The translations under genes and the position numbers were made by a program. Below the pieces are notes generated by a model. The model saw only the letters and a program-made list of their open reading frames with translations. It searched no databases and had not been told where the DNA came from. A stretch of 64,000 nucleotides of DNA. It comes from a virus. Below are positions 1-64,000 of the stretch, one piece after another (positions within the stretch are counted from its first letter, which is position 1; every line of letters begins with the position of its first letter). The DNA lies in the IMG/VR virus record IMGVR_UViG_3300045120_000483, positions 32,001 through 96,000 of that record; one strand, written 5' to 3'.

Positions 1-10
1 TCCTCTCCGC

Positions 11-18
11 TATAAATA
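11..18 (+). promoter_or_regulatory. T4-type late promoter (TATAAATA)
   Basis: Exact TATAAATA upstream of the GIY-YIG gene; a gp55 late sigma factor is encoded in the window. Confidence 0.75.
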
Positions 19-86
19 CCCTTATCAGTCGCGGTGTTCAGACCCACTGATTCTAGTTTAACCGCTTTTAAGGGAAAACCAGCTAC

Positions 87-734
87 ATGGATATTTATTG
101 CGTCTATCTTACGATCTACTCCGGAAACCTCCTACCCCCATTTTACATAGGATTTTCAAAACTTGAAAATATAGCCAAAGGATATCATGGTTCAGTAGTA
201 TCAAAACGTTATCGGGACATCTGGGAAAAGGAACTAATCAAACACCCAGAACATTTCAAAAGTATCATTTTAACAACTCATCCAACCCGTAGAGCAGCCA
301 ATGAAAGGGAATCTAGTTTTCAAAAATCCCTCAACGCTGCCAGGAACCCTCTTTACACAAATAGAGCCCATGGAGCACGCTTCTTTAATACTAAAGGTTA
401 TAAAATGTCTGAAGAGACACGAAAAGTTTATCGAAAACCTAAATCAGCCGACCATAGAGCCAACATTAGTAAAGGGAGGATGGGGATCAAATTTTCCAAA
501 AAACAAATTGAAAAAATTAGAGAAGCGGTTCGACATCAAGTTCATACAGATGAATCCAGACGAAAGCGTCGTCAAATCATGTCACAATTAAAATGGTGGA
601 ACAACGGTTCAATATGTAAAAGGGCACAACAACCCCCAGATGATACTTGGCAAACAGGTAGGATAAAATGGAAAAAACCCAAAACATCTAACTATCTCAC
701 ACCTTCATTTCTCCAATATCTCCCTAAAAACTAA
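87..734 (+). CDS. Seg-like GIY-YIG homing endonuclease with NUMOD3-like C-terminus
   Basis: N-terminal YCVY..FYIG..Y.GS motif, conserved E and N, basic KMSEETR/HTDESRRK repeats; opposite strand to neighbours. Confidence 0.75.
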   Translation: MDIYCVYLTIYSGNLLPPFYIGFSKLENIAKGYHGSVVSKRYRDIWEKELIKHPEHFKSIILTTHPTRRAANERESSFQKSLNAARNPLYTNRAHGARFFNTKGYKMSEETRKVYRKPKSADHRANISKGRMGIKFSKKQIEKIREAVRHQVHTDESRRKRRQIMSQLKWWNNGSICKRAQQPPDDTWQTGRIKWKKPKTSNYLTPSFLQYLPKN

Positions 735-943
735 TCCAACAGTTTATCATCCATGAACATGGCGGCGATATAACCAAAGACCCAAATAAGAGCCAATAGA
801 ATAAGAACCGTCTGTAGGATATGAGTAGCAGTGCTATCGGCTCTTGTCAGAAATTCAATAATCTCAGTCATAGTTTCCAAACTTTCCAAAAAACGAAACC
901 GACAAAAAACAAAAATGGTACAGAGAATATAAGACCGGCGGCG

Positions 944-1126
944 TCACCCATTACCCCACTCTCCATTATCTAGAACCAAAATGATCGACAGAAACAACAC
1001 CCGAAGGTACCAGATGTGTAAATAGGGGTCTGTTTCAGTCGGCTTTTGGTGGTGCCCCCGAAACCCCCACGCAAACGGGTTCAGGTCCACACTTAGCTTC
1101 AGATTGCTGTACCTGAGATATCTCAT
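944..1126 (-). CDS. hypothetical protein
   Basis: ORF in the minus-strand operon. Confidence 0.45.
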   Translation of the reverse strand: MRYLRYSNLKLSVDLNPFAWGFRGHHQKPTETDPYLHIWYLRVLFLSIILVLDNGEWGNG

Positions 1127-1328
1127 TAATAACCGCCGCCACTATCCTTGCATCTTCTTCTTCAAGAAATTTCTCATTGAATTCATCTATCAACTTATCA
1201 CACGTAGCAGCATTAGTAGCATTAGTAGCATTGAAACAAATCTCCTCTATCAAAGCCTTACTGATTTCCTCAATAATGTCTTGAGATATCTCATTCAATT
1301 CTCTCTTACGTTTCGTACTCTTTTTCAT
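1035..1328 (-). CDS. hypothetical protein with a short NAT repeat
   Basis: ORF directly downstream of the PRTase; AATGCTACT tandem units. Confidence 0.5.
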   Translation of the reverse strand: MKKSTKRKRELNEISQDIIEEISKALIEEICFNATNATNAATCDKLIDEFNEKFLEEEDARIVAAVINEISQVQQSEAKCGPEPVCVGVSGAPPKAD

Positions 1329-1332
1329 TTGA

Positions 1333-1737
1333 TCACCACTTGGTGTGCATCCAGCAATCTACCCAAAACGGTAGTTTCTGGTTTCGGGCGAAGGCCACAA
1401 ACCCCCTGATATTAGCGGCGCGGGGGTCATGTTTATCAATTGCATCTTTCATTGATTTACCGGTTGTCCAAACATCATCAACGAAGAGAACTGTAGTCGA
1501 AAAGGGAGTTTTATATTTCTCAAAAGCTCTAGCTAATTTCTCCCCTCCGGTCGGAACACCATAAACTGAATTGAATGGCACTAGCTGAGGACCACAAATA
1601 TCAGCAATGGTTTGCCAATCTTCATCAGTCATGGCATCACATTCAATCTTCCAAGTCAGATAGATACCAGCCGCCGAAACAAATGATTTCTTTTTAAAAA
1701 GCGCCAAATCCGGAGCCGGGTAATCATTATTAAACAT
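1333..1737 (-). CDS. type I phosphoribosyltransferase (orotate PRTase-like)
   Basis: GVPTGG loop and PRPP-binding motif VLFVDDVWTTGKS; start re-called at MFNND. Confidence 0.8.
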   Translation of the reverse strand: MFNNDYPAPDLALFKKKSFVSAAGIYLTWKIECDAMTDEDWQTIADICGPQLVPFNSVYGVPTGGEKLARAFEKYKTPFSTTVLFVDDVWTTGKSMKDAIDKHDPRAANIRGFVAFARNQKLPFWVDCWMHTKW

Positions 1738-1766
1738 CTTCAATACACGCTTTCCATAATCACTGG

Positions 1767-3731
1767 TCAAAGAATTTCGCAGCCGCCTGAGGCGGAACAA
1801 GCCAATTCCTGGCTACCCACAGTCATATCGTTTTTCTCATATTCAGAGAGACGGCTCCAGTCAATTTGGGGGGTCTTCGCACACCATTTTTCATAATCTT
1901 CTTCACTAACCTCCTGGAACGGGGCCTGTTGATAAACATGATCCGAATAGGGGAGGAAGGAGACCCCACTCATCCATTCGAAATGATCATAAACCCAGGC
2001 ACCTACAGTAAACCACTCATCTTCCTTAACTGAGACAGTAATGGAGGGCTTATGATCGGTCCAATACTTCTGATACATCAACCACAAATTAAGTTGATCT
2101 AGGGCGGTGGCATCCGCCCGGATTAATGCATCCTTCGGGCTCTTAAGCGGAAACGAAAATACGTCCACATCATTGGGCCTCATCACATCCGTTTCATGGT
2201 AAAGACCCTGATCCTTTAGCATCTGCCCCAGAGGGTCTTTTTTGTCTGATCGGGCCGTTCGAATATAGTATGGTGAATGTCTCCGATGCAAGCCACTGGC
2301 TGAGTTGACCAGGGCTGAAACGGTGCCGCTAGGCTTGACACACGTCGAAGCTGTTGAAACTGGAATGCCAAGAATATTGGCCATTTCCATATTAGTTATG
2401 ATAACTTTTTTCCGAATTGTTGTCAAGGCATTTTTTAGAGGTTCTTCCCCCATTTGACCGGATAAAAGAGCATTATCACAAGGCCCGGTTAGAGAGACGC
2501 CCAGAAGTCTTTCATCTTCGGTATTATTTTTCCATTTCTTGGAAAGAAATTTGAAGTCAGTCAGGGTCGATTGGAAAGTCCCCAAAATAGCAGCAAGTCG
2601 GGCTTTTCGAATAAGATCATCAACGGTGTCCGTCGAACGCACCACAATTTCTGTCAGATTACAGACTTGATCCTTCCTGAGAATAATCTCTGAACAGGGA
2701 TTACACCCCCACTCATAATCAACCTCCCGGTATCGAACGTCCGGATGATCCCCAAAATGTGTCTTTCGAAAAGCATTAGAATTATCAATAACATGCTTAC
2801 AAGCGGCTCTAGAGAAAATCCCTCTTTCTCCCGACTTGGATTCATATAAAGAATGCCACTCCGCCATGAACGTGCCCATGGCGGGCTTCTTATCAGTATA
2901 GACCGCAGAATTATTTGAATTTGACAAATACGGCTTTAATAGCCACCACTGGCCGTTTTTGGCCCCCCTCATTCGATCATCCGACAAATTACTTAGAGAG
3001 ATCAAGGCACTACGGCGAACGCCCCCGACGACAACACATTCCCCGATGAAACAAGCAATCTCATGACAATCCAGGGATGATAATTTCTGACCCTTATTGG
3101 CCTCAAAAACCGAAACAATAAACTTGAAAAGACGGTTCAGGGGTTCGGGACCGGCGGACCTTCCCCCAAAGGTCTTCAGGATCGCTCCGGAAGGCCGTAG
3201 CTTGCTCAAATCCCACTTGGGTATCAAACCAGTGTAGAGCAGGGAAATCAACTCATTGAGCCCCGCTGCCCATCCCAACTTAGAATCCTTTACAACGATT
3301 GTAGTATCAGTAGGATGCAACTCATCCGGGACCTCCGGAAGCTTGTTGGTATATTGTCGCTCCACCGAAAATCCCACCCCGGTGCCATTCATGAGAATAT
3401 AAAGTTCTTCCCCAAAAGCCTTGGGGTTATCGATGGCCAAATAAGAGCAGTTGAAACCCGCCATGTTCTCCTTAGCCAGGGCAGGACCGGCCGTCATGAC
3501 CGCTCTCATCGATGGCATTACTTCCAGATTGAGAACTGCGGTCTCTAGCTCCTTTCGCAATTCCTTCGGAAGTTTATAATTACATTTTTCCTTCAAATGG
3601 GTAGTGAAAAAATCAAAATATCGGGCGACTGTTTCGGGCCACAACTCCCTTCGATTTTCTTCCGGTAGAAACCGGCTATAACGGGAAATATAGATATATT
3701 GTTGAAATTGTGTTGAATTACTAGGTAGCAT
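1767..3731 (-). CDS. nrdJ: class II (B12-dependent) ribonucleotide reductase
   Basis: NPCSEI finger loop, FNCS, CNLTE, VKPSGT, C-terminal CSASGGC; 654 aa with no small subunit nearby. Confidence 0.9.
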   Translation of the reverse strand: MLPSNSTQFQQYIYISRYSRFLPEENRRELWPETVARYFDFFTTHLKEKCNYKLPKELRKELETAVLNLEVMPSMRAVMTAGPALAKENMAGFNCSYLAIDNPKAFGEELYILMNGTGVGFSVERQYTNKLPEVPDELHPTDTTIVVKDSKLGWAAGLNELISLLYTGLIPKWDLSKLRPSGAILKTFGGRSAGPEPLNRLFKFIVSVFEANKGQKLSSLDCHEIACFIGECVVVGGVRRSALISLSNLSDDRMRGAKNGQWWLLKPYLSNSNNSAVYTDKKPAMGTFMAEWHSLYESKSGERGIFSRAACKHVIDNSNAFRKTHFGDHPDVRYREVDYEWGCNPCSEIILRKDQVCNLTEIVVRSTDTVDDLIRKARLAAILGTFQSTLTDFKFLSKKWKNNTEDERLLGVSLTGPCDNALLSGQMGEEPLKNALTTIRKKVIITNMEMANILGIPVSTASTCVKPSGTVSALVNSASGLHRRHSPYYIRTARSDKKDPLGQMLKDQGLYHETDVMRPNDVDVFSFPLKSPKDALIRADATALDQLNLWLMYQKYWTDHKPSITVSVKEDEWFTVGAWVYDHFEWMSGVSFLPYSDHVYQQAPFQEVSEEDYEKWCAKTPQIDWSRLSEYEKNDMTVGSQELACSASGGCEIL

Positions 3732-3818
3732 TTTTACTCCAAAAAATAAGGGAAGCCCGATGGCTCCCCGGAACTGTTTAAACTGATTTGTTGTGAGGAT
3801 ATTTAGTTAAATCGCTAT

Positions 3819-4004
3819 TCAGTTCTCTCCCGCCATGAACACTGTTCCGATGCTAAGAAAATATAAAAACATTGTCCCGGCCATCCAGGGTTTTCCATCA
3901 AAAAAGAAAGATATGGCCGAACCCAGATAACCAATGGACGCCCAAGTCATGAAGAATTGGGTGGGGGAAATTTGAAATCCCAGAATTATCATCCATCCGC
4001 CCAT
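3819..4004 (-). CDS. small membrane protein
   Basis: Two hydrophobic segments. Confidence 0.5.
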   Translation of the reverse strand: MGGWMIILGFQISPTQFFMTWASIGYLGSAISFFFDGKPWMAGTMFLYFLSIGTVFMAGEN

Positions 4005-4567
4005 CTTTGTCCGGTAACTTCATAAGGATCAGTCACCAAGTCTTTACCAACAGTTGAATCATTTCCAAAGAATTCAGGTTTCTTTCCTTCCCGAATCTCA
4101 TTGGGCATTGGTAGCATTGATAGACCCGGAAGCATCCAATCATATCTGACAAGTGTCGGAACCGACACCTCAAAATAACCATCAATGAATTTAAAAGCTT
4201 CCGACCAACTATCAAAAATCTTCGTAGAATGATACTTCAGCCAGGGTGATAAATGAGAACTAGGAATATCAGAATTATTCACAATGACAACAAGCTTCCC
4301 CATTTGATGACCCAACATTGCTTCCATGGGGGTGCCGTTGGAATTCTTGAAATAATTCAGAAGAATAAAGTCACTTCGGGCAATATCTACCTTATCCAGT
4401 TCAACAATCTCTTTCCAGCGGGGGTCGGCATCGGCATAATACCGTCGAACTGGATCAAGGTAGTCATATTCTGTAAAAGAACCCTTGATATAGGTTCTCC
4501 AATTGCTCATTTCCTCTTTGGAACATTGGGCTATGGGACCGCTCAGATAGCCAACATATCTTTTCAT
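3989..4567 (-). CDS. nucleoside 2-deoxyribosyltransferase-like protein
   Basis: YLSGPI..W..DP..D..DI..SD..GT.ME pattern. Confidence 0.75.
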   Translation of the reverse strand: MKRYVGYLSGPIAQCSKEEMSNWRTYIKGSFTEYDYLDPVRRYYADADPRWKEIVELDKVDIARSDFILLNYFKNSNGTPMEAMLGHQMGKLVVIVNNSDIPSSHLSPWLKYHSTKIFDSWSEAFKFIDGYFEVSVPTLVRYDWMLPGLSMLPMPNEIREGKKPEFFGNDSTVGKDLVTDPYEVTGQRWADG

Positions 4568-4571
4568 AGTG

Positions 4572-4784
4572 CTATTTCCTTTTGTCATAACGTTTCACAT
4601 TACCACTTGAATCAACACAAAACCAACCCGCCTGGATACGATAGACATCCAAGCCATAACTTTGACAAATCTCTTCTTGTTCTTTTTGTACCTTATTGTA
4701 ATAATAATATGATGCTATTAACACCCCCGCCACTATGGAGACAAGGAAAACAACAAAAACCCCAATTAACCACTCAATTTTCAT
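4572..4784 (-). CDS. membrane-anchored hypothetical protein
   Basis: N-terminal TM helix and Cys pair. Confidence 0.55.
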   Translation of the reverse strand: MKIEWLIGVFVVFLVSIVAGVLIASYYYYNKVQKEQEEICQSYGLDVYRIQAGWFCVDSSGNVKRYDKRK

Positions 4785-5827
4785 AGCCCGATCATCTTTC
4801 TGTGTTGACGCCAGCCGATAAAGTTACCATGGTCTCTAAGGTTCATCCATTTTCCTACATTCATAGAAAATCCTTTACCTTTAAAATCAGGAGTAGCCTG
4901 ATGTTCACAAGGAGATGCATGGGCTGGTTTCGAAACAATCAATTTATCATATAGATCAATGTCTTTCGCAATGACCGGGGGCTTTGCATCATGAGTTAAG
5001 TAGGAAACTCTTGCACACCTAGCCACTGAGCACTTGATTGCTTTCTTAACATATTCCCTTTCAATTATAACACCCCTATCATCAACTTTCGTTATAACCT
5101 TTCCATCATCAAAACAAGGAAACGGGATTGTCATTAGAATATCTTTTCGATCTTGTTCAGAAATATATGGTAGATGCCATTCCCCATCCTTCAAAAGATT
5201 AGGCGTGCTTTCCGCCATGGCTTTCTTCATCGCTTGAGCCAGGACCATAATCTCCGGTTGGGCATCGGAATGATCTCTAAGCTCAAAAAAGTTAGACCAC
5301 TCCGTTGCAGTCACCACCACATTTATGTGGCAAAACGGTTCCAATAACCGATTGACAATCTGCTTATGATATCCCGCTTCATAAAAACGCTTAGCCCATT
5401 TAACAGCTTCATCCCTAGCTTTCTTCCAAGCCTCTTCTCTTGATATATTAAACGGAAGTGAATAAGCGCCATGATAGTTTTGATAAGGATTATAACCACC
5501 CAACACCCCGGCGTCACACTCTTCCCGGGCCTGCATACCGGGTTGGTTCTTACCCCAAAATAGGGGCATAGCAGTATCTTCCATAACATCCTTGATCAGA
5601 CGTTCCACCGGTATCGCCCTTGAAGAAGATGCATTTCTTGATAGATTTCGATCATACATCACCCCATCAGCAATTTGTTGGACCACAATCTCTTCCGGTG
5701 TGCTACTAAGGATACGATGAGTAAGTTCCTCCGCATGAATAAAACGGGGGTACCTAAGCTGCATAGTAGTTAATCGTACACCAGCTTCAGAGATAGAATC
5801 ACAAATGATTTTAGCTGTTATTGTCAT
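4781..5827 (-). CDS. thyX: flavin-dependent thymidylate synthase
   Basis: HAE..THR, SRNASSSRAIP, NRLLEPF, LR.H..AQPEI motifs of phage ThyX. Confidence 0.85.
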   Translation of the reverse strand: MTITAKIICDSISEAGVRLTTMQLRYPRFIHAEELTHRILSSTPEEIVVQQIADGVMYDRNLSRNASSSRAIPVERLIKDVMEDTAMPLFWGKNQPGMQAREECDAGVLGGYNPYQNYHGAYSLPFNISREEAWKKARDEAVKWAKRFYEAGYHKQIVNRLLEPFCHINVVVTATEWSNFFELRDHSDAQPEIMVLAQAMKKAMAESTPNLLKDGEWHLPYISEQDRKDILMTIPFPCFDDGKVITKVDDRGVIIEREYVKKAIKCSVARCARVSYLTHDAKPPVIAKDIDLYDKLIVSKPAHASPCEHQATPDFKGKGFSMNVGKWMNLRDHGNFIGWRQHRKMIGL

Positions 5828-6024
5828 GATTTATACCATGGTTGATCTGGACAAATACTCTGGTGAGCTACATGTTCTGGAACGAAGGTTGTTGTTATAA
5901 GAGGATAATAAAAAACTCTATATAACCATCCATTCGGAACCTTTAAACGCTTTGTTTCAAAATACTTTTCTCCGGTATAAACCGATTCCCATTTTTCCGG
6001 CTTATCTACGCTTCCGACCGTCAT
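5824..6024 (-). CDS. hypothetical protein
   Basis: Translationally coupled ORF; TKRLKVPNGWLYR. Confidence 0.55.
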   Translation of the reverse strand: MTVGSVDKPEKWESVYTGEKYFETKRLKVPNGWLYRVFYYPLITTTFVPEHVAHQSICPDQPWYKS

Positions 6025-6572
6025 ATTCCTAGGTCCTTTATGATGTCTTCATAACTGTTGATTTGCTTATAGGGGAGCCCGTACCACTCCAGAAAATACA
6101 GACAGGAAACGTCAATGGCTTCCGCTTCAACTTTATTCTGAATCCGCCCCTTCTGAATATACTCTCTATCCCCTCTATGAAGATAATAGTTGATGTTATC
6201 GTATTGAATGAAGGTTCGATAGCAGAAATCCTCAAAAGCGGAATTCCAGCGTTCCCGATCAACCTTAAAATGCTTCGAAGCAGTCCGGAGATATACTGCC
6301 GTCAATAGGATTGGGGAATCCGTTACAATGTAATCCAAACCTTTATCAATCATGGAGTAAAGACGACGGTTTTGTTCGGAAAATATCTTAACCTGATCAT
6401 CCAGGGGGTCTTTGGGGTCCAGAGGAGGGTAGGACTGCCAATTCAACTCATCAGCTACCTCCGGAGTAAGTTTAACATTCATCCTCTTGGATTTCATGTG
6501 ACCATAAAGCTGAATGGAATTGGTCGTTTTTCCGGCGGACGGACCCGCAAAGATATTAATTACTTTCGTCAT
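6021..6572 (-). CDS. NadR/AAA_28-like P-loop kinase/ATPase
   Basis: Walker A GPSAGKTT, VTDSP, GR.Q motif. Confidence 0.75.
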   Translation of the reverse strand: MTKVINIFAGPSAGKTTNSIQLYGHMKSKRMNVKLTPEVADELNWQSYPPLDPKDPLDDQVKIFSEQNRRLYSMIDKGLDYIVTDSPILLTAVYLRTASKHFKVDRERWNSAFEDFCYRTFIQYDNINYYLHRGDREYIQKGRIQNKVEAEAIDVSCLYFLEWYGLPYKQINSYEDIIKDLGI

Positions 6573-6580
6573 AAATTTTT

Positions 6581-7243
6581 CTAACCATCATGTTTCTCCC
6601 GGGGAATAAACAAAGTGTCTGACACGTTACGACCCACTTCCTTATAATTCAATTCCTCAAAAAGCTCCTGAAGGGGAAGATGTAGAGTTTCAACAGAAAT
6701 AGCTGGTCGGTACTTCTTAATCGTCTCCAGACCCCCCGAAATGATTTGGTATTCCGCCCCCTCCGTATCCAATTGAATGGCATCCAGACCATGAGCCCAC
6801 GCAAAATCATCGATAGCAACGGTCGGAACCGGAACCTCCGTTTCCTTCTTTTCATGAACAAGGGAATGCTCCCCCGAATTCAGATAAGAGGTACGTCTTA
6901 ATATAGCCATTCCGACTTTATCAAAAAGAGCCTTGTTGTGAGGAAAGATATTTCGCCCAAAACAATTCTGTTGAAGACAATAGAAATTCAGGGCTTCCGG
7001 CTCATAGGTAATCACTTCGGAAAACACTTCCGACCACAACCTGGGATACATCCCACATCCTCCCCCGGCCTGGAGGAGGACGCCCTTCGGCATCTTTGTC
7101 ATGTTGTTTAAAAAAAGCTTCTTTAGGCCCGGAAATTCGTTGGAGGGACCATCCCAAAGCCCATTATCTTCCTTAATCCAGGTCCAGGGGCCGACCCCCT
7201 CAATTTGTTGTTCTCTTACCGTCACTAAATCTCTAAAATTCAT
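6581..7243 (-). CDS. FkbM-family SAM methyltransferase
   Basis: QAGG.CG, EP, IQLDTEGAE..I..G motifs. Confidence 0.8.
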   Translation of the reverse strand: MNFRDLVTVREQQIEGVGPWTWIKEDNGLWDGPSNEFPGLKKLFLNNMTKMPKGVLLQAGGGCGMYPRLWSEVFSEVITYEPEALNFYCLQQNCFGRNIFPHNKALFDKVGMAILRRTSYLNSGEHSLVHEKKETEVPVPTVAIDDFAWAHGLDAIQLDTEGAEYQIISGGLETIKKYRPAISVETLHLPLQELFEELNYKEVGRNVSDTLFIPREKHDG

Positions 7244-7401
7244 ATCTTAATATCTTCCTCCAAATAGTATACCTGTCCTTCTTTTATCATCATAGGCTTT
7301 TCCACCATCGGATATATCCTTATCCCCGTCCCATTGCTTATTATGATTTCTTGTTTACCCGGAGATATGTAAACCACATCTTTACTTTCGCTCTTGAACA
7401 T
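7240..7401 (-). CDS. small hypothetical protein (53 aa, MFKSESKD...)
   Basis: Read by hand; fills the gap between primase and methyltransferase. Confidence 0.45.
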   Translation of the reverse strand: MFKSESKDVVYISPGKQEIIISNGTGIRIYPMVEKPMMIKEGQVYYLEEDIKI

Positions 7402-8410
7402 TTACTTTACTCCAAAAAGCTAATTTAGCTTGAGCCATCATACCTGAGTAGGTATTTTCCAAAAGAATAGTCTCAATCTGAGACGGAGAATGCCCGTCCA
7501 GAACCATCGCATTGATATCTTTGGGTTTTAGGCCGGGGGGCCAAATGACCACCGAAAATCCCGTCGAAATAGCCTTAAGGATTTTTTCCTTAAGGTGAGG
7601 ACTTCGGGGTTCATTATCATAACAAACAACAAGTTTAACAGAGGGAAGATGCTTTGTCAAGGAAGAAAAGTTAGCTCCCGCAATTGCTACTGAGTTAGAA
7701 AGAAAGGCACAATCTAGAGGTCCTTCCAGGGCGTAGATCGTCTGAGAGAAATCAACCTTTTCCAGGTTGTAAATCATCGCATGAGAATCATCCAGATTGA
7801 TGGAAATGTAGCGAACTCCATCCGGCTCTAGGCTTCGGCCCTGATAAGCAAAAAGTTTCTTTTCCCGGGAAAAGAACGGAATGATAACCCGACCATGCTC
7901 ATATCCCATTGATTCCGGAGAGAATTTACCCGGCATCAAATTATTCGTCCAGGCCTGAAAATTAGGAACCCACCGAAATTCCTCCAGATAATCCGCAGGA
8001 ATCTTTCGGCCTCTCAGGTATTTAACTGCTTCATGGTTCGGCGGCAAATGGGTGATTTTCTTCGCTCTAGAATAGGCTTCAAATGCTCTCTCCAAATCGT
8101 TCTTAACAGCAATCTCCTCCGGGGTCTTGATCTCTGCTTGCCGGGGTCCATACTTTTCGAACTTCAATTGAGACCAAAGCACGGGATCAATCCGGTATAA
8201 AAAGACCTCAAAAGGAAGGTCAACGGAACAGTTGAAGCACCGGAAGCGATAGTCTCCTTCCTTTTCATAGATATACCCCCGCTTCTTTCGTTTATTCGCA
8301 GAATCACCACATAGCGGGCAAGAAAAATTGACTAGCTTCGGGGACTTACGCTTGAACCCCTCTAACCGTACAGCTACCAGATTGATATATTTTTGGTGAA
8401 AAAACGACAT
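7382..8410 (-). CDS. gp61: DNA primase (T4 gp61-like)
   Basis: CPLCGDS..CFNC zinc ribbon, QGRSL, TOPRIM EGPLD, DNEPR, KDIN. Confidence 0.93.
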   Translation of the reverse strand: MSFFHQKYINLVAVRLEGFKRKSPKLVNFSCPLCGDSANKRKKRGYIYEKEGDYRFRCFNCSVDLPFEVFLYRIDPVLWSQLKFEKYGPRQAEIKTPEEIAVKNDLERAFEAYSRAKKITHLPPNHEAVKYLRGRKIPADYLEEFRWVPNFQAWTNNLMPGKFSPESMGYEHGRVIIPFFSREKKLFAYQGRSLEPDGVRYISINLDDSHAMIYNLEKVDFSQTIYALEGPLDCAFLSNSVAIAGANFSSLTKHLPSVKLVVCYDNEPRSPHLKEKILKAISTGFSVVIWPPGLKPKDINAMVLDGHSPSQIETILLENTYSGMMAQAKLAFWSKVNVQERK

Positions 8411-8524
8411 TCGGTTTCAGAATACACCCAACTCCCTGAGTTGTCAACGAAAAAGAAATAGCATTTTCCTGTTGACAGAATCAAAACAAAATGCGATAAC
8501 TAATCATCGAAACAGGAGGACCCC

Positions 8525-8857
8525 ATGGCCAAGACGAAGGAAAAGGTTCCGGAACTGAGGATCACTGAGGCAAATCAGTCGGAAATGATCAACCGCTTTG
8601 CGGAGATCAAGGCCTTCAAGGCCAGCATCGAAGCCGAAGAAAAGCTGATTCGGGACGCCTTTGTGAAGCTGGGAGGTCAGACCCTAATCGACAACGATGA
8701 GTTCGAAGTCTCTAATGAACTCTTTGTGGTCCGGGCCATTATCACCGATACCGATCGATTCGACACCAAACGCTTCAAGGAAGAGCACCCGGACCAGTAC
8801 AAAGCTTATCTGAAGGCCGGGACGACCACTACCGTCACCTGTTGCAACCGCAAGTAA
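8525..8857 (+). CDS. early hypothetical protein
   Basis: TTGACA promoter at 8472 and AGGAGG RBS. Confidence 0.7.
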   Translation: MAKTKEKVPELRITEANQSEMINRFAEIKAFKASIEAEEKLIRDAFVKLGGQTLIDNDEFEVSNELFVVRAIITDTDRFDTKRFKEEHPDQYKAYLKAGTTTTVTCCNRK

Positions 8858-8870
8858 GGGAGGAAATATC

Positions 8871-9083
8871 ATGAGCGAACAAGAATATCTCCCCTATGCC
8901 GTTCGAACAATTGATCATATCAACGGCCCCCTGATAGCCCGATTTCATTCAATGTCAGTAGCCGAAGATTTTGCGTTAGAGAGGTCTAGGCGCTATCGAA
9001 ATCACACATATTTTGTCATCGATACCAACTATAAAGACCCCCATATAACAACGATATTCCGAAATGGAGAAAGCATAACTTAA
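8871..9083 (+). CDS. hypothetical protein
   Basis: GGAGG RBS. Confidence 0.6.
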   Translation: MSEQEYLPYAVRTIDHINGPLIARFHSMSVAEDFALERSRRYRNHTYFVIDTNYKDPHITTIFRNGESIT

Positions 9084-9159
9084 AATAACACTTGACTTAA
9101 GATGCCGAATTTTGTATTCTCTCATTATCGGAAACGGGATGCAACGGAGGAACAAAATC

Positions 9160-9495
9160 ATGGCAAATCATCTGGTTACCCGCGACACGATGCAGACCCT
9201 GGTGAACAACCCGGCTCTTCGGGATCAGGTCATCGGGCGGGCCTTGGTTGTGATCTTCAAAAACCAGACTGCCTCAGAGCGGATGGTCAATACCACTGAG
9301 GTAGACAACGGGGTGGGTTTCACCGGAGCGGACGCCAAGTCGGGCTCTATCACCGCCAAGTATTTCATCAAGCATGGAACTTTGTTGGAGTGGCAGGTTG
9401 AAAGGTGGATGAAGCCCGGAAAGTCCGGCTTTGCGCGGATCACCAAATACTGGGCCCAATTGGATGAGGCCGCCAAGGCTAAAGCGGCGGCTTAA
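9160..9495 (+). CDS. early hypothetical protein
   Basis: TTGACT-17-TATTCT promoter at 9092; GGAGG RBS before MANHL. Confidence 0.7.
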   Translation: MANHLVTRDTMQTLVNNPALRDQVIGRALVVIFKNQTASERMVNTTEVDNGVGFTGADAKSGSITAKYFIKHGTLLEWQVERWMKPGKSGFARITKYWAQLDEAAKAKAAA

Positions 9496-9508
9496 AAAAG
9501 GAACCGGG

Positions 9509-10009
9509 TCAGGGAGAACTTACCCCCACCCGGTTCACTTCTGGCCCTAATATTGTAATCGAAACATTGATATCCTCTTCCTGGATAGGCCAGATGTACT
9601 GTTGGAAAACATTACACCAGCGGGTCACTTTCGACCTGTAAATGGCCTGTCCAGGTTCGGCATCCTTCGGAATTGAAAACTTAGTTTGAAAAGATTGTGG
9701 AGTGTGCTGCATCGCATAATGATAGGTCGTTGGAGCTTGTTCAAATTGTTGAACGATTGGCAGCATTCCAGGTTTATTCACATTAGTAATTAAAAAGCGA
9801 CGAACGATTCCATCACAATTACGATGTTCTGTGGCCAACCATTTGAAGGTTACTTCTGACCCGGGATAAATCTCCTTGGGAAAAATATCAACAGAATGAA
9901 TTGTAATGGCGGGATGTCGATCCGCCAACATGAGAATAGGAGCGGCGATTACACTAATCGAAAATAATGCCGCCAAAATATGACACATGATATAACGGGG
10001 AATCTTCAT
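9509..10009 (-). CDS. membrane-anchored protein with a beta-rich domain
   Basis: N-terminal TM segment, Cys pair; overlaps the upstream stop codon. Confidence 0.6.
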   Translation of the reverse strand: MKIPRYIMCHILAALFSISVIAAPILMLADRHPAITIHSVDIFPKEIYPGSEVTFKWLATEHRNCDGIVRRFLITNVNKPGMLPIVQQFEQAPTTYHYAMQHTPQSFQTKFSIPKDAEPGQAIYRSKVTRWCNVFQQYIWPIQEEDINVSITILGPEVNRVGVSSP

Positions 10010-10257
10010 TTTCCTACCCCCATAAAATGCTGAAGGGCCTCCCATGCTGCATAAAGAGCAACAGGAGCGCCAACAATCCAACCAGCCCAGATTCTAACTG
10101 AGGCCCATAACCACTCCATTCTTGCATCCGACTCCATAATCTTTCGAAGCTGTTCAACCTCTTTATGGGTAAGTGGCCGGTGATCATCGGGGTCTCCCTC
10201 ATATTTGTAGAATGGCCGATGAATTTCCGGATCGATACCCTTCTGTTCCTCAGTCAT
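10006..10257 (-). CDS. small protein with C-terminal TM helix (holin-like candidate)
   Basis: Helical segment followed by a single TM helix, in a late operon. Confidence 0.45.
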   Translation of the reverse strand: MTEEQKGIDPEIHRPFYKYEGDPDDHRPLTHKEVEQLRKIMESDARMEWLWASVRIWAGWIVGAPVALYAAWEALQHFMGVGK

Positions 10258-10456
10258 CCTGCGCATCCCCCTTAACAAAGGAAATGCCATTTTGTTCCAT
10301 AACTTTCTTTCTTTTTAAAAGAAAAGATGAAAACTTTCTACGCTTACCCAAAGCAGGATCATACATAGTCACCGGACCAGATGTGGAGGAACTAGCCCCG
10401 GCACTACAAGTTGGGGCGTCTTCGTTGATTTCTTTAGATTCGTCTAAGTGCATCAA
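10250..10456 (-). CDS. small late hypothetical protein
   Basis: INE protease-site-like motif; follows a conserved T4-like gene. Confidence 0.5.
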   Translation of the reverse strand: MMHLDESKEINEDAPTCSAGASSSTSGPVTMYDPALGKRRKFSSFLLKRKKVMEQNGISFVKGDAQDD

Positions 10457-10826
10457 TGATCCCCTGATCCATCCCGATTTCGTCGGTCCTTATTATTCCC
10501 TCTTCCGAAACATTCCTAATAAGCTCCACCATGATCCCCAAATAGACTAAGAAGGGTTTCAGAAGAGACATATGCTGAACCATTTTTAGGTAGAGAATTC
10601 TACATAATACCTCCGGAGAGAAGACATTATGTAGAACAATCAAATGGTTCAGTATCAGCCTATCTTTCAGTTCTCCTCTTTCTTGCCACCGGGTTAATAG
10701 TTTTTTAATGTACTTTATTCGGTTAACGTCTTCTAAAAATTCCTCCGTTGAGTGACACTGAGGATTGGAGTAGTTCTTGGCACAGTATAAAAGAAAATTA
10801 CGATCATTAAGGACTTCCATAATCAT
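10434..10826 (-). CDS. conserved T4-like myophage hypothetical protein
   Basis: NFLLY.AK.Y.NP.C..EF.ED..KY..L..RLILNH...NVF pattern typical of T4-like cyanophages and alphaproteobacterial phages. Confidence 0.75.
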   Translation of the reverse strand: MIMEVLNDRNFLLYCAKNYSNPQCHSTEEFLEDVNRIKYIKKLLTRWQERGELKDRLILNHLIVLHNVFSPEVLCRILYLKMVQHMSLLKPFLVYLGIMVELIRNVSEEGIIRTDEIGMDQGIIDALRRI

Positions 10827-11476
10827 GTAACTTTAATATGTAAAAGATCAACTCTATTAGAATATTCAGCTTTTGAGACTCTCAAAAAATTACCATTAAG
10901 GTCATGACAAGGTACTTTACCTTTGTATTTCAAACTATTTCCAGGTTTTAATTTTCCTTTATTACTATTACTAAGCTTAATCCGAAGTTCATCAGGACAA
11001 GCTTTCCCTTTTAAGGCTTTCGAAAGGTTTAAACAATGTATAATCGACCTCTCTTTTCCTTTCAGTTTATTTGCATATTTGTTAACCCTTTCGTCTTTTT
11101 CTTTTGTCAATCCTTTATTCCAAGGAATTTTTCCTTTATTCACCACCCCTTTGCTTGAAGCACTAATTTTTCTTTTTGTACTTTCATCACATTTTGCAAA
11201 ATTTCCACCACCAGCTAATCGTGTTAAATTATAGTATTTTTTTCCAAGTTCATTCGGATGTATCAGATTAAGCCATTTTTGTTCAATCTCTCTTATAGTA
11301 TCTTTTGTTTCAACGTATAATACTATCTTTCTCCTAAAGTCACTGGGTCTTCTTCTATATGAATTTAACATCCATTTTGAACTACATACATAACCATCAT
11401 TTTCCTCCCCCCAATGAGAACCTACATAATACATTCTTCGCTTCTTATCAAACCAAATATACACAAACCCGGACAT
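10823..11476 (-). CDS. Seg-like GIY-YIG homing endonuclease
   Basis: GFVY..YYVGSH.G..DGY..SS, E, YYN; PWNKG NUMOD repeats; AT-rich. Confidence 0.8.
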   Translation of the reverse strand: MSGFVYIWFDKKRRMYYVGSHWGEENDGYVCSSKWMLNSYRRRPSDFRRKIVLYVETKDTIREIEQKWLNLIHPNELGKKYYNLTRLAGGGNFAKCDESTKRKISASSKGVVNKGKIPWNKGLTKEKDERVNKYANKLKGKERSIIHCLNLSKALKGKACPDELRIKLSNSNKGKLKPGNSLKYKGKVPCHDLNGNFLRVSKAEYSNRVDLLHIKVT

Positions 11477-11794
11477 TTAAAAATCACTTAATGCTACACG
11501 CTTAAGAACGTTATTTCCAGTAGCAAAATAAAGATAGGCATCACTGAATAACAAAGTCCCGGCCCCCACATTTAAAGCCGTGGAATTAGCCGGGTCTGAA
11601 ATGGTGTTGGTAAAACCTAGATTGGCCGCTCTGATTTGAAGATTAGGGGTATTTGCCAGAAGATTGGCTAAGGTGATAATAGCCGTCTGAGCGGTAACAG
11701 AGTTGGCCGCATTATAGACAAAAAGGATTTTATCGGAAGTGTTTGCCGATGTCTTAACCGGCAACTCACTTGTTTTCTTGGTTGAGTCGGCCAC
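11477..11794 (-). CDS. putative virion structural protein
   Basis: N/A/T-rich; LY.AT..N..KRVAL..F C-terminus. Confidence 0.6.
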   Translation of the reverse strand: MADSTKKTSELPVKTSANTSDKILFVYNAANSVTAQTAIITLANLLANTPNLQIRAANLGFTNTISDPANSTALNVGAGTLLFSDAYLYFATGNNVLKRVALSDF

Positions 11795-11797
11795 GTA

Positions 11798-12652
11798 TTA
11801 TGCCTCAGGCAAAATAGAATTTGCCGACGATGCGGTGTTGTTGCTCTGCAATGAAGACATTTCTACTAGGCATTCGTAATGAACTCTACCCGCACGTCCT
11901 CCCAGGACAGAGACGTTTGCAGCCCCGCCAGTGGACGCCTGAAGATTAGCTAGCAAAGTAGCCGATGAACCGTTGGAAGCACCACCGTTGGCCGCCAGAA
12001 CCGCAATAACAACATCCGTATTCGCTTTGGTATTTGCGAAAAGTCCGACGTTGGTCAGAGTAATATCGACATTACCAAAGCCCCCAATGGAGTTAGTCAC
12101 CAAGGTGGCAGTGGCATTCACCGTTGCGTTACTTACTCTGATAGTATCGGTATTGTCATAACCCGAACCCCCAGTGACAGTCAGGTTCTTTAGAAGCTTC
12201 TCCCGCTGAAAAGCATAAACCAAACTGGAGTTGTTTGAAAAGATACCGGCCGCTCCGGTATTAACTGCCGCAGAGACAAGATTTCCGGTTGCATTGGTTG
12301 TTAGAACCACCGTTGCATCAGAAGTGCCGCCACTAATCTTAAGAGTGCTACCATTCGCAAAAAGAGCGCCGTTGGCGACCACTACCGTAACAATCGGGCC
12401 CTGACCTACCCGCCGAAGGTTCCAGCCCGGAGCGGTCACTTTTGACCCTTCTCCCGTAGTATTTGCCATTTTTGTCGGTGTTGCCGCCATCACCCCAATT
12501 GTCTGGGTATTAACAAAAGCATTAATGGTTGAATTAGCATACAATGCATCGTTATTGGCGCTTTGGTTTGTACGGCCCGAACCCTTATTCAGGCTCATTG
12601 CGACGAACTTTGGGGCGTTATTAACTAAATCTACACCTTTATAAATTGGCAT
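11798..12652 (-). CDS. putative virion structural protein
   Basis: N/A/T/G-rich repeats; GW and GGRAGRVHYE.LV motifs of T4-like structural proteins. Confidence 0.65.
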   Translation of the reverse strand: MPIYKGVDLVNNAPKFVAMSLNKGSGRTNQSANNDALYANSTINAFVNTQTIGVMAATPTKMANTTGEGSKVTAPGWNLRRVGQGPIVTVVVANGALFANGSTLKISGGTSDATVVLTTNATGNLVSAAVNTGAAGIFSNNSSLVYAFQREKLLKNLTVTGGSGYDNTDTIRVSNATVNATATLVTNSIGGFGNVDITLTNVGLFANTKANTDVVIAVLAANGGASNGSSATLLANLQASTGGAANVSVLGGRAGRVHYECLVEMSSLQSNNTASSANSILPEA

Positions 12653-12657
12653 TTTTC

Positions 12658-14403
12658 TTAAACTCCTGATTTCTTTTGTGTATTTATCATTTTGGATTCT
12701 ACATTTAGGGTACTAGCCGACTTCCCCGTCTTATGGACATGGGCAATGGCATCATCCTGATTCTTAAAGACTTTGACCGGTCCCCCTCCGCCCGGAACGG
12801 CATGATACTTACCCTTCCGAAGATGAACATGACCAATCAGAAGACGACCCTTTCGGATACCTAGCTCATTGAGAGTTTCTTCCTTAGTCAGAAGGGGATG
12901 ATGAAGACCATAGGTTCCATCGCGGCCTTTGGTAAGCTTTCCCCCTGATACCGGTTTGGGGCGGGCTCTTTTGACAATCGGCCCATGACCTTTCAACTTA
13001 TCCCGGGCATCCTTATAGGTCTTGTACTGTTGGGCGTGATCTTTCATCTCCGCTTCAGCATCTCTTTTTTCCTTGGCGGCGTCCGCATAACGACCCAGAT
13101 GATAGGCCCTCTGAGCCTGATTATGATGATAATCAGCAACTTTCTTTAGCTTATGATATTCATTTCCAGCCCTTCCGGTTGCCGCCCGGGCCTTATCACT
13201 AGCAGCTTCATACTTGTCTTCATGATGATTTTCGATATCACTTAATCGGCCCTTGCCGGTTAACTCCGAAAGGACATCCTCCTTCACATACTTCATTGCT
13301 TTTTCGTCCCATCTCTTACCCGGGAGTTTAGGCATAGCAAACGGGGGCTTGTCTTCTTTCTTATCATCTAACCGTTGGTTTTTGAAAGCATTATGAGCGG
13401 GCGTTACCTTCAGAAATAATCTCCGACCTTCTTCTAGCTCTTCCTTATTCAACCTCATGACATTCTGAGAATTCTGCTTCTGATGAGCCATCAACTTCAT
13501 CAGTTTCTTACTGATAACCGGAGGCTTCTTTGGGGTGATCCAGGAAGGCTTCTTCAGAAGACTTTCATCCACTGCTTCATCAAAATATCTTTTCTCCAGG
13601 TACTTCTTAATCACCGGTAGATGTTCCTTTAGTTTTTTAACTTCATGGTCGGGTGCTTTGTGAATATAATTGGCAAGATGTTTTTGAGCAAAAGTATGGT
13701 GTAAGGATGCAGCTTCCAAAGCCGCCTTATGCTCTGACTCCTTTTTCTGACGGGCCCTATCACTCATTTTTTTAGTATTAAGTTCATGGTGAATATACTT
13801 GGCAAGACCATGCATCTCTTCGGATTGGGTGTTATGTTTCTCAAATTCTTTGACATGTTCATCGGACGTATAGCTACCCATCTTCTTGGAGTTTAGAGCG
13901 GACTCCGAAAGCCGGTAGTGTTCCATGACCCGCTCAACGACGGTTTTCTTTTTGTCAAGAAGGACTTCCGAATCCTTTGCGGTCGGGTCAAGGATCACCG
14001 GGGTCTTACCTCCCAACTTAACCTTATCATCCTTTTTGGCTTCTTCTTCTTTCATCGTATTCTTTGTCATCTTTCGTAAGGCTAAGTTCATGGAATTCTT
14101 TCGTTTATTTAGCTTTTGGGCGGCATATTCCGGGTTGTCCTTCAGGTTCTTATTCCGCAGACCGGCATGAACGATATAGGGACCCAACCGCTGATTTGAC
14201 ATTTCATTGATATTTTCGGCTGTTTTATGAGTTTTCACCAACCATTCAACGGCATCTTTTTTGGATGGATGATCCCTTTTTAAATTCCAATGAATAGACC
14301 GGGCATCCCAACCTTTTTTTCTAGGTTCAAAAATATTTCCTATATGCTTTCCATTGTATCTGACATTATGGACCGACCCGTCTTGTACTATCTTTACACT
14401 CAT
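12658..14403 (-). CDS. large basic virion-internal protein with multiple prohead-protease-like sites
   Basis: K/H-rich, with repeated (L/I/V)xE sites: INE, LSE, VDE, LEE, LSE, LNE. Confidence 0.6.
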   Translation of the reverse strand: MSVKIVQDGSVHNVRYNGKHIGNIFEPRKKGWDARSIHWNLKRDHPSKKDAVEWLVKTHKTAENINEMSNQRLGPYIVHAGLRNKNLKDNPEYAAQKLNKRKNSMNLALRKMTKNTMKEEEAKKDDKVKLGGKTPVILDPTAKDSEVLLDKKKTVVERVMEHYRLSESALNSKKMGSYTSDEHVKEFEKHNTQSEEMHGLAKYIHHELNTKKMSDRARQKKESEHKAALEAASLHHTFAQKHLANYIHKAPDHEVKKLKEHLPVIKKYLEKRYFDEAVDESLLKKPSWITPKKPPVISKKLMKLMAHQKQNSQNVMRLNKEELEEGRRLFLKVTPAHNAFKNQRLDDKKEDKPPFAMPKLPGKRWDEKAMKYVKEDVLSELTGKGRLSDIENHHEDKYEAASDKARAATGRAGNEYHKLKKVADYHHNQAQRAYHLGRYADAAKEKRDAEAEMKDHAQQYKTYKDARDKLKGHGPIVKRARPKPVSGGKLTKGRDGTYGLHHPLLTKEETLNELGIRKGRLLIGHVHLRKGKYHAVPGGGGPVKVFKNQDDAIAHVHKTGKSASTLNVESKMINTQKKSGV

Positions 14404-14939
14404 TGTTTCTTAATCAACTTTCGTATTGTTTTCAAGGTCTTAGAGCCTTGTCCGGGGGTGTCGTTTCGGTAATTCTTTAGAAGTTCGGGACTACCGGTCA
14501 TGCGACGGGAGGACATCATTTCCATCTCTGTTAAGTCCCGATCAATATCCGCCCCGGCCAAAAAGCTATTGACCCGGTTGAATGCCACATTTTCAGGTGT
14601 TAAATGGGAGGGACAATCTTGATTCAGACCCCTATTATAAACTTCCATAATGATTTCAAGAGGATAACCATGCTTATCCGCCTTGGCTTTTAGATTATCC
14701 AGGGCTTCCCGACGCATGTTATCCGCAAGCAAATCAACCCGCAGTCGCGAATACAACTGAGGGTCCTTCAGGACATATTTTACAAGAGTTTCAAGGACCT
14801 CCGCCGCAAGGTCCCGGGTATAGGAATTGTTAAAAGATGAGCGGGGGTTGGTCAGAACTTGCCGATAATAGGCAATTCGGGAAATATTTTTTGCAAGTCC
14901 AGCCTGAAGTAATGCCGTTATTTTACCGTCTTGTGCCAT
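14400..14939 (-). CDS. conserved late hypothetical protein
   Basis: L..KA...G....I..EVY.RG..AF.RVNSF motif; TAAATA upstream at about 14984. Confidence 0.65.
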   Translation of the reverse strand: MAQDGKITALLQAGLAKNISRIAYYRQVLTNPRSSFNNSYTRDLAAEVLETLVKYVLKDPQLYSRLRVDLLADNMRREALDNLKAKADKHGYPLEIIMEVYNRGLNQDCPSHLTPENVAFNRVNSFLAGADIDRDLTEMEMMSSRRMTGSPELLKNYRNDTPGQGSKTLKTIRKLIKKQ

Positions 14940-15203
14940 CTCTAGGGTTGCCGTAGCCTTATCTAGGGGGTCAAATTTCCTATTATTTATGAAATCTAGC
15001 CTTTTCAGCTAGATACCATGGATAACTAAGAAAATTACGACAACCCAAAGAGCTACTATTGCTAGTTGCAAAGCCCACTGAGGATCATTTGGACGTGTAC
15101 TCATTTCACCCTATCCCTTTTTTAATTATTTATGGCATTTTGCTATTGACAGGGAAATGGCATTTCTGTATAGTCGGGAAATCGGAAACAGGAGGAACAC
15201 CCC

Positions 15204-15479
15204 ATGGCTCTCAAGGTACCGACCATTCACCTCAATGGCACTTCCAAGAAAGACCTGTTGGATGGCTATAAGGCGGCCTATCTGGCAGTCGGGGAAGCCC
15301 TTGATAAGCTTCAACAAACGGTCCCGCATGGTCGGGATTACTACGTCCAGGGTTCAGCAAGTTCTATCCAAGAGGCAATTGCTGAACATGTGGTCCGTTG
15401 GACCAAGCTGGATGATGTTCGGAAGGAGTTACTGGAGATCGCCATCGCCATTCAAGACCAGGGAAAGGACCGGTCATGA
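15204..15479 (+). CDS. early hypothetical protein
   Basis: TTGACA-17-TATAGT promoter at 15146; AGGAGG RBS. Confidence 0.7.
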   Translation: MALKVPTIHLNGTSKKDLLDGYKAAYLAVGEALDKLQQTVPHGRDYYVQGSASSIQEAIAEHVVRWTKLDDVRKELLEIAIAIQDQGKDRS

Positions 15480-15742
15480 ACAAGTTCCCGATGAAGCTCA
15501 AGGTCACAGAACTGAAGCTGGGAGATGTTGTTGCCCTGGAATTCAATGGGGGGCCCTGGAACCATGCCATCGTGAGAAACATAACCAAAACTGATGTGGT
15601 CCTTTGGCGGCCCTACGGGACTACCACCAATTTCTCCTATACGGGAGGGGTCATCTGCCTTATCGGGGTGGAGGATAATATCGACTATTCTCTGACAACT
15701 GACCAAATCTTTGAAGTTGTCCAGCGGACGGAGTTGAAATAA
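15476..15742 (+). CDS. hypothetical protein
   Basis: ATGA coupling to the upstream gene. Confidence 0.65.
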   Translation: MNKFPMKLKVTELKLGDVVALEFNGGPWNHAIVRNITKTDVVLWRPYGTTTNFSYTGGVICLIGVEDNIDYSLTTDQIFEVVQRTELK

Positions 15743-16008
15743 TGATCGTGATTCTCAATAAAGAAAATTTATTGAAAGAACTACAAAAGCCCTATCGGGT
15801 CTTCGTAGAGGTCAAGAATGTGTGGATGGAAAGTAGATTTACTGGGTTAGGGGCGAAATATCCGCTAGGGTTTCAGGTTCCGAAAGGAGCAACAATTGAG
15901 CTAATTAAAACACACGTCCTTGACGATGCTCTATTCCGGGTCTGCATCGAAAATAATATCTATGTTCGCGTACCCAAAGATACCCTTACGTTCCTGGGAC
16001 ACATCTAG
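15742..16008 (+). CDS. hypothetical protein
   Basis: TAATG coupling. Confidence 0.55.
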   Translation: MIVILNKENLLKELQKPYRVFVEVKNVWMESRFTGLGAKYPLGFQVPKGATIELIKTHVLDDALFRVCIENNIYVRVPKDTLTFLGHI

Positions 16009-16207
16009 ACACCCGCTTCCGAAATTCAAAAATGGAGTTCCGGAGGGCCCGGAAGGCATCATTAAGACTGTCCCGGTCCCCATCATCAAGGTCCAGGACC
16101 TCTTCGTGAGTCCGCAGGACAGTATCAAAAACCTTCATCAGGTGTTCGGCATCAATTGCCAGATATTCAGCAAATTCAAGGGCATAGTCTTTGTTGTCTC
16201 TTGACAT
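15986..16207 (-). CDS. hypothetical protein
   Basis: Helical ORF at the end of the minus-strand operon. Confidence 0.55.
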   Translation of the reverse strand: MSRDNKDYALEFAEYLAIDAEHLMKVFDTVLRTHEEVLDLDDGDRDSLNDAFRALRNSIFEFRKRVSRCVPGT

Positions 16208-16394
16208 AATTTAATTTTTTCCTAATCTCTTTTCGGTCAATTTCCCAGGAGGAAACAGCCTCTTCAACCTCTGAATTATCGGGGTACTTTTCTCTCAGGT
16301 CTATGATTGCTTCATCAATCTCTCTAAGAGTTTGTTCGGCCCGGACAATCCGTTGTTTCCGGGTCAGGACATAATCATCAAGACAGACCACCAT
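16176..16394 (-). CDS. hypothetical protein
   Basis: Abuts the upstream stop codon. Confidence 0.55.
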   Translation of the reverse strand: MVVCLDDYVLTRKQRIVRAEQTLREIDEAIIDLREKYPDNSEVEEAVSSWEIDRKEIRKKLNYVKRQQRLCP

Positions 16395-18227
16395 TTACTT
16401 CTTTCCTTTGGCCTGTTTCAGAGCAGTTCGCATTGTGACAAACATCCTCTTGGCCTTATTGTCATCTAGGTTAGCCGGGGCATTCTTTCGGAAAGCTGGG
16501 AAGTCATTAGCCGCTACGGCCCGACGCTGTTTACTGGCGGACACTCCCCCAATTTCCTTGCTAGCCGGGTCTCTGTCCCCTCCGGAGACAATATTAATCT
16601 TTGAAAAATGGAACAATTTACCGGGCTCCGGTCCATTATATTTCGCCACAAGCTTCTTATAGTCCGCAACCCGGTCGGAACCCGCCATAATCGTCAAATG
16701 TTTAACCCCCGAATGATGCATATGCTTCAACTGGGCGACAAGAGTGGCTTTATCGGGACCTGCGACCGCAACATCAGCCTTCGGAAACATACTTTTAAGC
16801 CATTTCAGTTTATCGGCCGGGGACAAGGGGTTTTTCTTATCTCCCTGAGAGCCTGAGGCGACCACTGATAACTTTCCGCCGGTTTTGGTAGCTATCCTAC
16901 CCCCCTGATCAATTAATTGCCTGTGGCCCTCTGTGGGCGGATTAAAACGGCCCCAAACCAGGACGGTCGGGTTATCGGATGGATTGACCTTCGCATTCCA
17001 GTCAAAATTAGCCGCAGAGAAATGATTTCGATCCACCAGCTTGACGGGCTCATGATTTAGAGAAGCAACAAACCCCTCTGGTTTTGACTTGTTTCCTAGG
17101 ATAGTCTCATCGTAAGGAGACTTGTGAGATAAAGTATCCACAAGCACGTTTTTAGCATTTTGAAGGTGTTTATGAGCCATAAACAGAGATTTGAAAGTAT
17201 CTTCATTCCCCAAAACATTCTTAATCTCCGTATTCAAGTTAGATTTCAAGTTAGATTTACCTGAATCGGTCTTCAGGTCCTCCATTTTACTATTCATTTG
17301 CTTTCGAAGGAAGCTGATATAGCCTGAAACTGTATTTTCTTTCCGATTCTTTACCGCATCATTGATATAGGCCAGAAGGGTCTTTTCATGGTTCCGAACC
17401 GGCTCATGATCCGGAATTTTAGAAAAGACCTTTCGGGCCTTGGTCAGAGCATCACTGAACTTCTTCTGATCCCCGGGCGGATAGTAAAAATTCCCCCCCA
17501 CCTTGGTATTGAACAAATGGACATCTGGAGAATCCTTAAAAGCCCCATGATCAAATTTATATTTGGCTTTTAGAGTTCCATCCATTTCGGGTTCATAAGT
17601 GGTATGGGGGGCAATCCCGATCTTCGAATCAGCTATTTTCCTGCCCTCCGCTGAGCCCTTCGGAACATGATAGGAAAGGGTATTGGGAGAGAATGAATAA
17701 TGGGAATTGTTAGCAACACCAACATCCTCCGCCGTGTACATCAGATCACCCTGATAAACGCCTTCCTTGGGGGTTATCCCCTTCAGGTGCTTCAGAGCAT
17801 TCTTGAGCTTCTTAACCAGACCCGGGCTCTTTCCATGATTGGCCTCAATATCCTTATCCGAAAAGTTGATTTTTGGGCTCTTGTTGAAAAAAGCCTTGGT
17901 GCCTACAAAGAACTTTTTAGTTTCGGGGTGATGTCCCCAGACCAAAGAAGGGCTTCCGTCCATCTTTGTCGTCAAATTAAACTTATCGTTCTTCTTGCCG
18001 GTCAGAAAATTATGAGTATGGGTCAGAAATTCTGAAGCCTTACTCAGACCATCGGGGTGACGGATTAGCAGGTCTTCAGCATGATCTAAGTGCTGGTTTT
18101 TGGAAGATTTCTTCTCTTCCCTGGCTCCTTCGGTGAGAAGTTCGGCATCCTCAAAGATAGCCGAAAAATCCGGATCGACTAGAACGCCCTCCGGGAATAA
18201 ATGGGTGATTTCATGTAATAATTTCAT
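16395..18227 (-). CDS. RNA-ligase-fold domain (DUF6267-like) fused to a cytidylyltransferase-like nucleotidyltransferase
   Basis: N-domain TKMDG, QGDL, PEGFV, VKLVDR; C-domain GRFNPPTEGH, GSDR, SASK.R. Confidence 0.75.
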   Translation of the reverse strand: MKLLHEITHLFPEGVLVDPDFSAIFEDAELLTEGAREEKKSSKNQHLDHAEDLLIRHPDGLSKASEFLTHTHNFLTGKKNDKFNLTTKMDGSPSLVWGHHPETKKFFVGTKAFFNKSPKINFSDKDIEANHGKSPGLVKKLKNALKHLKGITPKEGVYQGDLMYTAEDVGVANNSHYSFSPNTLSYHVPKGSAEGRKIADSKIGIAPHTTYEPEMDGTLKAKYKFDHGAFKDSPDVHLFNTKVGGNFYYPPGDQKKFSDALTKARKVFSKIPDHEPVRNHEKTLLAYINDAVKNRKENTVSGYISFLRKQMNSKMEDLKTDSGKSNLKSNLNTEIKNVLGNEDTFKSLFMAHKHLQNAKNVLVDTLSHKSPYDETILGNKSKPEGFVASLNHEPVKLVDRNHFSAANFDWNAKVNPSDNPTVLVWGRFNPPTEGHRQLIDQGGRIATKTGGKLSVVASGSQGDKKNPLSPADKLKWLKSMFPKADVAVAGPDKATLVAQLKHMHHSGVKHLTIMAGSDRVADYKKLVAKYNGPEPGKLFHFSKINIVSGGDRDPASKEIGGVSASKQRRAVAANDFPAFRKNAPANLDDNKAKRMFVTMRTALKQAKGKK

Positions 18228-18239
18228 CAAATATTTATC

Positions 18240-19601
18240 TCATTTGATCCCGGCAAATAACCCTTTCAGGACTTCCTTCCCGGCATCCATTACCGGGACA
18301 CTATCCTTTTCGGGTTTAATGTCGGCAGAAACATCAAAAAGTCGCATCTTATCCAGGTCCAAACCCAGATGAAACCTCAAATAGTAGTCCTTACGATTGT
18401 AGCGATTCTTAATTTGTTTGATAAAAACCTGTTTCAGAGCATCAAGCTCTTCCGTTCGAACAATTGCCAGAATAATATCAGCGGCGGCGGCAAGACCAAA
18501 GGATTCAGAGATATGATGCATCTCCGGTTCAGAACTCTTAAACCCCTCCCTATTGAACTGAGTGGCAGAAACAATGGGAACGTTAAACTCCTTGGCCAAC
18601 CCCCTGATCTCTTGAGCAATGGCCTGAACATATTCATAGAGACCGACGTTACCAGAAAGTTTAATTCGGGAGGACTTGCAGATATTTAGATAGTCGATGT
18701 AGATGATATCCGGAACAAACTTCTTCTTCAACTTCAATTCATTGAGAAGATGACGAAAATTATCGGCCCCCGCCGTTGCTTCATTGTACTCCTGAATAAT
18801 CAGCTTACCGGGAGTCTTGTCCCACACCTTCTTGATCTTATTATGAAAAGCCGCCTTATCCAGCTTAACAAGATCATTCAGGGCAACATCCATCAGATTG
18901 GCATCGATACGCTCCGCAATAAGCTGTTCGGCCATCTCCATAGTAATGTAGAGGACATTAAATCCCCTGACCAAATTAGCAGCCGCCATATGACACATGA
19001 ACAGCGACTTACCGAAACCAACACCCCCCATAAGAATATTAAGGGTCTTTCGAATCAGACCCCCCTTGGTAATCTTGTTCATAATCTCTAAATCAAAGGG
19101 GATACGAACATGCTTTTCATGAAAAAATGAGTGTCGATCTTCCCAATCTTCAAAATAGTCATGACCAATATGAGAATCAAAAGAAACAGCTAGAGCATCC
19201 GACAAGATTTGGGGGATAGCTCCCCGCCCCAGCGTGTTACCCTTTTTGTTCTCCATAATCGACATGGCCTTGTACAGACCATTCTCAATCGCCTTATCCT
19301 GACAGAACTTCTCTGAGGCATTGACCAACCAATCCAACTCAAGCTTCTTACCGTCATAGGTGTCAACAATAACCTGACAACCCTTGGCGGTTTCTTCCGT
19401 CAGGTCCCGTCGATTATCAATTTCAATCTTGACGGCCTGAAGCTCCGGAGACTTATTATACTTATTGACATAATCCCGGATGACCTCAAAGGCTATCCGT
19501 TCGGAACGATCATGAAAATATTCCGGTTGAATATGAGGAAGAACTTTTCGGGAGAAATCTTCATTCGAAATCAGATTGTGAAGTATAGTTTGTTCGATCA
19601 A
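18240..19601 (-). CDS. gp41: replicative DNA helicase (T4 gp41-like)
   Basis: GVGFGKS Walker A, ITMEMAE, IDYLNI, SATQ.NR, SESFGL, KNRY. Confidence 0.95.
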   Translation of the reverse strand: MIEQTILHNLISNEDFSRKVLPHIQPEYFHDRSERIAFEVIRDYVNKYNKSPELQAVKIEIDNRRDLTEETAKGCQVIVDTYDGKKLELDWLVNASEKFCQDKAIENGLYKAMSIMENKKGNTLGRGAIPQILSDALAVSFDSHIGHDYFEDWEDRHSFFHEKHVRIPFDLEIMNKITKGGLIRKTLNILMGGVGFGKSLFMCHMAAANLVRGFNVLYITMEMAEQLIAERIDANLMDVALNDLVKLDKAAFHNKIKKVWDKTPGKLIIQEYNEATAGADNFRHLLNELKLKKKFVPDIIYIDYLNICKSSRIKLSGNVGLYEYVQAIAQEIRGLAKEFNVPIVSATQFNREGFKSSEPEMHHISESFGLAAAADIILAIVRTEELDALKQVFIKQIKNRYNRKDYYLRFHLGLDLDKMRLFDVSADIKPEKDSVPVMDAGKEVLKGLFAGIK

Positions 19602-20095
19602 TTTTGGGGAATTTCCTCTCTAGAAAGAACATAAACAACCGGTTCGGCATGAAACATCGACTCCTGAATGATCTCTGAAATGATCTTCCAATCGCCGCCC
19701 CCTAGACCGGCCCCGATCTTTGGCATTGCCACGGCCGTAAAAGCGGGACCTCCAAAGTTTCCATCATAACAGAACGTGTTCAAACGCCTCATACATTCCC
19801 GAATGGCATTGTAATCAACATACTGTTTGTTTTGACGACCATAGAATTCTTGTGTGATGCAGTTCGCAATTGCCTTACCGCCCGAATAAGCAAAGATGAT
19901 ATCCCCCGGAACGAAAGGAGTTGTATCTTTAAATTCCATTATTTTTTGGGCGTAAGTTCTATAGGCAGATGGAAAAGCTTGTTTGATAGCTAAGGCGACT
20001 CCGGCCCCCATCACACCTTGAGCATTACAGCCATGAGCTATTATCGGCTCCGGAGCTTTTGTCAAATTCCCCACAACATATCGAATATTTGTCAT
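19598..20095 (-). CDS. macrodomain protein (T4 Tk.4-like)
   Basis: IAHGCNAQGVMGAGVA and MPKIGAGLGGGDW. Confidence 0.88.
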   Translation of the reverse strand: MTNIRYVVGNLTKAPEPIIAHGCNAQGVMGAGVALAIKQAFPSAYRTYAQKIMEFKDTTPFVPGDIIFAYSGGKAIANCITQEFYGRQNKQYVDYNAIRECMRRLNTFCYDGNFGGPAFTAVAMPKIGAGLGGGDWKIISEIIQESMFHAEPVVYVLSREEIPQN

Positions 20096-20122
20096 ACACT
20101 TCTCCAAAACGACAAGTGTAGA

Positions 20123-21145
20123 TCACTCTACTGGGGTTGTCAAGTTTCCCTCCAAACAATATTTCTTCCGAATATGTTCCTTGAATTTCTCATTTTTGAT
20201 TAGAACCTCCCAAAAGGAATCATCCTCTTCCAGAGTCTTGCGTTGAGACTTCTTCTCCATTCCTTCACATTGATACCAAGCCCCCGATTGAGTAATCAGC
20301 CCGGACTCTACCCCCTCTTCCAACAAACCCGACCACTTGAAGATGCCAGATTCAAATGAAACTGTAATCGGAATTTTGCTCTTTTCGCGAACCGTTCGGG
20401 ATTTATCGATATTAATAATAAACTCATATCCAGACAATTCCTTGCCATCCTTATCCTGTTTACGTCCAATGACCCAAATATCATTGCCGTTGTAGTAGCC
20501 GCCCCGGCCGCCGCTCACTACTTCTTTGGAATAGGTTTCCTGGGTCTGATAAGTGTGATTGACACAAATCAGAGGAATACCCTTGAGGGTCAATGACGGC
20601 CCAATAATTCGAAACACCGATTTAATTTGTTTTGCCCGGGTCATATCAGCCGCATCATTACCCTTCAGGGCATCGTCAACCTCTTTCTTTGAGGCGATAT
20701 TTCCCAGAGAATCCACAAAGATAAAGACCTCATCCCCCTTTTTCATACTCTCAAGCTGAACAGCAATATCATGCTTGAACATTTCGATATTAGTAATCGG
20801 GGTGTGAATAACCTTATCCATATTGATCTGAAGGGAATTGAAATACCCCTCCGGAGAACCAAACTCCGAATCATAAAACAAGCAGACCCCTTCGGGATAC
20901 TTCCGTTGAAACGACTGTAGCATCAAAAGAGCAAAAATCGTTTTGAAATGTTTTGGGGGGCCCGCAATAATGGTCACCCCCGGTAGCAACCCGCCATCAA
21001 GTTCTCCACACAAGGCGACGTTGACCATGGGGACGACCGTTGATATTCGTTCCCGATCAGCAAAGACCGTTGATTCCGATAGAACGGAGGTCAGTTCGAT
21101 AGTGGATGCTTTTAAAATACGATCCCGCAGGGTTGTATTAATCAT
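20123..21145 (-). CDS. uvsX: RecA-like recombinase
   Basis: AGPPKHFKT, YDSEFG, DSLGN, ADMTRAK, NHTY. Confidence 0.95.
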   Translation of the reverse strand: MINTTLRDRILKASTIELTSVLSESTVFADRERISTVVPMVNVALCGELDGGLLPGVTIIAGPPKHFKTIFALLMLQSFQRKYPEGVCLFYDSEFGSPEGYFNSLQINMDKVIHTPITNIEMFKHDIAVQLESMKKGDEVFIFVDSLGNIASKKEVDDALKGNDAADMTRAKQIKSVFRIIGPSLTLKGIPLICVNHTYQTQETYSKEVVSGGRGGYYNGNDIWVIGRKQDKDGKELSGYEFIINIDKSRTVREKSKIPITVSFESGIFKWSGLLEEGVESGLITQSGAWYQCEGMEKKSQRKTLEEDDSFWEVLIKNEKFKEHIRKKYCLEGNLTTPVE

Positions 21146-21344
21146 GATTTTTTTCCTTGTATATCTCTATGTCTGTTTGTGTTTTTTTGAGTTGAATGAA
21201 AAGTAAACTTTCTAGCTGTTGAAGGGTCACCTTCAGGGCTTCCGACCCTTTACATTCGGAATATAATGATTGCCAAAGTTGACTTTGTAAGTCCAGAGCC
21301 GTTTGAAGCCGTTTTTCTTTCTTTACCAAAATATCATATATCAC
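21138..21344 (-). CDS. hypothetical protein
   Basis: ORF between gp43 and uvsX. Confidence 0.45.
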   Translation of the reverse strand: MIYDILVKKEKRLQTALDLQSQLWQSLYSECKGSEALKVTLQQLESLLFIQLKKTQTDIEIYKEKNHD

Positions 21345-21413
21345 AGTATGACTACTCCTGTTAGGACTCCTGTTAAAATGAATACAACTGCTATCATTAG
21401 CAGTAATTTGAGA

Positions 21414-23933
21414 TTATCCAAGAGCCGCGCCCAGTGTTGCTTTCTTCTCCGTATTCCAACCAATAACGCTGGTAATTGACTGGACCGGGTTTAGAAAAGT
21501 CTTCTCCCATTGGGTCACTCTGTCTACATACTTATCGACATTGATTTGCTTGGGAAGAAAGCCCTCATCCGGGAGGGTAAGAACGTGCGACCGAAAAATG
21601 TTGGGCTCTTTCAAATAGACAAACCGTATCTTGTCCCGGGACTTGATCTTGTTGAATTTGTTTTTCAGTTCATACTTATCGATTTGTTCGTTATAGACAA
21701 TTGCCCCTCTGACATGAATGGGGCAATGCGGTTTGAACCGAAACACCGGGTCAAAATAATCCTCAATCCCGTTGACGGTCTTGGGAAGAGCAATGTCCAT
21801 AACGGACAATCTCATAAACTCCAGTTTAAACTTCTTCACAAGATCGTGAAGGGCTTTTTCATCCTTGAACATAATGATATTCAGGGCTTCTTTCATATGG
21901 TCCCGACAGGCCTTGGGTTTATCGGAACGGGCAACTTCAATACCCTTATAAAGGAGCTTGGGAGGATCATACCTAACCCCCTCCTTATCCAGAACGGACA
22001 TCACATACATCTTCTTGCCGCGCCAAATCGCTTTGGCCGCGATCACTTCCCTCTTCATCTTTACAACATTATTGTAGCTGTTTAGCATTCGGGCCAAATC
22101 AGCACACTGTTTATCGATAAAGGGTTCTAGCTTTTTCTTACAAAGAGCATCAATAAAATCCAATTTCTTTTCCGGAGCAATCTCCAGGGCCTTGGTAATA
22201 GCTTCGACTTTGATATACAAGCTATCCGTATCCCCCGCGACAATAAAATCCTGTCCCTCTGTCTTCAGAACCTTATTCAGATAGATATTGATATTTCGCA
22301 TTACCCACTTGATATACAACTGACCGGTCAAAGTCACCGACTCAGCCAAATTGATATCAAACCACCGGCAATATTCATTGCTCAAAGCGCCGTACAAACC
22401 ATTAGTCAAAATTTTCAATGCATTCTGATAACTATCCAATTGTCCAATTTTGTTCTTGTCGGGATTATCAGACTTTTGCATTTCCAGCATTTCTTGTTTA
22501 ACCACATCTCTATCAGAGATAAACTGATCAACGATGGCCGGGATGAAGCCCCGAATATCTCTCCGATAGACACACTTATTTGCACATAATGTGAGGTTTT
22601 TGTCTTGGAGATATTCGGTAGCTCCATCCCAATTCTCTACGTCGAACTTAGTAAACTCCGGTATTCGATTGAAACCCGCCGTCAGAAACGTTTCCGGAGA
22701 AATGTTATGCTGAGAAATAAGAGAAGGATACAGGGACCTAAAGTCAAAAGAAATCACGTCATGGGAAAGACCAATCTGGGGGTCCAGAACGAAACCCCCA
22801 CTAAAGTCCCGAACAGTCTGGGGTTTGTTCTGAGGGATAACAATTCCCCGCTCCAAAAGATAATTGTGAAGGATCACGTCCCAAGGTTTCACCGTCACAA
22901 AGGCATCATTCAAATTGACCTTGGCCTTGTAAGCCATGGCAAAAATCTGTCGAAGAAACCCCAACTTCTCTTCTAATTTTTGAACCAACACCGCATCATG
23001 AATATTGTAGTCATAGTAGCGTTCGGGGTCCTTCTCATACAAGTCATTCAGACTTTCAAACTCTGAATAATCCAGCTTGCGTTCCCCTAACTCCAGAAAG
23101 GCGATGTTGTCTAGTCGATAGGAATCCCGGGAAGAAGACGTGAATTTCTTGTAAAGCTGAATATAGTCAAGCTGACTGATCCCGGCAATCTCATAGATTT
23201 TATCCGTTCGATTCTCAATATTCTTCGAAGAATTAGACGTTGATTTGCCTCTAACCACATCCTTTTCATCTACAATCCGCCAGGGACTGAGCCGTAACAT
23301 GGCATCCGTCCCAAGAATTCGTTCAATTCTATTAATAAGATAGGGCATGTCAAAACGGTCGGAATACCAACCGCTTACCACATCACAAACCCATTCATCC
23401 GACTCCCAGACATTTAGGAAATCATTCAACATCCTCCTTTCATCCTCATAGAGGACATAGACCACCTTAGGATTCTTCGGGAGATAATATTTGGTTCCGA
23501 AGGTAATAATCTTATCCCCCCGGACTAGAGTGATGGCCGTTACCTCATCCTCCCCTTTCATGGGGTTCGGCATTCCGTTCTTGGAATCGACCTCAATATC
23601 GATAAAATTAATTCGGATCAACCGGGGGTCATAATCCACCTTTCCCGGAAAATGATCGTTGATGAAGGGGTATTTAAAGTTCGTCATTCCATAGAATGGG
23701 ATGTTCGAAACCCCTTCGTAATGCTTAATAAAGTCGCGGGCGGCTCCCAGACTATCGAATTCAACCTTTTGAGCGGAGGTCCCTTCAAGGGTCTTGAATG
23801 GCCCGGGGCCCGGTAAGAAGAGGTAGGGCTTATAATCAATTGTCTCTACAATACGCTTGTCCCCAAGGTATCCGATGAGACAGATTTTATCACGTTTCTG
23901 ATAAACGTTGGTATAAAAATACTTACTTGTCAT
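21414..23933 (-). CDS. gp43: family B DNA polymerase
   Basis: Exo I DIE, FDMPY, YNIHD; Pol SFDFRSLYPS, K...N.LYG, GDTDS. Confidence 0.97.
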   Translation of the reverse strand: MTSKYFYTNVYQKRDKICLIGYLGDKRIVETIDYKPYLFLPGPGPFKTLEGTSAQKVEFDSLGAARDFIKHYEGVSNIPFYGMTNFKYPFINDHFPGKVDYDPRLIRINFIDIEVDSKNGMPNPMKGEDEVTAITLVRGDKIITFGTKYYLPKNPKVVYVLYEDERRMLNDFLNVWESDEWVCDVVSGWYSDRFDMPYLINRIERILGTDAMLRLSPWRIVDEKDVVRGKSTSNSSKNIENRTDKIYEIAGISQLDYIQLYKKFTSSSRDSYRLDNIAFLELGERKLDYSEFESLNDLYEKDPERYYDYNIHDAVLVQKLEEKLGFLRQIFAMAYKAKVNLNDAFVTVKPWDVILHNYLLERGIVIPQNKPQTVRDFSGGFVLDPQIGLSHDVISFDFRSLYPSLISQHNISPETFLTAGFNRIPEFTKFDVENWDGATEYLQDKNLTLCANKCVYRRDIRGFIPAIVDQFISDRDVVKQEMLEMQKSDNPDKNKIGQLDSYQNALKILTNGLYGALSNEYCRWFDINLAESVTLTGQLYIKWVMRNINIYLNKVLKTEGQDFIVAGDTDSLYIKVEAITKALEIAPEKKLDFIDALCKKKLEPFIDKQCADLARMLNSYNNVVKMKREVIAAKAIWRGKKMYVMSVLDKEGVRYDPPKLLYKGIEVARSDKPKACRDHMKEALNIIMFKDEKALHDLVKKFKLEFMRLSVMDIALPKTVNGIEDYFDPVFRFKPHCPIHVRGAIVYNEQIDKYELKNKFNKIKSRDKIRFVYLKEPNIFRSHVLTLPDEGFLPKQINVDKYVDRVTQWEKTFLNPVQSITSVIGWNTEKKATLGAALG

Positions 23934-23972
23934 TCATTCCATGATATCTGAAAACGTCTTCTCTGTCAAGAC

Positions 23973-24194
23973 CTAATGTAACTTTCTCTCATTAGAAGTT
24001 TCGGCGGACGATACCACAAACCGATAACCATCCGGAGAGACCATATAAACCGGTTCCAGACCCGCCTTCTTGAAAATCTCCCCCCGAATCAGGAGGTTCT
24101 TGACATTCAACTCACATGTATAAATGTCCATCTTGGACTTCAACCAATCCTCCGTAACGATATCGTAAGTCGTAAAAACTTCGTAGGGTATCAT
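23973..24194 (-). CDS. hypothetical protein
   Basis: Start re-called at MIPYEV with GAGGGAG RBS. Confidence 0.6.
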   Translation of the reverse strand: MIPYEVFTTYDIVTEDWLKSKMDIYTCELNVKNLLIRGEIFKKAGLEPVYMVSPDGYRFVVSSAETSNERKLH

Positions 24195-24217
24195 TGCTAC
24201 TCCCTCATTCTCACTTC

Positions 24218-24235
24218 TGTATTTAGCTAAATACA
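24218..24235. promoter_or_regulatory. palindromic back-to-back late promoters
   Basis: Perfect 18-bp palindrome TGTATTTAGCTAAATACA gives CTAAATA on both strands between divergent genes. Confidence 0.6.
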
Positions 24236-24238
24236 TGT

Positions 24239-24607
24239 ATGTTCGGTCTAAGCATCGGTACCAAGCTCATCATCATCTTAGGTCTTGTCCTTTCCCTTCT
24301 GGGAGCGGCGGGAGGAGGCTATCTGTTCATTCAGCATCAGGCCGCCCAAACTCAACTCTTGAAAGACCAAAAAGCTCAATTGGAACAAATCGTTGCCCAA
24401 CAAAACAAAGTCATCGAACAAAATAATGCCATCATGGAACTGGGGGACGCCTCCACCAAGAAATTCTCCGAAGTCATTGATACTCTTAGCTTAAATCATG
24501 AAGCCCTGAAGGAATTTCTATCCTCCCCCGAAGCCAACAAAATGGATAGAGGGTCATCCGACCTACTTAAGAAAACCATAGAAGAATTATCTAAAAAGGG
24601 AAAATAA
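24239..24607 (+). CDS. inner-membrane spanin (Rz-like)
   Basis: N-terminal TM helix plus coiled coil, adjacent to a lipoprotein gene. Confidence 0.75.
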   Translation: MFGLSIGTKLIIILGLVLSLLGAAGGGYLFIQHQAAQTQLLKDQKAQLEQIVAQQNKVIEQNNAIMELGDASTKKFSEVIDTLSLNHEALKEFLSSPEANKMDRGSSDLLKKTIEELSKKGK

Positions 24608-24912
24608 TGAGAAAAACTATTCTAGCATCTATTTTGGGAACTTCCCTGCTACTTGCCGGTTGTAACGAAAATGACATGGTTCAACTTCAGACCCAATACA
24701 AGGTCGTAATCGCCCCCAACTCCTTGTATAATTGTCCTCAGGTCACTAAATGGCCAAAGGTAAAGACCCTGACAGACTTGCAGGTCGCCCGGGTCATGGT
24801 GCAATTGGCCGAAAGCAATAAGATTTGCGCGGCTAGCCTAAATGCCGTCAAGCAGTTCTATGCTGATGCCAAGGTTCGAATTGAGGGTTCCAACCCTACT
24901 AAACGAAAGTAG
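24607..24912 (+). CDS. outer-membrane spanin lipoprotein (Rz1-like)
   Basis: Lipobox LLAGC, internal Cys pair, Pro-rich segment. Confidence 0.78.
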   Translation: MRKTILASILGTSLLLAGCNENDMVQLQTQYKVVIAPNSLYNCPQVTKWPKVKTLTDLQVARVMVQLAESNKICAASLNAVKQFYADAKVRIEGSNPTKRK

Positions 24913-25057
24913 CCTCTTCGATGAGGGGTTTGTCTGCTAGCTGCATTCCCCGTAGGGACTTCAGAAAGTCGATCACTTCCTTCATGGAGGTAAAGAGCTT
25001 GGACTGATTAATCAGTTGCTTTTGCTCATTTCGATATTGATACGATACCTGAATCAT
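24899..25057 (-). CDS. small hypothetical protein (52 aa, MIQVSYQY...)
   Basis: Read by hand; RBS and TTGACA promoter upstream on the minus strand. Confidence 0.55.
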   Translation of the reverse strand: MIQVSYQYRNEQKQLINQSKLFTSMKEVIDFLKSLRGMQLADKPLIEEATFV

Positions 25058-25238
25058 CCAAATCCCCTATTTCTCTCTCATTTAATGCTAAAATTGTACA
25101 GCATCTTCAATGAGTTGTCAAGGGGATTAATTTAACACAAATTCTACCAAAAATGGCATTGACATCCTCCCAGAAATGAACTATTATTTGCAATACTGAG
25201 GGCGACCGCCTTTCAGAGACAACAACCAGGGAGATATC

Positions 25239-25625
25239 ATGACTACATCAAGATTGGCCAAAAAGGCCGGAATTTCCGTGCAGAACGGAGAGGTTATCAA
25301 GCTGAACGTGATCACCACCGGACGCGATAAAGGGGGTGTTCCCATGCAACTTTCCGAAGTGGCGGGAGAAACGACCACTTGTTTCTACACCTTCACGCAT
25401 CTTCCCAAGCCAATGAATAAGCTGGATGCCGCGAAGTACCTTCTGACCCTGCGGGAATATCAGGACCCCGCTACCGTTGCGTACCTACAGGCTGAAATTG
25501 CCAAACGGTCCAAGACGGAAATTACGATAAGAGTGGCGACCGACCCGGATACTACTTCTTCCGGTATTGATGCCATCAAGCAAGCCGTCAAGCAAGTTGT
25601 GAGAGAAGCCGCCCGAAAGGATTAA
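25239..25625 (+). CDS. early hypothetical protein
   Basis: TTGACA-17-TATTAT promoter at 25159; GGGAG RBS. Confidence 0.65.
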   Translation: MTTSRLAKKAGISVQNGEVIKLNVITTGRDKGGVPMQLSEVAGETTTCFYTFTHLPKPMNKLDAAKYLLTLREYQDPATVAYLQAEIAKRSKTEITIRVATDPDTTSSGIDAIKQAVKQVVREAARKD

Positions 25626-25662
25626 TCCTTATGGCAAATTTGCCCTTCGGGAGCCAAAATGT

Positions 25663-25685
25663 AAGGGGGTCTAATCGGCCCCCTT
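25663..25685. terminator. hairpin terminator between convergent genes
   Basis: AAGGGGG-N9-CCCCCTT. Confidence 0.6.
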
Positions 25686-25697
25686 CATCATTCATTT

Positions 25698-26123
25698 TTA
25701 CTTCTTTCCGCCAATGTTATATTTCGCTACAAGAGTATATTCCGACTTTTGGCTGTAGGGGAGAACCTTAATTTGATTGAGGGGAAGCTTATCCTTCACA
25801 AGCTCCGGATTGATAATCTTCAAAAGCCCCCAATCCTCCAGAAGAGAAACAACCAGATTGCGGCGTAACCGGTCCTCTTCGGAAAAATTGGTAGGCTTTC
25901 CATCAATACCAAACAATTCCTTAAAGTGCAGAATAGCATACTTCCCCTTCTTATGAAGGATATGACAGGACTGACATAGGGTCTTACTCTGAGTGGAGGG
26001 AATACCTACTCTTGTCAATGTTTCTCTGATTTTGAGAAAGGCGTCTCTTAGTTGGTCTTCAGCGGCGGCGTTTTGTGGTAGGGAAACCGGTACCCCATAT
26101 CCCCGAAAAGTATCATTTTCCAT
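25698..26123 (-). CDS. regA: translational repressor RegA
   Basis: FLKIRETLTR.G, L.QSCHILHK.GKY.I.HFKELF, RRN. Confidence 0.95.
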   Translation of the reverse strand: MENDTFRGYGVPVSLPQNAAAEDQLRDAFLKIRETLTRVGIPSTQSKTLCQSCHILHKKGKYAILHFKELFGIDGKPTNFSEEDRLRRNLVVSLLEDWGLLKIINPELVKDKLPLNQIKVLPYSQKSEYTLVAKYNIGGKK

Positions 26124-26145
26124 GATGTATTTCCTTTTATTGTTT

Positions 26146-26535
26146 TTATCCGCCCAACTCCATTGAGGTCTTGATTTGGGCCAGATCGTTCTTACTCAGT
26201 ATATTTAGATACTCTTCGGCCTTCTTTCGGTTGACCTGATAATAAGTCATAAGCATTTCAGCCTGTTCAGTTTTTGGCTTCTTGGGCCATTTGGGATAGC
26301 CCCTCTTCATCCTTCGAATGGAATGCCAAAAGTAATCATATTCTTGCTTACCCGGGAGGGGAGCATAGAGGTTCATTTCATTGGCGTAGAAGATAGCATC
26401 TAGATGCTGGGATAGCCCCCGTCTAGTCAGGAAGGCCATTTTCTCATAATCGGCGGCGTCCTGAGGGGTTTGAACCAGATGCTCTTTCTTATCGAAAATG
26501 GAGTTCAGGAACCGAAAGGGTTTATCATCTGTCAT
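26146..26535 (-). CDS. gp62: clamp loader small subunit
   Basis: PF.FLNSI..K, LSQ..D...ANEMN, C-terminal GG; position next to regA. Confidence 0.88.
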   Translation of the reverse strand: MTDDKPFRFLNSIFDKKEHLVQTPQDAADYEKMAFLTRRGLSQHLDAIFYANEMNLYAPLPGKQEYDYFWHSIRRMKRGYPKWPKKPKTEQAEMLMTYYQVNRKKAEEYLNILSKNDLAQIKTSMELGG

Positions 26536-26819
26536 GAGGGGGGGTGCTTGGTCTGAACTATTGCATCATAGACGGCATCTCTCATTTCATGAGAAAGTCC
26601 GAAATCCCATACTTCTTTAGATACTAGAGCAAATCGGTTTATCTCTAGATAATAAAAATCCCTACCATCCAGAGCATCACTACCCGGATTGGTGACATCC
26701 AGTTTAGTTACACCTATGATATCTGACCAATTTATAGGTCCGGGCCCTCTTCCAACATAATCGTATGGGGCCCTTACAATATATCCCGGTACAAGATATT
26801 GTGAAACATGATCTGTCAT
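26532..26819 (-). CDS. hypothetical protein
   Basis: Coupled ORF inserted between gp44 and gp62. Confidence 0.55.
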   Translation of the reverse strand: MTDHVSQYLVPGYIVRAPYDYVGRGPGPINWSDIIGVTKLDVTNPGSDALDGRDFYYLEINRFALVSKEVWDFGLSHEMRDAVYDAIVQTKHPPS

Positions 26820-27008
26820 TTAACCCTCTTTCACAATCTCTCTCTTTTCAAGATCAACAACATGCCACCAGCGTTCTCTCCGGGAGAATTTCTTTACTAT
26901 AATAGGATCAAGCATCGCTTCTTCAAGACTATCATAATCTTGATGGAGGTTATCCCATCCTCCCATACTTGATTCATAGACACCCACAAAAAGCAAATAT
27001 CTCTTCAT
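26820..27008 (-). CDS. hypothetical protein
   Basis: MKRYLLF..GGW.. WWHVVDL pattern; GGAGG RBS. Confidence 0.6.
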   Translation of the reverse strand: MKRYLLFVGVYESSMGGWDNLHQDYDSLEEAMLDPIIVKKFSRRERWWHVVDLEKREIVKEG

Positions 27009-27010
27009 TT

Positions 27011-27946
27011 CTACCTCCATGAGGATTGTATCATTATTTCGACTAGACAAGATGCAAGATTGATCTCTTGATCGACCACAAAAACCGCCATGTGTTGGTA
27101 TTTAGCCAGAATTGTCACAAGCTCTGCCACAAAAGACGGGGCGAAATGCTCCGCAGCCGTATCATAGAACTCCCGAAAGATTGTTTGAGCATCATTCTGA
27201 ACATTCTCTCCGACCCATTTCCGGACATTAGTGAAATCCTTATCCTTGAGGAAAGGAATAAGGGCGGTAATACTAGCTCCCTTCAGATTATTCAGAATGC
27301 CGCTGTCAATAGTCCCCGACATAGAATACTTCTGAAGTTCATTCAGGATACGTCGAAAATCAGGAAAGTGTTTATTGATAACCCCAATTACCGCTTCCTT
27401 TTGGAAGGGAATATTCTCCAGAGTAAGGATTTCACAAACCCGCTTGAAAAAACGGGCGGCGATCTTTGGGCGATCCACTTTACGATTGGTAAACTCAACG
27501 ACAGAACATCGACTCTGAAGGGGAAGAATGATCTTGTTCTGAAAATTAGCTGTTAGGATGAAACCACAATTCTTGGCATACCGCTCCATGAAGTTTCGAA
27601 GAGCACCTTGAGCCACATACGTAATGGAATCGGCCTCATCCAAGATGACGTATTTTCGTTTTCCTTTAAAAGAAACAGAAGAGGCAAACTGAGTGATTTG
27701 ATTTCGGATGGTGTCAATATTGCCATCCAGACCACACGGCACAAAGATGTAATCACAATCCAGTTCCTCCAGAAGGGCTCTGGCGACTGTGGTCTTCCCC
27801 AATCCCGGAGGCCCCACTAAAAGCAGATTGGGGATATTTCCCTGAACAACCATCTGCTTGAAAATCTGGGTAAGGTCTACCGGTAGAATACACTCTTCAA
27901 TTGTATGTGGTCTGTATTTTTCCGGCCAGACGAACTGTTCTCTCAT
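27011..27946 (-). CDS. gp44: clamp loader large subunit
   Basis: W.EKYRP, GPPGLGKTT, ILDEAD, SRC, FPDFR. Confidence 0.95.
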   Translation of the reverse strand: MREQFVWPEKYRPHTIEECILPVDLTQIFKQMVVQGNIPNLLLVGPPGLGKTTVARALLEELDCDYIFVPCGLDGNIDTIRNQITQFASSVSFKGKRKYVILDEADSITYVAQGALRNFMERYAKNCGFILTANFQNKIILPLQSRCSVVEFTNRKVDRPKIAARFFKRVCEILTLENIPFQKEAVIGVINKHFPDFRRILNELQKYSMSGTIDSGILNNLKGASITALIPFLKDKDFTNVRKWVGENVQNDAQTIFREFYDTAAEHFAPSFVAELVTILAKYQHMAVFVVDQEINLASCLVEIMIQSSWR

Positions 27947-27952
27947 AATCTA

Positions 27953-28144
27953 TCACTTTCCTATATCACCAACTTCTAGATATACTCCCGAAGCCTTAAC
28001 ATCAATCGGAAGAATAAAATCTACATGAGGACTAATACCAAAATCAGATACTATATTAGCACAAGGCCCGACCACCCTAACATCAATAATTTGTAGGCTG
28101 TGTTTATCGATTGTCAAACTCAAATACTGTTTACTCATTATCAA
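27953..28144 (-). CDS. hypothetical protein
   Basis: ORF between gp45 and gp44. Confidence 0.45.
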   Translation of the reverse strand: MIMSKQYLSLTIDKHSLQIIDVRVVGPCANIVSDFGISPHVDFILPIDVKASGVYLEVGDIGK

Positions 28145-28326
28145 TCTCCAAGGGTAACAATTCCATTTACCAATTCAACAGATTTCAAAATCTTTAAATT
28201 TGACGAATATCCCATATTTGGATGGGTATTGGAAACAGGTAAATCAGATAGAAGACGAACAGACGAAAAACCACCACAAGTATTACTAATCCTAGGAATC
28301 GTAAATTCCAAATATTGTTTACTCAT
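28141..28326 (-). CDS. hypothetical protein
   Basis: Starts MSKQYL like its neighbour; possible tandem duplicate. Confidence 0.4.
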   Translation of the reverse strand: MSKQYLEFTIPRISNTCGGFSSVRLLSDLPVSNTHPNMGYSSNLKILKSVELVNGIVTLGD

Positions 28327-29005
28327 AGACGCTAGTATCCTCCGTCGCAATGAAATACTTCACATCCTGGGTAGTGAAGACCCCAATTCCGACATCCACC
28401 CCCTTGATCGGGCCGTAGGTGATATCAATCTGATACTCCCCGGGAATGAGCTTCAGAAACTTATCGGCATTAATAAAGACATTAAATTCCTTCTCAGAGG
28501 TTCCAACCTGACAAGTATAAGAGTCCCCCGTAGGATTTTCCGGATTGATACCCTCCACATTAACCTTCCCGTCATTAGCTCTGAGGGAGATTGTTGGAAC
28601 TTTTAGAAAATTGGCCGCCTTGTTTAAGGCCGTGAAATCCTTTTCAAACAGCTTGAAAGAAGTAATAACCGGGGGTAGCGTTAGAGTATTTTCCGGATAG
28701 GCCGTCACTGCTTCCATATCGGCATAGACAAAGTTCAGCTTACGGGTTTCTTCATAGATCGTCAACATTGTATCAAAGAACTCTACCCGGGGGTTCTTAA
28801 ACAATGATAGCGCCCCCAATAGCCGGGAAAGCTCCCCCACCGCAAATTCCTGCGGAATGGTTTCTACAATAGAGGCTTCCGCAATAATATCCTGATGATC
28901 GGTTATAGTCTTCAGAAGGTTACCCGGCTTAAAGTGTAGAGACGGGTTGATTGCGGAGAAATTCGAAATGATATCCTTGGTTCTAGAAGAAAATTCAAAT
29001 GTCAT
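28319..29005 (-). CDS. gp45: sliding clamp
   Basis: NFSAINPS...PGN.LKT, Y.IA.E C-terminus; 228 aa; synteny. Confidence 0.92.
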   Translation of the reverse strand: MTFEFSSRTKDIISNFSAINPSLHFKPGNLLKTITDHQDIIAEASIVETIPQEFAVGELSRLLGALSLFKNPRVEFFDTMLTIYEETRKLNFVYADMEAVTAYPENTLTLPPVITSFKLFEKDFTALNKAANFLKVPTISLRANDGKVNVEGINPENPTGDSYTCQVGTSEKEFNVFINADKFLKLIPGEYQIDITYGPIKGVDVGIGVFTTQDVKYFIATEDTSVYE

Positions 29006-29007
29006 AA

Positions 29008-29391
29008 TTATGTCCTCACATGTTCAATGGCTTTATCAATCGGTTGAGTTCGCCAATCCGGCCACTCCCGATTTTCATTCTTGGTCTGTTTGTATTGTAG
29101 CTTTGCTACAATCTCTTCCGGAGAATGTCCGCTTCTCCAGGCAGCATCACAAGCCAGGATGATGACATCAATCCATTCTTCCAGGTCTTGGCCGTTGACA
29201 TCCTCAATCTCTTTCAATTCTTTTCGGATATGATCAAGAATTCCCTTGGTTCTATCTCCGGGTCCAAAGGTCTTCTCCGAATGAGCTTTCTGACGGTAAA
29301 GATGGGCAACCAAATCAAAAACTGGCCTCACAGGATTAAATCCCCCACAATAATAAGTATCTAATACATCAGGGCTTATAGCAAACGACAT
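29008..29391 (-). CDS. dATP/dGTP pyrophosphohydrolase (DUF550/MazZ-like)
   Basis: TFGPG.R..G..DHI.KEL.E..DL.EW.D...L..D..WR.G..KQ.KN..R.WPDWR. Confidence 0.85.
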   Translation of the reverse strand: MSFAISPDVLDTYYCGGFNPVRPVFDLVAHLYRQKAHSEKTFGPGDRTKGILDHIRKELKEIEDVNGQDLEEWIDVIILACDAAWRSGHSPEEIVAKLQYKQTKNENREWPDWRTQPIDKAIEHVRT

Positions 29392-29411
29392 AATCAAACC
29401 TTTCTTTTCCT

Positions 29412-29627
29412 CTAATACGTATAATTGTTAAATCTCTCAAAGAACGGATCATTCTTTCCTTGAATAGAGACTTCCATTAAGACAGTATAATCCTCTCCAA
29501 ATAGAGTAAAACTCAATTGAGGTTGGCATAATTCATGACAAACCCCTCTCCTAAAGTCCTTAATATCTTCAGGATTTGCATCTTTCAATATCTCTTTAAA
29601 ATGGTCTATCGTTTCAATTTTTGTCAT
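29412..29627 (-). CDS. hypothetical protein
   Basis: Coupled ORF. Confidence 0.5.
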   Translation of the reverse strand: MTKIETIDHFKEILKDANPEDIKDFRRGVCHELCQPQLSFTLFGEDYTVLMEVSIQGKNDPFFERFNNYTY

Positions 29628-30487
29628 TTTTTACTCTTGTTCACTTCTTCGGGATCAGCAGTGGGATTCGCTCCCGCCGCCGCTAGATCAGCCAAAGACC
29701 CACTGAAAATATAGGTCCCGGTGTGTTGAAGCTTCATCCAGGGACAAAGCCATGTCTTCAATCCAATTTCATGGGCTTTCTGAGAAAACCAATAATCTTC
29801 ACTCAGATAACGTTCCGTAGCAGGATCAACTTCCGCCTGAAAATACTGCATAATATAACGGGAACCATCGAAAGCCGCCGTCCGAATATGATCGGGCCGA
29901 TATTTGTACCGTTCAAAATAAGCATCATGAAACTTATCCATGGTACGGCGGGGCACCATCATAAATCCCGTACCAATCTCCCGAACCTCCGCAGGCTCAT
30001 TAATATTGATCGTCTGTTGTCCCGCCGCTGGATTGAATACAAAGTCTCCCACATACTTCTCTAGGTCATTGGGAGTACCTTTGGGAGGTTCCGCCAACCC
30101 CTTATTGACCGCTTGGACGACCTTCTCCCAGGCAATACATTTTTTGGGATAGGCCGCTCCAATAATATCGTAGTTGGGATTACGATCAGTCAGGACCATC
30201 AAGGCCAAAATATCTCTGGGATTGAAGGTAATGTCCGCATCAATCCACATCAGATGTGTGGCGTCTGACCTCATAAACTCATCGGCAATATAATTGCGGG
30301 CCCGGGTGATCAACGATTCATTGAACAAAAAATACAATGAAAGGGGGATGCTATATGCCGTACAAATCGCTGTTAGGTCAGCGGTTGACTTAGTAAATGT
30401 CCCGGTACACATACCCCCGAACATCGGGGTTCCAACAAATAACTTGAATTTCTTCAGTTCATCTGCATCAATCTGAATTTGCGCCAT
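29624..30487 (-). CDS. GT-A-fold glycosyltransferase-like protein
   Basis: TPM.GG, ESLITRARN, IDADI (DxD), GTGFM, YLSEDY.F, H.G. Confidence 0.8.
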   Translation of the reverse strand: MAQIQIDADELKKFKLFVGTPMFGGMCTGTFTKSTADLTAICTAYSIPLSLYFLFNESLITRARNYIADEFMRSDATHLMWIDADITFNPRDILALMVLTDRNPNYDIIGAAYPKKCIAWEKVVQAVNKGLAEPPKGTPNDLEKYVGDFVFNPAAGQQTININEPAEVREIGTGFMMVPRRTMDKFHDAYFERYKYRPDHIRTAAFDGSRYIMQYFQAEVDPATERYLSEDYWFSQKAHEIGLKTWLCPWMKLQHTGTYIFSGSLADLAAAGANPTADPEEVNKSKK

Positions 30488-30519
30488 TTGTCTCCATTAA
30501 AAGGTAAAGAATATCAGAA

Positions 30520-30840
30520 TTAGTTCTTATTGTCAAGCTCAATTTGTTGTTTTTCGTTAATTTCTTTTTTGTAAAGATAGAGCAGAAGAAGACCATAATG
30601 GAGAACCTTCATGATGTCCCCATACTCTTCGCCCTTTTTCTGCTTCCACCGGGAAGCATATTTCAACATGTTTCCAATTGTGAAACCTTCCCCATGGCCG
30701 GTAGCAAAAATCAGGTCAAGAGTCTGAATATTGTCCTTTCCAACATAATGCTTGCCATAGGTTCCGGCAATGTAATTATGTAATTCCTTGATGAGGTTTG
30801 GCTCATCGTACTTGGCAGGAAAATCCTTGAATTCTGTCAT
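30520..30840 (-). CDS. DUF3310-like protein (putative nucleotide kinase)
   Basis: TY..HY, F..GN..KY..R..K..D..K..HY. Confidence 0.7.
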   Translation of the reverse strand: MTEFKDFPAKYDEPNLIKELHNYIAGTYGKHYVGKDNIQTLDLIFATGHGEGFTIGNMLKYASRWKQKKGEEYGDIMKVLHYGLLLLYLYKKEINEKQQIELDNKN

Positions 30841-30841
30841 T

Positions 30842-31183
30842 TTATCCACCCGCTCCATTGTTGTCGCCATAAGTAATAACCACCGGGACTTCTTGTCCAA
30901 AAGGTCCGGGATTAGTAATGGTAATGCTAGTAATCCGATTATTCAGAAGTCCAATATAATCGGCCTTATTGGGCTCACAGGGACACCCAATCTTATCTTC
31001 CATTTCCTTGATCTCTTTCAGAAGATCACGATACTCCTTCAACTGTTCCAGGGTCCATTTAGGATGAGGGCCGGGTGTAACTGGTTGGGGAATAGTGGGA
31101 TAAACCGTTGGGTCTACATAAAAGGGGGGATTATGACGGAACGCCCAATCTCCCATACTACAATATGCACAAATAATTTTCAC
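30842..31183 (-). CDS. hypothetical protein
   Basis: C..SM, Pro-rich segment, PC..P.K. Confidence 0.55.
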   Translation of the reverse strand: MKIICAYCSMGDWAFRHNPPFYVDPTVYPTIPQPVTPGPHPKWTLEQLKEYRDLLKEIKEMEDKIGCPCEPNKADYIGLLNNRITSITITNPGPFGQEVPVVITYGDNNGAGG

Positions 31184-31722
31184 TCCCTATATAAATCAGT
31201 TATAGCTTGAATTGCCTCTGGGGATAAATTCTTGGGACGACTGCCAATTCCGGTGTACTTCCCCTGAGGCCTTGTTGGTTTATTTATCTCCCAAATCAGC
31301 CGATTCTTATCCAAATGAGAAAATTTCTTCCAAACCGTATCGAAGACGTATATTTCGGGCACAGATAGCTGTATAGCCATTACAACGGCCCAGGCCGTGC
31401 CTCCCTTGGGTCTCCCCTTCTCATCCAACTCAGTGGCGGCATAAACCCGTTCTGTGTCATAGACCTGATAATAATTCCGACGAAGTAGGTTATTCACATC
31501 AGAGGTCTTGGTCGGAAACGTTCGCTGTAGGAGCTTATTAGCATCCTGAAGGTAGGTATCTGCCACCAACAGGTTTCGAATGCTGAGAGGAAAACGATTT
31601 TCTATACCTTCATGATGTCCTTCAAAGGAAAAATGAACAACCTTATGACCGGCAGCTTTAGCTAGTTTTCCAAAAAGCTGATCGGCCCCCGGGGCTCCTC
31701 CTGAAAATAGAATATCAGTCAT
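31180..31722 (-). CDS. SLOG-superfamily nucleotide-binding protein
   Basis: SGGAPGAD, RN, GGTAWAV, GIGSR motifs. Confidence 0.7.
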   Translation of the reverse strand: MTDILFSGGAPGADQLFGKLAKAAGHKVVHFSFEGHHEGIENRFPLSIRNLLVADTYLQDANKLLQRTFPTKTSDVNNLLRRNYYQVYDTERVYAATELDEKGRPKGGTAWAVVMAIQLSVPEIYVFDTVWKKFSHLDKNRLIWEINKPTRPQGKYTGIGSRPKNLSPEAIQAITDLYRE

Positions 31723-31846
31723 CCCAATCATCCTTTTTCCTAAAAACATTCATAATAATAGCCCCCGTAGCTACCAAAATTGGAAACACCACAAAAATCA
31801 CCAATATTAGTGCCCCTAAATTAAGCCAGCCCATAATAATCCTCTC

Positions 31847-32254
31847 CTACTGAATAAGATGGGAACCCGAAGACGTGGGTTCCGGGAGCCTTTCTTCCTC
31901 TTCGGGTTTGAAAGGAATTGAAAGATCAAACCCCCCAATAATCTGCTTATCCGCCGCCTGAACAGTCACCATGTTACTCACATTATGAAACAACTTACCA
32001 TGCAACTGAAGAAAATGAAACGCAATGGCTGGTTTGGCAAACACAGAGCCAAAATCCAGGGGAATGATAATGGCCCTGGGAGGTTCCTGACTAACAAACA
32101 GAACAACCTCTACAATCCAAAACGATACCTTCTTCTCTTCGTCTATAAGTTCCGAAATGTTGTAAACGGCGGACTCATAGAGAAGCAAATGAAAATTGGG
32201 AAGAACAATTTCATTCTTCGGAAGATCATCAATAAGGGGGCTGTGCCATGTCAT
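31847..32254 (-). CDS. hypothetical protein
   Basis: ORF in operon. Confidence 0.55.
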   Translation of the reverse strand: MTWHSPLIDDLPKNEIVLPNFHLLLYESAVYNISELIDEEKKVSFWIVEVVLFVSQEPPRAIIIPLDFGSVFAKPAIAFHFLQLHGKLFHNVSNMVTVQAADKQIIGGFDLSIPFKPEEEERLPEPTSSGSHLIQ

Positions 32255-32789
32255 ATTTTGCTAACACAAGCTCCTTGGAGAAATAATCAAAGTTAAAGGG
32301 GTAAAAACTCTCTCCCCCTTTCAGTCTAGAGTTTTGTTGGGGCTTTATTCGTCTATCAGAAATCACCTTCTCAGCTTCCTTCCGAAAAACATTAAGATCA
32401 AGCAAATGCCATAAAACTAGATGGCCCCCCGCCGCCTTATCTCTCCAATAATACAAAAACTGATCACCATTTCCCTCCATTATTTTAGCATACTCCGTAA
32501 CAATATAAGCATTGGGATAACCCAATCGAATGGTAAATTGACCCAGATAATTCCGATAGGCTTCTTTATAATCCCTACCCCGGGATGCAATGTTGATTAT
32601 ACATGAAAGATTATCAGCTTCTACGACCCAATCAGTAGCCAATTTCCGGTCTTCATGGCTAGAAGCTTCTCTAATCAACCGCCCCGGATTTAGCTCCTGT
32701 AAAAGTTTTCTAACCCGTAACTTGTAATCTTTTTCAAATGCTTGACGCTGAGTAAACGTATCTTTTTCATAAAGTTTTGTTGTTATCAT
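32229..32789 (-). CDS. hypothetical protein (possible PD-(D/E)XK fold)
   Basis: ED..ATD, R.R, FTIR, TEYAKI..G.GD..LY. Confidence 0.55.
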   Translation of the reverse strand: MITTKLYEKDTFTQRQAFEKDYKLRVRKLLQELNPGRLIREASSHEDRKLATDWVVEADNLSCIINIASRGRDYKEAYRNYLGQFTIRLGYPNAYIVTEYAKIMEGNGDQFLYYWRDKAAGGHLVLWHLLDLNVFRKEAEKVISDRRIKPQQNSRLKGGESFYPFNFDYFSKELVLAKYDMAQPPY

Positions 32790-33313
32790 TTGGCGTATTT
32801 CATCATCCCTCTGTTGGAGTAATCATACTTACGCTTCTTCGCATCTTTGATAGAGCGGCTAAGTCTCAGCTTAGTAATACCTTCAAAAAACATCTTACCA
32901 TCCAAATGACAAAGCTCATGTTGAGCAACCCGGGCGGACATACCCGTTAAGGTCCGGGAAAATGTCTCTCCATTTGGTCCCTGGAATCGAATACGAACTG
33001 AGGTTGAGCGGGGGACCTTGATAATCAGTCCCGGAAAGGATAAACACCCTTCCTCCAGGTTGTCTTTTTCTGGAGCAAAATAAACAATCCGGGGGTTGAA
33101 GAAAACAAAGTCTTCCTGCGGACCTATCATCGCAAAGCAACGATAGGGAAGACCACACTGATTGGCGGCCAGACCATACCCATTTCGGGAGTACATCGTC
33201 GCTACTAGATTAGTAGCTAATTCGGCTGGATCAATCGGGGGTTCATTAAAATCAAAATCCGGAACGGGCGTCGTCAGGAACTCATCGTTATTCAGAGGGA
33301 TGTCATATATCAC
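32786..33313 (-). CDS. def: peptide deformylase
   Basis: GYGLAANQ, EGCLS, QHELCH motifs. Confidence 0.93.
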   Translation of the reverse strand: MIYDIPLNNDEFLTTPVPDFDFNEPPIDPAELATNLVATMYSRNGYGLAANQCGLPYRCFAMIGPQEDFVFFNPRIVYFAPEKDNLEEGCLSFPGLIIKVPRSTSVRIRFQGPNGETFSRTLTGMSARVAQHELCHLDGKMFFEGITKLRLSRSIKDAKKRKYDYSNRGMMKYAK

Positions 33314-33570
33314 TTCATCTTCACTTTCGTTGATGGTAGTTTCTTATAATCTTGAGATCGTTCCCTTACGTAATTATACTCCAAAGGAAACCGGTAAACA
33401 TCCACAACAGTCCAATTTTCCCAAATCCCCTTCGCATTTCTCATCTCAAGAGGTCTACCAACTTCAGCAAAAACTGCGGGAATCCATGAAGTAGTATATA
33501 TTTGAGGATAAGGACCATCCTTCTCCAAATAACACTGCTTCATCTCATAATTATCCGACAAGGCTACCAA
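33310..33570 (-). CDS. hypothetical protein
   Basis: QC.L..TSWIP..FA.VG. Confidence 0.55.
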   Translation of the reverse strand: MVALSDNYEMKQCYLEKDGPYPQIYTTSWIPAVFAEVGRPLEMRNAKGIWENWTVVDVYRFPLEYNYVRERSQDYKKLPSTKVKMK

Positions 33571-33573
33571 AAT

Positions 33574-33948
33574 TCAATTCCTTCTCTTGATGCTCAAAAT
33601 ACAATATTTGGGGTGAAGAACCGCGGGAGAAAAAGCACAGGGAGCATGTTCAGCAGACGTTATATAAGTAATATTAAATGTTGCTGTACGTCCCGTGTAG
33701 ACCTTTTCTCCCCAGTTGTATTCTTGGAGAACCAAGAAATCCCCAATCTTGTAGTCTCTATCCATGACACGAACATCATGGGTTTTATGACCTGCAAGAG
33801 CATCCGGAAACAAGGTTGTCCAAGATTTTACGTAATGAGTATCAGGAGGATACACCTTTTCAAGGTGCTTTTTTCCCCGACAACAAGTCCCGGCTATGTT
33901 CATTGTATGGGCAAAGACACACCCCGGATCACAACTCAAAATTATCAA
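33574..33948 (-). CDS. ASCH/DUF3850 domain protein
   Basis: H..K..F..G.KT...R..DRDY..GD.L.L.E...YTGR. Confidence 0.8.
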   Translation of the reverse strand: MIILSCDPGCVFAHTMNIAGTCCRGKKHLEKVYPPDTHYVKSWTTLFPDALAGHKTHDVRVMDRDYKIGDFLVLQEYNWGEKVYTGRTATFNITYITSAEHAPCAFSPAVLHPKYCILSIKRRN

Positions 33949-35654
33949 CCTCTAATTTGTGAGAAATTTTTGGTTTTTTCGACATGAAGAACTCTGGAAA
34001 ATTTGTCTTCATATGAAGTAACCTTGTGAGAGATCATAACGATATTTTCGCCCATTGTCAAGCTCTGAATCAACTTTAAAAAGGCTTCCGAACCATCAAT
34101 GTCCAAACTACCATCAAAAATCTCATCAAAAACTATGAGGTTTACATCTATAGACCCCCGGAGCTTTGCCAGGGCTCTCCAGGTAAAGAGAATTGCCAAA
34201 TTCAATCGGGCTTTCTCTCCCTCCGAAAAACTAGCATAAGTGAAGTTATCCCTGAAACGGGATTTGATGGTCTCCTTAAAGTTCTCATCTAACTGAAACT
34301 CCACAAAGAAGTCCAGACAGGCCAGATACTTTTGAATTAGTTGATTGATGATCGGGACATAGGTCTTGATAATCTGAGCCTTGATGCCGGTATCTTTTAG
34401 CATTTGTGAGGCAAACGACATCACATGTTCTTCATCCCTCTTCGCCAAGATGTCCGCCTGAAGCCTGTCCTTCTCAATCAACCAATCTACCAATCCGGAC
34501 GCATCAATCACCTTCTTTTGAGACAGAGTTTCAATTTCCTTTTTGGTATTATCTACCGCCGTCTGATAATACCGAAGACCCTGTTGTAGCTCAATGATCT
34601 TGTTGGATCGAACATTAATCTCATTTTGAATATGAGAAATAGCATTCAGACGTAGTTGAACTTCCTCAAGCAGACCCCGAAGCTTCTTTAACCCCCCATC
34701 GATATCCCCCAGGACCTTACTCTTTTCAAAGGTAGTCTTTTGTTTAAAATCCTCTTCAATTTCTTGATGACAGGTCGGGCAAGAATCGTTGTTAGTCAAA
34801 AATGATACTTCCCTCTTTAGGCTTCCACTCTTTTGCTGCAACTGAGTTTGAATTTTTGTCAATTCGGCTAGCCGGGAATTAACCTGTTTCAGGTCCGCCG
34901 TATCTTTCGCATATTCCTGAATTTCGTTCTGAAGGGTAGTAATCTGATTTTCCGTCTCCCGAAACTTTATAAAAGTTTCTTCAATGAACTTCTTCTTGAC
35001 CTTAATCTGATCCTCATTGTCGATTTTCATTTGTTCGACATGTCGGGTCGTCAGGGTGATTTTCTCTTCCAAAAGCTTCTTTTCTGCTTCCCATCCCTCA
35101 ATTAGCTTCTCCGTTTCAGAAACCTGATCCTTAAGGAGGGTATTCATCCGACTGAACACCTTCAGGTCCAAAAGGTCTTCAATGATAGCCCGACGCTCCG
35201 GGGCCTTTAGAGCCATAAATGGGCTGAAAGTAGCGGACCCCAACATCACAATCTGAGAGAAGGTCTTGTGGTTGACCCGCAAAATATGCTTCTCAAAGGC
35301 ATCCTGATAATCCCTAGTATCGGCCGCCTCTGTGATCAGTTCCCCGTCCTTATAGATTTCAAAAAGGGTCGGGCGGATACCCCTCCGAACCTGAAAATCA
35401 TGACCATTGATTGAGAAAGCCAACTCCACTAGACACTGATGCTTGTTTAATGATGAAGCAAGTTGGGGCTTGTTGATATCCCGAAACGGCTTATTGAACA
35501 GGGCGAAGGAAATAGCATCAATCAGAGTGCTCTTACCGGCCCCGTTCTTTCCAACTATCAATGTCGTGGCATGTTTATCTAACTCTACCTCCGTCCACTG
35601 GTTACCAAAGGATAGGAAATTTTGCCACCGGACACTCTTAAGATGTAGTCTCAT
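33945..35654 (-). CDS. gp46: Rad50/SbcC-like recombination ATPase
   Basis: GKNGAGKST, CPTC zinc hook, FSEGE, DEIFD, ISH. Confidence 0.95.
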   Translation of the reverse strand: MRLHLKSVRWQNFLSFGNQWTEVELDKHATTLIVGKNGAGKSTLIDAISFALFNKPFRDINKPQLASSLNKHQCLVELAFSINGHDFQVRRGIRPTLFEIYKDGELITEAADTRDYQDAFEKHILRVNHKTFSQIVMLGSATFSPFMALKAPERRAIIEDLLDLKVFSRMNTLLKDQVSETEKLIEGWEAEKKLLEEKITLTTRHVEQMKIDNEDQIKVKKKFIEETFIKFRETENQITTLQNEIQEYAKDTADLKQVNSRLAELTKIQTQLQQKSGSLKREVSFLTNNDSCPTCHQEIEEDFKQKTTFEKSKVLGDIDGGLKKLRGLLEEVQLRLNAISHIQNEINVRSNKIIELQQGLRYYQTAVDNTKKEIETLSQKKVIDASGLVDWLIEKDRLQADILAKRDEEHVMSFASQMLKDTGIKAQIIKTYVPIINQLIQKYLACLDFFVEFQLDENFKETIKSRFRDNFTYASFSEGEKARLNLAILFTWRALAKLRGSIDVNLIVFDEIFDGSLDIDGSEAFLKLIQSLTMGENIVMISHKVTSYEDKFSRVLHVEKTKNFSQIRG

Positions 35655-35871
35655 TCACCCCGCCATATCTAGTTCCAAATGATAATGGTGGTACAAAAGA
35701 TTCCGGTAAATTCTTAAAATGAAGAGGGATGTAAGGACAATAGACAACGACCGCATCAATAATCTGTTTGCCCTTATAATGCATAATCAGGGGTTGTGCT
35801 ATACTCTTAAGAGGAGAAGCAACAACCGCTACGGCGGCAAACAGACCCGATAAGAACCCCCGTCTATTCAT
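35638..35871 (-). CDS. Tat-signal small protein carrying a gp23 major-capsid C-terminal fragment
   Basis: MNRRGFL..A signal, then YKG....DA...YCPYIPL...F.P...F.TRYG. Confidence 0.65.
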   Translation of the reverse strand: MNRRGFLSGLFAAVAVVASPLKSIAQPLIMHYKGKQIIDAVVVYCPYIPLHFKNLPESFVPPLSFGTRYGGVNETTS

Positions 35872-36253
35872 ATCCCATTCCTCTCAACACAAACAAATAC
35901 AACGTCAGTATCAAGGTAGTTTGATGAATTAACTGATCCAATCCAATCACCACAAAAAAGGAATGGATATCTCCCTTACTATAAAAATAAGCTGTTATCC
36001 GGCTGGTGATTGCATCTGTTATAAAATGAGCGAACCCATTGAAAAATACAAAACCCAACCACACAAAAGGAAATCCTATAAAAGCTAGTTCCATGGTCCC
36101 TACACCCAGAAGGGCTGTATAGAAAGTCACATGCTCTAATAAAGCATCCCAATTTTTACTCTTATTTTCGGCCTGCCATCGGGTCTGACAAACAAAATCA
36201 GCAAACCAGTGTATGCCTAAAAGACATACAACAATCAATATCACATTTTCCAT
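35864..36253 (-). CDS. DUF3307 membrane protein
   Basis: HW.ADF..Q..K..L..H, H...D, DQ..H. Confidence 0.8.
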   Translation of the reverse strand: MENVILIVVCLLGIHWFADFVCQTRWQAENKSKNWDALLEHVTFYTALLGVGTMELAFIGFPFVWLGFVFFNGFAHFITDAITSRITAYFYSKGDIHSFFVVIGLDQLIHQTTLILTLYLFVLRGMGYE

Positions 36254-36257
36254 GATC

Positions 36258-37298
36258 TCACTCCATAGCCAAAGCTTGATTATACAAATCAACAAACAAG
36301 GTGTCAAGCTTGGAATGATCGACTGTGGCGTTTACCGCTTTGGCATAATCCCGCATGATCGTCAGGGTATCTTTAGTATCGGAAATGATCAGGTCATCAG
36401 AGACCTTATCCAGGTTAAGATGATCCTCAACTATCTGAAACTCAATGGGCTTGGCGGCCTCTACTCTAGAAAGGAAATGATCATATTTGATTTGATTGTT
36501 ACGTTCCCTGACAATGACCTTGACGTATTTTCCGGTTATAGCGGCAGGATCGAATTGTCCTCCATCGGCATCGTCATAATGGACTTTGGCGAAAAGATCA
36601 TACGGATTACAGATAAACTCAAGTTCTCTAGTGTCAGTATCAAAAATGTGAAAGCCCCTAGCATCACCAAAATCAGTCCAAGTAAACTGAGAATGACTCC
36701 CAAGATAATGGATATTGGCGCGTGAAGACCGGTGATGGAAATGTCCCGTACAGACCATTTCAAATTTTTGATAGATTGCCGGATCGTCGCCATCATGATT
36801 GAACACCCCTCTGAACATCGGAAATCCCGCTAACTCCAAATGACCAAAGACGATTTTGGCGTCTGTGCTATTTAGCAAATCGACCGTTTTGTCTCTGTTG
36901 CCGTCACATATCCAGGGAACGAAAAGAATTTTGGTACCGTTAAAAACAACTTCGGCGGGGTCCTCATAATAGGTCAGATCATACTTATCCAGAATTTCAG
37001 TAGCAATAGAGATACACATATCTTCTCTGTTGAAGATATCATGGTTCCCCAAGATCAGATGAAAATCATAATCCCGACAAAGAGGTTCCACAAAATCCTT
37101 TCGTAAGCAGGAAAGACTTTTGAAGTTGATGTACTTACGTCGGTCAACGATATCACCCAAATGAACAACGGTCGTTATTCCCCGCTGTTTCAGGGTCGGA
37201 AAGAACACCATATCAAAGAAACGTTTATCGTTCTCTATGAAGACCGGAGCGTCATTCCGGACGCCTGCATGGGTATCAGTTATCAAAGCAAGCTTCAT
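36258..37298 (-). CDS. gp47: Mre11/SbcD-like nuclease
   Basis: DTH.G, GD..D.R, GNHD, GH.E, GHFH. Confidence 0.95.
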   Translation of the reverse strand: MKLALITDTHAGVRNDAPVFIENDKRFFDMVFFPTLKQRGITTVVHLGDIVDRRKYINFKSLSCLRKDFVEPLCRDYDFHLILGNHDIFNREDMCISIATEILDKYDLTYYEDPAEVVFNGTKILFVPWICDGNRDKTVDLLNSTDAKIVFGHLELAGFPMFRGVFNHDGDDPAIYQKFEMVCTGHFHHRSSRANIHYLGSHSQFTWTDFGDARGFHIFDTDTRELEFICNPYDLFAKVHYDDADGGQFDPAAITGKYVKVIVRERNNQIKYDHFLSRVEAAKPIEFQIVEDHLNLDKVSDDLIISDTKDTLTIMRDYAKAVNATVDHSKLDTLFVDLYNQALAME

Positions 37299-37921
37299 GT
37301 AAAGGCCGTAGCAAGGCTTGATTTAGGAATAGGCTTATCATCCGGACTGAAATGCGTATAGGTTGGTTCCAATTTAGGATCAAGAGGTAACATGGGTATG
37401 TTTCCATTATTTTCTAAATAATCAGCCATTCTTCGATGTAATTCTGCTTCTTCTCCCAACCTTGTATTACAGCTATGACACAACAGACCCCGAATATCTC
37501 CTGTATAATGGTCATGATCAGACGCTAATCTTATAATCTTTCCCGATTTTGATCTCATAGACTCAGGCTTATTACAACATTTACAACGGCCCTCTTGTTC
37601 GGCAAATCGCCAAGGATATTCCGCTCTTGCTCTTTTTCGATTTTCAGATGCACACGTCTTGCAAATATTATCCTTCTGATGATTGTTGTATCTTATAACT
37701 GCGAAACACGCTAATGGTTTGATTTCCTTACATTGTCTACAGGTCAGAGACGCCTTTCCGCCCCTGAATTGTTCATTGTTAATCTTGTAAAACCCCTTCC
37801 TGATCATTTTATCACAATTCCCATCATTTTGCTGATTTAATTCAAAATTATCATATTGTAACATCATTTCAATGTTAGCTTCTATCACCTTTTTTACGTC
37901 AACTATATTAACATTACTCAC
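37295..37921 (-). CDS. Endonuclease VII-type HNH nuclease (probable homing endonuclease)
   Basis: CxxC zinc fingers plus Q...C..C..DHDH.TG..RGLLC..CN..LG. Confidence 0.8.
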   Translation of the reverse strand: MSNVNIVDVKKVIEANIEMMLQYDNFELNQQNDGNCDKMIRKGFYKINNEQFRGGKASLTCRQCKEIKPLACFAVIRYNNHQKDNICKTCASENRKRARAEYPWRFAEQEGRCKCCNKPESMRSKSGKIIRLASDHDHYTGDIRGLLCHSCNTRLGEEAELHRRMADYLENNGNIPMLPLDPKLEPTYTHFSPDDKPIPKSSLATAFT

Positions 37922-38097
37922 TTTCTCCTTGCCTTCTTGGCATACTGTTCCAGGGATGCAATACAGTAATCCCGAATAACCTCAATCTGTTGAGCATAGG
38001 TGTCCCGAACCTCCGGGCGATTGGCCTCAGTAAGTAGCTGAGCTACTCTATCCTGAACAGCGGGGGGAACTAGATGTAAATTCTTGATATTCCACAT
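37918..38097 (-). CDS. small hypothetical protein (59 aa, MWNIKNLH...)
   Basis: Read by hand; coupled to gp55 and the nuclease gene. Confidence 0.55.
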   Translation of the reverse strand: MWNIKNLHLVPPAVQDRVAQLLTEANRPEVRDTYAQQIEVIRDYCIASLEQYAKKARRK

Positions 38098-38098
38098 A

Positions 38099-38620
38099 TT
38101 ATTTCACTTTCTCTTTTTTCTTACGTAAGTATTCTTCGAACTCCGTTATAACTTTATCGGTGTATTCGTTATCCGTCGAATCTCTTGAAAAGTTGCCAGT
38201 AACCTCATCAATGGTATGAAGCTCCCGGTAATTCTTGTGTTTTATGTAATTCTGTTTCTTCTCTATATTGATCCTATTTTGAAAGGCATGGTAGGCAATC
38301 ATTGTAAAATAATTAAAAATGTTATTGGTCTTGGTAATCTTGGCGGGATCAAACTTCGTAATAGCTCTGCAACAAACCTCAATGGCATCATCCACCATTG
38401 CCTCTTTCCAATTGTTCGTATAGCGAATGAACTTCGGGTGGTTGGAAAGACCGTTACAAAGGTCAAAAATATACATTCCAAAAACGTTGGGCTGATTGGG
38501 TATGATCTGCCCGTTCTCCCGGCAGAACCGGGCCCTCTCTTGATATTCCAGAACGACTTTTTCTAGGTCTTCTTTTTGAATGTAAAATTTGTTGGGATCA
38601 GACGGCTTCTTTTTTCTCAT
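38099..38620 (-). CDS. gp55: late transcription sigma factor
   Basis: LS..P.F..YT..W...M..DA, FDP.K..N.F.YFT.I...AF..RI..EKKQ. Confidence 0.92.
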   Translation of the reverse strand: MRKKKPSDPNKFYIQKEDLEKVVLEYQERARFCRENGQIIPNQPNVFGMYIFDLCNGLSNHPKFIRYTNNWKEAMVDDAIEVCCRAITKFDPAKITKTNNIFNYFTMIAYHAFQNRINIEKKQNYIKHKNYRELHTIDEVTGNFSRDSTDNEYTDKVITEFEEYLRKKKEKVK

Positions 38621-40070
38621 TAAGTCCTATTTGGTAAAGTTTGTAATCGTATTGTTCTTCATTATAAAGCTTAATTCTCTCCATGCTATGTTTAATGATA
38701 GTATTCGGTCTATCCTTATAAGTCATATCATCAGCAATATCATAAAGTGTACAAGTTTGACCTTTGTATTTCCTCAGACCTCTTCCGATAGACTGAAGGA
38801 CCTTGATTTTTGATTTGTAGGGACTACCGAATATGATGTGTTTCAGGGTCGGAGCATCAAACCCCTCCGACACACACCCGTAACTCCCCAACAAAACAGC
38901 ATTGGACTGGTTTGCCAGCTTGGCCCTGATAAGCTCCCGCTCATTCAATCCGGTACCTCCATAAATCAAATGAAGGGGACGATCCGGGGGAAGGAGCTTC
39001 TTCAGGTCCTCATAAAGAATTTTGCCATGTTTATCCACAAGGCGGAAAAGAATTATTGTATTCCCTTTAAGGGATAATGTCAAGTTGTTTATGTATCTCT
39101 TTCGACATTCTTGAGAAAGTATATATTCTAGCTCAGCGGGATAATCCGGATGATATCCCAGACCCTTACAGATAGGGTCCGGATACCTCAGGGATAGCAC
39201 TTTTATCTTAAGTTGGGCAACATCTCCCCTGTCCATCAGTTCTTTGGTAGTTACGACCTTATGAATAGGGCCCAGAAGTCCTTCTATTACCCACTGGTTC
39301 ATTTCAACATCATCTAGGGTACCGGTGAAGCCATAGCGGTATTCGACGCCCCTACAGGCCTCTAAAACGTTCTTAATAGATTGGGACTTCGCTCCATGGA
39401 CCTCATCGACCATAACCAGTTCAAATTGGTTAAAATATTCCGGGGGTTCCTGATAAATCGACTGCCAAGTGCTGACCACAATCGTTTTGTCTGTTTTTTT
39501 AGATTGTCCCTCATAGATCGGATGAACTTCCCGGGGGTCCAGGCCATATTCTTTAAAATGCCCAATTAGCTGTTCAACCAACCCAATCCGGGGGACGATA
39601 ATCAGGGTCTTCATTCCCATGAAGTATCGCACCAAAAGATAGATAATCAGGCTTTTACCGGATGCAGTCGGAGAGATATAGACCCCCCGCTTCTCCCGGG
39701 CGGCCTTGATGAAAGTGTCTAGCTGATAATCTCTAACAGGAAAAGGAAGCTTCAGGGATTTGATGAAATCCTCTGCTTCAACAACGGAGAACTCATTCTG
39801 AATGATAGGATTGGCAAACTCAACGGAATAACCATTATCCTTCGCGAAATGCTCCAGATGATGACGTAGCCCCGCATAAAGCCGGGACCTACCCTTCTGG
39901 AAAAGATGTAATTTTCCGTCCCAGTTCTTCAGACGGGGCGACCTCTTCCTCATGTGTTCCGCGTTGGGAACATCAAAGGTAAAGGCGTCGTAAAGCTCCA
40001 GGGCTATGTGTTCTTCGCACTCAATTCGATCATAAACTGAATTTACCGAAAATACTTTAATGTCAGACAC
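38598..40070 (-). CDS. uvsW: SF2 helicase UvsW
   Basis: WDGK, RDYQ, PTASGKS, TWQS, DEVH, TGT, QSIGRGLR. Confidence 0.95.
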   Translation of the reverse strand: MSDIKVFSVNSVYDRIECEEHIALELYDAFTFDVPNAEHMRKRSPRLKNWDGKLHLFQKGRSRLYAGLRHHLEHFAKDNGYSVEFANPIIQNEFSVVEAEDFIKSLKLPFPVRDYQLDTFIKAAREKRGVYISPTASGKSLIIYLLVRYFMGMKTLIIVPRIGLVEQLIGHFKEYGLDPREVHPIYEGQSKKTDKTIVVSTWQSIYQEPPEYFNQFELVMVDEVHGAKSQSIKNVLEACRGVEYRYGFTGTLDDVEMNQWVIEGLLGPIHKVVTTKELMDRGDVAQLKIKVLSLRYPDPICKGLGYHPDYPAELEYILSQECRKRYINNLTLSLKGNTIILFRLVDKHGKILYEDLKKLLPPDRPLHLIYGGTGLNERELIRAKLANQSNAVLLGSYGCVSEGFDAPTLKHIIFGSPYKSKIKVLQSIGRGLRKYKGQTCTLYDIADDMTYKDRPNTIIKHSMERIKLYNEEQYDYKLYQIGLNEKKEAV

Positions 40071-40896
40071 TTACAGTTGTATTTACACTCCTATAATTCT
40101 CTTCAGCTACTTCACTGACAGCTACAACAATTTTTTCAATATCAGCACAATAATGACCGGCCGAATGAAAGTCACCCATTTCTATAATTTTCAATTCCCC
40201 ATCCTCCATCGCTCCAATATCAAGAACCAAAACCAGGGTCGGATTCCACTCTCTTATTCGCTCTTCCGCAAAAGTAATTACTTGTGGAGGTACATAAGGA
40301 CTTTTTCTTAATTGCCCATCTACCCGATAGAGACTTCCGGTAACAACCTTTCCATCCACAATAAACAACCTCCATTCCTGTTCGATCACCTTAGGTAGGG
40401 AAACAGCAATTAAGAGGGACCCATCAAATTCATATCCACCTTTGCAAATTTCTTCAGACCATTTACAAAGGGAATTCACTGTCATAAGCATCCCATCAAA
40501 CTGCTTCATATCCCCATTAGGACGAACAAAAACCTTATCATTTTGTCTATATGAAAAAAGTTTTGTTGAAACTACCCCAAGAGGAAGAATACTGGCATCA
40601 TGATTGACCATGTACGGACCCCAATGATCTAAATAATTCTTTACCGTAAAAATATTCTCATCAAAAAAAGCCCCCGGGCTCCATCGGCCGGAATCCACTA
40701 CATTTTTAATAAAACGGGTAGAACCATAAGCAATAATTGGACCATCATGATTTATAACAAGAAGACCTTCCGGACCCGTGAACGGAATTACAACAATACC
40801 TTGAAATGATCGACCATGCTTAATACAAGCTGCTTGTATAGCAGCAGAACTATCCTCATTTAGTAAATTAGATTGGACTACCCAAAGAGCTTTCAT
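40063..40896 (-). CDS. ATP-grasp domain protein (DUF4343/R2K-like)
   Basis: FVRP..D.K.F.G, EWR.F...G..V.GS.Y, D.., IIE...SAG.Y. Confidence 0.75.
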   Translation of the reverse strand: MKALWVVQSNLLNEDSSAAIQAACIKHGRSFQGIVVIPFTGPEGLLVINHDGPIIAYGSTRFIKNVVDSGRWSPGAFFDENIFTVKNYLDHWGPYMVNHDASILPLGVVSTKLFSYRQNDKVFVRPNGDMKQFDGMLMTVNSLCKWSEEICKGGYEFDGSLLIAVSLPKVIEQEWRLFIVDGKVVTGSLYRVDGQLRKSPYVPPQVITFAEERIREWNPTLVLVLDIGAMEDGELKIIEMGDFHSAGHYCADIEKIVVAVSEVAEENYRSVNTTVSV

Positions 40897-40897
40897 T

Positions 40898-41140
40898 TCA
40901 TTTCCCTTCTTTCCAATCCTGCCAAGAAATATATTTTCCTTTCGAAAAAGTCCTTAATTGCTTTCCTCTATCTAAATGATAGAGGATATCAGTTGGATCA
41001 TTGAACCACATCTCAAAGAAACACTCCGGATCAGTCGCGTGATTATCCAGACATTCCTGACAAAACCCCAGGCTATAAGGTGCGGATGTCGCATACACAC
41101 CAACTATCGGCCGCTCCCTATCACAAATTCCACAGTTCAT
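40898..41140 (-). CDS. small zinc-finger hypothetical protein
   Basis: CxxC...CxxC. Confidence 0.5.
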   Translation of the reverse strand: MNCGICDRERPIVGVYATSAPYSLGFCQECLDNHATDPECFFEMWFNDPTDILYHLDRGKQLRTFSKGKYISWQDWKEGK

Positions 41141-41257
41141 TTCTTTCCAAACCTTTTATTCATCCAATCCGATATTAGAATAATCAACGAAATTATCATT
41201 CTTAAGATAAATTCCACGATTGACCAAAATTTATGTTTTTTATCCCACCGGTACGGC

Positions 41258-41680
41258 TCACCCATTTTTCATCTTCTCTTCCAGAATCGCATTACGACGG
41301 GCCTGAATATGTTCAGAAAAGTCATTATCCAGGTTACTAGCAGAAGTGTGATACCTAGAAAGATGATCCAGGACCCGGTTATCGCCAAAATGATAAGTGC
41401 GTATGACCTCTTGGTTTTTAACCCTTCCAGGCTGGTCTTTATTGATCTGAGCAACAATCCAGGGCTCCAATAGCTTTCCCAACGCCGAAAAGGCCTCAGA
41501 GAAGTTCTGCTTCCGGCTGCGTTGCCGCTGTCCGGTGGTTTTCAGACCGGACGGAATGTGAGTGACCCGGCAACAAGCCTGAGATTTATTCCGGTTTTGG
41601 CCGCCGTTCCCTGTTCCGGAAAACCACTCTATCCGGAAGTCTTTTCGGGTGTAACAATATCGTTCGATTCGTTCTGCCAT
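41258..41680 (-). CDS. truncated class I release factor (GGQ peptidyl-tRNA hydrolase domain)
   Basis: SG.G.GGQ..NK, R.TH.PSG, Q..RS..QN, IRTY.F...RV.DH. Confidence 0.85.
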   Translation of the reverse strand: MAERIERYCYTRKDFRIEWFSGTGNGGQNRNKSQACCRVTHIPSGLKTTGQRQRSRKQNFSEAFSALGKLLEPWIVAQINKDQPGRVKNQEVIRTYHFGDNRVLDHLSRYHTSASNLDNDFSEHIQARRNAILEEKMKNG

Positions 41681-42030
41681 GGATGCCGTTCCGGGTTAGG
41701 TACAACAATGAATTCATGATCACTCACAAAGGAGTATTGAATAATCTGGCTGTCGTCGGGAGGGACAGAATTGTACTTCACCCAAGCCACAAATATTCCA
41801 ATCCCCCGGTCGCGACTAACAACAGAATCATTGATTACTCCTCCCTGTTTAAGTAGGGCCAGAACCAACCAAATCCGACTATGAGTGTAAATATCATAGG
41901 AATTCTCCACAGCCTCTTTCAAAGCCGTAAAGACCGTAATGCGGGGGTCCTCAGTCGCTAGAGAAAGGCGGGGGAGAAGACTTACAAGGGCAGTTGCCGC
42001 CACACCCCGAAGCAGATTTCGTCTGTTCAT
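41629..42030 (-). CDS. Tat-signal hypothetical protein
   Basis: MNRRNLL + hydrophobic core + SLA; GGAGA RBS. Confidence 0.55.
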   Translation of the reverse strand: MNRRNLLRGVAATALVSLLPRLSLATEDPRITVFTALKEAVENSYDIYTHSRIWLVLALLKQGGVINDSVVSRDRGIGIFVAWVKYNSVPPDDSQIIQYSFVSDHEFIVVPNPERHPWQNESNDIVTPEKTSG

Positions 42031-42154
42031 TGATCTCTCCTATGACCTGTTCAAGATTATTTCGGGCGTCCTGCACGTCCATCACATCACCGAATCGCGT
42101 CCTAGCTGTGATTAACTGGTCGATAGCCTCAACTAAATCTCTGGCTACCCTCAT
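41951..42154 (-). CDS. hypothetical protein
   Basis: Coupled ORF. Confidence 0.45.
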   Translation of the reverse strand: MRVARDLVEAIDQLITARTRFGDVMDVQDARNNLEQVIGEINEQTKSASGCGGNCPCKSSPPPFSSD

Positions 42155-42345
42155 TATATATTCCTTTGTGACATAAGGTCAATAAGGATTCGAACCGACT
42201 GAGCCAGAACTTGAATGCATTCATTCTGAGCTTGAATGACTAAAGCTAGATCGATAATTTTCTGTCCTAGGAATTCTTGTCGGGCTTTCAAGTCTTCGAT
42301 TTCTTGGGCCACGCTAAAAATGGTTGGAGATGGTTCGTCTGTCAC
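42154..42345 (-). CDS. coiled-coil hypothetical protein
   Basis: Coupled ORF. Confidence 0.5.
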   Translation of the reverse strand: MTDEPSPTIFSVAQEIEDLKARQEFLGQKIIDLALVIQAQNECIQVLAQSVRILIDLMSQRNI

Positions 42346-42542
42346 GTAATTTTCCTTCTGTGACTATTGGTATACAACGGTACATCCTGGGAAAGGAGGA
42401 TAAGAGACTTTTCCAAACGATTGTACTTCTCTTCCAACGTTTGATATTGTTCTTTTGTTACAAACCTGTCGTTTAATATCTCCAGGACAAGTTCGCCTAA
42501 ACGAATACCCAAAGCCTGAGCTTCTTCTACATGTCCCATCAA
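42342..42542 (-). CDS. hypothetical protein
   Basis: Coupled to uvsY. Confidence 0.5.
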   Translation of the reverse strand: MMGHVEEAQALGIRLGELVLEILNDRFVTKEQYQTLEEKYNRLEKSLILLSQDVPLYTNSHRRKIT

Positions 42543-42970
42543 TATTGTCCTTCCTTGAATCTCTCATGCTGCATTAGATTGTTGATGGCTCTGATATGCT
42601 CCGCCACCTGTCGAATGACCAGTTTGGCACACTCCACCCTTAATTCCAGGGCTGAGATGTTCTCTACAAGAACCAACACGTCTTCGTCCGCATCCACATA
42701 GGTCGGAACCTCTGTCTTCAGAATCTTTCCGGAGGCTGGCATTTTCCAACCGGGGCGGGCTTTCGCGGGCCCATACATATAATGTTCATGCTTTTCCAAC
42801 CGAAGCTTCTTCATTTGGCCTTCCAGGCCCCGAAGAGAAGCAACCGCTGAAACATATTCTCTTAAATACTTAGCATGAAGCCGAAGGGCTTCTTCTTGGG
42901 ATTTTCGATAGTTAGTGGGATCGACAACGGTGTCTTTGTCCCATTGTTCTAATAGATTGGTTAGGTTCAT
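42539..42970 (-). CDS. uvsY: recombination mediator UvsY
   Basis: W.KD..D, LHAKYL, Y.G, Y.DADED, F..G end; gp3-uvsY-uvsW synteny. Confidence 0.85.
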   Translation of the reverse strand: MNLTNLLEQWDKDTVVDPTNYRKSQEEALRLHAKYLREYVSAVASLRGLEGQMKKLRLEKHEHYMYGPAKARPGWKMPASGKILKTEVPTYVDADEDVLVLVENISALELRVECAKLVIRQVAEHIRAINNLMQHERFKEGQY

Positions 42971-43068
42971 GTTATCATTTATATCTGAAAATCAACGGCT
43001 TGTCAAGTGAAAAAAGTCTTGACAAGAAATGCCATTTCTACTATTATCCCCAAATCGGAGGAAAACAA

Positions 43069-43533
43069 ATGACCGCCACAATCTTCATAATCTCAGTAAT
43101 GGTCATGAGCTTTCTCCTGGAAAAGGACCATGGCGATAAAGACGTTGCCCTCACCCCGGCTTGGTACCAACATCAGTTTCGGAGGATTTTCAGAATGAAC
43201 ACCTATACCTACACAACCGTAGATAGCAGGGTCTTTGTCATCCGGAATGGCATTGGTCAAGGCTATATCGATGAGACCCCGAATTCATATGTGATGGTCA
43301 TCCATGGCTTTGATTCAACCTTTAATAGCATGAAACCCAAAAGCCTGGATGATGTCAAGAAACTGTTCAATGTCATCCAATCCAGCCTGAACCCCCACTT
43401 TGGTAGGGACCTTGCCCGGGATGTAGCAAATCTGCCTGTTTCGAAAAATTATAGCAAACTTACCAGTTTCGAAAAAGCATGTAATGAACGTAGTTCAAGC
43501 AGGCCTGAGGCCTGCTTAGGCAAGAGCCTATAA
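43069..43533 (+). CDS. early hypothetical protein
   Basis: TTGACA-17-TATTAT promoter at 43019; GGAGG RBS; alternative start at 43195. Confidence 0.55.
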   Translation: MTATIFIISVMVMSFLLEKDHGDKDVALTPAWYQHQFRRIFRMNTYTYTTVDSRVFVIRNGIGQGYIDETPNSYVMVIHGFDSTFNSMKPKSLDDVKKLFNVIQSSLNPHFGRDLARDVANLPVSKNYSKLTSFEKACNERSSSRPEACLGKSL

Positions 43534-44050
43534 TGTTGTTTTTATTACATAATTATTATCTTATTCTTAACAGCAATTGCCTGTGTTCGGAACGCACTTT
43601 TGGCTCCCTGACCAAAAGTGTACTTCCTAGGATAGGTTTTGCCTATGCGTCCCGGAGATAGCACATCGATTTGAACAACTCTCAAGCGGAGAGGAAAGCG
43701 CGGTTGCGCGGCTACTTTTTATGTTCAGGTTTTTCAACCCCAACCTATCATGCCAATCGATCAACAATGATAAGTCCCCGGGTCGCAAGTGAGACGTTGC
43801 CCGGTCGTGCTCCGATAATCAAATCGGAACTTGTCGTAAAGCATCATACCCCAGGCCTTGGGAAGCCTTTTCAAATAGGGATAACCGCCGCTTTCGCCCG
43901 GGGGAGATTCGATAGATCGTTTTCAAAATACGATCACCACTTCAACATGACACGAAAGTTTCAATTTTTGAATGTATGTTACTTATGTACGTATGTGAAA
44001 TGTTTATATATTTTACTTATGAACGCCTATTAGAACACATCTGGAGGGAC
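43490..44050. other. non-coding hairpin-rich region (candidate replication origin or ncRNA)
   Basis: No credible ORF; many inverted repeats; AT-rich flanks; minus-strand TTGACA at about 44053; lies between gp3 and uvsY. Confidence 0.5.
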
Positions 44051-44091
44051 GTGTCAAGCCTTTATTTATTCTCTATTCAAATGTAATACAG

Positions 44092-44622
44092 TTACAGGTC
44101 GCTACCTGATTGATAATCCCAATTGATATACGCAAATGTAGCATTACATTTGATGTGCTTGACCCCGGTAGCTGAGCTAGTGAAGACTATTTTTGACACT
44201 GAGATGGGGAAGGCATCGTAGTAGGTTATGTTGAAATTGGCATTCCTAGCCGAATCCAGGACAGAGACAACAATGTCGCTCTTGACCCCCAGACCGGTCC
44301 ATTGGGGTTGATCGTCCAGGGCCTTGTATTGCTCAAAGTTATCGGCATGAGAAATGGACCTTATCCAGGAATGAACTTCTATCCAGTTTAAAAAATCTTC
44401 ATCGACCAGAAAGGTGATCGAAAGAGGATCGAAATCCAGATGATCTCCGGGTTCTGGAATGGGGACGAAGGGGGTAGATGCGGCCGGGGAAGGTAGATTG
44501 CAGCCCGGAAGCTCCACGTCTGTACAGAGAAAATTCAGGGTCGGGGTCCTTTTCATCAACACCCTGAAATTGATTTGAGAGAGCAGATTGGGGTTGATGA
44601 TGTTATTTTGAAGAGCGGTCAT
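44092..44622 (-). CDS. gp3: tail tube terminator / tail completion protein
   Basis: N.LS..F, LPG, PGD...F..L...F.VDE...N..E...W, AFP.S; late promoter. Confidence 0.85.
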   Translation of the reverse strand: MTALQNNIINPNLLSQINFRVLMKRTPTLNFLCTDVELPGCNLPSPAASTPFVPIPEPGDHLDFDPLSITFLVDEDFLNWIEVHSWIRSISHADNFEQYKALDDQPQWTGLGVKSDIVVSVLDSARNANFNITYYDAFPISVSKIVFTSSATGVKHIKCNATFAYINWDYQSGSDL

Positions 44623-44701
44623 AATGATATTTAGCCCTTGACAAATCGTATAGATGAGATATTGTGTTATATTCAATTGATTTTATGAAAGGGAGGAAAT
44701 T

Positions 44702-45333
44702 ATGAAATTATACAAGTTGACTGATGAAAATTTTCAGACCAAAAACCAGACTCAATGGGGGGAGAACGTCACCCATGAAACTGGTGGGGAAGGTGACCTA
44801 TGCGGCCCCGGTTGGCTTCATGCCTACCTGAATCCTTATCTGGCGGTCCTTCTCTCCCCTTTACATGTTTTCTTTGAGCATCCTGTTCTTTGGGAGGCGG
44901 AGGGGGATGGGACATTCAAATACGAACGCCAGCTTAAGGTGGGTTGTACTAAACTAACAACCCTCAAACAGATACCAATGCCGGTTGTAATGACTGATGA
45001 TATAGGATCAAATTTGCTATTCTTTGTGCCAAAAAGGTTTGTAATGATGAGAAGTGGAACCTATGGGCCGACAAGTGGTTGAGCGGGGAAGATAGGAGCA
45101 GTGAGGCTACTTATGCTGCCTATGCTGTTAATGCTGCTACTTATGCAGCTAATGCTGCTACTTATGCAGCTAATGCTGCTACTTATGCTGCTGCTGCTAC
45201 TTATGCTGCTGCTGCTGCTAATGCTGCTGCTAATGCTGCTACTTATGCAGCTAATGCCGCTCATTATGCTGTTGGTGCTGGTGGTGTCCTTTTCGATCTT
45301 CTTGAGATTGTCAAGGAAATGTGGTCAGAATAA
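44702..45333 (+). pseudogene. frameshifted hypothetical gene with Ala-rich repeat tail
   Basis: The -1 frame from 45001 reads RIKFAILCAKKVC..WADKWLSGEDR and runs into ORF 45079-45333. Confidence 0.6.
45107..45272 (+). repeat. tandem repeat of (GCT)n and ACTTATGCAGCTAATGCTGCT units
   Basis: Imperfect 21-bp units encoding TYAANAA. Confidence 0.85.
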
Positions 45334-45353
45334 ATATACGTAGAGGAGTACTC

Positions 45354-45971
45354 ATGACCCGAAAGTTTTCCAGTTTCCTGAACGAAGCCGCCCGAAAGTC
45401 CCTAAGCCGGGTACAATCTAAATTTGCCAATTCCAACGTGGGAATTATTACGGCCCACCGGGGTAATTACGACGACAAACCCGCCGAAGAGCACGCAGCC
45501 CATAACAATGTTCAGAATGGATACTTAGCTAAAGATATCCGTGCTCATGGTTTTGGGTTCCAACATATTCGGGGTCGTTTTATTGAAAAACACGGTACCC
45601 CTGCGGCTCATCCGGTCGATGAGCACTCCTTCCTGGTCAGTCATCCCAACGCAAACAAGCTGAAGCACTTCCTAACGAAGCACGGGGAGAAGTATGGTCA
45701 GGATTCGGTGCTGTTCAAGCACAAGGATTCGGAGCACGCCCACCTGATCGGGACCAAGGAAGGGGCCTTCCCCGGTAAGGGAGTAGAGCACTCCGTTGGT
45801 AAATTCCATGCCAATCGGTTTCCGGAGTTTCATAGTCTATTGCACCGGGGCGGGGATGCCAAGCCGGGGAAGACTGCCTCCACCAAAAAAGGCTTTGCCT
45901 TTGAGGATTATGAGAACTTTGGGGTCTATATGCCGATTAGTTGGTTTTCCCGCCGGGAAGAACTCTATTAA
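45354..45971 (+). CDS. conserved late protein with capsid-targeting-like N-terminus
   Basis: TAAATA at 45331; MTRKFSSFLNE; IITAHR..N..L..G.GF..G...E..E.SF..KYGQDSVL. Confidence 0.7.
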   Translation: MTRKFSSFLNEAARKSLSRVQSKFANSNVGIITAHRGNYDDKPAEEHAAHNNVQNGYLAKDIRAHGFGFQHIRGRFIEKHGTPAAHPVDEHSFLVSHPNANKLKHFLTKHGEKYGQDSVLFKHKDSEHAHLIGTKEGAFPGKGVEHSVGKFHANRFPEFHSLLHRGGDAKPGKTASTKKGFAFEDYENFGVYMPISWFSRREELY

Positions 45972-46042
45972 GAAATAGCATTCTCTTCTTGACAGAACTG
46001 TTTCTTTCTGGTAGTCTGATTCTCTCTTAAAGGAGGTAAACC

Positions 46043-46249
46043 ATGGTTCAATCAATTCAAGAAAAACGTCAGTATACCGCTCTATTGGACTGTCCCCACG
46101 ACGTTCTTCTGCTGAACGTTCGCAACGTCTATTTTTGTCGGGAATGTGGGGGAGAGGTATCGTTTCGGTGTGTGCGTATCGCGGTGCCGGGACAGGTTCT
46201 TCAAGAAGACGATAAGATTACCTTTTGTGAAGGGGAGAAATCCCTTTGA
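46043..46249 (+). CDS. small zinc-ribbon hypothetical protein
   Basis: TTGACA at 45989; AAGGAGG RBS. Confidence 0.6.
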   Translation: MVQSIQEKRQYTALLDCPHDVLLLNVRNVYFCRECGGEVSFRCVRIAVPGQVLQEDDKITFCEGEKSL

Positions 46250-46272
46250 GCTACTAAAAAGGAGGATATATC

Positions 46273-46515
46273 ATGTTTGGGAATAGGTCTGACCGGTATG
46301 AGGTCGGGGACGTTGTGAAGTTTCGGATATTTGACCCTGATTTTCCGGAACTGGTGGAGTGGGCGGAAGTAGTAGATGCCCTTCAACAAAATTTGGGGAC
46401 CAAACCCTACAGGGTAACGAACATAGAGGACACTAAATTCAAAGCTCATCCTCAGTTTCTTACTATCAACGATGCTTTTACTTATTCCGGCTGGTGGTTT
46501 GAACCGCTTCGATAA
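46273..46515 (+). CDS. hypothetical protein
   Basis: AAGGAGG RBS. Confidence 0.6.
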   Translation: MFGNRSDRYEVGDVVKFRIFDPDFPELVEWAEVVDALQQNLGTKPYRVTNIEDTKFKAHPQFLTINDAFTYSGWWFEPLR

Positions 46516-46523
46516 ATAGGGAT

Positions 46524-46688
46524 ATGGGAAAGAAAAAAGCAGGACAACATGCCACTACCTGCAAGGCATATAAGGCCGGTAAGAGACGCGAAAAGAATAA
46601 GGTTCTCAAGCTACGGCGGCATTTGAAGCGTTTTGGGGATGATGCGGCGGCCCAGGCTTCTCTTGAAAAATATCAAAAAATAGCATAA
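46524..46688 (+). CDS. small basic protein (54 aa, MGKKKAGQ...)
   Basis: Read by hand; TAAATA 5 nt upstream of ATG. Confidence 0.55.
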   Translation: MGKKKAGQHATTCKAYKAGKRREKNKVLKLRRHLKRFGDDAAAQASLEKYQKIA

Positions 46689-46696
46689 AAAGACGC

Positions 46697-46725
46697 TTGA
46701 CAGGGGGTTCGGTTTAGAGTAGACT
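46697..46725 (+). promoter_or_regulatory. sigma70-type early promoter at the start of the RNA island
   Basis: TTGACA-17-TAGACT. Confidence 0.7.
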
Positions 46726-46973
46726 CCAAAATATAGAGAGTGATCAAGAGGGGGAGAGATACCCCCGACATCCTAGTCAGGGGATTAGTCACAACCTGAC
46801 ACAACCCGGAGGCGTGTCATGTAACAAGAATCTCAGCTTTTGGACAGTAGTAATAGATAAAAAGTTGAAGTTTTGTGTTATAATTGGTCGGGTGTCAAGT
46901 GTATGAGGGGGATGGAGGGCTTTAAGCTTAAGTCCCGACAGAGGCCTGTTGAAGTCCCCCTCTTCTAAAATCA

Positions 46974-47076
46974 GTATTCTCAAGCGGGAGGGTGTGGACC
47001 TTTACCTCCTTTCAGGTCCACCGGCCCCTAACACCCGGGTAACCACTAGTTAACCACCCTCCTACTTGAGGATATT
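46974..47076 (+). ncRNA. unidentified structured RNA (long stem with multibranch loop)
   Basis: TATTCTCAAG.GGGAGGGTG pairs with CACCCTCCT.CTTGAGGATA, enclosing hairpins GTGGACCT/AGGTCCAC and TAAC/GTTA. Confidence 0.55.
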
Positions 47077-47084
47077 CTGGAATG

Positions 47085-47159
47085 GAAAGACAGGCCGGTC
47101 CTTTCAGCCGGGGCAGACCCTGATGAAATCTTACAATTGAACCGGGGTTCCTGTCTTTC
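47085..47159 (+). ncRNA. hammerhead-like RNA (type III core, irregular stem I)
   Basis: CCGGTC..CTGATGA-AAT..ATT-GAAACCGG inside a 10-bp stem GAAAGACAGG/CCTGTCTTTC. Confidence 0.35.
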
Positions 47160-47176
47160 TTTTTGAGGATATCATC

Positions 47177-47404
47177 ATGAAATATGTTAGCATTAATAGC
47201 CATACCATCCGGCGAAATAAGAAGCATGGGGAGAATAATCCCCCAATTCGGATAGCCCGAACCCCCTCCGATAAGAAACCGGTCTATGCCTTTGAAGCGG
47301 AGATTGTGGGACCAGCTAAGCTCATTTATAATCCCAAGGCACCAATATTGAAGTGCGGGGCGCGGCTGGTCCTTCAATGTGAAAAAGTAAATATTCTGAA
47401 ATAA
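47177..47404 (+). CDS. conserved phage hypothetical protein
   Basis: IN.H.IR.N.K.G...P, Y...EI.GP....Y.P...CGAR. Confidence 0.7.
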   Translation: MKYVSINSHTIRRNKKHGENNPPIRIARTPSDKKPVYAFEAEIVGPAKLIYNPKAPILKCGARLVLQCEKVNILK

Positions 47405-47729
47405 GGTACGAAATGCAGCTTCGAAAGAAAAATAAGTTACCACCCCACGTTGTCCCGGTGCATCCAGCATTTGGAGATATTCGGGCTTGGCAAACTCAGA
47501 CTCATGAATATTGGATTCACCCTACAAAGGGATTGCGAAAAAGAAGGAAATAAGGCATCCAGCCTTAATTGAAAAACTAAATAGAGGACTAGGTGAACTA
47601 GTTCTTGACATCATGAAATAAAATCTTATATAAGGGTACGATGAAAAACGCCTGTTCCATAAAAGTCAATACGAACCCCGCCCAAAAGCGGGGAGAGCGG
47701 ACGTTTTCGAAGTATACTATTTAACTTTT

Positions 47730-47894
47730 CGGTTGGATCAATCCGGTCCTTCCGCAAAGGAGGGACGAAAGAGATCACAAATCTCCCAATCCCTGTTTAA
47801 GACGTGGAAATAGGGAAATCCATTACATAAAAGCCCTCACCGGATAGACACAAAAGAATACGAATTGTGTTTATTTTTTCGGACGTGCCAACCG
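47730..47894 (+). ncRNA. unidentified multibranch structured RNA
   Basis: CGGTTGG/CCAACCG closes ATCCGGT/ACCGGAT and four hairpins; promoter at 47605. Confidence 0.5.
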
Positions 47895-48022
47895 CAATTT
47901 AAATTGCGCTGATAGGGTCATCTCTTGGGGCATACGGATAGAAACGGGTTCGTGTTCAAATTGAAATGGTAAAGCGCGGCTCCGACGCTAGTATCGGGCA
48001 ACAATTACAATTCAGAGGGATT

Positions 48023-48778
48023 ATGCATAAGTTCTGGAAATCGGTTGAAAAGAACTTTAACGTTCAAGACTTGAACAATTTCAAGAATTGGGAGGATGTC
48101 CGCAAGATACCCCTTTACATTGAGCGGGACTGGGTTGACGGCTATTACCCGGACGTAAAGGCGATGATCGAAACCAACCCCAACAAGGATTGGGAGAAGG
48201 TCTATTTAGAACCGGCTCTGGGACATACGCCGGAAAGCCTGCTTCAGGCGGAATTTATTTTTGAAGGAAAAATCAGATCGACAGGTTTCCGGTTGAAGTC
48301 CATGCATCATGGACTGACCTATGAAACGTTAGCCGGTAAATCGCTCCTCAATTATGATATGATAATTGAGTTTGGGGCGGGTATCGGAGAGTTAGCAAAA
48401 ACAATTTTTGAGTTGGGTTATGGGGGTCGCTATGTTGTCGTGGACCTTCCGGTAATATCTCAGATTTCCAGTTTCTATAATAACGGGATGACGGAGAGCG
48501 TTTCCTCAATTGACCAGATTCTTGGTATCCCGAAGAATACGTTGTTTATCGCAACGTGGTCACTCTCCGAAACTCCCTTTGGAGTCCGTAAGGTGGTGGC
48601 CGAAACTATCAAAGGTATGGACCAGTTGATTCTCTTTCAGAAGAGCTTTTTTGAGATTGAGAATTTTGAATATTTTACGGAAGAGTGGCCCCTTCTAACT
48701 AACACCTTCTTCCGGCTCAAGAAGATTTGGTTTCATGAACATCAGAACGGAAACTATTACTTAGTTTGTAAGTCGTGA
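48023..48778 (+). CDS. putative sugar O-methyltransferase-like protein
   Basis: IIEFGAG.G, Y..VDLP, FIATWSLSE. Confidence 0.7.
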   Translation: MHKFWKSVEKNFNVQDLNNFKNWEDVRKIPLYIERDWVDGYYPDVKAMIETNPNKDWEKVYLEPALGHTPESLLQAEFIFEGKIRSTGFRLKSMHHGLTYETLAGKSLLNYDMIIEFGAGIGELAKTIFELGYGGRYVVVDLPVISQISSFYNNGMTESVSSIDQILGIPKNTLFIATWSLSETPFGVRKVVAETIKGMDQLILFQKSFFEIENFEYFTEEWPLLTNTFFRLKKIWFHEHQNGNYYLVCKS

Positions 48779-48932
48779 GAGGGCGTCGTCTTGTCGGTTG
48801 GTTTCTTCCATTGTTACCCAATCGGCGGTCATCCGGCAGAGAGAGGATGATAAATGTAAGGGGACAAAAGGTATTTCTCCGGAGTTGTGTATGTTGAAGT
48901 AAACGGAGAGTGTATAGTACAAACTCCCTTAT

Positions 48933-49007
48933 GCTAGTTTAGCTTAAATGGTAGAGCATCTGATTCGTATCCAGATAGGTTCCTTTTCGATAAGGAAACT
49001 AGCACCA
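48933..49007 (+). tRNA. tRNA-Thr(CGT), atypical T arm
   Basis: Cloverleaf GCTAGTT/AACTAGC, loop TTCGTAT, CCA. Confidence 0.75.
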
Positions 49008-49014
49008 ATTTAAT

Positions 49015-49090
49015 GCCGATTTATCCTTAGTGGTTAAAGGTCTGCCCTTGTAACGCAGGTACGCGGGTTCGATTCCTGCAATCGGCTCCA
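49015..49090 (+). tRNA. tRNA-Thr(TGT)
   Basis: GCCGATT/AATCGGC, loop CTTGTAA, TTCGATT, CCA. Confidence 0.88.
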
Positions 49091-49097
49091 GTTCAAT

Positions 49098-49173
49098 GGG
49101 ATCATAGTTTAGCGGTCAGAATCCCGCCCTTTCAAGGCGTGAGACCGGGGTTCGAATCCCCGTGGTCCTACCA
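49098..49173 (+). tRNA. tRNA-Glu(TTC)
   Basis: Loop CTTTCAA, TTCGAAT, CCA. Confidence 0.9.
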
Positions 49174-49206
49174 TTCGAAGAAATGCATGAAATCATAAAT
49201 ACTTTC

Positions 49207-49569
49207 ATGCGTAATCAAATTAAATTAAAAGAATACAATCGACAACATTATTTGAAAATTCGGGTTTATCGTCGTGATGAAGTATTGGACCGTCAGCGTT
49301 TTATTAGAGGCAGAGTTAGGGAACTTAAAGTTGAACTTGGGTGTTCGCTTTGTGGATACAATAAATGTGCCAGGGCTCTCCAATTTCATCATTTAAGTGG
49401 AAAAGATGAAAATGTAGCAAGAATGGCGGCTCAAGGAAGATCGATGAAGAGAATTCTTGAAGAGATAGATAAGTGTGTTTGTGTATGTGCTAATTGTCAT
49501 GCTGAATTACATGATGAAAAAGAGAAAAATAAAGCTCCGAAAGCTAACTTAGTAGAAGCGCCAGTCTGA
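49207..49569 (+). CDS. HNH homing endonuclease within the tRNA cluster
   Basis: GC..CGY..C..ALQFHH..K..EI.KC...CANCHAE.H; 3' end overlaps tRNA-Phe. Confidence 0.85.
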   Translation: MRNQIKLKEYNRQHYLKIRVYRRDEVLDRQRFIRGRVRELKVELGCSLCGYNKCARALQFHHLSGKDENVARMAAQGRSMKRILEEIDKCVCVCANCHAELHDEKEKNKAPKANLVEAPV

Positions 49570-49609
49570 AGAATTGGATGAGTGGGGGCGGAACCTACAC
49601 GGGGCACCA
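49534..49609 (+). tRNA. tRNA-Phe(GAA), T-loop GGCGGAA
   Basis: Cloverleaf, loop CTGAAGA, CCA. Confidence 0.8.
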
Positions 49610-49613
49610 TTTT

Positions 49614-49707
49614 TGATCGGTAGCTTAAGCAAAGCGTATCTCACCAAAGGCCATACTGTGGTTTTTGGGGAGGTAAGATGGAGGTCCAAGCCCTCCCTGA
49701 TCAGCCA
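49614..49707 (+). ncRNA. tRNA-like RNA with a 17-bp arm in place of the anticodon arm
   Basis: Acceptor TGATCGG/CTGATCA+GCCA, D arm GCTT/AAGC, T arm GGAGG/CCTCC. Confidence 0.7.
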
Positions 49708-49712
49708 ATTTA

Positions 49713-49785
49713 TGTCCGATGTAGCTTAAGCGTAAAGCAGACCTCCAAGGGAGGATCGTTGAGGGTTCAAGCCCCTCCCGGGCAG
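49713..49785 (+). ncRNA. tRNA-like RNA without an anticodon loop or CCA
   Basis: D arm GCTT/AAGC, CCTCC-AAG-GGAGG arm, T arm GAGGG TTCAAGC CCCTC. Confidence 0.55.
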
Positions 49786-49849
49786 AAACAAAACCGTGTA
49801 AGCCGGTGGCAAAGAGCGGGTTATCCCGCCGCTAGCTAAATCATTTTAA

Positions 49850-49923
49850 CGCGGGGTAGAGGAGTAGTTCCTTGCCAGCCTCATAAGCTGGAGACATCGG
49901 TGCAAGTCCGGTCCACGCAACCA
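49850..49923 (+). tRNA. initiator-type tRNA-Met(CAT)
   Basis: C1:A72 mismatch, loop CTCATAA, CCA; lacks the three G-C pairs in the anticodon stem. Confidence 0.85.
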
Positions 49924-49928
49924 TTAAT

Positions 49929-50012
49929 GGGCAAGGCGCGGTCTGGGAACCCAGAGAGTCTGTAAAACTCACGCTTATAGCTAGAGAGGTTCGATTCCTC
50001 TTTTGCCCACCA
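49929..50012 (+). tRNA. tRNA-Tyr(GTA)
   Basis: Loop CTGTAAA, long variable arm, CCA. Confidence 0.85.
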
Positions 50013-50013
50013 T

Positions 50014-50092
50014 TTTCTACTCAGGTTCGAATCCTGACGTTCAAGGACAGTCTATAGGCGAACGAACACTTGCGGAGATCGGTCAGTAGAAA
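50014..50092 (+). ncRNA. permuted tRNA-like RNA candidate (T arm first)
   Basis: TTTCTAC/GTAGAAA stem encloses TCAGG TTCGAAT CCTGA, then CGTTC/GAACG. Confidence 0.5.
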
Positions 50093-50101
50093 TTCATTTA
50101 T

Positions 50102-50178
50102 GGGACTGTAGCTCAATTGGGAGAGCAACGCTTTTGCAAAGCGAAGGTTGTGGGTTCAAGTCCCACCTGTTTCCACCA
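50102..50178 (+). tRNA. tRNA-Ala(TGC), irregular acceptor stem
   Basis: Loop TTTGCAA, G3-U70, CCA. Confidence 0.8.
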
Positions 50179-50182
50179 TTAT

Positions 50183-50243
50183 GGAGGGGTACCGGCCGCC
50201 TCCGGATACGCTGGTCTCAAAGACCGTGAAAAGACCTCCACCA
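50183..50243 (+). ncRNA. CCA-ended mini-RNA, copy 1
   Basis: GGAGG/CCTCC+ACCA with two internal hairpins; homologous to 60553-60608. Confidence 0.65.
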
Positions 50244-50267
50244 AATTCTTATTATGGGAGAAAAGGA

Positions 50268-50711
50268 ATGAACTGGACGGATAATTATCCAGAGTTTACG
50301 GATACAGCTAATTGCTTTATACGGGCAACTAGTATAGCCCTAGAGAAATCATATGAAGACTCTTACAAAGAAGTTTCATTTCTCATTGAAAAGAATAATG
50401 ATCCGCCAGTGAGCCCCAATCAGGGTGTATATCTAGATGTTATGATTAACTACATGGAATCAGTAGGTTGGAAATGGAATGGAGTATCCCTCTACAGACC
50501 ACAACGAAATGATGTTTTAGTGGGGGGTTATCTCAGGGATGTCCCCAAAAAAGGTTGTTTCGTTGTCCTAATTTTTCTTCCTGATTTGAAACAACCGAAA
50601 CAACGTTATGATGGTCATGCCCTTGCTGTAATTGATGGCACTATTCATGAACATTCTGTTTTTAAAAAAGTTTTTGATGAGCACGCCCCTTTGTGGGGAT
50701 ATTTCTCATAG
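50268..50711 (+). CDS. hypothetical protein (possible C39-like Cys/His peptidase fold)
   Basis: NCFIRA.SIAL..Y and GH..AVIDG. Confidence 0.6.
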   Translation: MNWTDNYPEFTDTANCFIRATSIALEKSYEDSYKEVSFLIEKNNDPPVSPNQGVYLDVMINYMESVGWKWNGVSLYRPQRNDVLVGGYLRDVPKKGCFVVLIFLPDLKQPKQRYDGHALAVIDGTIHEHSVFKKVFDEHAPLWGYFS

Positions 50712-50729
50712 CAAAGTTTCCACCATTTC

Positions 50730-50804
50730 GCCTCTGTATTTTTAATGGTAGAAGTCATTCTTGGTACGAATGGAGATGGCGTTCGATTCGCCACTGAGGC
50801 ACCA
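50730..50804 (+). tRNA. tRNA-Thr(GGT)
   Basis: Loop TTGGTAC, TTCGATT, CCA. Confidence 0.85.
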
Positions 50805-50912
50805 TAGAAAAAGGAAAAGTTCAGAAGTAGGCAAGGGGGCTAGCCTCCGGTCGGTACTCTAGACCGGTGACCAACACAAATCGTTGGTCTGATAAATGGC
50901 CCTCAAATTTAA

Positions 50913-50996
50913 GGTGGATGGGGTCCAAGGTGGACACACGGCTTTGAATACCGTCCCTCCGAAAGGATGAGAGTTCGATTCTTTCATCCACCGCCA
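50913..50996 (+). tRNA. tRNA-Ser(TGA)
   Basis: Long variable arm, G73, loop TTTGAAT. Confidence 0.8.
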
Positions 50997-50998
50997 GT

Positions 50999-51115
50999 TT
51001 CTTCGAAGATCACTGTAGTAGGTGTGGGTTCATGTTCCTTCTAGACTATAAGGAGCTAGCCGTACTAACAGGTGTCTAGACCGATGTGGGCGATAATGTT
51101 AACCTTTCGAAGAAT
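50999..51115 (+). ncRNA. unidentified structured RNA between tRNAs
   Basis: TTCTTCGAAG/TTTCGAAGAA closing stem with internal helices. Confidence 0.5.
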
Positions 51116-51121
51116 TCAATT

Positions 51122-51203
51122 GCAGATATGGTGAAATGGAAAACACACTACGCTTAGAACGTAGCGCGAAAGCTTGCGGGTTCAAGTCCTGCTATCTGCA
51201 CCA
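51122..51203 (+). tRNA. tRNA-Leu(TAG)
   Basis: Class II cloverleaf, loop CTTAGAA, CCA. Confidence 0.92.
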
Positions 51204-51232
51204 TAAATACTAAAAAAACAGAGGAAAATGAA

Positions 51233-52078
51233 ATGAAAAAATTGAGAGAAATCCTGAATGAAAAATTTATTAAAGATATGTCCTCTGTGGAACATAAGAG
51301 ACATCGACAATCTGAAGCTGAAGGGAGCCAGTGGCATCAGGATCACCCCGTAAGTCATGAAAATATAATCAATCATTTTAATGCTGCCACTTCGGAGGAG
51401 CATCATAATGGGATGAGTTGGTATAAAGATGCTCATCATACGATGAAGGCTTTAGCTCATGACACCAAAACTCCCCATCATCAGATGGCGGGTCTAATTT
51501 CAAATTATTCGCCCCAGACACATTGGTTTACAAATATCCATACTGCCGCAAAAGTTGCCCGGGAGAAGAAAGCTGTGGGCGGCCCCGGATCAGGAGTTTT
51601 TGCTTCAGGTCAACAAAAACATGCTGCACATAGGATGTTGCAGGGGGAACATTATAATAACGTTCTTGTTGGACATAAGGTGAGACATTTTGCTCATTTA
51701 ATTGAGCATGGGGGCAATGAACATCCCGATCACCCCCATGTTGTGTTGGATCGTCATGCACATTCGGTGGCATCAGGAAGCCGTATTACTGATGCGGCAT
51801 TTAGTCAAGCCGGACTCAAATCCAAGAAAAAATATGCTGATATGAGTAATGCCTATATAAAAGCGGCTCATCATCTATCGGAAATTCACAAACAAACAAT
51901 TCATCCTCATCAAGTTCAGGCTGTAACTTGGCTGGTACGTCAACGGTTGAATGCTCAAGAAGATAAAGGGCAGGCGAAAAACAAAAGTAATAAGGCAAAA
52001 GATACATGGCACAAATATGCGGAGGAACATCATCCAAGTGTGATTGGTCAAGAGCCCGGAACAGGTTATGGCCATTGA
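51233..52078 (+). CDS. late protein with capsid-targeting-like N-terminus; putative HhH-glycosylase-like fold
   Basis: TAAATA at 51204; MKKLREILNE; WY..A, SPQ..W..N, KV..F, V.DRHA, QVQAVTW. Confidence 0.6.
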   Translation: MKKLREILNEKFIKDMSSVEHKRHRQSEAEGSQWHQDHPVSHENIINHFNAATSEEHHNGMSWYKDAHHTMKALAHDTKTPHHQMAGLISNYSPQTHWFTNIHTAAKVAREKKAVGGPGSGVFASGQQKHAAHRMLQGEHYNNVLVGHKVRHFAHLIEHGGNEHPDHPHVVLDRHAHSVASGSRITDAAFSQAGLKSKKKYADMSNAYIKAAHHLSEIHKQTIHPHQVQAVTWLVRQRLNAQEDKGQAKNKSNKAKDTWHKYAEEHHPSVIGQEPGTGYGH

Positions 52079-52087
52079 TTCAACTAA

Positions 52088-52163
52088 GCTTCACTAGCCC
52101 AGCGGTAGAGGCAGCAGATTTAAATCCTGTTAAGGCCGGGTCCGAATCCCGGGTGAAGCACCA
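52088..52163 (+). tRNA. tRNA-Leu(TAA), short variable loop
   Basis: Loop TTTAAAT, A73, CCA. Confidence 0.82.
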
Positions 52164-52169
52164 TTTAAT

Positions 52170-52245
52170 GGCTCTTTAGACAAACCGGCATAGTCGCTTC
52201 CCTCAAAAAGAAGAGTTCTGGATTCGAATTCCAGGAGAGCTACCA
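52170..52245 (+). tRNA. tRNA-Leu(CAA), short variable loop
   Basis: Loop CTCAAAA, CCA. Confidence 0.82.
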
Positions 52246-52254
52246 AAATATCTC

Positions 52255-52283
52255 TTGACATGTTCTGACACTTTGGTTATCAT
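52255..52283 (+). promoter_or_regulatory. sigma70-type promoter
   Basis: TTGACA-17-TATCAT. Confidence 0.65.
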
Positions 52284-52348
52284 ATTGAAAGTGGATGGGA
52301 AGCGCGTTGTGTTTTCGTCTTTCAACAAAAGCGGTCCCGTCCATTCTT

Positions 52349-52434
52349 GTTCTTAATTGTGGAATACCTTGCTGTTCAAGGGCTTATGCAAGGGATAGAC
52401 TTTGTAAGAAGGCGGTATTCCACAGTTAAGAACA
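52349..52434 (+). ncRNA. structured RNA with a 21-bp stem and terminal junction
   Basis: TGTTCTTAATTGTGGAATACC/GGTATTCCACAGTTAAGAACA. Confidence 0.6.
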
Positions 52435-52435
52435 T

Positions 52436-52526
52436 GGTGTTCCTGGCTGGCTTAATCTAAGCTTCCCACAAGTCGCTTAGAACGTTTTGTGGAACGTAAG
52501 GAAGGGTTCGAATCTCTTCGACACCA
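52436..52526 (+). ncRNA. tRNA-like RNA with an elongated arm displaying a Leu(TAG) anticodon loop
   Basis: GGTGTT/GACACC, T arm GAAGGG TTCGAAT CTCTTC, arm ending CG-CTTAGAA-CG. Confidence 0.6.
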
Positions 52527-52606
52527 TCGTAATAAGAACGGGATGATATCTTAACCCGAATAACGGCGAATCCTTCGGAAAAGTCGTTTCGTTCTTTCTT
52601 TTTAAT

Positions 52607-52682
52607 GCCCCTTTAGCTCAGTGACCAGAGCGGTTGTTTTACATACAACGGGTCGGGAGTTTGATTCTCTCAAGGGGTACCA
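52607..52682 (+). tRNA. tRNA-Val(TAC)
   Basis: Loop TTTACAT, CCA. Confidence 0.9.
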
Positions 52683-52687
52683 GAGAT

Positions 52688-52885
52688 AACGGTGTTGTCG
52701 CACCGTAGCCCGGTTTGACGGGCTTAAAGGATAGCAGTAGCGATACTGTCAAAGTAAGGAAGCTTACAGCCTTACACCGGAGCAATCCGGCCCATTCAAG
52801 CAGGTCCGGTTCACCCGAAAGGGCAGTCATACTAGACTGTGGCGGGAAGCAGGACGATGAGGAGACAAGACCCGAAAGGGATAAG
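52688..52885 (+). ncRNA. about 200-nt multi-hairpin ncRNA
   Basis: At least eight hairpins, several with GNRA loops; no credible ORF; between two tRNAs. Confidence 0.55.
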
Positions 52886-52890
52886 AATAT

Positions 52891-52964
52891 AGCCTAGTGC
52901 CGGAATGGTTACGGGACCGCCTGCAAAGCGGGAGACAGGAGTTCGATCCTCCTCTAGGCTTCCA
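52891..52964 (+). tRNA. tRNA-Cys(GCA)
   Basis: Loop CTGCAAA, U73, CCA. Confidence 0.88.
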
Positions 52965-53076
52965 GCACACCGATGAAGATATTCGTAGCGTTGTGGACCC
53001 GTGGCGAACGAATAAAAATAAGGGAGCAAATTTCAGTACGCGACTGACCCACAAGTTAACGGTTTTCCAATAGAAT

Positions 53077-53151
53077 GCATCTTTAGCTCAGAGGAAGAGT
53101 GTCGCATCGACATTGCGAAGGTCCGGATATCGTAATTCCGAAGATGTACCA
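53077..53151 (+). tRNA. tRNA-Val(GAC)
   Basis: Loop TCGACAT, T-loop ATCGTAA, CCA. Confidence 0.82.
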
Positions 53152-53172
53152 CCTTAAACAAAAGGAAACATT

Positions 53173-53322
53173 ATGTTTGAAGCTCTGTTGATGACAATTT
53201 TAATTGCTGTTGTTATTGTGGTTATAGCGGAATGGTTTTCTCCGGATGCCCGTCTTACATGGATTGTTCGTTTGTTGGTTTTTGTTTGGTTGATTTACAA
53301 GCTTCTTCCGTTTTTGAAGTAA
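53173..53322 (+). CDS. small two-TM membrane protein (49 aa)
   Basis: Read by hand; AAGGA RBS. Confidence 0.55.
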   Translation: MFEALLMTILIAVVIVVIAEWFSPDARLTWIVRLLVFVWLIYKLLPFLK

Positions 53323-53329
53323 AGTTAAT

Positions 53330-53408
53330 GTGGGAGTAGGGGAGTCTGGCCGTCCCCTCTTGCCTTGGAAGCAAGAAATCGTGAGTTCGAATCTCACTTC
53401 CCGCACCA
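53330..53408 (+). tRNA. tRNA-Pro(TGG)
   Basis: Loop CTTGGAA, TTCGAAT, CCA. Confidence 0.9.
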
Positions 53409-53422
53409 TTTAGGAGTTGATA

Positions 53423-53611
53423 ATGTTTTGGAAAAGCCTTACACCCCCTGAAGCCGTTGAGTATTATAATCTTCTACAAAAGATTAGCATTTGGTCGGGC
53501 CACTGTGAGACTTGTCGAAAGGCAAAGTCTCCGGTACAAGAAGACTTGCGACCAACGGACCAAGAGTTTATGCGTTGGAATGAACTGTTCTGGAAATTTT
53601 GGACAAAATAA
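53423..53611 (+). CDS. hypothetical protein
   Basis: AGGAG RBS. Confidence 0.5.
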   Translation: MFWKSLTPPEAVEYYNLLQKISIWSGHCETCRKAKSPVQEDLRPTDQEFMRWNELFWKFWTK

Positions 53612-53651
53612 AACATAATTCTAGCTAATCGGAGAAGCGACGTTAGTTTAT

Positions 53652-53728
53652 GGGGGTATAGTTCAAAGGTAGAATAGGCGCTTGATAGGCGTTTGATCGT
53701 TCGGGTTCGATTCCCCGTATCCCTACCA
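53652..53728 (+). tRNA. tRNA-Ile(GAT)
   Basis: Loop TTGATAG, CCA. Confidence 0.85.
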
Positions 53729-53747
53729 GTTTTTTAAAAGCAATCGT

Positions 53748-54080
53748 CTATTTAGCGTCGTCTGGCGACGTGGAATAATCGTCTGGAGACAACTCCACAA
53801 GAGGTTGGGGTGGCGCTTCGGGAGTGTGCTCTGTCTGAATCCTAGCCATTGCCAGGGCATCGGAAGTTGATCGTAAAGTAAAAGCTAGCTTAGCTAGGTC
53901 TTTGTTATATTTACTAATACCGGCCTCAATGCCTTTGTCAATTTCTTTCTGGATGTCAACCCTGTCTTCTTGACAGTTTTTATAGTATAAATCGTCACAC
54001 TCCCGGTCCCTTCGGGCTAGTTCTCTATCATGCAGGATAATTGCTTCTAGGGTGGCGACGATCATTTGTCGAAAGTTCAT
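53748..54080 (-). CDS. late hypothetical protein
   Basis: TAAATA on the minus strand at about 54103; RBS. Confidence 0.55.
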   Translation of the reverse strand: MNFRQMIVATLEAIILHDRELARRDRECDDLYYKNCQEDRVDIQKEIDKGIEAGISKYNKDLAKLAFTLRSTSDALAMARIQTEHTPEAPPQPLVELSPDDYSTSPDDAK

Positions 54081-54148
54081 TTAATTTCCCTCTCTAAATC
54101 AATATTTATCGCTTGACATTCCTTATAATATAAAGTATCATTATTGGA

Positions 54149-54706
54149 ATGAATAGAGATTTTACCAGAATCAACGATGCCTGTATGTACGCCGGTCTGG
54201 CCCATGCATCCATTGGGCAGGTACGTAAGTACAGTAAAGAGTCCTATATCGTTCATCCCATGCGGGTTTGCCGCCTTCTTGATGAAGTGGGGGAAACCGA
54301 TGATGTTCTTATTGGCGCTCTTCTTCATGATGTGGTAGAAGATACGCCGATTACGTTGGCGGAAATTCAGGCCAAATTTGGGATGGAAATTGCCAAATAT
54401 GTGGAAGGGATGACAGATGTCTCTAAACCTGAGGATGGTAACAGAGCCGTTCGTAAAACGATTGATAGGGAGCATTCTTGGGAAGCGTGTGGAGAATCCC
54501 AGACGATCAAGTGTGCGGACCTTATCGACAACACAGAGGACATTACTTCCCACGATAAAGATTTCTCTCAGGTTTACCTCCGGGAAAAGAGACTACTTCT
54601 TCCGGGTCTGACCAAAGCCAATCCAGCCCTTATTCAAAAGGCCTGGGAGACATTGGAAGCCGCTGAAATCAAAATTTTTGGAATTATTCAAGGAGAAAGA
54701 ACATGA
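54149..54706 (+). CDS. HD-domain small alarmone hydrolase (SpoT/Mesh1-like)
   Basis: AH..Q.RK...YIVHP, ALLHDVVEDT, IK.AD..DN. Confidence 0.88.
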   Translation: MNRDFTRINDACMYAGLAHASIGQVRKYSKESYIVHPMRVCRLLDEVGETDDVLIGALLHDVVEDTPITLAEIQAKFGMEIAKYVEGMTDVSKPEDGNRAVRKTIDREHSWEACGESQTIKCADLIDNTEDITSHDKDFSQVYLREKRLLLPGLTKANPALIQKAWETLEAAEIKIFGIIQGERT

Positions 54707-54933
54707 AGGTTGACGTGAAGGTGACTAGTGCGGGGAACGGCTCCCGGGCATATCCTAAAATTAGAAGGAGTATTGCCTACCAATACTTGGTTTGGTTCTC
54801 CACCCCTACAGTGGGGATAGTTGTATCCCAAGGTACGGGAACACAACTTCCCGGAAAATATTCAAATGATTGGGCCCCGGAGTGTTTTGAAGAGTGGACG
54901 GGAGAGGTCGTTTTAACGCTGACACAGGAGTAA
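54703..54933 (+). CDS. hypothetical protein (paralog family A)
   Basis: YP..YLVWF....GIVV..YS..W..F...G.V.L. Confidence 0.6.
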   Translation: MKVDVKVTSAGNGSRAYPKIRRSIAYQYLVWFSTPTVGIVVSQGTGTQLPGKYSNDWAPECFEEWTGEVVLTLTQE

Positions 54934-54936
54934 ATC

Positions 54937-55188
54937 ATGACATTGAGAGTCAAAGCTACAGAGGCCGAAGCTAAGAAAGCTGAGTTAGCGTTTCCCTGCC
55001 TGATGAGGTCCAAGAGCGATGGTTGGATTATGTTAGTTACGGGGGTAGAGAATAATATTGTTAGTGGTATGGTTGTTTCCGATCCTAATAAGTATTGGTC
55101 TTCTCCGATCTTGAGATATTCGAATCGAATGACCGCTATTTCGACTCTTGAACCCTGGGTTGGTAAGGTAGAGTTTATTTCAGAGTAA
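54937..55188 (+). CDS. hypothetical protein (paralog family A)
   Basis: FPCL..GMVV..YS..W.GKV. Confidence 0.6.
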   Translation: MTLRVKATEAEAKKAELAFPCLMRSKSDGWIMLVTGVENNIVSGMVVSDPNKYWSSPILRYSNRMTAISTLEPWVGKVEFISE

Positions 55189-55192
55189 GCCG

Positions 55193-55303
55193 GATGGTGG
55201 ACAGTGAGGATGCATTCCCTGAGTGGTCAAAAGGGCCGGTCTTTTAAACCGATGCGAAAGCTACGTGGGTTCGAATCCCCCTGCATCCTCACTGTCCATT
55301 ATC
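55193..55303 (+). ncRNA. tRNA-Lys(TTT)-like RNA with a class II body sealed in a 22-bp stem, no CCA
   Basis: Cloverleaf at 55208-55288 with loop CTTTTAA; flanks add 15 more base pairs to the acceptor stem. Confidence 0.75.
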
Positions 55304-56131
55304 ATATAATTTATAGAGGTCTTTGATTTTAAGACCGGTTTTGTTTTCTACATAACTGAAAACCTCCTGGAGGTCCGGTAGATAAAGAATTTGGATGGGT
55401 TCTGTTACTCCTGAAAGTTTAAAGTCATCAACGGGAGATTTGAAGCCTTTGATTTCGATTAATTTTCCGTTTACCCGAAAGTCTGGGTAAAAGTTATGTT
55501 CTCTTTGAGTTATAGGATTGAAGTATAGATAAGGGGCCTTGTTTCTAGTAATGGAAATTTGGTGTTCTGTGCAAAAAATATAGTAAGCTATTTCGTATGT
55601 GGAATTACAAAAAAATCCTTGATAGTATCCCTGTTTTCCTCTCCCCGCCCGGTGTCGAAAGCATCCAGGTTTTCCTTTTTTAGTTATGCTGATATTCTTC
55701 GCAGAAAGCGCCTTATTGCACTTAAGAGAACATGTCTTTAAACGTCGGTGTGTATATGGAAGAGGTACCTTGCATTCTTGACATATTGAGGGAGATTGCA
55801 AATAAAGCTTTTTTGTGATTAAAGATTTTTGTTGTCCTGATATTCTAGAAATTTCCGAAAGACGTTTTTTAGTTTCTGATGAATGTTGCCACCCGCTTTC
55901 TTCTCTCTTTTTCATATTAGCTTTAGCTCCACAAGATTTAGAACAATACCGATATAAGCGACTTTTGTAGGAAATAGGATTCTGACAAAATTCACAGATT
56001 TTTGGGTTTAAAGCGTATTTTTGTTGACTACGCTCAGAAAGCCTGATACCATGGCAAGTAGGAGAACAAATTTTACTTCGCGGGTCTTGAGGGGTAAAAG
56101 GGGCTGAACAAACAAGACAAGAAATTGTCAT
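55289..56131 (-). CDS. putative PD-(D/E)XK homing endonuclease with zinc-ribbon repeats
   Basis: CxxC..CS..C repeats; S.YE..FYPDF..IEIKG; late promoter at about 56170. Confidence 0.75.
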   Translation of the reverse strand: MTISCLVCSAPFTPQDPRSKICSPTCHGIRLSERSQQKYALNPKICEFCQNPISYKSRLYRYCSKSCGAKANMKKREESGWQHSSETKKRLSEISRISGQQKSLITKKLYLQSPSICQECKVPLPYTHRRLKTCSLKCNKALSAKNISITKKGKPGCFRHRAGRGKQGYYQGFFCNSTYEIAYYIFCTEHQISITRNKAPYLYFNPITQREHNFYPDFRVNGKLIEIKGFKSPVDDFKLSGVTEPIQILYLPDLQEVFSYVENKTGLKIKDLYKLYDNGQ

Positions 56132-56191
56132 TTCTAGAATTAACTCCGGAGTTGATAGGTTACAACTCTATTTATCTTCCAAAATATAGAT

Positions 56192-56268
56192 GGATCAATG
56201 GCTAGACTGGCAATGCAACGGACTCTTAATCCGTCCCCATGGGGGTTCGATTCCCCCTTGATCCTCCA
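56192..56268 (+). tRNA. tRNA-Lys(CTT)
   Basis: Loop CTCTTAA, TTCGATT, CCA. Confidence 0.88.
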
Positions 56269-56275
56269 AAATTAT

Positions 56276-56339
56276 GCGGAGTTCCGATCTGGAAGTAACA
56301 AGAACTAATAGGATTTATCCTGATTAGTCCTCCGCACCA
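56276..56339 (+). ncRNA. CCA-ended two-hairpin mini-RNA
   Basis: GCGGAG/CTCCGC+ACCA; hairpins TTCC/GGAA and ACTAAT..ATTAGT. Confidence 0.6.
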
Positions 56340-56344
56340 AGTTT

Positions 56345-56420
56345 ACCCGTAGATGCTGCTAGTTGTGGCAGAATGATTGTCAATCATTTGAGTGGAGGGC
56401 AGAACTCCATACGGGTGCCA
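56345..56420 (+). tRNA. tRNA-Asp(GTC), T-loop GGCAGAA
   Basis: Loop TTGTCAA, G73, CCA. Confidence 0.82.
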
Positions 56421-56425
56421 TTTAA

Positions 56426-56482
56426 GGGGTCGGGTATATTGGTACCAGATAAGATGCGGTAAAAGTCCGTCTCACCCCACCA
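56426..56482 (+). ncRNA. CCA-ended mini-tRNA lacking an anticodon arm
   Basis: GGGGT/ACCCC+ACCA; D-like GGTA TATTGG TACC; T-like CGG TAAAAGT CCG. Confidence 0.55.
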
Positions 56483-56487
56483 AGTCA

Positions 56488-56556
56488 GGAAGAAACATCG
56501 GTGCAAATCCGGTACAGATAACGGTTTCTGTTCGTCCAGTAGACTAGGACGCTTCC
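56488..56556 (+). ncRNA. circularly permuted tRNA-like RNA 1
   Basis: GGAAG, variable AAAC, T arm, looped acceptor stem, TC, D arm, G, CTTCC. Confidence 0.75.
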
Positions 56557-56649
56557 GCTCCTACCTGGGTATAGCTTTCCCCTAAGAGTGGTTTCTGGGG
56601 GTAAAGGGTGAGCGTCCCATAAAAAACGGAACCCACTAATTTTGAGCTA

Positions 56650-56723
56650 GGGGGAGATACGGTTCGATTCCGATACTAGTCGCGCGTGAAAGCTAGTTGG
56701 ACCTAATGGATATGGTCGCCCCC
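56650..56723 (+). ncRNA. circularly permuted tRNA-like RNA 2
   Basis: GGGGG, variable, T arm (TTCGATT), looped acceptor ACTAGT/GCTAGT, TG, D arm GACC/GGTC, G, CCCCC. Confidence 0.75.
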
Positions 56724-56727
56724 GTTA

Positions 56728-56818
56728 CCCGTCTAGAACTGGTGTTCAGAGGAGCCTTATAAACTCTTTGCTCCGGACTGGAGTCTTTGGCGCGGATCGT
56801 AACCGTGAGGCGGGACCA
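56728..56818 (+). tRNA. tRNA with TAT (Ile) anticodon, long variable arm, minimal D arm
   Basis: CCCGTCT/AGGCGGG+ACCA, loop CCTTATAAA, variable stem GCTCC/GGAGT, T-loop ATCGTAA. Confidence 0.65.
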
Positions 56819-56834
56819 ATTTAAGGAGTCTGTT

Positions 56835-57002
56835 ATGGAAGATGAAGAGGAAATATTCTACCGGGTTAAGTGTGTTCATTGCGGTCGTTTCATGTCGTCC
56901 AAAGACGCCCGTTATCACTTTATTCCGGATAGTCATTTTGGACCGGAAGAGGGATGGTGGGAGCATCGGGGATACTGTAATGAAAATATATCTAAAGTTT
57001 GA
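56835..57002 (+). CDS. small zinc-finger hypothetical protein
   Basis: AAGGAG RBS; C..CGRF..PDS.F. Confidence 0.55.
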   Translation: MEDEEEIFYRVKCVHCGRFMSSKDARYHFIPDSHFGPEEGWWEHRGYCNENISKV

Positions 57003-57372
57003 TGAGAATGTCTTTCCCCCGAAGCTGACGCTTTCTGTCAAAGGTGCTCCCCATTCCCGTCAACACCGGGCAATTTTTAAGACTTATCGAAATGCAATCT
57101 GGGAAGCTTGGGAGAAGGCAGGTTATAATCATCAGATTGATTATCCCATTGACCTGGACGTAATTTTTTGTGATCCGGCATCACCAGATTTAGACCATAC
57201 CCTAATGGCGCTCTATTCTGCTATTGATGGCAAGTCCACGCTGAAGGGTAATAAGAATGACAAGAGTCCAAGGCACCCGGCTCTGATGACGGATGATGGA
57301 TATATTTCAGAAATTCGAATGCGAAACTTCTGGCCTAACGAAGCTACCAGAGCCGACAACCGAATCTATTAA
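56980..57372 (+). CDS. RusA-like fold protein (degenerate)
   Basis: PDLD..L...DG..DD..I pattern; catalytic Lys replaced. Confidence 0.45.
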   Translation: MKIYLKFDENVFPPKLTLSVKGAPHSRQHRAIFKTYRNAIWEAWEKAGYNHQIDYPIDLDVIFCDPASPDLDHTLMALYSAIDGKSTLKGNKNDKSPRHPALMTDDGYISEIRMRNFWPNEATRADNRIY

Positions 57373-57386
57373 CAGGGAGAGAGATT

Positions 57387-57701
57387 ATGCAAGCAGAGAT
57401 CAAGACCAAGTGGGCGAACGCTCTTCGTTCCGGAAAGTATGCCCAGGGCACCGGGGGCCTTAAGAAAGATAATGCCTTTTGTTGTTTGGGAGTCCTTTGT
57501 GATATTATTAATCCCGATGGTTGGGAGGATAGTACCATACCATCCCAAAGATTTACTTATGGAGGAGAAAGTTCTTATTGTTCCTTACCCGAAAGCCTAA
57601 AGACAGAGCTTGGGTTTAAAGCTACTCTGAGGTTCATTGAAATGAATGATCAACAAGGACGATCTTTCGACTATATTGCAGATTATGTGGAGAACCTATG
57701 A
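57387..57701 (+). CDS. hypothetical protein (paralog family B)
   Basis: W..ALRSG.Y.QG..CCLGVLC..MND..F..IADY. Confidence 0.7.
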   Translation: MQAEIKTKWANALRSGKYAQGTGGLKKDNAFCCLGVLCDIINPDGWEDSTIPSQRFTYGGESSYCSLPESLKTELGFKATLRFIEMNDQQGRSFDYIADYVENL

Positions 57702-57886
57702 CCGTCCTGGAGCAATTTATAGAAACTTTTGGGGAAGCTTGTGATATGGATTCGCCGGACAGACTGTTTGTCTTCAAATCAATTCTTCTTGAGTTTGCCA
57801 CCTTGGCTATAAATGATAAGGACTTTCAAGAAGAAGTGCTTTCCGAAGCAAAGAAGGTCAATGAAATTTTAGCTAAAATGACATAA
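57698..57886 (+). CDS. hypothetical protein
   Basis: Coupled ORF. Confidence 0.5.
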   Translation: MTVLEQFIETFGEACDMDSPDRLFVFKSILLEFATLAINDKDFQEEVLSEAKKVNEILAKMT

Positions 57887-57962
57887 GCCTACGTAATTCA
57901 ATGGATAGAAATCATGCCTTCGAAGCATGAAGTTGCGGGTCCGAATCCTGCCGTAGGTTCCA
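57887..57962 (+). tRNA. tRNA-Arg(TCG)
   Basis: Loop CTTCGAA, CCA. Confidence 0.85.
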
Positions 57963-57981
57963 CCTTAAAAAAGGATATATT

Positions 57982-58329
57982 ATGAAGCAACATAGTTTTC
58001 GTTATATTCTGCTTGAGCTTTTTGATGGAAATAATGTTTATTGGGATTATGGGTCGCCGCTCATTCTGAGAAAAGATGAAACTTTTACATTTTTTGCGGC
58101 TTATTCTGCCAAAGATTTTCCGGAGTTTGAGGACCGACTAGCCATCAATTCTATGATACTTCCTAAAAAAGTAGTCTGGAAATGGGATGATCTAGGTTCT
58201 AAAAAAGAGGCGGCCGGTACTTTCTCCTTGAGAGAGAAGCTTCCAGATTTTGCGCGCAGACTATCTGTCAAAGGTGTTAATGATCCAACAGCCCTTAAAG
58301 CTGAAGGTCGGGTCCTGACCAAAGACTAA
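57982..58329 (+). CDS. hypothetical protein
   Basis: AAGGA RBS. Confidence 0.5.
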   Translation: MKQHSFRYILLELFDGNNVYWDYGSPLILRKDETFTFFAAYSAKDFPEFEDRLAINSMILPKKVVWKWDDLGSKKEAAGTFSLREKLPDFARRLSVKGVNDPTALKAEGRVLTKD

Positions 58330-58355
58330 ATTCACTTGTAGTCATACAACACTAT

Positions 58356-58820
58356 TTACTTGCATTCGTCAAAAATCTGAAATGCCACAATTTGATCTGC
58401 CATCATGTAGCTGACTTTAGGCGTCAGGGGTCGTCTAGTGTCGATGAATGCCTGGACGATCTCCGGATAGAATCTTCGAATTAGCATATCAGTTAGTTCG
58501 GGTTCCGGAACACTCCCTCTAGGGGTCTGGGTAGATGCCAAATGAAAACCAAAGCTGGCCCGGGGAGTCACACAGACTTGTTCCTTGGGAAGCATCAGAA
58601 CAAGGGTACAGGCAGAGACACACCAGCCATCGATTTTGACCGGGGCATGAGAGGCCAGAAGGCGTTTATACCATTTGTTATATTCATCGACTTCGCCACC
58701 CCAATCATCTGCAATGGTGAAGTAGGTCTGACCGGAAGAGATAGAGGAAGTAGCAGGTTGGGCAAAACAGGTGGAGATTGTCAGAAAAAGAGCAAAAAAA
58801 GTCGAAAGAAATCTTGACAT
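58356..58820 (-). CDS. secreted ClpP/crotonase-like protein
   Basis: Signal peptide; D.GG, IDG.C.SACT, CVTP.A.FGFH. Confidence 0.7.
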   Translation of the reverse strand: MSRFLSTFFALFLTISTCFAQPATSSISSGQTYFTIADDWGGEVDEYNKWYKRLLASHAPVKIDGWCVSACTLVLMLPKEQVCVTPRASFGFHLASTQTPRGSVPEPELTDMLIRRFYPEIVQAFIDTRRPLTPKVSYMMADQIVAFQIFDECK

Positions 58821-58961
58821 GGGGCCTCTCTCTTGATAAGATACTAGGCATATTTAGCAAATTAGGAATTAGCCCGGAAGTAAGGCAATTCCTGATACCG
58901 AAGAAGGGGACTAACGTATTCCTCTTTTTCACCCCAATTTTCTGTGAAAAGGAACTTTATT

Positions 58962-59309
58962 ATGTCAGAGGTAGAGAAAGTCGTTCTGTCCCCCGAACAA
59001 ATTCTGAATAGGGCAGCCGACCTGATTGATAAGAATGGTTTGGCCAAGGCAAGCTTTTGTACGGCGGACTTAGGAAACGATTGGACGGAACAGGATTGTT
59101 TCTGTATAGCGGGGGCTATTGCTTTTGCTTCTGGTTATTCTGGTTCGCCCCGGTCTCCAATAAAATTACATAAGGCTTATAGTATTCCCCTTGAGAAGGA
59201 GTTTAGAGACTCTACTGAGGCCTTTGAATGGAATGATGACCCCAAAACCACCAAAAAAATGGTAGTCAATTGTTTGAGAGATATGGCAAAGAAGGAGACG
59301 AAATCATGA
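58962..59309 (+). CDS. hypothetical protein (paralog family C)
   Basis: AADLI.KNGL..C.CIAGA..WND. Confidence 0.65.
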   Translation: MSEVEKVVLSPEQILNRAADLIDKNGLAKASFCTADLGNDWTEQDCFCIAGAIAFASGYSGSPRSPIKLHKAYSIPLEKEFRDSTEAFEWNDDPKTTKKMVVNCLRDMAKKETKS

Positions 59310-59629
59310 GCACTCTGAAGGATGTCTATCTAAAAGCGGCGGAATTGATTGAGAAGAATGGCCTCTACACGGCCGGGGGATATGCCAATAAACCTCTTTA
59401 TTGTTGTAAAGAAAATGATTGTGTTTGTATAGCCGGGGCAGTTGTGATTGCTAAGGGGTTGTTGCTTGGTAAAGATGAATTCGATAATTATGCTAAAGAA
59501 GCAACAAAACCTTTGTTTTGTTATTTTGACCCGGATGGTCAATATGATAAACTGTTTGATTGGAATGACAGTCAAGGTACCAAGGAAGCAGCTATAGCAA
59601 TCCTGAAAGAGATTGCCGAAACACTGTGA
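59306..59629 (+). CDS. hypothetical protein (paralog family C)
   Basis: AAELI.KNGL..C.CIAGA..WND. Confidence 0.65.
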   Translation: MSTLKDVYLKAAELIEKNGLYTAGGYANKPLYCCKENDCVCIAGAVVIAKGLLLGKDEFDNYAKEATKPLFCYFDPDGQYDKLFDWNDSQGTKEAAIAILKEIAETL

Positions 59630-59851
59630 GTTTTAGTCCACATGAAGCATTTGCCGCATGGTGGAACGCTCATTCCCATGAGGATCGACAAAGGTTAGTA
59701 ACTGATAATGTACATATTGCTCTTGGAACGTGGGAGAGGATCGAAGGCCGGGATGTTTATATACGACAAATAGGTCAAAGTTACAGAGTTTGCCCGATCA
59801 GTATATTTTCGGAGCCATTAATTGGTGGTCCCGAATCGGGCACCAGTTCAA

Positions 59852-59925
59852 GCGGGAGTAGTTCAATGACAGAACATTGCTTTGCCAAGGCAAATACGGG
59901 GGTTTGATTCCCCCTTTCCGCTCCA
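59852..59925 (+). tRNA. tRNA-Gly(GCC)
   Basis: Loop TTGCCAA, U73, CCA. Confidence 0.9.
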
Positions 59926-59931
59926 GTTTAT

Positions 59932-60018
59932 GGAAATGTCAACTAGCGGGGAGCTAGCACTGTTTGGAAAACAGTTGAGACCGAAAGGTTGAGGGATCGT
60001 TTCCCTGAGTTTCCGCCA
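59932..60018 (+). tRNA. tRNA-Ser(GGA), atypical
   Basis: Loop TTGGAAA, long variable arm, G73. Confidence 0.72.
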
Positions 60019-60027
60019 TTTTAAGTA

Positions 60028-60103
60028 GGGCCTGTAGTGATAGAAGGTAGCATTCCGCACTTGCAATGCGGGGGACACGGGGCAGTACCGTGCTGGTCCA
60101 CCA
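60028..60103 (+). tRNA. tRNA-Ala(TGC), second copy, T-loop GGCAGTA
   Basis: G3-U70, loop CTTGCAA, CCA. Confidence 0.82.
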
Positions 60104-60129
60104 TTTAACATAATGAAAGGAAATACATC

Positions 60130-60597
60130 ATGGAAGCGTCAGAGGTTTTGAAGATTGTTGCTAACGGACTGGCCTCTCAGGGGGGCCCGGCTTATGAAAG
60201 TGGAGCGTGTCTTTATCGGGCTTCGGGAGGTCGAAAGTGTGCGGCCGGATGGATCATTACCGATGAAGAGATTATGAGGGGCGTTCGGAGTATGAATTTA
60301 TCTAGCTTGAAACATGAAGGAACCCTTCCAAAGAGTTGTGAGGAACATTTTAGTCTATTAGAATTATTGCAAGAAGTTCATGATAGTTGTGCTTTGAATT
60401 ATTCATATGTTTCAGTAACAAAACCCGAACCGGATCAATTGGCTATGTGGAAGAATGTCCATGGACCATGCGGTATTGCAACCAAACTGAGAAGGGTTGC
60501 CCGGGAAAATGATCTTGATCCGGAGATTGTGACTGAAGCGTTCAAAAATTATGGAGGGGTCACGGCCGATTCCGATGATGCTAGAAATAGCGAATAA
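60130..60597 (+). CDS. hypothetical protein
   Basis: QG..C.YR..G.KCAAG..I..LQ..HD; 3' end overlaps a mini-RNA. Confidence 0.65.
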   Translation: MEASEVLKIVANGLASQGGPAYESGACLYRASGGRKCAAGWIITDEEIMRGVRSMNLSSLKHEGTLPKSCEEHFSLLELLQEVHDSCALNYSYVSVTKPEPDQLAMWKNVHGPCGIATKLRRVARENDLDPEIVTEAFKNYGGVTADSDDARNSE

Positions 60598-60608
60598 AAC
60601 CTCCGCCA
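60553..60608 (+). ncRNA. CCA-ended mini-RNA, copy 2
   Basis: GGAGG/CCTCC+GCCA; shares GGAGGGGT..CGGCCG..TCCG with 50183-50243. Confidence 0.65.
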
Positions 60609-60617
60609 AATTTTAAT

Positions 60618-60692
60618 GACTTGGTAGCTCAGTGACAGAGCGGGAGTCCGTTAAACTCTTGGTCGGGGGTTTGATTCCCTCCCTTGTCTCCA
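60618..60692 (+). tRNA. tRNA with GTT (Asn) anticodon, C33 and U73 variant
   Basis: Loop CCGTTAA; U-U mismatches in the acceptor stem. Confidence 0.7.
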
Positions 60693-60706
60693 AATTAAAA
60701 ATTTAT

Positions 60707-60787
60707 TCCCACGAAGGCGAAGCAAGGTGCATTCGCGTCCGCTGTTAACGGAAGATTAGGCAGGTTCGATTCCTGCGGTGGGAGCCA
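60707..60787 (+). tRNA. tRNA-Asn(GTT)
   Basis: U1-A72, G73, loop CTGTTAA. Confidence 0.85.
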
Positions 60788-60793
60788 ATTTTT

Positions 60794-60868
60794 GGGGTAT
60801 TCGTCTAGCGGTCAGGATGCTGCTTTCTCAATGCAGTGACAGGGATTCAACTTCCCTATACCCTACCA
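60794..60868 (+). tRNA. tRNA-Glu(CTC)
   Basis: Loop TTCTCAA, CCA. Confidence 0.82.
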
Positions 60869-60874
60869 GTTCAT

Positions 60875-60951
60875 ACTCTAGTAGCTCAGTGGAATAGAGC
60901 GTCACCCTGCGAAGGTGAGGGTCGGAAGTTCGAATCTTCCTTAGAGTGCCA
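60875..60951 (+). tRNA. tRNA-Arg(GCG)
   Basis: Canonical cloverleaf, loop CTGCGAA. Confidence 0.88.
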
Positions 60952-60957
60952 TAGAAA

Positions 60958-60979
60958 AAGGGAGCCGTTAAGCTCCCTT
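60958..60979. terminator. hairpin terminator
   Basis: AAGGGAGC-N6-GCTCCCTT between convergent units, with a T-run on the minus strand. Confidence 0.6.
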
Positions 60980-61003
60980 CCCCAACTCTTATTGAAAAGG
61001 TTA

Positions 61004-61195
61004 TTAACCTTTTACAGATACGTCCAAAGCGTCGGCCGCGTCATGAAGCTTGGTTGTCAGTTCGACAACTGCGGCTTTGTCACCGCCTGCTGCGGCGATC
61101 TGGTCGGCAAGGTCCTTGAACTTTACGACGGCAAGACCGACTTCGGTTACCATACGGTCAACTTCAGTAGATAGGGCATCGAATTCTACGCTCAT
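61004..61195 (-). CDS. late small helical protein
   Basis: TAAATA at about 61250 (minus strand); AAGGA RBS. Confidence 0.6.
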   Translation of the reverse strand: MSVEFDALSTEVDRMVTEVGLAVVKFKDLADQIAAAGGDKAAVVELTTKLHDAADALDVSVKG

Positions 61196-61270
61196 ATTTT
61201 ATATTCCTTCTTTTGTTTGTTGTTGCAACAATAATAACGTCATGTGTACTATTTATCTTTCAAATTTCTT

Positions 61271-61345
61271 GGGGAATTAGCATAACGGCTAGTGCATTCG
61301 GCTCTGACCCGAAAGGTGGGGGATCATTCCCCTCATTCCCTTCCA
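61271..61345 (+). tRNA. tRNA-Gln(CTG)
   Basis: Loop CTCTGAC, T-loop ATCATTC, CCA. Confidence 0.8.
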
Positions 61346-61353
61346 TTTTCTTC

Positions 61354-61383
61354 TTGACAACCCCTCTTTCATTCAATATAATG
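61354..61383 (+). promoter_or_regulatory. consensus sigma70 promoter
   Basis: TTGACA-17-TATAAT. Confidence 0.8.
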
Positions 61384-61421
61384 TGAAAATTGAACATGAC
61401 AACAAAAAGGATATTTTCGTC

Positions 61422-61646
61422 ATGAATGACCGTCCGCAACTTAGTATAAAGCCCCGTAATTGGCCCGAAGCGGTATCTATGGGTAAGGAAAAAAGTTCCA
61501 AGTGTACCAAGCCTTATCGGAATACCGATGGGGGCAAGCTGGGACGTAAGCAGGCCAATTTGAGTCGCCGCCGCAACGACCATGCCGCGACTATTAAGGC
61601 CGCCCGTGATCCTCAGGCATATAAGACACCGGGGAGCATGAAGTAG
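61422..61646 (+). CDS. small basic protein
   Basis: RBS; ends YKTPGSMK. Confidence 0.6.
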   Translation: MNDRPQLSIKPRNWPEAVSMGKEKSSKCTKPYRNTDGGKLGRKQANLSRRRNDHAATIKAARDPQAYKTPGSMK

Positions 61647-61835
61647 ATGATGTCTCCCTATGAGATGAAACATCTTCATGATTTTCGAATTTCCTGGTTC
61701 CGGGTTCTTGTGAATGGGACTAATGAAATTCTTCTGAATCATATGAAACTTCGGGAACCTACCGCTGAAATGGCGGAGTTCAATTTTCGAAGAGAATATC
61801 CGAAAGTTGATGATTATGAACTGGTGGAAATATGA
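61647..61835 (+). CDS. hypothetical protein
   Basis: Coupled ORF. Confidence 0.5.
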   Translation: MMSPYEMKHLHDFRISWFRVLVNGTNEILLNHMKLREPTAEMAEFNFRREYPKVDDYELVEI

Positions 61836-62065
61836 GATATGTAGCCCTTACAAAATGGACCTTTTCTAAAAAGGTCATATGGCGACAATATATTTCCTTT
61901 CATGGTGGGTATACGGAGTATACCTGGATATTCTTGGATCGTTATAAGGAATATAGGGGAGAGTCTTTTCATATTAATGCAGAGGTTTATGTATCGGGAA
62001 GTATTACCCCCGATATTGGTCCGTGGTATGATGCGTTGAAGAGACATCCTTTCACCGTGTTTTAA
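61832..62065 (+). CDS. hypothetical protein
   Basis: ATGA coupling. Confidence 0.5.
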   Translation: MRYVALTKWTFSKKVIWRQYISFHGGYTEYTWIFLDRYKEYRGESFHINAEVYVSGSITPDIGPWYDALKRHPFTVF

Positions 62066-62255
62066 TTTAAATGGAGGAACAACAAATGGACGTAAAGACC
62101 TACTTGTTGCAAGACCGACAATGGCCCCGGGAGTTGCGTATCGCCCATGCTCAATTTCAGTTGAAGAAGGTTACTGTTCCGGAGGAATTTGATTTCTGGA
62201 AGGCCGTTCTGGAGGCAAACGAATCATGAAATCACTTGGTGGAGACAAACGAATC

Positions 62256-62510
62256 ATGAAATCAACATTTGTACAGGCTCAAGAACCGATTAAACCGGAA
62301 TACCCTTGCTTCAAAAGGTTTTCTAGATACATGGATGGGGAATCGGAGGTTAGGCCGGGGGACCAATACATCGTTTTTTTTACTTCTCCGGGAAATGGGG
62401 TAGTAGTTCAGAAGAATGAAGATGTTGTGTTTTATATTGGATATACATCTAATTGTTGGATGGAATCCCGTTTTGATAAGGTTCACGGTGTTATCACTCT
62501 AGAGTTTTAA
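62256..62510 (+). CDS. hypothetical protein (paralog family A)
   Basis: YPC..YIVFFTSP..GVVV..YTS..W..F...G.I.L. Confidence 0.6.
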   Translation: MKSTFVQAQEPIKPEYPCFKRFSRYMDGESEVRPGDQYIVFFTSPGNGVVVQKNEDVVFYIGYTSNCWMESRFDKVHGVITLEF

Positions 62511-62589
62511 ACCCTTGTATGCCGCCACACTTCTAATGTGGAGAAAGCTAACTGGAAACATGCGGGTTCGAATCCTGCCAAGGGTGCCA
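62511..62589 (+). tRNA. tRNA-Arg(TCT) with absent or displaced D arm
   Basis: ACCCTTG/CAAGGGT+GCCA, CCACA CTTCTAA TGTGG, canonical T arm. Confidence 0.72.
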
Positions 62590-62593
62590 CTAA

Positions 62594-62669
62594 ACCCCAG
62601 TACCGGTCTTGTTTCCTAAACAAGATACCGTAAGGGACTATAGGGGTCCGACTCCCCTCTGGGGTTCCA
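62594..62669 (+). tRNA. tRNA-Arg(CCT) with absent or displaced D arm
   Basis: ACCCCAG/CTGGGGT+TCCA, TCTTGT TTCCTAA ACAAGA. Confidence 0.7.
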
Positions 62670-62693
62670 CTGTTAACAAAGGAAAGAGATTTT

Positions 62694-62894
62694 ATGAAAA
62701 AAGGAATCTGTCTTATCTATTTTTTGGGAGTTGTAGTAGTATTCGGCTATTCCTGGAAATATGATTGTGTTCTTGATAGTAGTAGTGTCTTTGTCGTCAG
62801 GAAGAGTGATCAAATTTTTTGTTCGACAGGAAATGCGTTGGCTTGGCCCATTATACTTCCCCTGAAGGCTTCGATTTGGGTTTGGAGTAAGTGA
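62694..62894 (+). CDS. small membrane protein
   Basis: Two hydrophobic segments with a WP motif. Confidence 0.55.
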   Translation: MKKGICLIYFLGVVVVFGYSWKYDCVLDSSSVFVVRKSDQIFCSTGNALAWPIILPLKASIWVWSK

Positions 62895-62896
62895 TC

Positions 62897-63214
62897 ATGG
62901 ATCAAGATATCAAAGACAGGTGGGTTGCCGCCCTCCGTAGTGGAGAATATGCTCAGGGACATACCAGACTCCGGACTGATGATGATATTCCAAAATATTG
63001 TTGTTTGGGGGTCCTTTGTCGGATCGTTGGGCTTCCAATAAGTGAAGATGGGATGTCTATAGACGGGGAGAAGTTTGGGGGTTATTGGGCTCTGGGAAGG
63101 TTTATGTCGAACGAACAGATGACAGTTCTTTGGAACATGAATGACGGATTAGATACTTGTACTAGGGTCCATAGTTTCGAAGAGATTGCGGACTACATAG
63201 AGAAGAATTTATAA
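62897..63214 (+). CDS. hypothetical protein (paralog family B)
   Basis: W..ALRSGEY.QG..CCLGVLC..MND..F.EIADYIE. Confidence 0.7.
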   Translation: MDQDIKDRWVAALRSGEYAQGHTRLRTDDDIPKYCCLGVLCRIVGLPISEDGMSIDGEKFGGYWALGRFMSNEQMTVLWNMNDGLDTCTRVHSFEEIADYIEKNL

Positions 63215-63300
63215 AGAAAGCTAACCAGATGGGTTCTGGACACGCCTGCTAAGCGTTGTGTCCCTGAGGGGGTGTGGGTCGGGACCACAGTTTTCTGCCA
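63215..63300 (+). tRNA. tRNA-Ser(GCT)
   Basis: Loop CTGCTAA, long variable arm, G73. Confidence 0.8.
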
Positions 63301-63317
63301 ACTTAAAGGATAGATAA

Positions 63318-63506
63318 ATGAAATTCAATTATGAACAGTTTGTTGTCGATATCAAAGCAGTCTGCGATCAACATGGTGTTGAGATCGCCGGTACATGTGA
63401 TAGTGAAGGAATCTATGGAGAAATTACCATAGAACGTAAAGGGGATGCTACTTATAAAGGGTGGAATGAACGTAAATTTAATTTTTCTGAAGGAACCACT
63501 CTATAA
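63318..63506 (+). CDS. hypothetical protein
   Basis: AAGGA RBS. Confidence 0.5.
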   Translation: MKFNYEQFVVDIKAVCDQHGVEIAGTCDSEGIYGEITIERKGDATYKGWNERKFNFSEGTTL

Positions 63507-63510
63507 TAAT

Positions 63511-63584
63511 GCGTGGCTGGTATATTGGCAGTGCCTTAGCCTTCCAAGCTTTTGATAGGGGTTCGATTCCCCTGCTACGCTCCA
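63511..63584 (+). tRNA. tRNA-Gly(TCC)
   Basis: Loop CTTCCAA, U73, CCA. Confidence 0.88.
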
Positions 63585-63618
63585 GATAAATACTCTTACA
63601 AATAGAAGGAAATTAAAT

Positions 63619-63789
63619 ATGACTGCGTTTGTTGCTGTTTTGCTTTTGGCCACCGTTCTGGGACATTCCAATGTCTCTCCCCGGGTTCATTCTACATCTG
63701 CCGTTCATGATGTATATGTCGGCGGTAAGTATGTTGGGTCTGATCCGGACGTGAGGGTCCGTAGGGAACTGGCCAGAGATCAATATTAA
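63619..63789 (+). CDS. small secreted protein (56 aa) with a G.DPD..VR..L.RD motif
   Basis: Read by hand; TAAATA, RBS and signal peptide. Confidence 0.55.
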   Translation: MTAFVAVLLLATVLGHSNVSPRVHSTSAVHDVYVGGKYVGSDPDVRVRRELARDQY

Positions 63790-63837
63790 ATAGCCCTGAT
63801 AGACGGCCCCCTAGGTAATAGTCTATCTCTAATTTAA

Positions 63838-63911
63838 TGTGGTTTCGTCCAGTGACAGGGCCGGGGTCTTTGAAGCCTCAGACGTAGGTTTGATTCCTAC
63901 AACCACTGCCA
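63838..63911 (+). tRNA. tRNA-Gln(TTG)
   Basis: U1 mismatch, loop CTTTGAA, G73, CCA. Confidence 0.85.
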
Positions 63912-63918
63912 TTTTAAT

Positions 63919-63986
63919 GCTCTTGTACCGGCGTACAACTTTCTTTCATACGGAAGGTTTGGCGGGATCGACCCCCGCAAGAGCTA
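63919..63986 (+). tRNA. degenerate CAT-anticodon tRNA-like element (reduced D arm, no CCA)
   Basis: GCTCTT/AAGAGC, loop TTCATAC, T arm GCGGG/CCCGC. Confidence 0.4.
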
Positions 63987-64000
63987 CGCTACCGTAGCCC

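Follow-up and report, generated by a model that had tools for sequence, protein, structure and literature searches.

A mini-gene of a T4-like phage joins a Tat-type leader to a conserved piece of the major capsid protein

Introduction

Why would a phage keep a small piece of its major capsid protein apart from the head genes, behind what looks like a host export signal? Capsid proteins are among the main targets of bacterial immune sensing, and the small early genes of phages are mostly unexplained. The question is raised by an open reading frame on a 64,000-nucleotide stretch of viral DNA (positions 32,001 to 96,000 of IMG/VR record IMGVR_UViG_3300045120_000483; hereafter, the window), which an earlier note made from the sequence alone had read as a twin-arginine signal peptide fused to a fragment of the T4-type capsid protein gp23.

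Results

The mini-gene encodes P0001, a 77-aa protein of a T4-like phage, and overlaps both of its neighbours: the start of gp46 (35654) by 17 nt and the stop of a DUF3307 gene (35864) by 8 nt, the true start of the latter likely being the ATG at 36253 (Table 1). No T4-type late promoter (TATAAATA) was found near the mini-gene. Together with the GAGG ribosome site and a 12/12 match to the sigma-70 promoter consensus, the overlaps and the lack of a nearby late promoter argue for a real gene, and we consider P0001 very probably to be a genuine, conserved gene and a member of the family described below. The sigma-70 element is likely the early promoter of a unit comprising the DUF3307 gene, the mini-gene and gp46.

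The mini-gene thus sits outside the head-gene module, between gp47 and gp46 and behind a sigma-70 promoter. Its placement by the earlier note in a gp47-gp46 early operon, far from the head genes, is borne out by the PHROG 100 and PHROG 77 matches of the flanking genes, by this promoter and by the phage's own capsid gene, which lies ~55 kb away (G000, 11.4-12.8 kb), outside the 64-kb window. That capsid gene adjoins a 382-aa ORF, taken as the scaffold from its position and composition. The 105-kb record (roughly 59% complete) contains no second Tat-like ORF, and a single mini copy was seen in it. In three other genomes, minis are not associated with DUF3307. No RNA run is listed among the sequencing runs matching this DNA; a soil metagenome, which may be its source, is the one run that matches it in full.

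Table 1 Features of the mini-gene locus in window coordinates
Feature	Position	Strand	Basis or remark
gp46, SbcC-like recombination nuclease subunit (downstream, overlapping)	33945..35654	-	PHROG 77, E 1.5e-149
Mini-gene P0001, 77 codons plus stop	35638..35871	-	ORF reading
Capsid-derived module, residues 26-77	35641..35796	-	YKGK..DA..VYCPYIPL ... FGTRYG; homologue of P-domain beta-sheet block
Putative Tat-type leader, residues 1-25	35797..35871	-	MNRRGFLS, GLFAAVAVVAS, PLKSIA; small-x-small before Q26
DUF3307 / PHROG 2470 multi-pass membrane protein gene (upstream, overlapping)	35864..36253	-	Profile matches
Shine-Dalgarno-like GAGAGGA	35879..35885	-	Sequence reading; GAGG core ends 8 nt before ATG
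gp47, SbcD-like recombination nuclease subunit (upstream)	36258..37298	-	PHROG 100, E 2.2e-91
Predicted sigma-70 promoter, TTGACA-17-TATAAT	36279..36307	-	Consensus match, 12/12; within gp47 3' end

Comparison of P0001 with gp23 and with the phage's own capsid protein, as proposed in the earlier note, returned significant matches on both counts. Pfam Gp23 (PF07068) scored 33.8 bits (gathering cut-off 24.4; E 3.2e-8; profile positions 290-351 of 376), PHROG 138 ('major head protein') gave an E of 9.5e-7, and BLASTP revealed 41% identity over 70 residues to the own 470-aa capsid protein (E 7e-14). An hhalign comparison of 83 family members with 23 capsid proteins (probability 99.6%, E 1.4e-24) paired mini residues 25-77 with residues 388-466 of the own capsid protein. 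By these sequence measures the likeness of the module to gp23 is far beyond chance, and the reading of the ORF as a Tat-type leader plus a gp23 fragment stands, the leader by its motif. Two details had to be corrected: the capsid-like part spans about 50 residues (25-77) instead of ~40, and the reading quoted earlier skipped the residues QPLIMH, six in all, that separate the leader from YKGK. Some core positions of P0001 are unusual, with DAVVVY where the family has DAG.FY.

In T4 gp23, the counterpart of the module is the P-domain beta-sheet block at residues 436-482, and P0001 hence aligns away from the Gol region that triggers Lit (~93-122). A complete HK97-type subunit comprises an N-arm, E-loop, spine helix and P and A domains in about 400-520 aa; P0001 offers 77 aa and one block, and is by alignment a homologous fragment and not a capsid protein. 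The AF2 monomer of P0001 had no confident fold (pLDDT 65, pTM 0.16), the monomer of its mosaic relative P0058 reached a pLDDT of 59, and a predicted complex of the own capsid protein with P0001 residues 22-77 scored under the mark. The T4 gp31-bypass mutation A455V falls inside YYAPYVAL, the motif equivalent to the mini core, the remaining bypass sites being located in the spine helix (PMC9546572).

The leader, MNRRGFLSGLFAAVAVVASPLKSIA, reads as the earlier note had quoted it. Against the twin-arginine motif (S/T)-R-R-x-F-L-K, residues 2-8 read N-R-R-G-F-L-S; they are followed by an h-region (GLFAAVAVVAS) and a c-region (P-L-K-S-I-A|Q) that includes a basic residue, and the leader would be cut at SIA|Q. 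AF2 predicted a helix at residues 3-16. TIGR01409 scored P0001 below its cut-off (14.3 against 16.7 bits, E 0.039) and matched 12 of 36 family members (best E 7.4e-6); PF10518 remained sub-threshold on the relatives (13.9-20.8 bits, cut-off 22.7), and a protein atlas search returned only sub-threshold Tat-signal look-alikes. Across 83 members the leader consensus was [N/T/S]RRxFL[K/A/R]GL, with N/T/S at -1 in 67, F in 61, L in 56 and K/R in 33. This consensus and the short hydrophobic stretch—13 residues in P0001, 15 in the family median, against the roughly 12-20 of a moderately hydrophobic Tat h-region—favour a Tat signal over a membrane anchor. Motif and family-level evidence thus support the Tat call, and for P0001 itself we put Tat targeting at slightly better than even.

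The same leader precedes other capsid pieces or unrelated cargo in further members (L110, L115), the unrelated cargo being that of tandem paralogues in L110; the leader thus appears to be the constant functional element. In pairwise BLAST and tblastn, the match to the capsid protein already began at residue 5, within the leader. A derivation of the leader from the preceding capsid strand was considered and dropped, as the hhalign capsid alignment starts only at residue 25.

To delimit the family, we used an operational definition: 60-170 aa, an RR leader, a YKG..DAG.FYCPYIPL core with or without F.TRYG, and a T4-related phage host genome with a separate full-length gp23-type gene. P0001 falls within this definition. 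A word-indexed search with P0001 alone returned only itself, without a close relative in 5.8 billion clusters. Exhaustive phmmer gave 43 matches, 40 of them short, and 34 of these 40 (59-169 aa) had the same leader and core, with 39-55% of residues identical along the whole protein; a profile search returned 812 matches of 32-216 aa. Among 137 retrieved small relatives, 85 carried RR followed by hydrophobic residues near the N-terminus, and about as many combined an [N/T/S]RRxFL leader with YKG..DAG.FYCPYIPL. Y44, P46, Y47 and P49 were invariant in 36 members. Detection is biased, since pieces of the best-conserved parts of the capsid protein are the easiest to find. A search for related loci with the family alignment recovered full-length capsid genes only; degenerate DNA patterns recovered one viral and five metagenome loci.

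In every carrier genome that could be checked, a full-length gp23-type capsid gene is present separately, at another site. When minis were compared with capsid proteins in four genomes, the rank of the own one was 1st, 3rd, 21st of 80 or last, so that minis do not consistently track it. Some relatives (L010 mini, P0058, P0089) add the spine-strand block RKL..W.E, other genomes hold sets of minis covering several capsid segments, and no extra Pfam domains were found in the longer relatives. The only cultured carriers found were Rhizobium Cuauhnahuacvirus phages (e.g. RHph_TM30, RHph_Y65), whose mini copies have a pN/pS of 0.08-0.19. The selection analysis suggested in the earlier note thus comes out as purifying selection on the codons of these Rhizobium minis; for P0001 itself, which lacks close relatives, selection is read from the family. 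Neither a full-text literature search nor a 2026 review of Tat transport (PMC13673990) yielded a published description of the minis, a family that is widespread in T4-related phages and so far undescribed.

Discussion

What might such a protein do? Our best reading, held at modestly above even confidence, is that P0001 is a peptide made early, directed to the envelope by way of the Tat system and imitating a conserved surface of the capsid. Host RNA polymerase would transcribe the mini-gene early, together with the DUF3307 gene and gp46, a timing suggested by the perfect sigma-70 promoter and the lack of a T4-type late promoter nearby. The leader, judged from its motif, would bring the precursor of 77 aa to the inner membrane and the Tat receptor of the host. 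A probable cut at SIA|QP would then free a peptide of 52 aa on the periplasmic face, or else the precursor may stay docked at the membrane. The capsid-derived hairpin, which would not fold alone, could then bind a partner through YKG, DAG and Y-x-P-Y-x-P, the residues that the capsid protein itself would use. Binding of this type would make P0001 a mimic of the capsid surface at the envelope, as opposed to a shell subunit or a dead fragment.

That P0001 does act as a mimic at the envelope is a more tentative proposition, which we place below even; the argument for mimicry is a single one, namely that capsid-conserved residues have been kept. Against it, the cargo of the Tat pathway should fold, whereas AF2 gave no confident fold for P0001, and the Tat system might reject unfolded hydrophobic cargo. 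We know of no periplasmic partner for the capsid piece.

A related idea is that Tat-targeted capsid-core peptides disable host factors that recognise new capsid protein, such as immune sensors or chaperone-type detectors, or clear them from the cytoplasm; we think this unlikely. To an immune decoy or sensor antagonist, the main idea of the earlier note, we likewise assign a low probability: an early capsid epitope would bind a defence sensor or chaperone, and before capsid protein is made late in infection the leader would sequester or remove that complex at the membrane. That capsid proteins can act as triggers is proven, as T4 Gp23 activates CmdTAC by binding the SecB-like chaperone CmdC, and the failure to obtain gp23 mutants that escape CmdTAC suggests that conserved capsid regions are what is sensed (PMC11618068). 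The minis retain exactly the most conserved capsid residues, their sets in other genomes cover several capsid segments, and the promoter before the mini-gene is apparently early. A free trigger peptide, however, would be expected to start abortive infection and not to block it; no sensor is known for the T4 436-482 segment, which lies apart from the Gol region (T4 93-122); and true export would take the epitope out of the cytoplasm, where known sensors act. T4 proheads are assembled on the inner membrane, which counts for a quite improbable role as a capsid folding or assembly factor, in which a membrane-docked fragment would pair with gp23 or its chaperonin and nucleate, tether or delay head assembly. 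The position of A455V in the equivalent motif YYAPYVAL (PMC9546572) fits such a role, and the RKL..W.E block of some relatives suggests that parts adjoining the P domain in the folded structure are retained along with it. Yet expression is apparently early instead of late, in the four genomes compared the minis do not consistently follow the capsid protein of the same phage, and the predicted topology places the fragment outside the cytoplasm. An anchor for head assembly fits poorly because the 13-residue stretch, of signal-peptide length, and the predicted signal-peptidase site would put the piece in the periplasm, away from the proheads.

If the leader were what matters, the protein might occupy or exploit the Tat translocon, or serve another leader-driven role, with the capsid piece as convenient unfoldable cargo. 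The unrelated cargo of the L110 paralogues would suit this, but the invariance of capsid-core residues at ~40% overall identity is unexpected for arbitrary cargo, and we hold Tat interference to be very unlikely. Highly improbable, too, is that P0001 is a precursor or substrate of a phage R2K-type ATP-grasp ligase, with a leader and a conserved core arranged like those of a ribosomal peptide natural product. An R2K gene does lie on the same strand at 40063-40896, 4.2 kb upstream of the mini-gene; in the Rhizobium phages retrieved, an R2K_3 (ex-DUF4343) gene overlaps the mini-gene start; in G002, the R2K gene lies two genes upstream of a Tat-leader array; and the enzyme is rare (64 of 50,697 cultured-phage records). 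Four other R2K phages, however, have no Tat-leader ORF within 4 kb, which rules out a general link between R2K ATP-grasp genes and minis, the flanks of the other mini loci retrieved contain no R2K gene, and the leader is a Tat-type signal and no known recognition leader. A decaying remnant of a capsid gene with a fortuitously open frame is scarcely credible: the missing close relative in 5.8 billion clusters and the unusual DAVVVY core are what one would expect of it, but start, stop and ribosome site are intact, the gene is coupled to both neighbours, and dozens of full-length relatives keep RR and core invariant, with purifying selection in the cultured clade.

Should capsid-core pieces indeed travel behind a host export signal, they would represent a counter-defence or exclusion strategy, a recycled envelope function or a link between Tat and phage infection, none of which is mentioned in the 2026 Tat review (PMC13673990). 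Were a mimic that clears the cytoplasm the right reading, it would constitute a novel type of anti-defence or exclusion device, with the minis as the first Tat substrates to be encoded by phages. A direct test of the family is within reach, since a member under purifying selection is present in cultured Rhizobium phages (RHph_TM30, RHph_Y65 and relatives). The present locus adds a soil example with its gp47-gp46 unit and perfect predicted early promoter; its fragment maps to the P-domain strand bearing the T4 gp31-bypass site, and a possible link to a rare R2K ATP-grasp gene comes with it.

Among known systems, the closest in sequence are T4 gp23 and its vertex paralogue gp24 (PF07068; PDB 5VF3, 7VRT), with which P0001 25-77 shares the Y-x-P-Y-x-P-L and F.TRYG strands. 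In contrast to them, P0001 has ~50 of ~470 residues and lacks the N-arm, E-loop, spine helix and A domain, which makes an HK97-fold subunit impossible; it also carries an export-type leader and lies in an early DNA-metabolism cluster, with a full-length capsid gene elsewhere. With Tat signal peptides (TIGR01409 / PF10518; cleaved, or uncleaved as in the Rieske type), it shares the RR motif, a short Ala/Val/Gly-rich stretch, a c-region with a basic residue and a small-x-small site. The 2026 Tat review (PMC13673990) names no substrate encoded by a phage. P0001 departs from usual Tat substrates in being encoded by a lytic phage and in its cargo, a 52-residue unfoldable capsid fragment where they have a cofactor-bearing enzyme.

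The T4 antiholin RI is small, made early and active in the periplasm, and its signal peptide is cleavable. P0001 resembles it in size class, apparently early expression and N-terminal export signal, and the envelope function of RI is phage-encoded; RI has no sequence similarity to P0001, no twin-arginine motif and no capsid origin, so the resemblance is one of design only. A conceptual precedent for a mimic comes from exclusion by the Gol peptide, the Lit protease and EF-Tu, and from CmdTAC, in which a short conserved capsid piece is by itself active towards host immunity. Gol corresponds to T4 gp23 residues 93-122 and acts as a trigger inside full-length gp23, without a gene of its own, whereas P0001 is a separate gene and maps to 436-482.

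A leader-capsid gene in the early cluster

P0001, the 77-aa product of the small gene, joins a twin-arginine (Tat)-type leader to a piece of the gp23-type major capsid protein; we refer to such proteins as minis. Inspection of the ORF confirmed this leader-capsid mini-gene, which the earlier note had proposed from the sequence. Both parts are present, with the capsid-like part comprising ~50 residues rather than 40, and the quoted sequence agrees with the ORF except for six missing residues (QPLIMH) between the leader and YKGK. Its assignment to the gp47-gp46 region also held. On the minus strand, genes for an R2K-type ATP-grasp, an UvsW-like helicase, gp55, a 59-aa ORF, an endonuclease VII-like protein and gp47 are followed by the DUF3307 gene, the mini-gene, gp46, an ASCH-like gene and peptide deformylase, which places it within the T4-type early/middle DNA-metabolism cluster. 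P0001 is tightly packed: it shares 8 nt with the gene upstream (P0001 ATG at 35871, upstream stop at 35864) and 17 nt with gp46 (gp46 start at 35654, P0001 stop at 35638), and a GAGAGGA ribosome site precedes it, the GAGG core ending 8 nt 5' of the start. The endonuclease VII-like gene is an insertion between gp55 and gp47; the peptide deformylase and the RF-1-domain protein are translation-related auxiliary genes of this phage.

A candidate sigma-70 promoter with a 12/12 consensus match lies within the last codons of gp47, ~20 nt upstream of the DUF3307 start, and the T4-type late promoter motif TATAAATA has its sole occurrence in the window at 11-18. Together, these observations fit early transcription of the DUF3307 gene, the mini-gene and gp46 by the host polymerase.

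The viral record containing the window spans 104,881 bp (~59% complete), and a soil metagenome is the only sequencing run with the window in full. The phage has only distant relatives: its gp47 reaches at best 47% identity in IMG/VR, and cultured phages match the window DNA in short stretches only, at ~67% identity.

Features of the window and of loci from other records (L025, L110, L115)
Feature	Location	Strand	Assignment
Mini-gene P0001, 77 codons	35638-35871	-	ORF
R2K-type ATP-grasp	40063-40896	-	R2K clade-3; PF14243, formerly DUF4343; PHROG 7313
RF-1-domain, peptidyl-tRNA-hydrolase-like protein	41258-41680	-	PHROG 20323
gp55 late sigma factor	between UvsW-like helicase and 59-aa ORF	-	
Endonuclease VII-like, 208 aa, extra Cys-rich N-terminal motifs	37295-37921	-	PHROG 2633
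gp47	36258-37298	-	
Membrane protein	35864-36253	-	DUF3307 / PHROG 2470
gp46	33945-35654	-	
Peptide deformylase	32786-33313	-	PHROG 2890
Candidate sigma-70 promoter, TTGACA, 17 nt, TATAAT	36307-36279	-	consensus match, 12/12
Candidate sigma-70 sites	39083-39055 and 34061-34033	-	consensus match, 11/12
R2K ATP-grasp	L025 3201-4004		
R2K ATP-grasp	L110 2125-2925		
Array gene, 199 aa	L110		gp23 spine-helix piece, profile 139-186, E 1.5e-10
Array gene P0033, 88 aa	L110		C-terminal block
Two array genes, 137 and 139 aa	L110		unrelated cargo
ORF, 87 aa	L115		leader + Gol-type piece; adjoins C-terminal-block mini
ORF, 93 aa	L115		leader + C-terminal block
ORF, 59 aa	L115		leaderless; contains IYSPYIPI

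The cargo stems from the capsid P domain

P0001 matched Pfam Gp23 (PF07068) with 33.8 bits (gathering cut-off 24.4) at profile positions 290-351 of 376, and PHROG 138 'major head protein' with an E of 9.5e-7. The window does not contain the capsid gene of this phage, which is located at about 11.4-12.8 kb of the record; BLASTP of P0001 against its 470-aa product gave 41% identity (70 residues, E 7e-14), bearing out the suggested kinship with this protein. Profile-profile comparison of 83 family members with 23 capsid proteins (probability 99.6%, E 1.4e-24) paired P0001 25-77 with own-capsid residues 388-466 and extended to a terminal YYR..V motif kept in some relatives. On this homology, the capsid likeness is real.

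Among solved structures, P0001 matched T4 gp23 436-482, a stretch in which the gp31-bypass mutation A455V is located and after which comes the AP linker, at 486-502 (PMC9546572). The match and these landmarks directly support, by homology, a P-domain beta-hairpin and strand block as the origin of the fragment, and rule out Gol, the gp23 region that triggers the Lit protease. No stand-alone fold is predicted for the cargo.

The leader resembles a Tat signal

The leader comprises N-R-R-G-F-L-S, a 13-residue Ala/Val/Gly-rich stretch and P-L-K-S-I-A|Q, which offers a basic residue and a small-x-small site. The Tat profile TIGR01409 scored 14.3 bits on P0001, below its cut-off of 16.7 (E 0.039), and recognized 12 of the 36 relatives at E values down to 7.4e-6; PF10518 gave sub-threshold matches on relatives. 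Across 83 relatives, chosen by the presence of RR and two hydrophobic residues, the consensus reads [N/T/S]RRxFL[K/A/R]GL and the median length of the uncharged stretch is 15 residues, that of a signal peptide rather than of a membrane anchor; N/T/S before RR, K/R after FL and stretch length lay outside the selection criteria. The leader thus looks like a Tat signal by its sequence motif. A homology of the leader to the capsid protein, suggested by pairwise BLAST, was rejected, as the profile alignment shows none.

One subfamily (P0034, P0035, P0046, P0048-P0050) carries a more hydrophobic LWAFLLLLVTAP stretch and, before RR, an N-terminal extension of 15-20 residues, MK(T/V/M)YQDPV.KFNF, the start of which appears to resemble the T4 capsid-targeting sequence MKTYQEFIAE.

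Minis form a widespread family under purifying selection

A word-indexed search with P0001 returned only its self-match. Exhaustive phmmer against 1.84 billion representatives yielded 43 matches, 40 of them short. Thirty-four of the latter (59-169 aa) align end-to-end with P0001 at 39-55% identity and share both the leader and the core YKG..DAG.FYCPYIPL ... FKTRYG; five others resemble capsid-gene fragments and one appears N-terminally truncated. The gp23 profile match being significant and the ORF conserved, the refutation test of the earlier note failed. Y44, P46, Y47 and P49 are invariant in a 36-member alignment, and both arginines nearly so. A family profile search retrieved 812 proteins of 32-216 aa; the RR leader was present in 85 of 137 retrieved sequences, the rest resembling contig-end capsid fragments. 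All named relatives are annotated 'hypothetical protein'.

Among 50,697 cultured-phage records, members were found only in Rhizobium phages of the genus Cuauhnahuacvirus (e.g. RHph_Y65 EVB97_064). Six Rhizobium phage copies showed pN/pS of 0.08-0.19 in the more diverged pairs, indicating purifying selection. All carrier genomes checked also encode a full-length gp23-type capsid protein in a separate gene. The mini's own capsid ranked first in similarity in G001 (another carrier genome), third in G002 (IMGVR_UViG_3300037466_002112, complete 256 kb), 21st of 80 in the present phage and last in RHph_Y65, where VYAPYMPL in the capsid stands against FYCPYIP retained in the mini. Since the own capsid is not consistently closest, minis are not simply re-derived per genome, and the canonical motif is under its own constraint.

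Relatives vary in cargo and neighbourhood

G002 harbors four consecutive genes with paralogous M[K/Q]RR[D/E]FL leaders (L110 3094-4765) and, elsewhere, a leaderless Gol-type 89-aa ORF (L123 1504-1773). In L115 (JACCDO011362415.1), three consecutive small ORFs (8899-9594) lie downstream of DNA polymerase and clamp-loader genes. Other minis are mosaics: that of L010 (4001-4219) bears a LKSKWTDEMSKDL block, resembling the strand preceding the spine helix, before the hairpin, and P0058 and P0089 bear RKLSEEWTFE-like blocks after it. This RKL..W.E..QDL-like block, N-terminal to the hairpin in the first and C-terminal to it in the other two, derives from a capsid region ~190 residues further upstream. 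The mosaics thus join segments distant in capsid sequence but probably adjacent in the P domain, hinting that the cargo keeps P-domain-like contacts. Neighbours of other minis vary (GMP reductase, HD-domain gene, replication genes, bilin reductase, thyX).

A link to the R2K ATP-grasp is a lead only. This gene is scarce (64 of 50,697 cultured-phage records) and occurs in three of four mini-carrying genomes checked, the fourth being a 12%-complete fragment. In Rhizobium phages it is directly 5' of the mini; in G002 it lies two genes 5' of the Tat-leader array, and in the window 4.2 kb 5' of the mini-gene. Four other R2K ATP-grasp phages are without Tat-leader ORFs nearby.

Possible roles of the minis

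From the earlier interpretation of an early, membrane-targeted or exported capsid decoy, sensor antagonist or assembly anchor, the architecture and early-cluster position stand. We favour an envelope-located capsid mimic, because the leader is constant in the family with a hydrophobic stretch of signal-peptide length, and the cargo keeps exactly the capsid-conserved residues and is not predicted to fold alone. The precursor would be targeted to the Tat receptor, the leader cleaved after SIA, and the peptide would act at the envelope via its retained capsid-contact residues.

A decoy countering host capsid sensing is attractive, as CmdTAC senses T4 Gp23 through a SecB-like chaperone (PMC11618068); a free trigger peptide, however, would be expected to activate such systems, and export would take it out of the cytoplasm. 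That the fragment coincides with gp31-bypass sites speaks for a capsid assembly or folding factor, but this role fits poorly with timing and topology. The proposed mimicry at the envelope, like any other function of the minis, can be addressed by experiment in cultured Rhizobium phages.

We found no description of the family in the literature, and in a 2026 review of Tat transport phages appear only via SlyD/PhiX174 and T4 RI (PMC13673990). P0001 belongs to a widespread, hitherto undescribed family, its design being new relative to the literature.

What the first reader, a model, noticed from the sequence alone, without database searches (positions are those of the whole stretch)
48900..64000. 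Candidate new system: non-decoding tRNA mimics plus translation-rescue enzymes
Seen: about 10 tRNA-shaped RNAs sit in tRNA-sized slots among about 30 real tRNAs and cannot decode as encoded. They are permuted folds, a sealed Lys(UUU) tRNA, anticodon-less CCA RNAs and elongated-arm RNAs. Their stems are intact and contain G-U pairs, unlike decaying pseudogenes. Each class keeps one recognition surface (anticodon loop, CCA/acceptor end or elbow) and drops the others. Known: host defences attack these surfaces. Anticodon nucleases include PrrC, RloC, PARIS AriB and VapC; CCA-pyrophosphorylating toxSAS enzymes include CapRel and FaRel2; acetylating or nucleotidylating toxins also act there. T4 has CCA-ended RNAs of unknown function (species 1 and 2) in its tRNA cluster. 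Inference: these RNAs are decoys or sponges that work with the alarmone hydrolase, GGQ factor and ligase-fold enzyme to keep translation running.
Basis: partly seen in the sequence, partly recalled or inferred. Interest (0 to 1): 0.9.

Follow-up and report, generated by a model that had tools for sequence, protein, structure and literature searches.

The report
Phage tRNA array full of odd tRNAs
A T4-like soil phage carries about 26 normal tRNA genes plus about 21 odd tRNA-shaped genes; roughly half of the odd ones look like working tRNAs of unusual, widely conserved shapes (including an apparently undescribed arginine tRNA design), while about nine cannot read codons and have no shown function.

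Summary
The region is the tRNA array of a T4-like soil phage contig: 25 canonical tRNAs in the window (a 26th lies just beyond it) plus about 21 further tRNA-shaped units, mostly CCA-ended and spaced 4-9 nt from their neighbours.

About 12 odd units are probably real decoders in non-canonical classes conserved across many phages:
- a GGCRGWA T-loop class (Phe, Asp, Ala, His), which supplies the three amino acids the canonical set lacks;
- a long-D-arm Asn class (at least 119 IMG/VR contigs);
- an allo-tRNA-like Ile(UAU);
- an apparently undescribed tRNA-Arg class, with no D hairpin and a D-loop-like motif 3' of the anticodon arm. It has 25 members, all with Arg anticodons, and one lies unannotated in Microbacterium phage Pumpernickel.

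About nine units cannot decode as encoded:
- three permuted, YrlA-like modules;
- three or four minis without an anticodon arm;
- two closed-arm paralogs;
- a class-II Lys(UUU) body locked in a 22-bp stem.

Seven or eight of these had no sequence homologue in the loci fetched.

The decoy-plus-rescue-enzyme system has no direct support. Only the alarmone-hydrolase-like gene lies in the array. The GGQ and ATP-grasp genes sit 7-9 kb upstream on the other strand.

The parts
48932..63911 (+). Array of 25 canonical tRNA genes, nearly all with encoded CCA; a 26th (Trp) lies just beyond the window
   Evidence: ARAGORN; Rfam RF00005
49162..49569 (+). HNH homing-endonuclease-like ORF; its 3' end overlaps the start of the Phe unit
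   Evidence: PHROG phrog_2255/3106, E 2e-22
49534..49609 (+). tRNA-Phe(GAA) with A73-CCA and the non-canonical T-loop GGCGGAA; likely a decoder
   Evidence: Rfam 24.3 bits; cloverleaf as minimum-energy fold; 79-83% identical homologues in L099, L113, L116 and L124; class covariation
49614..49707 (+). 94-nt CCA-ended tRNA-like RNA; acceptor, D and T arms are intact but the anticodon loop is replaced by a long closed hairpin; non-decoding
   Evidence: Fold z = -3.4, 1 of 200 shuffles as stable; 7-bp acceptor plus G-CCA; no homologue
49712..49790 (+). Paralog of the previous unit (same D and T arms); central arm ends in a 3-nt loop; no CCA; non-decoding
   Evidence: Folds; partial Rfam tRNA hit, 19.7 bits
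50014..50092 (+). Weak permuted candidate: 8-bp closing stem and a canonical T arm directly after tRNA-Tyr, with no clear D stem
   Evidence: T-arm scan; z = -0.7
52435..52531 (+). 97-nt tRNA-like unit with a canonical T arm; the CCA is paired inside the acceptor stem; ambiguous and possibly degenerate
   Evidence: ARAGORN low-threshold call; fold z = -1.5
53077..53151 (+). tRNA-Val(GAC) with A73-CCA and an AUCGUAA-type T-loop; likely a decoder
   Evidence: Rfam 41 bits; ARAGORN low-threshold call
54149..54706 (+). HD_4 hydrolase, similar to small alarmone hydrolases, Mesh1 and the Rel hydrolase domain; the only 'rescue enzyme' inside the array
   Evidence: Pfam PF13328, E 1.5e-13; PDB matches to Mesh1, Rel and (p)ppApp hydrolase
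55193..55303 (+). Class-II-bodied tRNA-Lys(UUU)-like cloverleaf with no CCA after its 7-bp acceptor stem (a U-CCA follows six stem pairs further out); the acceptor is extended to a 22-bp stem with G-U pairs
   Evidence: z = -6.3, 0 of 200 shuffles; body about 75% like free-ended class-II Lys(UUU) tRNAs in L092 and L110
55289..56131 (-). Cys-rich ORF with a PD-(D/E)xK-like motif, likely a homing endonuclease; its last five codons form the 3' strand of the 22-bp stem
   Evidence: tblastn hits to Lak megaphages, E 8e-17; translation
56276..56339 (+). 64-nt mini: acceptor plus A-CCA, a small hairpin and a long hairpin, with no anticodon loop
   Evidence: z = -3.4, 0 of 200 shuffles; starts 7 nt after the CCA of Lys-CUU
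56345..56420 (+). tRNA-Asp(GUC) with G73-CCA and T-loop GGCAGAA; likely a decoder
   Evidence: Pattern match; fold; class covariation
56426..56482 (+). 57-nt mini: acceptor plus A-CCA with D-like and T-like hairpins and no anticodon arm
   Evidence: Fold; spacing
56488..56556 (+). Permuted tRNA-like four-way junction in the YrlA order: closing stem, 4-nt V, T arm, loop-capped 5-bp acceptor, D-like hairpin
   Evidence: The minimum-energy fold equals the proposed fold (ensemble frequency 0.41, z = -2.0); by eye its V plus T arm is nearly identical to that of tRNA-Met at 49850 (sequences); the same layout occurs in relative L102:11268-11346
56549..56619 (+). Possible fourth mini (acceptor 6 of 7 bp plus C-CCA and one long hairpin); overlaps the previous unit by 8 nt, so the two exclude each other
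   Evidence: Acceptor scan; sequence
56650..56723 (+). Weak permuted candidate with a canonical T-loop and D-loop but only a 3-bp T stem
   Evidence: Sequence; z = -0.5 and the minimum-energy fold differs
56728..56818 (+). 91-nt allo-tRNA-like Ile(UAU): long variable arm, 4-bp D stem with tetraloop, T-loop AUCGUAA, A73-CCA
   Evidence: Fold; architectural homologue at L102rc 2868-2958 with every stem changed compensatorily; family described in PMC5389517
59792..59845 (+). 54-nt mini: perfect 7-bp acceptor plus A-CCA and one long hairpin
   Evidence: z = -4.0, 0 of 200 shuffles; ends 6 nt before tRNA-Gly
59932..60018 (+). Class-II tRNA-Ser(GGA) with G73-CCA and T-loop AUCGUUU; likely a decoder
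   Evidence: ARAGORN low-threshold call; fold
60028..60103 (+). tRNA-Ala(UGC) with G3-U70, A73-CCA and T-loop GGCAGUA; likely a decoder (second Ala copy)
   Evidence: Rfam 30 bits; homologues in L126 and L156 (72%) and L099 (80%)
60707..60787 (+). tRNA-Asn(GUU) with an extended D arm and G73-CCA; likely a decoder
   Evidence: ARAGORN low-threshold call; homologue called tRNA-Asn in L102; the D-arm motif plus Asn loop occurs in at least 119 IMG/VR contigs
62511..62589 (+). D-arm-swapped tRNA-Arg(UCU)
   Evidence: Rfam 37.7 bits; class alignment A2 with 99.6% of cells paired and 14 of 16 pairs compensatory
62594..62669 (+). D-arm-swapped tRNA-Arg(CCU)
   Evidence: Descriptor match; alignment A2
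63215..63300 (+). Class-II tRNA-Ser(GCU)-like unit with G73-CCA and T-loop GUCGGGA; missed by all finders
   Evidence: Acceptor scan; sequence; cloverleaf read by hand
63919..63985 (+). CAU-anticodon tRNA-like unit with a small D arm and no encoded CCA
   Evidence: Fold and L102 homologue at 9815-9885, which ARAGORN calls tRNA-Met
63988..64000 (+). Start of tRNA-His(GUG), which runs to 64061 beyond the window: no G-1, A73, T-loop GGCGGUA; the (8/4)-type phage tRNA-His
   Evidence: Rfam 43.7 bits; 93-94% identical copy in L102; PMC5389517
41258..41680 (-). Stand-alone RF-1/GGQ domain protein (140 aa), outside the finding's coordinates
   Evidence: Pfam PF00472, E 1.5e-15; PDB matches to RF1, RF2 and PrfH
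40063..40896 (-).
   Evidence: Pfam PF18299 and PF14243

Best explanation
This is the tRNA gene array of a T4-like soil phage, and it is unusually rich in structurally non-canonical tRNAs.

Likely decoders (about 12 of the roughly 21 odd units). They belong to shape classes conserved in many unrelated large phages:
- a class with T-loop GGCRGWA and an invariant AG in the D-loop (here Phe, Asp, Ala and His);
- a class with an AUCGUWW-type T-loop (Val GAC, Ser GGA, allo-tRNA-like Ile UAU);
- an extended-D-arm Asn;
- a tRNA-Arg design with no D hairpin. The anticodon arm sits inside a 2-4-bp D-stem remnant, and a D-loop-like UAAYNGGA strand follows it.

Together with the canonical genes these give the phage tRNAs for all 20 amino acids. 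Why the shapes diverge is inferred, not shown. The best guess is escape from host enzymes or defence nucleases that read the tRNA body, in line with published phage tRNAs that resist anticodon nucleases.

Units that cannot decode as encoded (about nine): permuted YrlA-like modules, CCA-ended minis without an anticodon arm, two closed-arm paralogs and the stem-locked class-II Lys(UUU). They are co-phased with the tRNAs, so they are probably cut out by RNase P and 3' processing as small tRNA-like RNAs. Their function is unknown. The permuted ones most resemble the tRNA-like domain of bacterial and phage Y RNAs.
For: Phage type. The DNA polymerase, UvsY, gp46/47-like proteins and helicases indicate a T4-like phage. 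The source is a soil metagenome.

Complete set. The canonical set lacks Phe, Asp and His. Each is supplied exactly once by a GGCRGWA-loop unit.

Identity elements, read directly from the sequences. Discriminators fit the anticodons: Phe A73, Asp G73, Val A73, Ile A73, Asn G73, Ser G73 (twice), and Ala A73 together with G3-U70.

GGCRGWA class.
- An IMG/VR pattern scan gave 35 hits, almost all folding as tRNA-His or tRNA-Phe.
- Across all fetched loci there are 34 distinct members: His 19, Phe 8, Asp 2, Ala at least 1, Gln 1, and three without an automatic anticodon call, two of which read by eye as Lys.
- 16 of 17 consensus pairs show compensatory change, and the loop is invariant.

Arg class.
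- 17 members in alignment A2 plus 8 more in MAG contigs that carry 0-18 ARAGORN tRNAs per 8-kb locus (seven have 7 or more). All have Arg anticodons: ACG, UCG, UCU or CCU.
- 99.6% of cells are paired, 14 of 16 pairs are compensatory, and the covariation score is 0.883 against 0.257 in shuffles, 0 of 500.
- The linker/pre-motif helix is supported by a permutation test, p about 0.009.
- One member lies unannotated in Microbacterium phage Pumpernickel.

Other classes.
- The Asn D-arm motif occurs in at least 119 IMG/VR contigs.
- The syntenic relative L102 has homologues of His, Asn, Arg, Ile(UAU) and CAU with covarying stems.
- (8/4) tRNA-His without G-1 and allo-tRNAs in phage clusters are published (PMC5389517).

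Non-decoders.
- Spacing of 4-9 nt in tandem runs.
- Fold z-scores of -3.4 to -6.3 for four of them.
- Acceptor-plus-CCA enrichment of 27 against about 3 expected.
- The YrlA layout of T arm, capped acceptor, then D arm is described in PMC4201824. Pumpernickel has such a module 2.6 kb from a TROVE/Ro60 gene.
Against: - No expression, aminoacylation or processing data exist. No RNA sequencing run holds this DNA, so 'decoder' rests on conservation and identity elements only.
- Allo-tRNA(UAU)-type RNAs may not be used in translation, according to PMC5389517.
- The stem-locked Lys(UUU) could still mature into a working tRNA by RNase III and P cleavage and CCA addition, which would move it to the decoder group.
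- Seven or eight non-decoding units have no sequence homologue in L102 or in about 240 other phage loci. The stem-locked Lys body is the exception. The homologue-less units may be remnants rather than functional RNAs.
- The D-stem remnant of the Arg class is short (2-4 bp) and its support is modest.
- The nuclease-escape rationale is untested.
Confidence: 0.6

Rival explanations
1. First reader's model. The non-decoding units are decoys or sponges. Each displays one tRNA surface (anticodon loop, CCA end or elbow) to soak up host tRNA-targeting toxins. They work together with the alarmone-hydrolase-like enzyme, the GGQ factor and a ligase-fold enzyme to keep translation running.
For: - About nine units keep CCA/acceptor or elbow features without a usable anticodon loop, and they are phased with real tRNAs.
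- The stem-locked unit displays a Lys(UUU) loop. Lys(UUU) is the target of PrrC and PARIS AriB (PMC11464382, listed).
- An HD_4 hydrolase of the type that reverses toxSAS action lies inside the array. The toxSAS link is from my own knowledge of that literature.
- Phage tRNAs are known counter-defences (PMC10264068, PMC11555353).
Against: - There is no functional or expression evidence.
- Published cases work by supplying cleavage-resistant functional tRNAs, not decoys.
- The units show no sequence-level conservation in the relative L102 or in other arrays.
- The GGQ and ATP-grasp genes are on the other strand, 7-9 kb upstream, in the replication and recombination module.
- Several claimed mimics are conserved decoders.
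Confidence: 0.12
2. The non-decoding units are evolutionary debris. They would be decaying duplicates, deletion derivatives and junctions of tandem tRNA copies, produced by the fast, endonuclease-driven turnover of the array, with no function of their own.
For: - Two homing-endonuclease-like genes sit in the array, HNH at 49162-49569 and a PD-(D/E)xK-like ORF at 55289-56131. In the relative L102, HNH-like ORFs occupy the intervals that hold the minis and permuted units here (the HNH motifs were read by eye).
- By eye, the V plus T arm of the 56488-56556 unit is nearly identical to that of tRNA-Met (sequences). A permuted unit is what the junction of two tandem copies looks like (caveat in PMC4201824).
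- The units have no sequence homologues.
- 50014-50092, 56650-56723 and 52435-52531 fold poorly.
Against: - Acceptor stems of 59792-59845, 49614-49707 and 55193-55303 are perfect, with NCCA kept, and their stability is far above shuffles (z -3.4 to -6.3). Random decay should break stems.
- The 22-bp stem has G-U pairs that work only in the + strand RNA.
- The tight 4-9 nt phasing is kept.
- The same permuted layout recurs in L102 and other arrays with unrelated sequence.
Confidence: 0.25
3. The permuted modules are Y RNAs of the YrlA type. They would tether a Ro60/Rsr protein, phage- or host-encoded, to a nuclease for decay or quality control of structured RNA during infection.
For: - The order of closing stem, V, T arm, capped acceptor and D arm equals the YrlA tRNA-like domain (PMC4201824).
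- YrlA is reported in phages.
- Microbacterium phage Pumpernickel has such a module 2.6 kb upstream of a TROVE gene and next to its tRNA array and an RtcB ligase.
Against: - No Rfam Y RNA hit was found, even at E of 10 or less.
- No GNCGAA-type Ro-binding stem flanks the units (sequence).
- No TROVE gene lies in the 105 kb held, although the contig is only 59% complete.
- Two complete phage genomes with similar modules lack TROVE.
Confidence: 0.15
4. The tRNA-like non-decoders act as processing punctuation. As RNase P and RNase Z substrates they would cut the long array transcript and release flanking tRNAs and small mRNAs, as tRNAs do in mitochondrial transcripts.
For: - Acceptor stem plus T-arm-like hairpin plus NCCA is the minimal RNase P and CCA-enzyme substrate (established knowledge).
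- The units abut tRNAs and small ORFs at regular short spacers.
Against: - Neighbouring canonical tRNAs would already provide the cuts.
- The permuted and stem-locked units have no free acceptor end.
- No data bear on this.
Confidence: 0.08

Closest known systems
(8/4) tRNA-His and allo-tRNAs of phage and soil-bacterial tRNA clusters (Mukai et al. 2017, PMC5389517)
   Same: The tRNA-His here lacks G-1, has A73 and can be drawn 8/4. The 91-nt UAU unit has a long variable arm and a D stem with a tetraloop, and UAU is a predominant allo-tRNA anticodon. Both occur in phage tRNA clusters and in soil.
   Different: The GGCRGWA T-loop shared by Phe, Asp, Ala, Lys and Gln members is not mentioned in the text I could search ('T-loop' has 0 occurrences). 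The UAU unit here has A73, not the G73 or U73 of Ser identity, and it also fits a 7/5 drawing.
YrlA Y RNAs (Chen et al. 2014, PMC4201824)
   Same: The topology is permuted in the same way: T arm, then a loop-capped acceptor-like stem, then a D arm, all closed by a stem in place of the anticodon arm. YrlA is found in phages near tRNA genes.
   Different: Here there is no Ro-binding stem motif, no Rfam hit and no Ro60 gene in the sequence held. The capped stem is 5 bp.
D-armless mitochondrial tRNA-Ser(AGY) (reviewed in PMC7609411)
   Same: The Arg class has no D hairpin between the acceptor and the anticodon arm.
   Different: The Arg class keeps a canonical T arm and a GG-containing D-loop-like strand, moved to the 3' side of the anticodon arm, with a covarying 2-4-bp D-stem remnant. 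It occurs in phages, not organelles, and always has Arg anticodons.
Nuclease-resistant phage tRNAs (PMC10264068, PMC11464382, PMC11555353)
   Same: These are phage-encoded tRNAs that differ from host tRNAs and restore translation under tRNA-targeting defence. They offer a rationale for divergent tRNA bodies and for a Lys(UUU) variant.
   Different: The published cases change the anticodon loop or stem of otherwise canonical, functional tRNAs. No resistance has been tested here, and the changes are in the elbow and D arm.
T4 stable RNAs species 1 and 2 in the T4 tRNA cluster (from my own knowledge, not checked here)
   Same: They are small CCA-ended non-tRNA RNAs co-transcribed with phage tRNAs, of unknown function.

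Membership tests
tRNA (Rfam RF00005) | Score at or above the gathering threshold of 29 bits | tested here: met
   Met for 53077 (41), 62511 (37.7), 60028 (30), 55209 (37.8) and His (43.7). Below threshold or no hit for 49534 (24.3), 56345, 56728, 59932, 60707, 62594 and 63215.
tRNA (functional decoder) | 7-nt anticodon loop with U33 and purine 37, plus a discriminator or identity pair that fits the anticodon | tested here: met
   Read from the sequences: Phe A73, Asp G73, Ala A73 plus G3-U70, Val A73, Ile A73, Asn G73, Ser G73 (twice), Arg with C35. Not met for 49614, 49712, 56276, 56426, 56488 and 59792, which have no 7-nt loop.
tRNA (functional decoder) | Aminoacylation and use on the ribosome | not testable with these tools
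   No RNA run holds the sequence.
YrlA Y RNA | Order of T arm, capped acceptor-like stem-loop and D arm inside a closing stem | tested here: met
   The minimum-energy fold of 56488-56556 shows it. It is weak for 50014-50092 and 56650-56723.
YrlA Y RNA | Ro-binding stem with a GNCGAA-type motif | tested here: not met
   No such motif flanks the units (sequence).
YrlA Y RNA | Encoded next to a Ro60/Rsr (TROVE) gene | tested here: inconclusive
   No TROVE gene in the 104,881 bp held, but the contig is only 59% complete.
YrlA Y RNA | Match to an Rfam Y RNA model | tested here: not met
   No hit at E of 10 or less.
allo-tRNA (PMC5389517) | Long variable arm, and a long D stem with a tetraloop | tested here: met
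   56728-56818 has a 5-bp variable hairpin and a 4-bp D stem with a 4-nt loop.
allo-tRNA (PMC5389517) | 8/4 or 9/3 acceptor/T branch | tested here: inconclusive
   The copy here fits 7/5, because the 8th pair would be A-G. The L102 homologue fits 8/4 perfectly.
allo-tRNA (PMC5389517) | G73 or U73 (Ser identity) | tested here: not met
   Both the copy here and the L102 copy have A73.
(8/4) phage tRNA-His | No G-1, with A73 or U73 | tested here: met
   The base before 63988 is C, and the 3' end is A-CCA.
Circularly permuted tRNA genes (algal/archaeal type) | Both halves rejoin into a full tRNA with an anticodon loop | tested here: not met
   The closing stem of 56488-56556 has no loop halves, and the capped stem is 5 bp, not 7.
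Small alarmone hydrolase (RSH hydrolase fold) | HD_4 domain with similarity to Mesh1, SAH and Rel hydrolase | tested here: met
   The substrate (alarmone or tRNA 3' pyrophosphate) is not testable here.

The most novel reading that the evidence does not exclude
This phage lineage, and many other large phages, would run a parallel set of re-engineered tRNAs that the ribosome and synthetases still accept but that host tRNA-targeting defences no longer recognise. The set would include the D-arm-swapped Arg, the GGCRGWA elbow and the extended-D-arm Asn. The accompanying non-decoding units (YrlA-like modules, CCA minis, the stem-locked Lys-UUU) would act as decoys or sponges for the same defences, aided by the in-array alarmone-hydrolase-like enzyme.
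Probability: 0.15. Interest if true: 0.9.

Novelty: new variant of a known kind. Interest (0 to 1): 0.68.

Why it matters
- tRNA finders and GenBank annotation miss many of these genes. One example is the Arg unit in a cultured Microbacterium phage. Phage tRNA repertoires and codon-supply analyses are therefore undercounted.
- The D-arm-swapped tRNA-Arg, if it is charged and decodes, would be a new natural solution to the L-shape outside organelles. It is directly testable with a cultured phage.
- The conserved GGCRGWA elbow raises the question of which host enzyme or nuclease it avoids.
- The non-decoding units give concrete candidates for phage Y-RNA-like or decoy RNAs. At present they are only candidates.

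Tried and rejected
Contigs of the closest protein relatives (P0001 at 93% identity, P0002, P0006 and others) could not be fetched.
- Single-protein searches of IMG/VR with the DUF7178 protein and the DNA polymerase found nothing.
- Profile-based searches for DUF7178 in IMG/VR and JGI metagenomes gave 90 loci. The gene is not syntenic with tRNAs, so these loci were useless for the array.
- blastn against cultured phages found only scattered canonical tRNA matches.
- Sequencing runs: one DNA run, the probable source, and no RNA holder listed.
- The earlier-findings look-up found no look-alike windows in other genomes.
- Rfam at E of 10 or less on 56270-56840 gave nothing relevant.
- An IMG/VR pattern for the 49614/49712 paralog pair gave one chance hit in coding DNA.
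- A count of short CCA-ended units near tRNAs in other arrays was not enriched over the opposite strand, 41 against 50. A few recurrent families do exist, such as a 57-nt unit in L175, L180, L225 and L231.
- A descriptor for tRNAs with 3-5-nt anticodon loops was uninformative, because canonical tRNAs with 31-39 and 32-38 complementarity match it.
- The permuted-module descriptor is enriched on the tRNA strand, 43 against 4. It also matches junctions of adjacent or tandem tRNAs, so the count is an upper bound.
- The reading that 49614-49707 holds a spliceable intron was rejected. A 22-nt insert has no bacterial splicing route, and the loop lacks U33.

Full report
**What the region is.** The window is bases 32001-96000 of a 104,881-bp IMG/VR viral contig that CheckV rates 59% complete. 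It comes from a soil metagenome. One DNA run holds it and no RNA run does. The rest of the window encodes a T4-type DNA polymerase (39% identity to cyanomyovirus gp43), gp46/47-like nuclease subunits, helicases, a primase, UvsY, ribonucleotide reductase and thymidylate synthase. This is therefore a distant T4-like phage. No cultured phage is close at the DNA level.

**Check of the observation.**
- ARAGORN finds 25 tRNAs on the + strand between 48932 and 63911, and a 26th (Trp) just past the window.
- Rfam adds matches at 53077, 62511, 60028 and 49534, and a His tRNA at 63988-64061.
- A scan for a 7-bp acceptor helix followed by N-CCA gives 27 hits on the + strand of the array. The - strand gives 7, and shuffles give 2.6 +/- 1.6.
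- A T-arm scan finds 11 extra perfect T-arm hairpins outside the called tRNAs.
- When all units are ordered, the odd ones sit in tandem runs with canonical tRNAs at 4-9 nt spacers. One run is Lys-CUU, 56276, 56345, 56426, 56488. Another is 59792, Gly, 59932, 60028.
- The extra tRNA-shaped units are therefore real and non-random. I count about 21 of them.

**Most units with an anticodon loop look like real tRNAs.**
- The canonical set lacks Phe, Asp and His.
- Exactly these three are supplied by 49534-49609 (GAA), 56345-56420 (GUC) and 63988-64061 (GUG). With 60028-60103 (UGC) they share an unusual T-loop, GGCRGWA.
- Their discriminators fit their anticodons: Phe A73, Asp G73, and Ala A73 together with a G3-U70 pair.
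- The same fit holds for Val-GAC (53077), Ser-GGA (59932), Ser-GCU (63215), Asn (60707) and Ile-UAU (56728). All of this is read from the sequences.
- An IMG/VR scan for an anticodon loop, this T arm and CCA returned 35 loci, almost all folding as tRNA-His or tRNA-Phe.
- In all fetched loci there are 34 distinct members: His 19, Phe 8, Asp 2, Ala at least 1, Gln 1, and three without an automatic anticodon call, two of which read by eye as Lys.
- In a 28-sequence alignment, 16 of 17 consensus pairs show compensatory changes. The T-loop and an AG in the D-loop are invariant.
- None occurs in 2 Mb of unrelated phage loci.
- Part of this is published. Mukai et al. described (8/4) tRNA-His lacking G-1, with A73, in phage tRNA clusters. 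They also described allo-tRNAs and soil 'polycistrons of irregular tRNAs' (PMC5389517).

**A syntenic relative.** L102 (IMG/VR contig of 19,372 bp) shares the order Lys-CUU, Asp, Ile-UAU and, further on, Gly-UCC, Gln-UUG, CAU, His, Trp.
- Its 91-nt Ile(UAU) unit has the same architecture as 56728-56818, with every stem changed compensatorily. It fits an 8/4 drawing.
- Its Asn with an extended D arm matches 60707-60787.
- These 'elongated-arm' units are therefore conserved tRNAs, not mimics.

**A tRNA-Arg class that appears undescribed.**
- 62511-62589 (UCU) and 62594-62669 (CCU) have a 7-bp acceptor, then UA and a 5-6-nt linker. The anticodon arm follows directly.
- After the arm come about 8 nt, a D-loop-like UAAYNGGA strand, about 5 nt and a canonical T arm.
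- A descriptor search found 17 distinct members. A pattern scan of GTDB genomes found 8 more in MAG contigs that carry 0-18 ARAGORN tRNAs per 8-kb locus; seven of them have 7 or more.
- Every member has an Arg anticodon: ACG, UCG, UCU or CCU.
- On alignment A2, 99.6% of cells pair and 14 of 16 pairs have compensatory changes. The covariation score is 0.883 against 0.257 in shuffles, 0 of 500.
- The linker pairs over 2-4 bp with the bases just 5' of the motif, and the pairs covary (for example ACC/GGU, GCC/GGC, CGA/UCG). A permutation test gives p of about 0.009.
- The anticodon arm is thus nested in a D-stem remnant, and the D-loop has moved to the variable-loop position.
- One member lies unannotated between two CDS in cultured Microbacterium phage Pumpernickel.
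- ARAGORN misses both copies here, and Rfam catches only one.
- A 2020 review of non-canonical tRNAs does not mention phages ('phage' has 0 occurrences), and its passages on missing D arms concern organellar tRNAs. My library searches found no description.

**Units that cannot decode as encoded.**
1. Permuted modules.
   - 56488-56556 folds, as its minimum-energy structure, into a closing stem, a 4-nt V, a T arm, a loop-capped 5-bp stem and a D-like hairpin (z = -2.0). By eye its V plus T arm is nearly identical to that of tRNA-Met at 49850 (sequences).
   - 50014-50092 and 56650-56723 are weaker.
   - The order equals the tRNA-like domain of YrlA Y RNAs (PMC4201824).
   - L102 has a module of the same layout with unrelated sequence. 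A descriptor finds 43 on the tRNA strand against 4 on the other strand in array-bearing loci, although tRNA junctions inflate this count.
   - In Pumpernickel such a module lies 2.6 kb from a TROVE/Ro60 gene. Two complete phage genomes with modules lack TROVE, and so does the contig held here.
   - No Rfam Y RNA hit was found.
2. Minis without an anticodon arm: 56276-56339 (z = -3.4), 56426-56482, 59792-59845 (z = -4.0) and possibly 56549-56619.
3. Closed-arm paralogs: 49614-49707 (z = -3.4) and 49712-49790. They share D and T arms, but the central arm is closed.
4. The stem-locked Lys(UUU).
   - 55193-55303 is a class-II-bodied Lys(UUU) cloverleaf whose acceptor continues into a 22-bp stem (z = -6.3).
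   - Its 3' strand is the end of a minus-strand endonuclease-like ORF with a PD-(D/E)xK-like motif.
   - Similar class-II Lys(UUU) tRNAs with free A-CCA ends exist in jumbo-phage contigs.
   - The body is therefore a known phage tRNA type. The 22-bp stem could equally be an RNase III processing site or a terminator.
5. 52435-52531 is ambiguous.

Apart from the Lys body, none of these units has a sequence homologue in L102 or in about 240 other loci. In L102, HNH-like ORFs occupy the corresponding intervals (the HNH motifs were read by eye).

**The enzymes.**
- 54149-54706 is an HD_4 hydrolase related to Mesh1, small alarmone hydrolases and the Rel hydrolase domain. It lies inside the array.
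- The GGQ protein is a 140-aa stand-alone RF-1 domain at 41258-41680 on the - strand.
- The ATP-grasp gene is at 40063-40896 on the - strand.
- A DUF6267 plus cytidylyltransferase-like fusion is at 16395-18230.
- Apart from the HD gene, these genes lie 7 kb or more upstream on the other strand, among replication and recombination genes. Genomic linkage gives no reason to treat them as one system with the RNAs.

**Verdict.**
- Roughly half of the odd units are best explained as decoding tRNAs of conserved non-canonical shapes. Some of these shapes are published and one appears new.
- The remainder are tRNA-like RNAs or remnants of unknown function. The closest known analogue of the permuted ones is YrlA.
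- The decoy-and-rescue system remains an untested idea. I put it at about 0.12.
- No expression or charging data exist, so all functional statements are inference from conservation, covariation, identity elements and phasing.

Noticed in passing
window 51233-52078: A DUF7178 protein sits in the middle of the array. Its homologues are common in soil phages and in Lentzea and Umezawaea (actinobacteria), but they are not next to tRNAs elsewhere, so the gene is a mobile passenger rather than an array component.
   Followed up: partly
window 63987-64000 and beyond: The tRNA-His has no G-1 and has A73. Per PMC5389517 this is typical of a group of alphaproteobacteria and their phages, which may hint at the host.
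   Followed up: no
window 45321-45971: An ORF matches the S-adenosylmethionine lyase family (Pfam PF23780, E 5e-10), a possible anti-restriction function just upstream of the array.
   Followed up: no
window 58944-59309 and 59270-59629: Two adjacent, overlapping DUF6197 paralogs lie inside the array.
   Followed up: no
L244 (NC_073468.1, Microbacterium phage Pumpernickel) 1-234, 2471-2552 and 4251-4341; TROVE gene at record 104821-105804: This cultured phage has an RtcB-like ligase, a homing endonuclease, tRNAs, an unannotated Arg-class tRNA, an unannotated permuted tRNA-like module and a Ro60/TROVE gene within about 8 kb. It is a ready experimental system.
   Followed up: partly
L175:7308-7364, L180:4911-4967, L225:12872-12928, L231:5180-5236: An identical 57-nt CCA-ended unit with acceptor, a D-arm-extension motif and a T arm, but no anticodon arm, recurs in four other phage array loci. 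This suggests that minis without an anticodon arm are not unique to this phage.
   Followed up: no
L143:2834-2898, L232:2163-2228, L204:1587-1652, L129:5778-5844: These are 65-67-nt units ending in U-CCA, with an acceptor, a single-stranded linker in place of the D arm, a central hairpin showing UCC or CCC, and a T arm. They may be D-armless tRNA-Gly-like RNAs in other phage arrays.
   Followed up: no
L168:4041-4439: A phage contig carrying the extended-D-arm Asn tRNA also encodes a tmRNA (Rfam 117-118 bits).
   Followed up: no
window 16395-18230: A 611-aa fusion of DUF6267 (E 2e-86) with a cytidylyltransferase-like domain.
   Followed up: partly

What the first reader, a model, noticed from the sequence alone, without database searches (positions are those of the whole stretch)
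50183..60608. Two-copy family of ~60-nt CCA-ended RNAs that are not tRNAs
50183-50243 is GGAGGGGTACCGGCCGCCTCCGGATAC..GAAAAGACCTCCACCA. 60553-60608 is GGAGGGGTCACGGCCGATTCCGATGAT..GAATAAAACCTCCGCCA. Both have a GGAGG/CCTCC stem with NCCA, a CGG-CCGNNT-CCG hairpin, a second hairpin that differs in sequence but still pairs, and an A-rich linker. Divergent copies 10 kb apart with the same layout suggest a real motif. Copy 2 is hidden inside the 3' end of an ORF. The discriminators differ (A vs G), which could give different identities.
Basis: seen in the sequence. Interest (0 to 1): 0.75.

Follow-up and report, generated by a model that had tools for sequence, protein, structure and literature searches.

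The report
Paired mini tRNA-like RNAs, phage array
An uncultured T4-like soil phage carries, inside its long row of tRNA genes, two related 56-61-base genes that keep a tRNA's acceptor stem and CCA tail but have no loop that could read a codon; they are probably real tRNA mimics, but their job is unknown and no relatives were found.

Summary
Copies at 50183-50243 and 60553-60608 (+ strand) share a 5-bp GGAGG/CCUCC terminal stem with a free NCCA tail. They also share a 7-bp hairpin with a bulged A and a 6-nt CCGNNU loop, a second hairpin of unrelated sequence, and an 8-nt A-rich linker. Both sit in tRNA-gene slots of a + strand array of at least 40 CCA-encoding genes and have the array's usual A/T leader. 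A strict scan for such genes gave 9 extra hits in the 15.3-kb array and 2 in the other ~194 kb of strand sequence. ARAGORN and Rfam (E<=10) call neither copy, and neither fold offers a workable 7-nt anticodon loop. They are best read as non-decoding, tRNA-processed small RNAs, analogous but not homologous to T4 RNAC/RNAD. The weak points are that there are only two sequences (one compensatory pair), no homologs in any searched collection, and no RNA data. The nearest relative of the ORF that overlaps copy 2 ends exactly where copy 2 begins. The same array holds several more anticodon-less tRNA look-alikes, and earlier unchecked notes of this scan describe similar mini-RNAs in other phage arrays. 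Function (acceptor-end decoy, processing mark or relic) remains inference.

The parts
50183..50243 (+). Copy 1 (E1), 61 nt. It starts 4 nt (TTAT) after the CCA of tRNA-Ala(TGC), and the next ORF's likely ATG is at 50268.
50183..50187 (+). E1 5' strand of the terminal (acceptor-like) stem, GGAGG. It pairs with 50235-50239 (CCTCC).
50189..50209 (+). E1 hairpin 1: 7 bp, bulged A, 6-nt loop CCGCCT.
50212..50226 (+). E1 hairpin 2: a U-G pair plus GGTCT/AGACC, loop CAA.
50227..50234 (+). E1 A-rich linker (8 nt).
50240..50243 (+). E1 single-stranded ACCA tail (discriminator A).
60553..60608 (+). Copy 2 (E2), 56 nt. It ends 9 nt before tRNA-Asn(GTT) and overlaps the last 15 codons of ORF 60130-60597.
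60553..60557 (+). E2 5' strand of the terminal stem, GGAGG. It pairs with 60600-60604 (CCTCC).
60559..60579 (+). E2 hairpin 1: 7 bp including G-U, bulged A, 6-nt loop CCGATT.
60580..60591 (+). E2 hairpin 2: GCTA/TAGC with GAAA tetraloop.
60592..60599 (+). E2 A-rich linker (8 nt).
60605..60608 (+). E2 single-stranded GCCA tail (discriminator G).
50178..50182 (+). The 5 nt before E1, ATTAT. The first A is the last base of tRNA-Ala's CCA, so the spacer proper is TTAT. This is the A/T-only leader type seen before most tRNA genes of the array, with T at -1.
60548..60552 (+). Leader ATTAT before E2, identical to the 5 nt before E1.

Best explanation
E1 and E2 are paralogous genes for small non-decoding tRNA-like RNAs. 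The proposed path is as follows. They are transcribed with the neighbouring tRNAs from the array's sigma-70-type promoters. Their 5' end is cut by RNase P directly before G1; the substrate features are U at -1, a G1-C pair and a purine-CCA 3' end. Their 3' end is trimmed to the encoded CCA. This would release a 56-61-nt three-way junction that shows a tRNA-like acceptor end but cannot read a codon. The most likely use is as an acceptor-end mimic that occupies a protein which normally binds tRNA 3' ends, for example a host tRNA-directed defence enzyme. Shown: sequence, fold, tRNA-type flanks, position in the array, and absence of an anticodon loop. Inferred: expression, processing, stability and the decoy role.
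For: (1) Flanks. All 29 CCA-encoding genes listed carry short, mostly A/T-only leaders (TTAAT, TTTAT, ATTAT). E1 and E2 share ATTAT|G and CCA|AATT. E1 starts 4 nt after tRNA-Ala and E2 ends 9 nt before tRNA-Asn. (2) Enrichment. The descriptor was a terminal stem of at least 5 bp, free NCCA, an A/T leader and a stable fold. Besides known tRNAs it gave 9 hits on the + strand of the 15.3-kb array, E1 and E2 among them. It gave 0 on the array's - strand and only 2 in the rest of the genome on both strands. (3) Structure. Hairpin 1 keeps 7 bp through A-U to C-G, G-C to G-U and a one-position register shift. Only 3.9% of random 8-substitution mutants keep 7 bp. Hairpin 2 is different sequence in the two copies, yet it is a perfect hairpin in both; 0.07% (E2) and 3.7% (E1) of shuffles fold as well. 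The G-U pairs and the weaker reverse-strand folds favour a + strand RNA. (4) Not coding. E1 is intergenic. The closest homolog of the ORF that overlaps E2 ends ...KNYS, exactly where E2 begins. (5) Not a tRNA. ARAGORN gives no call and Rfam gives no match at E<=10. Hairpin 1 has a 6-nt loop. The 3-4-nt loops of hairpin 2 cannot open to a 7-nt loop in E2. (6) Context. The same array holds further anticodon-less tRNA look-alikes. (7) Precedent from papers. Hairpin model substrates are cut by bacterial RNase P, 3'-CCA influences cleavage, and phage M3 and C4 RNAs are RNase P substrates (PMC11143913). T4 makes two small RNAs of unknown role from its tRNA region (PMC3014915, PMC9697503). An isolated acceptor stem with CCA is enough to be modified by the toxin MenT1 (PMC10435456).
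Against: There are only two sequences: one fully compensatory pair, and shuffles reach the observed covariation in 256 of 500 trials. Fold z-scores are weak. No homolog turned up in IMG/VR, in isolated phages, in GTDB species genomes or in 136 fetched phage loci or records searched with the model, the T4 tRNA region included. The relative's ORF end implies that E2 is absent, or different, at that position in the nearest known relative, so the element is not deeply conserved. The terminal stem has 5 bp, not 7. The long coaxial partner would lie on the 5' side, unlike the acceptor/T-arm stack that RNase P, the CCA-adding enzyme and EF-Tu measure. Nothing in the genome links the RNAs to a particular partner protein.
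Confidence: 0.55

Rival explanations
1. Relics: E1 and E2 are internally deleted leftovers of a duplicated tRNA gene. They may still be cut out of the precursor because the acceptor end survives, but they have no function of their own.
For: Phage tRNA arrays grow by duplication. No homologs were found outside this genome. The nearest relative of ORF 60130-60597 lacks the read-through tail, so E2 looks lineage-specific. With two sequences the covariation is not significant.
Against: The two copies differ at about a third of their positions, yet both keep every stem. This includes a compensatory pair, a register shift and a wholly replaced but perfect hairpin 2. Decay would be expected to break stems. 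No parent tRNA with a GGAGG acceptor stem exists in the array. The array's other minis are also cleanly folded.
Confidence: 0.2
2. Processing marks: the elements work only in cis, as tRNA-like handles for RNase P and 3' trimming. They would punctuate the polycistronic transcript and set the ends of neighbouring mRNAs and tRNAs, as plant mitochondrial t-elements do.
For: E1 lies between tRNA-Ala and the next ORF. E2 lies between an ORF and tRNA-Asn. ORFs and tRNAs alternate on one strand, with few promoters and no clear terminators.
Against: E1 sits 4 nt after a normal tRNA, which already provides an RNase P and 3'-end site. Likewise E2 sits 9 nt before tRNA-Asn, so a further mark is redundant at both places. 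A plain hairpin with NCCA would do the job, so the conserved hairpin 1 loop and three-way junction are not explained.
Confidence: 0.15
3. Not RNA genes at all: a chance resemblance, a DNA-level repeat (a recombination or homing site), or a short peptide gene starting at the ATG that overlaps G1.
For: BLAST alone joins the copies only through 13- and 14-nt blocks. An ATG overlaps the start of both copies and gives the peptides MEG.RP.P... (read directly).
Against: The two copies are collinear over the whole length, with the same spacing and the same flanks as tRNA genes. No Shine-Dalgarno sequence precedes the ATG. The differences are not synonymous, and the two reading frames end after 34 and 21 codons with unrelated tails. 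The longest identical run is 13 nt, which is too short for a recombination repeat. The enrichment of such genes is strand- and array-specific.
Confidence: 0.05

Closest known systems
Phage T4 RNAC and RNAD (species 1 and 2 stable RNAs, genes rnaC and rnaD)
   Same: They are small non-tRNA RNAs encoded on the tRNA strand inside the tRNA cluster of a T4-type phage, directly next to tRNA genes. Their function is still unknown (PMC3014915, PMC9697503). RNAC carries a tRNA-like T arm and a terminal stem.
   Different: T4 RNAC and RNAD are 139 and 119 nt, against 56-61 nt here. There is no sequence or model similarity: the best R1 score on the T4 region is 6.8 bits at E 1.7. The annotated T4 genes do not end in an encoded CCA. 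E1 and E2 have no T arm.
Acceptor/T-arm minihelices and hairpin model substrates of bacterial RNase P
   Same: Both have a G1-C pair at the helix end, a pyrimidine at -1, a purine discriminator plus CCA, and a short helix that presents a tRNA-like 3' end (PMC11143913, PMC12710915).
   Different: Those are laboratory constructs with one continuous 12-bp helix. E1 and E2 are natural genes with a 5-bp stem, two extra hairpins and an A-rich junction strand.
Irregular and allo-tRNAs in soil and phage tRNA polycistrons (Mukai et al., PMC5389517)
   Same: They are non-canonical tRNA-shaped genes in polycistrons from soil and phages. Some were shown to be charged but not used in translation, and they were discussed as regulatory RNAs. 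This array also holds 8-bp-acceptor His and Ser tRNAs of the kind described there.
   Different: Allo-tRNAs keep a full cloverleaf with an anticodon loop. E1 and E2 have neither a T arm nor an anticodon loop.
Armless or T-armless mitochondrial tRNAs of nematodes (PMC12221289, PMC7609411)
   Same: They are of similar size (42-60 nt) and end in an acceptor stem plus CCA.
   Different: Those keep a 7-nt anticodon loop and decode. E2 cannot form one.

Membership tests
Canonical tRNA (Rfam RF00005) | Cloverleaf recognised by tRNA models | tested here: not met
   ARAGORN and Rfam at the gathering threshold give no call. Rfam at E<=10 gives no match on either copy.
Canonical tRNA (Rfam RF00005) | 7-nt anticodon loop on a 5-bp stem | tested here: not met
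   The loops are 6 nt (hairpin 1) and 3 or 4 nt (hairpin 2). The 4-nt loop of E2 can open only to 6 or 8 nt.
Canonical tRNA (Rfam RF00005) | Acceptor stem with discriminator and CCA | tested here: met
   A 5-bp G-C-rich stem is followed by ACCA or GCCA, and the flanks are those of the array's tRNA genes.
T4 RNAC/RNAD | Encoded in the tRNA cluster of a T4-type phage, on the tRNA strand | tested here: met
   The phage has a gp43-type DNA polymerase (39% identity to cyanomyoviruses) and the elements lie in the + strand array. The T4 layout is shown.
T4 RNAC/RNAD | Sequence or structure homology to rnaC or rnaD | tested here: not met
   Model R1 on the T4 tRNA region scores at best 6.8 bits, E 1.7. 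Sizes and folds differ.
T4 RNAC/RNAD | Accumulates as a stable small RNA during infection | not testable with these tools
   No RNA run holds the locus.
RNase P hairpin or minihelix substrates | U(-1), G(+1)-C pair and a 3' RCCA | tested here: met
   The leader is ..ATTAT|G, the first pair is G1-C, and the tails are ACCA and GCCA.
RNase P hairpin or minihelix substrates | About 12 bp of coaxial helix below the cleavage site | tested here: inconclusive
   The 5-bp terminal stem plus the 7-bp hairpin 1 adds up to 12 bp. However, the continuity runs through the 5' strand and is interrupted by G6 and a bulged A. Geometry cannot be tested here.
RNase P hairpin or minihelix substrates | Cleavage by RNase P | not testable with these tools
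   This needs an in vitro assay.
tmRNA tRNA-like domain | G3:U70 alanine identity, a T arm, and detection by ARAGORN or Rfam | tested here: not met
   Position 3:70 is A-U. There is no T arm and no tmRNA call.

The most novel reading that the evidence does not exclude
E1 and E2 belong to a set of at least nine non-decoding tRNA mimics in one phage array. They act as acceptor-end decoys. Their A73 and G73 tails soak up a host immune enzyme that attacks or extends tRNA 3' ends (for example AbiEii/MenT-type nucleotidyltransferases, which accept a bare acceptor stem), or they are charged and divert a synthetase. This would be a counter-defence made of RNA only.
Probability: 0.15. Interest if true: 0.85.

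Novelty: new variant of a known kind. Interest (0 to 1): 0.55.

Why it matters
Phage tRNA genes are now read largely as weapons against bacterial immunity that cuts or blocks tRNAs. The small non-tRNA RNAs that T4 makes from its tRNA region have had no known role for fifty years. A phage that spends two slots on a conserved 60-nt acceptor-end mimic, and several more on other anticodon-less look-alikes, gives compact and easily synthesised test objects. They could be tested for RNase P processing, charging, and binding or protection against tRNA-end-directed toxins. If the elements are only relics, they still show how tRNA arrays decay, and they show that standard tRNA finders miss about a third of the CCA-ended genes in this array.

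Tried and rejected
- **IMG/VR pattern scans.** The 5'-half motif gave 2 chance hits in high-GC coding DNA. Both stems plus NCCA gave none. Both ends with a free middle gave 10 hits, none of them tRNA-like or next to tRNAs.
- **GTDB species genomes, same pattern.** There were 14 hits, all in high-GC coding-like sequence without tRNA-type flanks.
- **blastn of E1 against 50,697 phage records.** Only a 23-nt chance match was found.
- **Relatives through proteins.** Exact-peptide searches with the neighbouring ORFs and the DNA polymerase found nothing in IMG/VR. Alignment-based searches gave 79 metagenome loci, 52 DUF7178 loci and 80 polymerase loci at 43% identity or less. Model R1 found nothing significant in the first two sets, in 5 whole records or in the T4 tRNA region.
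- **Closer relatives exist but could not be fetched.** The best polymerase relative among 5.8 billion proteins is only 56% identical. Closer fragments exist, namely P0002 and P0004.
- **Sequencing runs.** Only the probable source soil metagenome holds the locus, and no RNA holder is listed. Laying its contigs showed no variants.
- **Hammerhead or other ribozyme reading.** Rejected on inspection because the core motifs are absent, and Rfam gave nothing.
- **Anti-Shine-Dalgarno sponge idea.** Set aside, because GGAGG and CCUCC are paired with each other.
- **Array ORFs.** Pfam and PHROGs searches gave no tRNA enzyme: only an HD-domain protein, DUF7178, DUF6197 and families of unknown function.
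- **Earlier findings by sequence.** No look-alike was found.
Full report
**What is there.** The window is bases 32001-96000 of a 104,881-bp IMG/VR virus record, estimated 59% complete, from a soil metagenome. It encodes T4-type replication genes. These include a gp43-type family B DNA polymerase (39% identical to cyanomyovirus polymerases), a UvsX-like recombinase and a DnaB-like helicase. From about 48.9 kb to beyond 64 kb the + strand carries a long tRNA array. ARAGORN finds 25 tRNAs in the window and one more just beyond it. Rfam adds two.

They are the only matches to GGAGG..CCTCCNCCA in the whole record.

**Anatomy.** Both copies fold into the same three-way junction:
- a 5-bp G-C-rich terminal stem with a free 4-nt tail (ACCA or GCCA);
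- one unpaired G;
- hairpin 1, with 7 bp, a bulged A and the 6-nt loop CCGNNU;
- hairpin 2, which is GGUCU-CAA-AGACC in copy 1 and GCUA-GAAA-UAGC in copy 2;
- an 8-nt A-rich strand that leads back to the terminal stem.

The alignment has 38 invariant columns. Conservation runs 5 nt upstream (ATTAT) and about 7 nt downstream.

**Are they genes of the array?** I listed all CCA-ended genes with their flanks. Nearly every tRNA here encodes its CCA and is preceded by a short A/T-only leader (TTAAT, TTTAT and the like). E1 and E2 have ATTAT|G and CCA|AATT. E1 begins 4 nt after the CCA of tRNA-Ala, and E2 ends 9 nt before tRNA-Asn. These are the same spacings as between neighbouring tRNAs.

A strict descriptor gave strong enrichment. 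It required a terminal stem of at least 5 bp, free NCCA, an all-A/T 5-nt leader and a stable fold. Outside the known tRNAs it found 9 elements on the + strand of the 15.3-kb array, E1 and E2 among them. It found none on the array's - strand and only 2 in the other ~90 kb on both strands together. There is no promoter or terminator dedicated to either copy. Strong sigma-70 consensus promoters sit elsewhere in the array, so co-transcription with the tRNAs is the simplest reading.

**RNA, not protein or DNA.** E1 lies in the gap between tRNA-Ala and the likely ATG (50268) of the next ORF. That ORF's PHROG match needs no N-terminal extension. E2 overlaps the last 15 codons of ORF 60130-60597. The closest homolog of this ORF (P0002, 63% identity) ends ...AFKNYS, exactly at the codon where E2 begins. 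The window ORF's tail is therefore read-through into the RNA gene. This also means the relative has no identical E2 at that spot.

G-U pairs (G7-U27 in E2, U30-G44 in E1) and weaker reverse-strand folds point to a + strand RNA.

**How strong is the structural evidence?** It is modest. On the pairs that can be aligned, all 22 cells pair. There is one compensatory change (A-U to C-G) and one G-C to G-U change. With two sequences this is not significant, since 256 of 500 shuffles do as well. Simulation adds some support:
- after 8 random substitutions, only 3.9% of hairpin 1 mutants keep 7 bp;
- only 0.07% of shuffles of the E2 hairpin 2 region fold as well as the real sequence;
- for the E1 hairpin 2 region the figure is 3.7%.

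A hairpin that was replaced by unrelated sequence yet is perfect in both copies is the best single argument for selection on the fold.

**Not tRNAs.** ARAGORN and Rfam at the gathering threshold do not call them. Rfam at E<=10 gives no match to any of its 4227 families. Hairpin 1 has a 6-nt loop. The 4-nt loop of E2 hairpin 2 can open only to 6 or 8 nt. There is no T arm. Position 3:70 is A-U, so the alanine G3:U70 rule is not met.

**Search for relatives.** No homolog was found in any of the following searches:
- three pattern scans of IMG/VR (inspected);
- one pattern scan of 185,579 species genomes;
- blastn against 50,697 phage records;
- covariance-model searches of 131 fetched loci, 5 whole phage records and the T4 tRNA region.

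The lineage is poorly sampled. The best DNA polymerase relative among 5.8 billion proteins is 56% identical. No RNA run holds the locus.

**Context.** The array is full of irregular members that standard tools miss.
- Decoders with an unusual T loop (GGCRGWA) and D loops without GG: Phe, Asp, a second Ala and His.
- His and Ser(GCT) genes with 8-bp acceptor stems, of the kind Mukai et al. described in soil bacteria and phages (PMC5389517).
- Non-decoders: a 94-nt tRNA body with a 17-bp rod in place of the anticodon arm, a neighbouring 73-nt body, a 76-nt one with a 9-bp triloop hairpin, and a 91-nt one that shows the Leu(UAG) loop on an over-long arm.
- Three more minis of 64, 57 and 54 nt.

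E1 and E2 are the only pair among these related by sequence; the R1 model finds only those two in the genome. Earlier, mostly unchecked notes of this scan describe the same set in this genome. They also describe CCA-ended minis in several other phage arrays. A quick look at three other arrays fetched here showed no clear equivalents.

**Mechanism.** The features that bacterial RNase P reads at the cleavage site are all present: U at -1, a G1-C pair and a purine-CCA tail. Hairpin substrates and small phage RNAs (M3, C4) are known RNase P substrates (PMC11143913, PMC12710915). I therefore propose co-transcription with the tRNAs, RNase P cleavage before G1, and trimming to the encoded CCA. This would give a stable 56-61-nt RNA that offers a tRNA-like 3' end and nothing to decode with.

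As for use, I rank an acceptor-end mimic (decoy or competitor) first. My reasons are that the whole array seems to collect tRNA mimics, that phage tRNA loci are known counter-defence loci (PMC10264068, PMC13096335), and that at least one tRNA-end-modifying toxin accepts a bare acceptor stem (PMC10435456). This step is inference. A relic (0.2) and a cis-acting processing mark (0.15) remain open.

**Comparison and verdict.** The elements work like T4 RNAC and RNAD: small non-tRNA RNAs embedded in the tRNA cluster of a T4-type phage, with unknown function (PMC3014915, PMC9697503). They are not members of that family, because size, fold and sequence all differ. They are a new, smaller variant of a known but unexplained kind.

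Noticed in passing
window 49534-49609, 56345-56420, 60028-60103, 63988-64061: Four apparent decoders are missed by ARAGORN and by Rfam at its gathering threshold: Phe-GAA, Asp-GTC, a second Ala-TGC with G3:U70, and His-GTG. They share an unusual 7-nt T loop (GGCRGWA instead of TTCRANY) and D loops without GG. This suggests an alternative elbow. The His gene has an 8-bp acceptor stem, A73 and no G-1, like the 8/4 tRNA-His of alpha-proteobacterial phages in PMC5389517.
   Followed up: partly
window 59932-60018, 63215-63300, 56728-56818, 60707-60787: These are further uncalled CCA-ended genes: Ser-GGA and Ser-GCT (long variable arm, the latter with an 8-bp acceptor stem), a 91-nt type II-like gene with an unclear anticodon, and an 81-nt gene with a normal T loop.
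   Followed up: partly
window 49614-49707, 49713-49785, 62594-62669, 52436-52526: These are tRNA bodies without a usable anticodon arm. One has a 17-bp rod with a triloop, a neighbouring one has a CCUCC-AAG-GGAGG arm, and one has a 9-bp hairpin with a triloop. A 91-nt RNA shows the same 11 nt (CG-CUUAGAA-CG) as the anticodon loop of the true tRNA-Leu(UAG) at 51122, but on an over-long arm.
   Followed up: partly
window 56276-56339, 56426-56482, 59792-59845: These are three more CCA-ended minis (64, 57 and 54 nt) with tRNA-type flanks. They are unrelated in sequence to E1/E2. Two of them fold far better than shuffles (z -3.4 and -4.0). In two, a long hairpin abuts the 3' acceptor strand like a T arm.
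   Followed up: partly
window 60130-60597: The ORF's last 15 residues (GGVTADSDDARNSE region) are absent from its 63%-identical homolog, which stops right after ..KNY. The tail is read-through into E2.
   Followed up: yes
window 61354-61382, 52255-52283, 54113-54141: Perfect or near-perfect sigma-70 consensus promoters (TTGACA-17-TATAAT) lie on the + strand directly after tRNA genes. The array is probably transcribed in several host-polymerase units.
   Followed up: no
window 51233-52078: A DUF7178 gene sits inside the array. Its relatives (40-66% identity) are common in large uncultured phages of very different G+C content and in Lentzea (actinomycete) genomes, mostly away from tRNA arrays.
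   Followed up: partly
window 55208-55290: The tRNA-Lys(TTT) call is 83 nt long and, unlike nearly all other genes of the array, is not followed by an encoded CCA.
   Followed up: no
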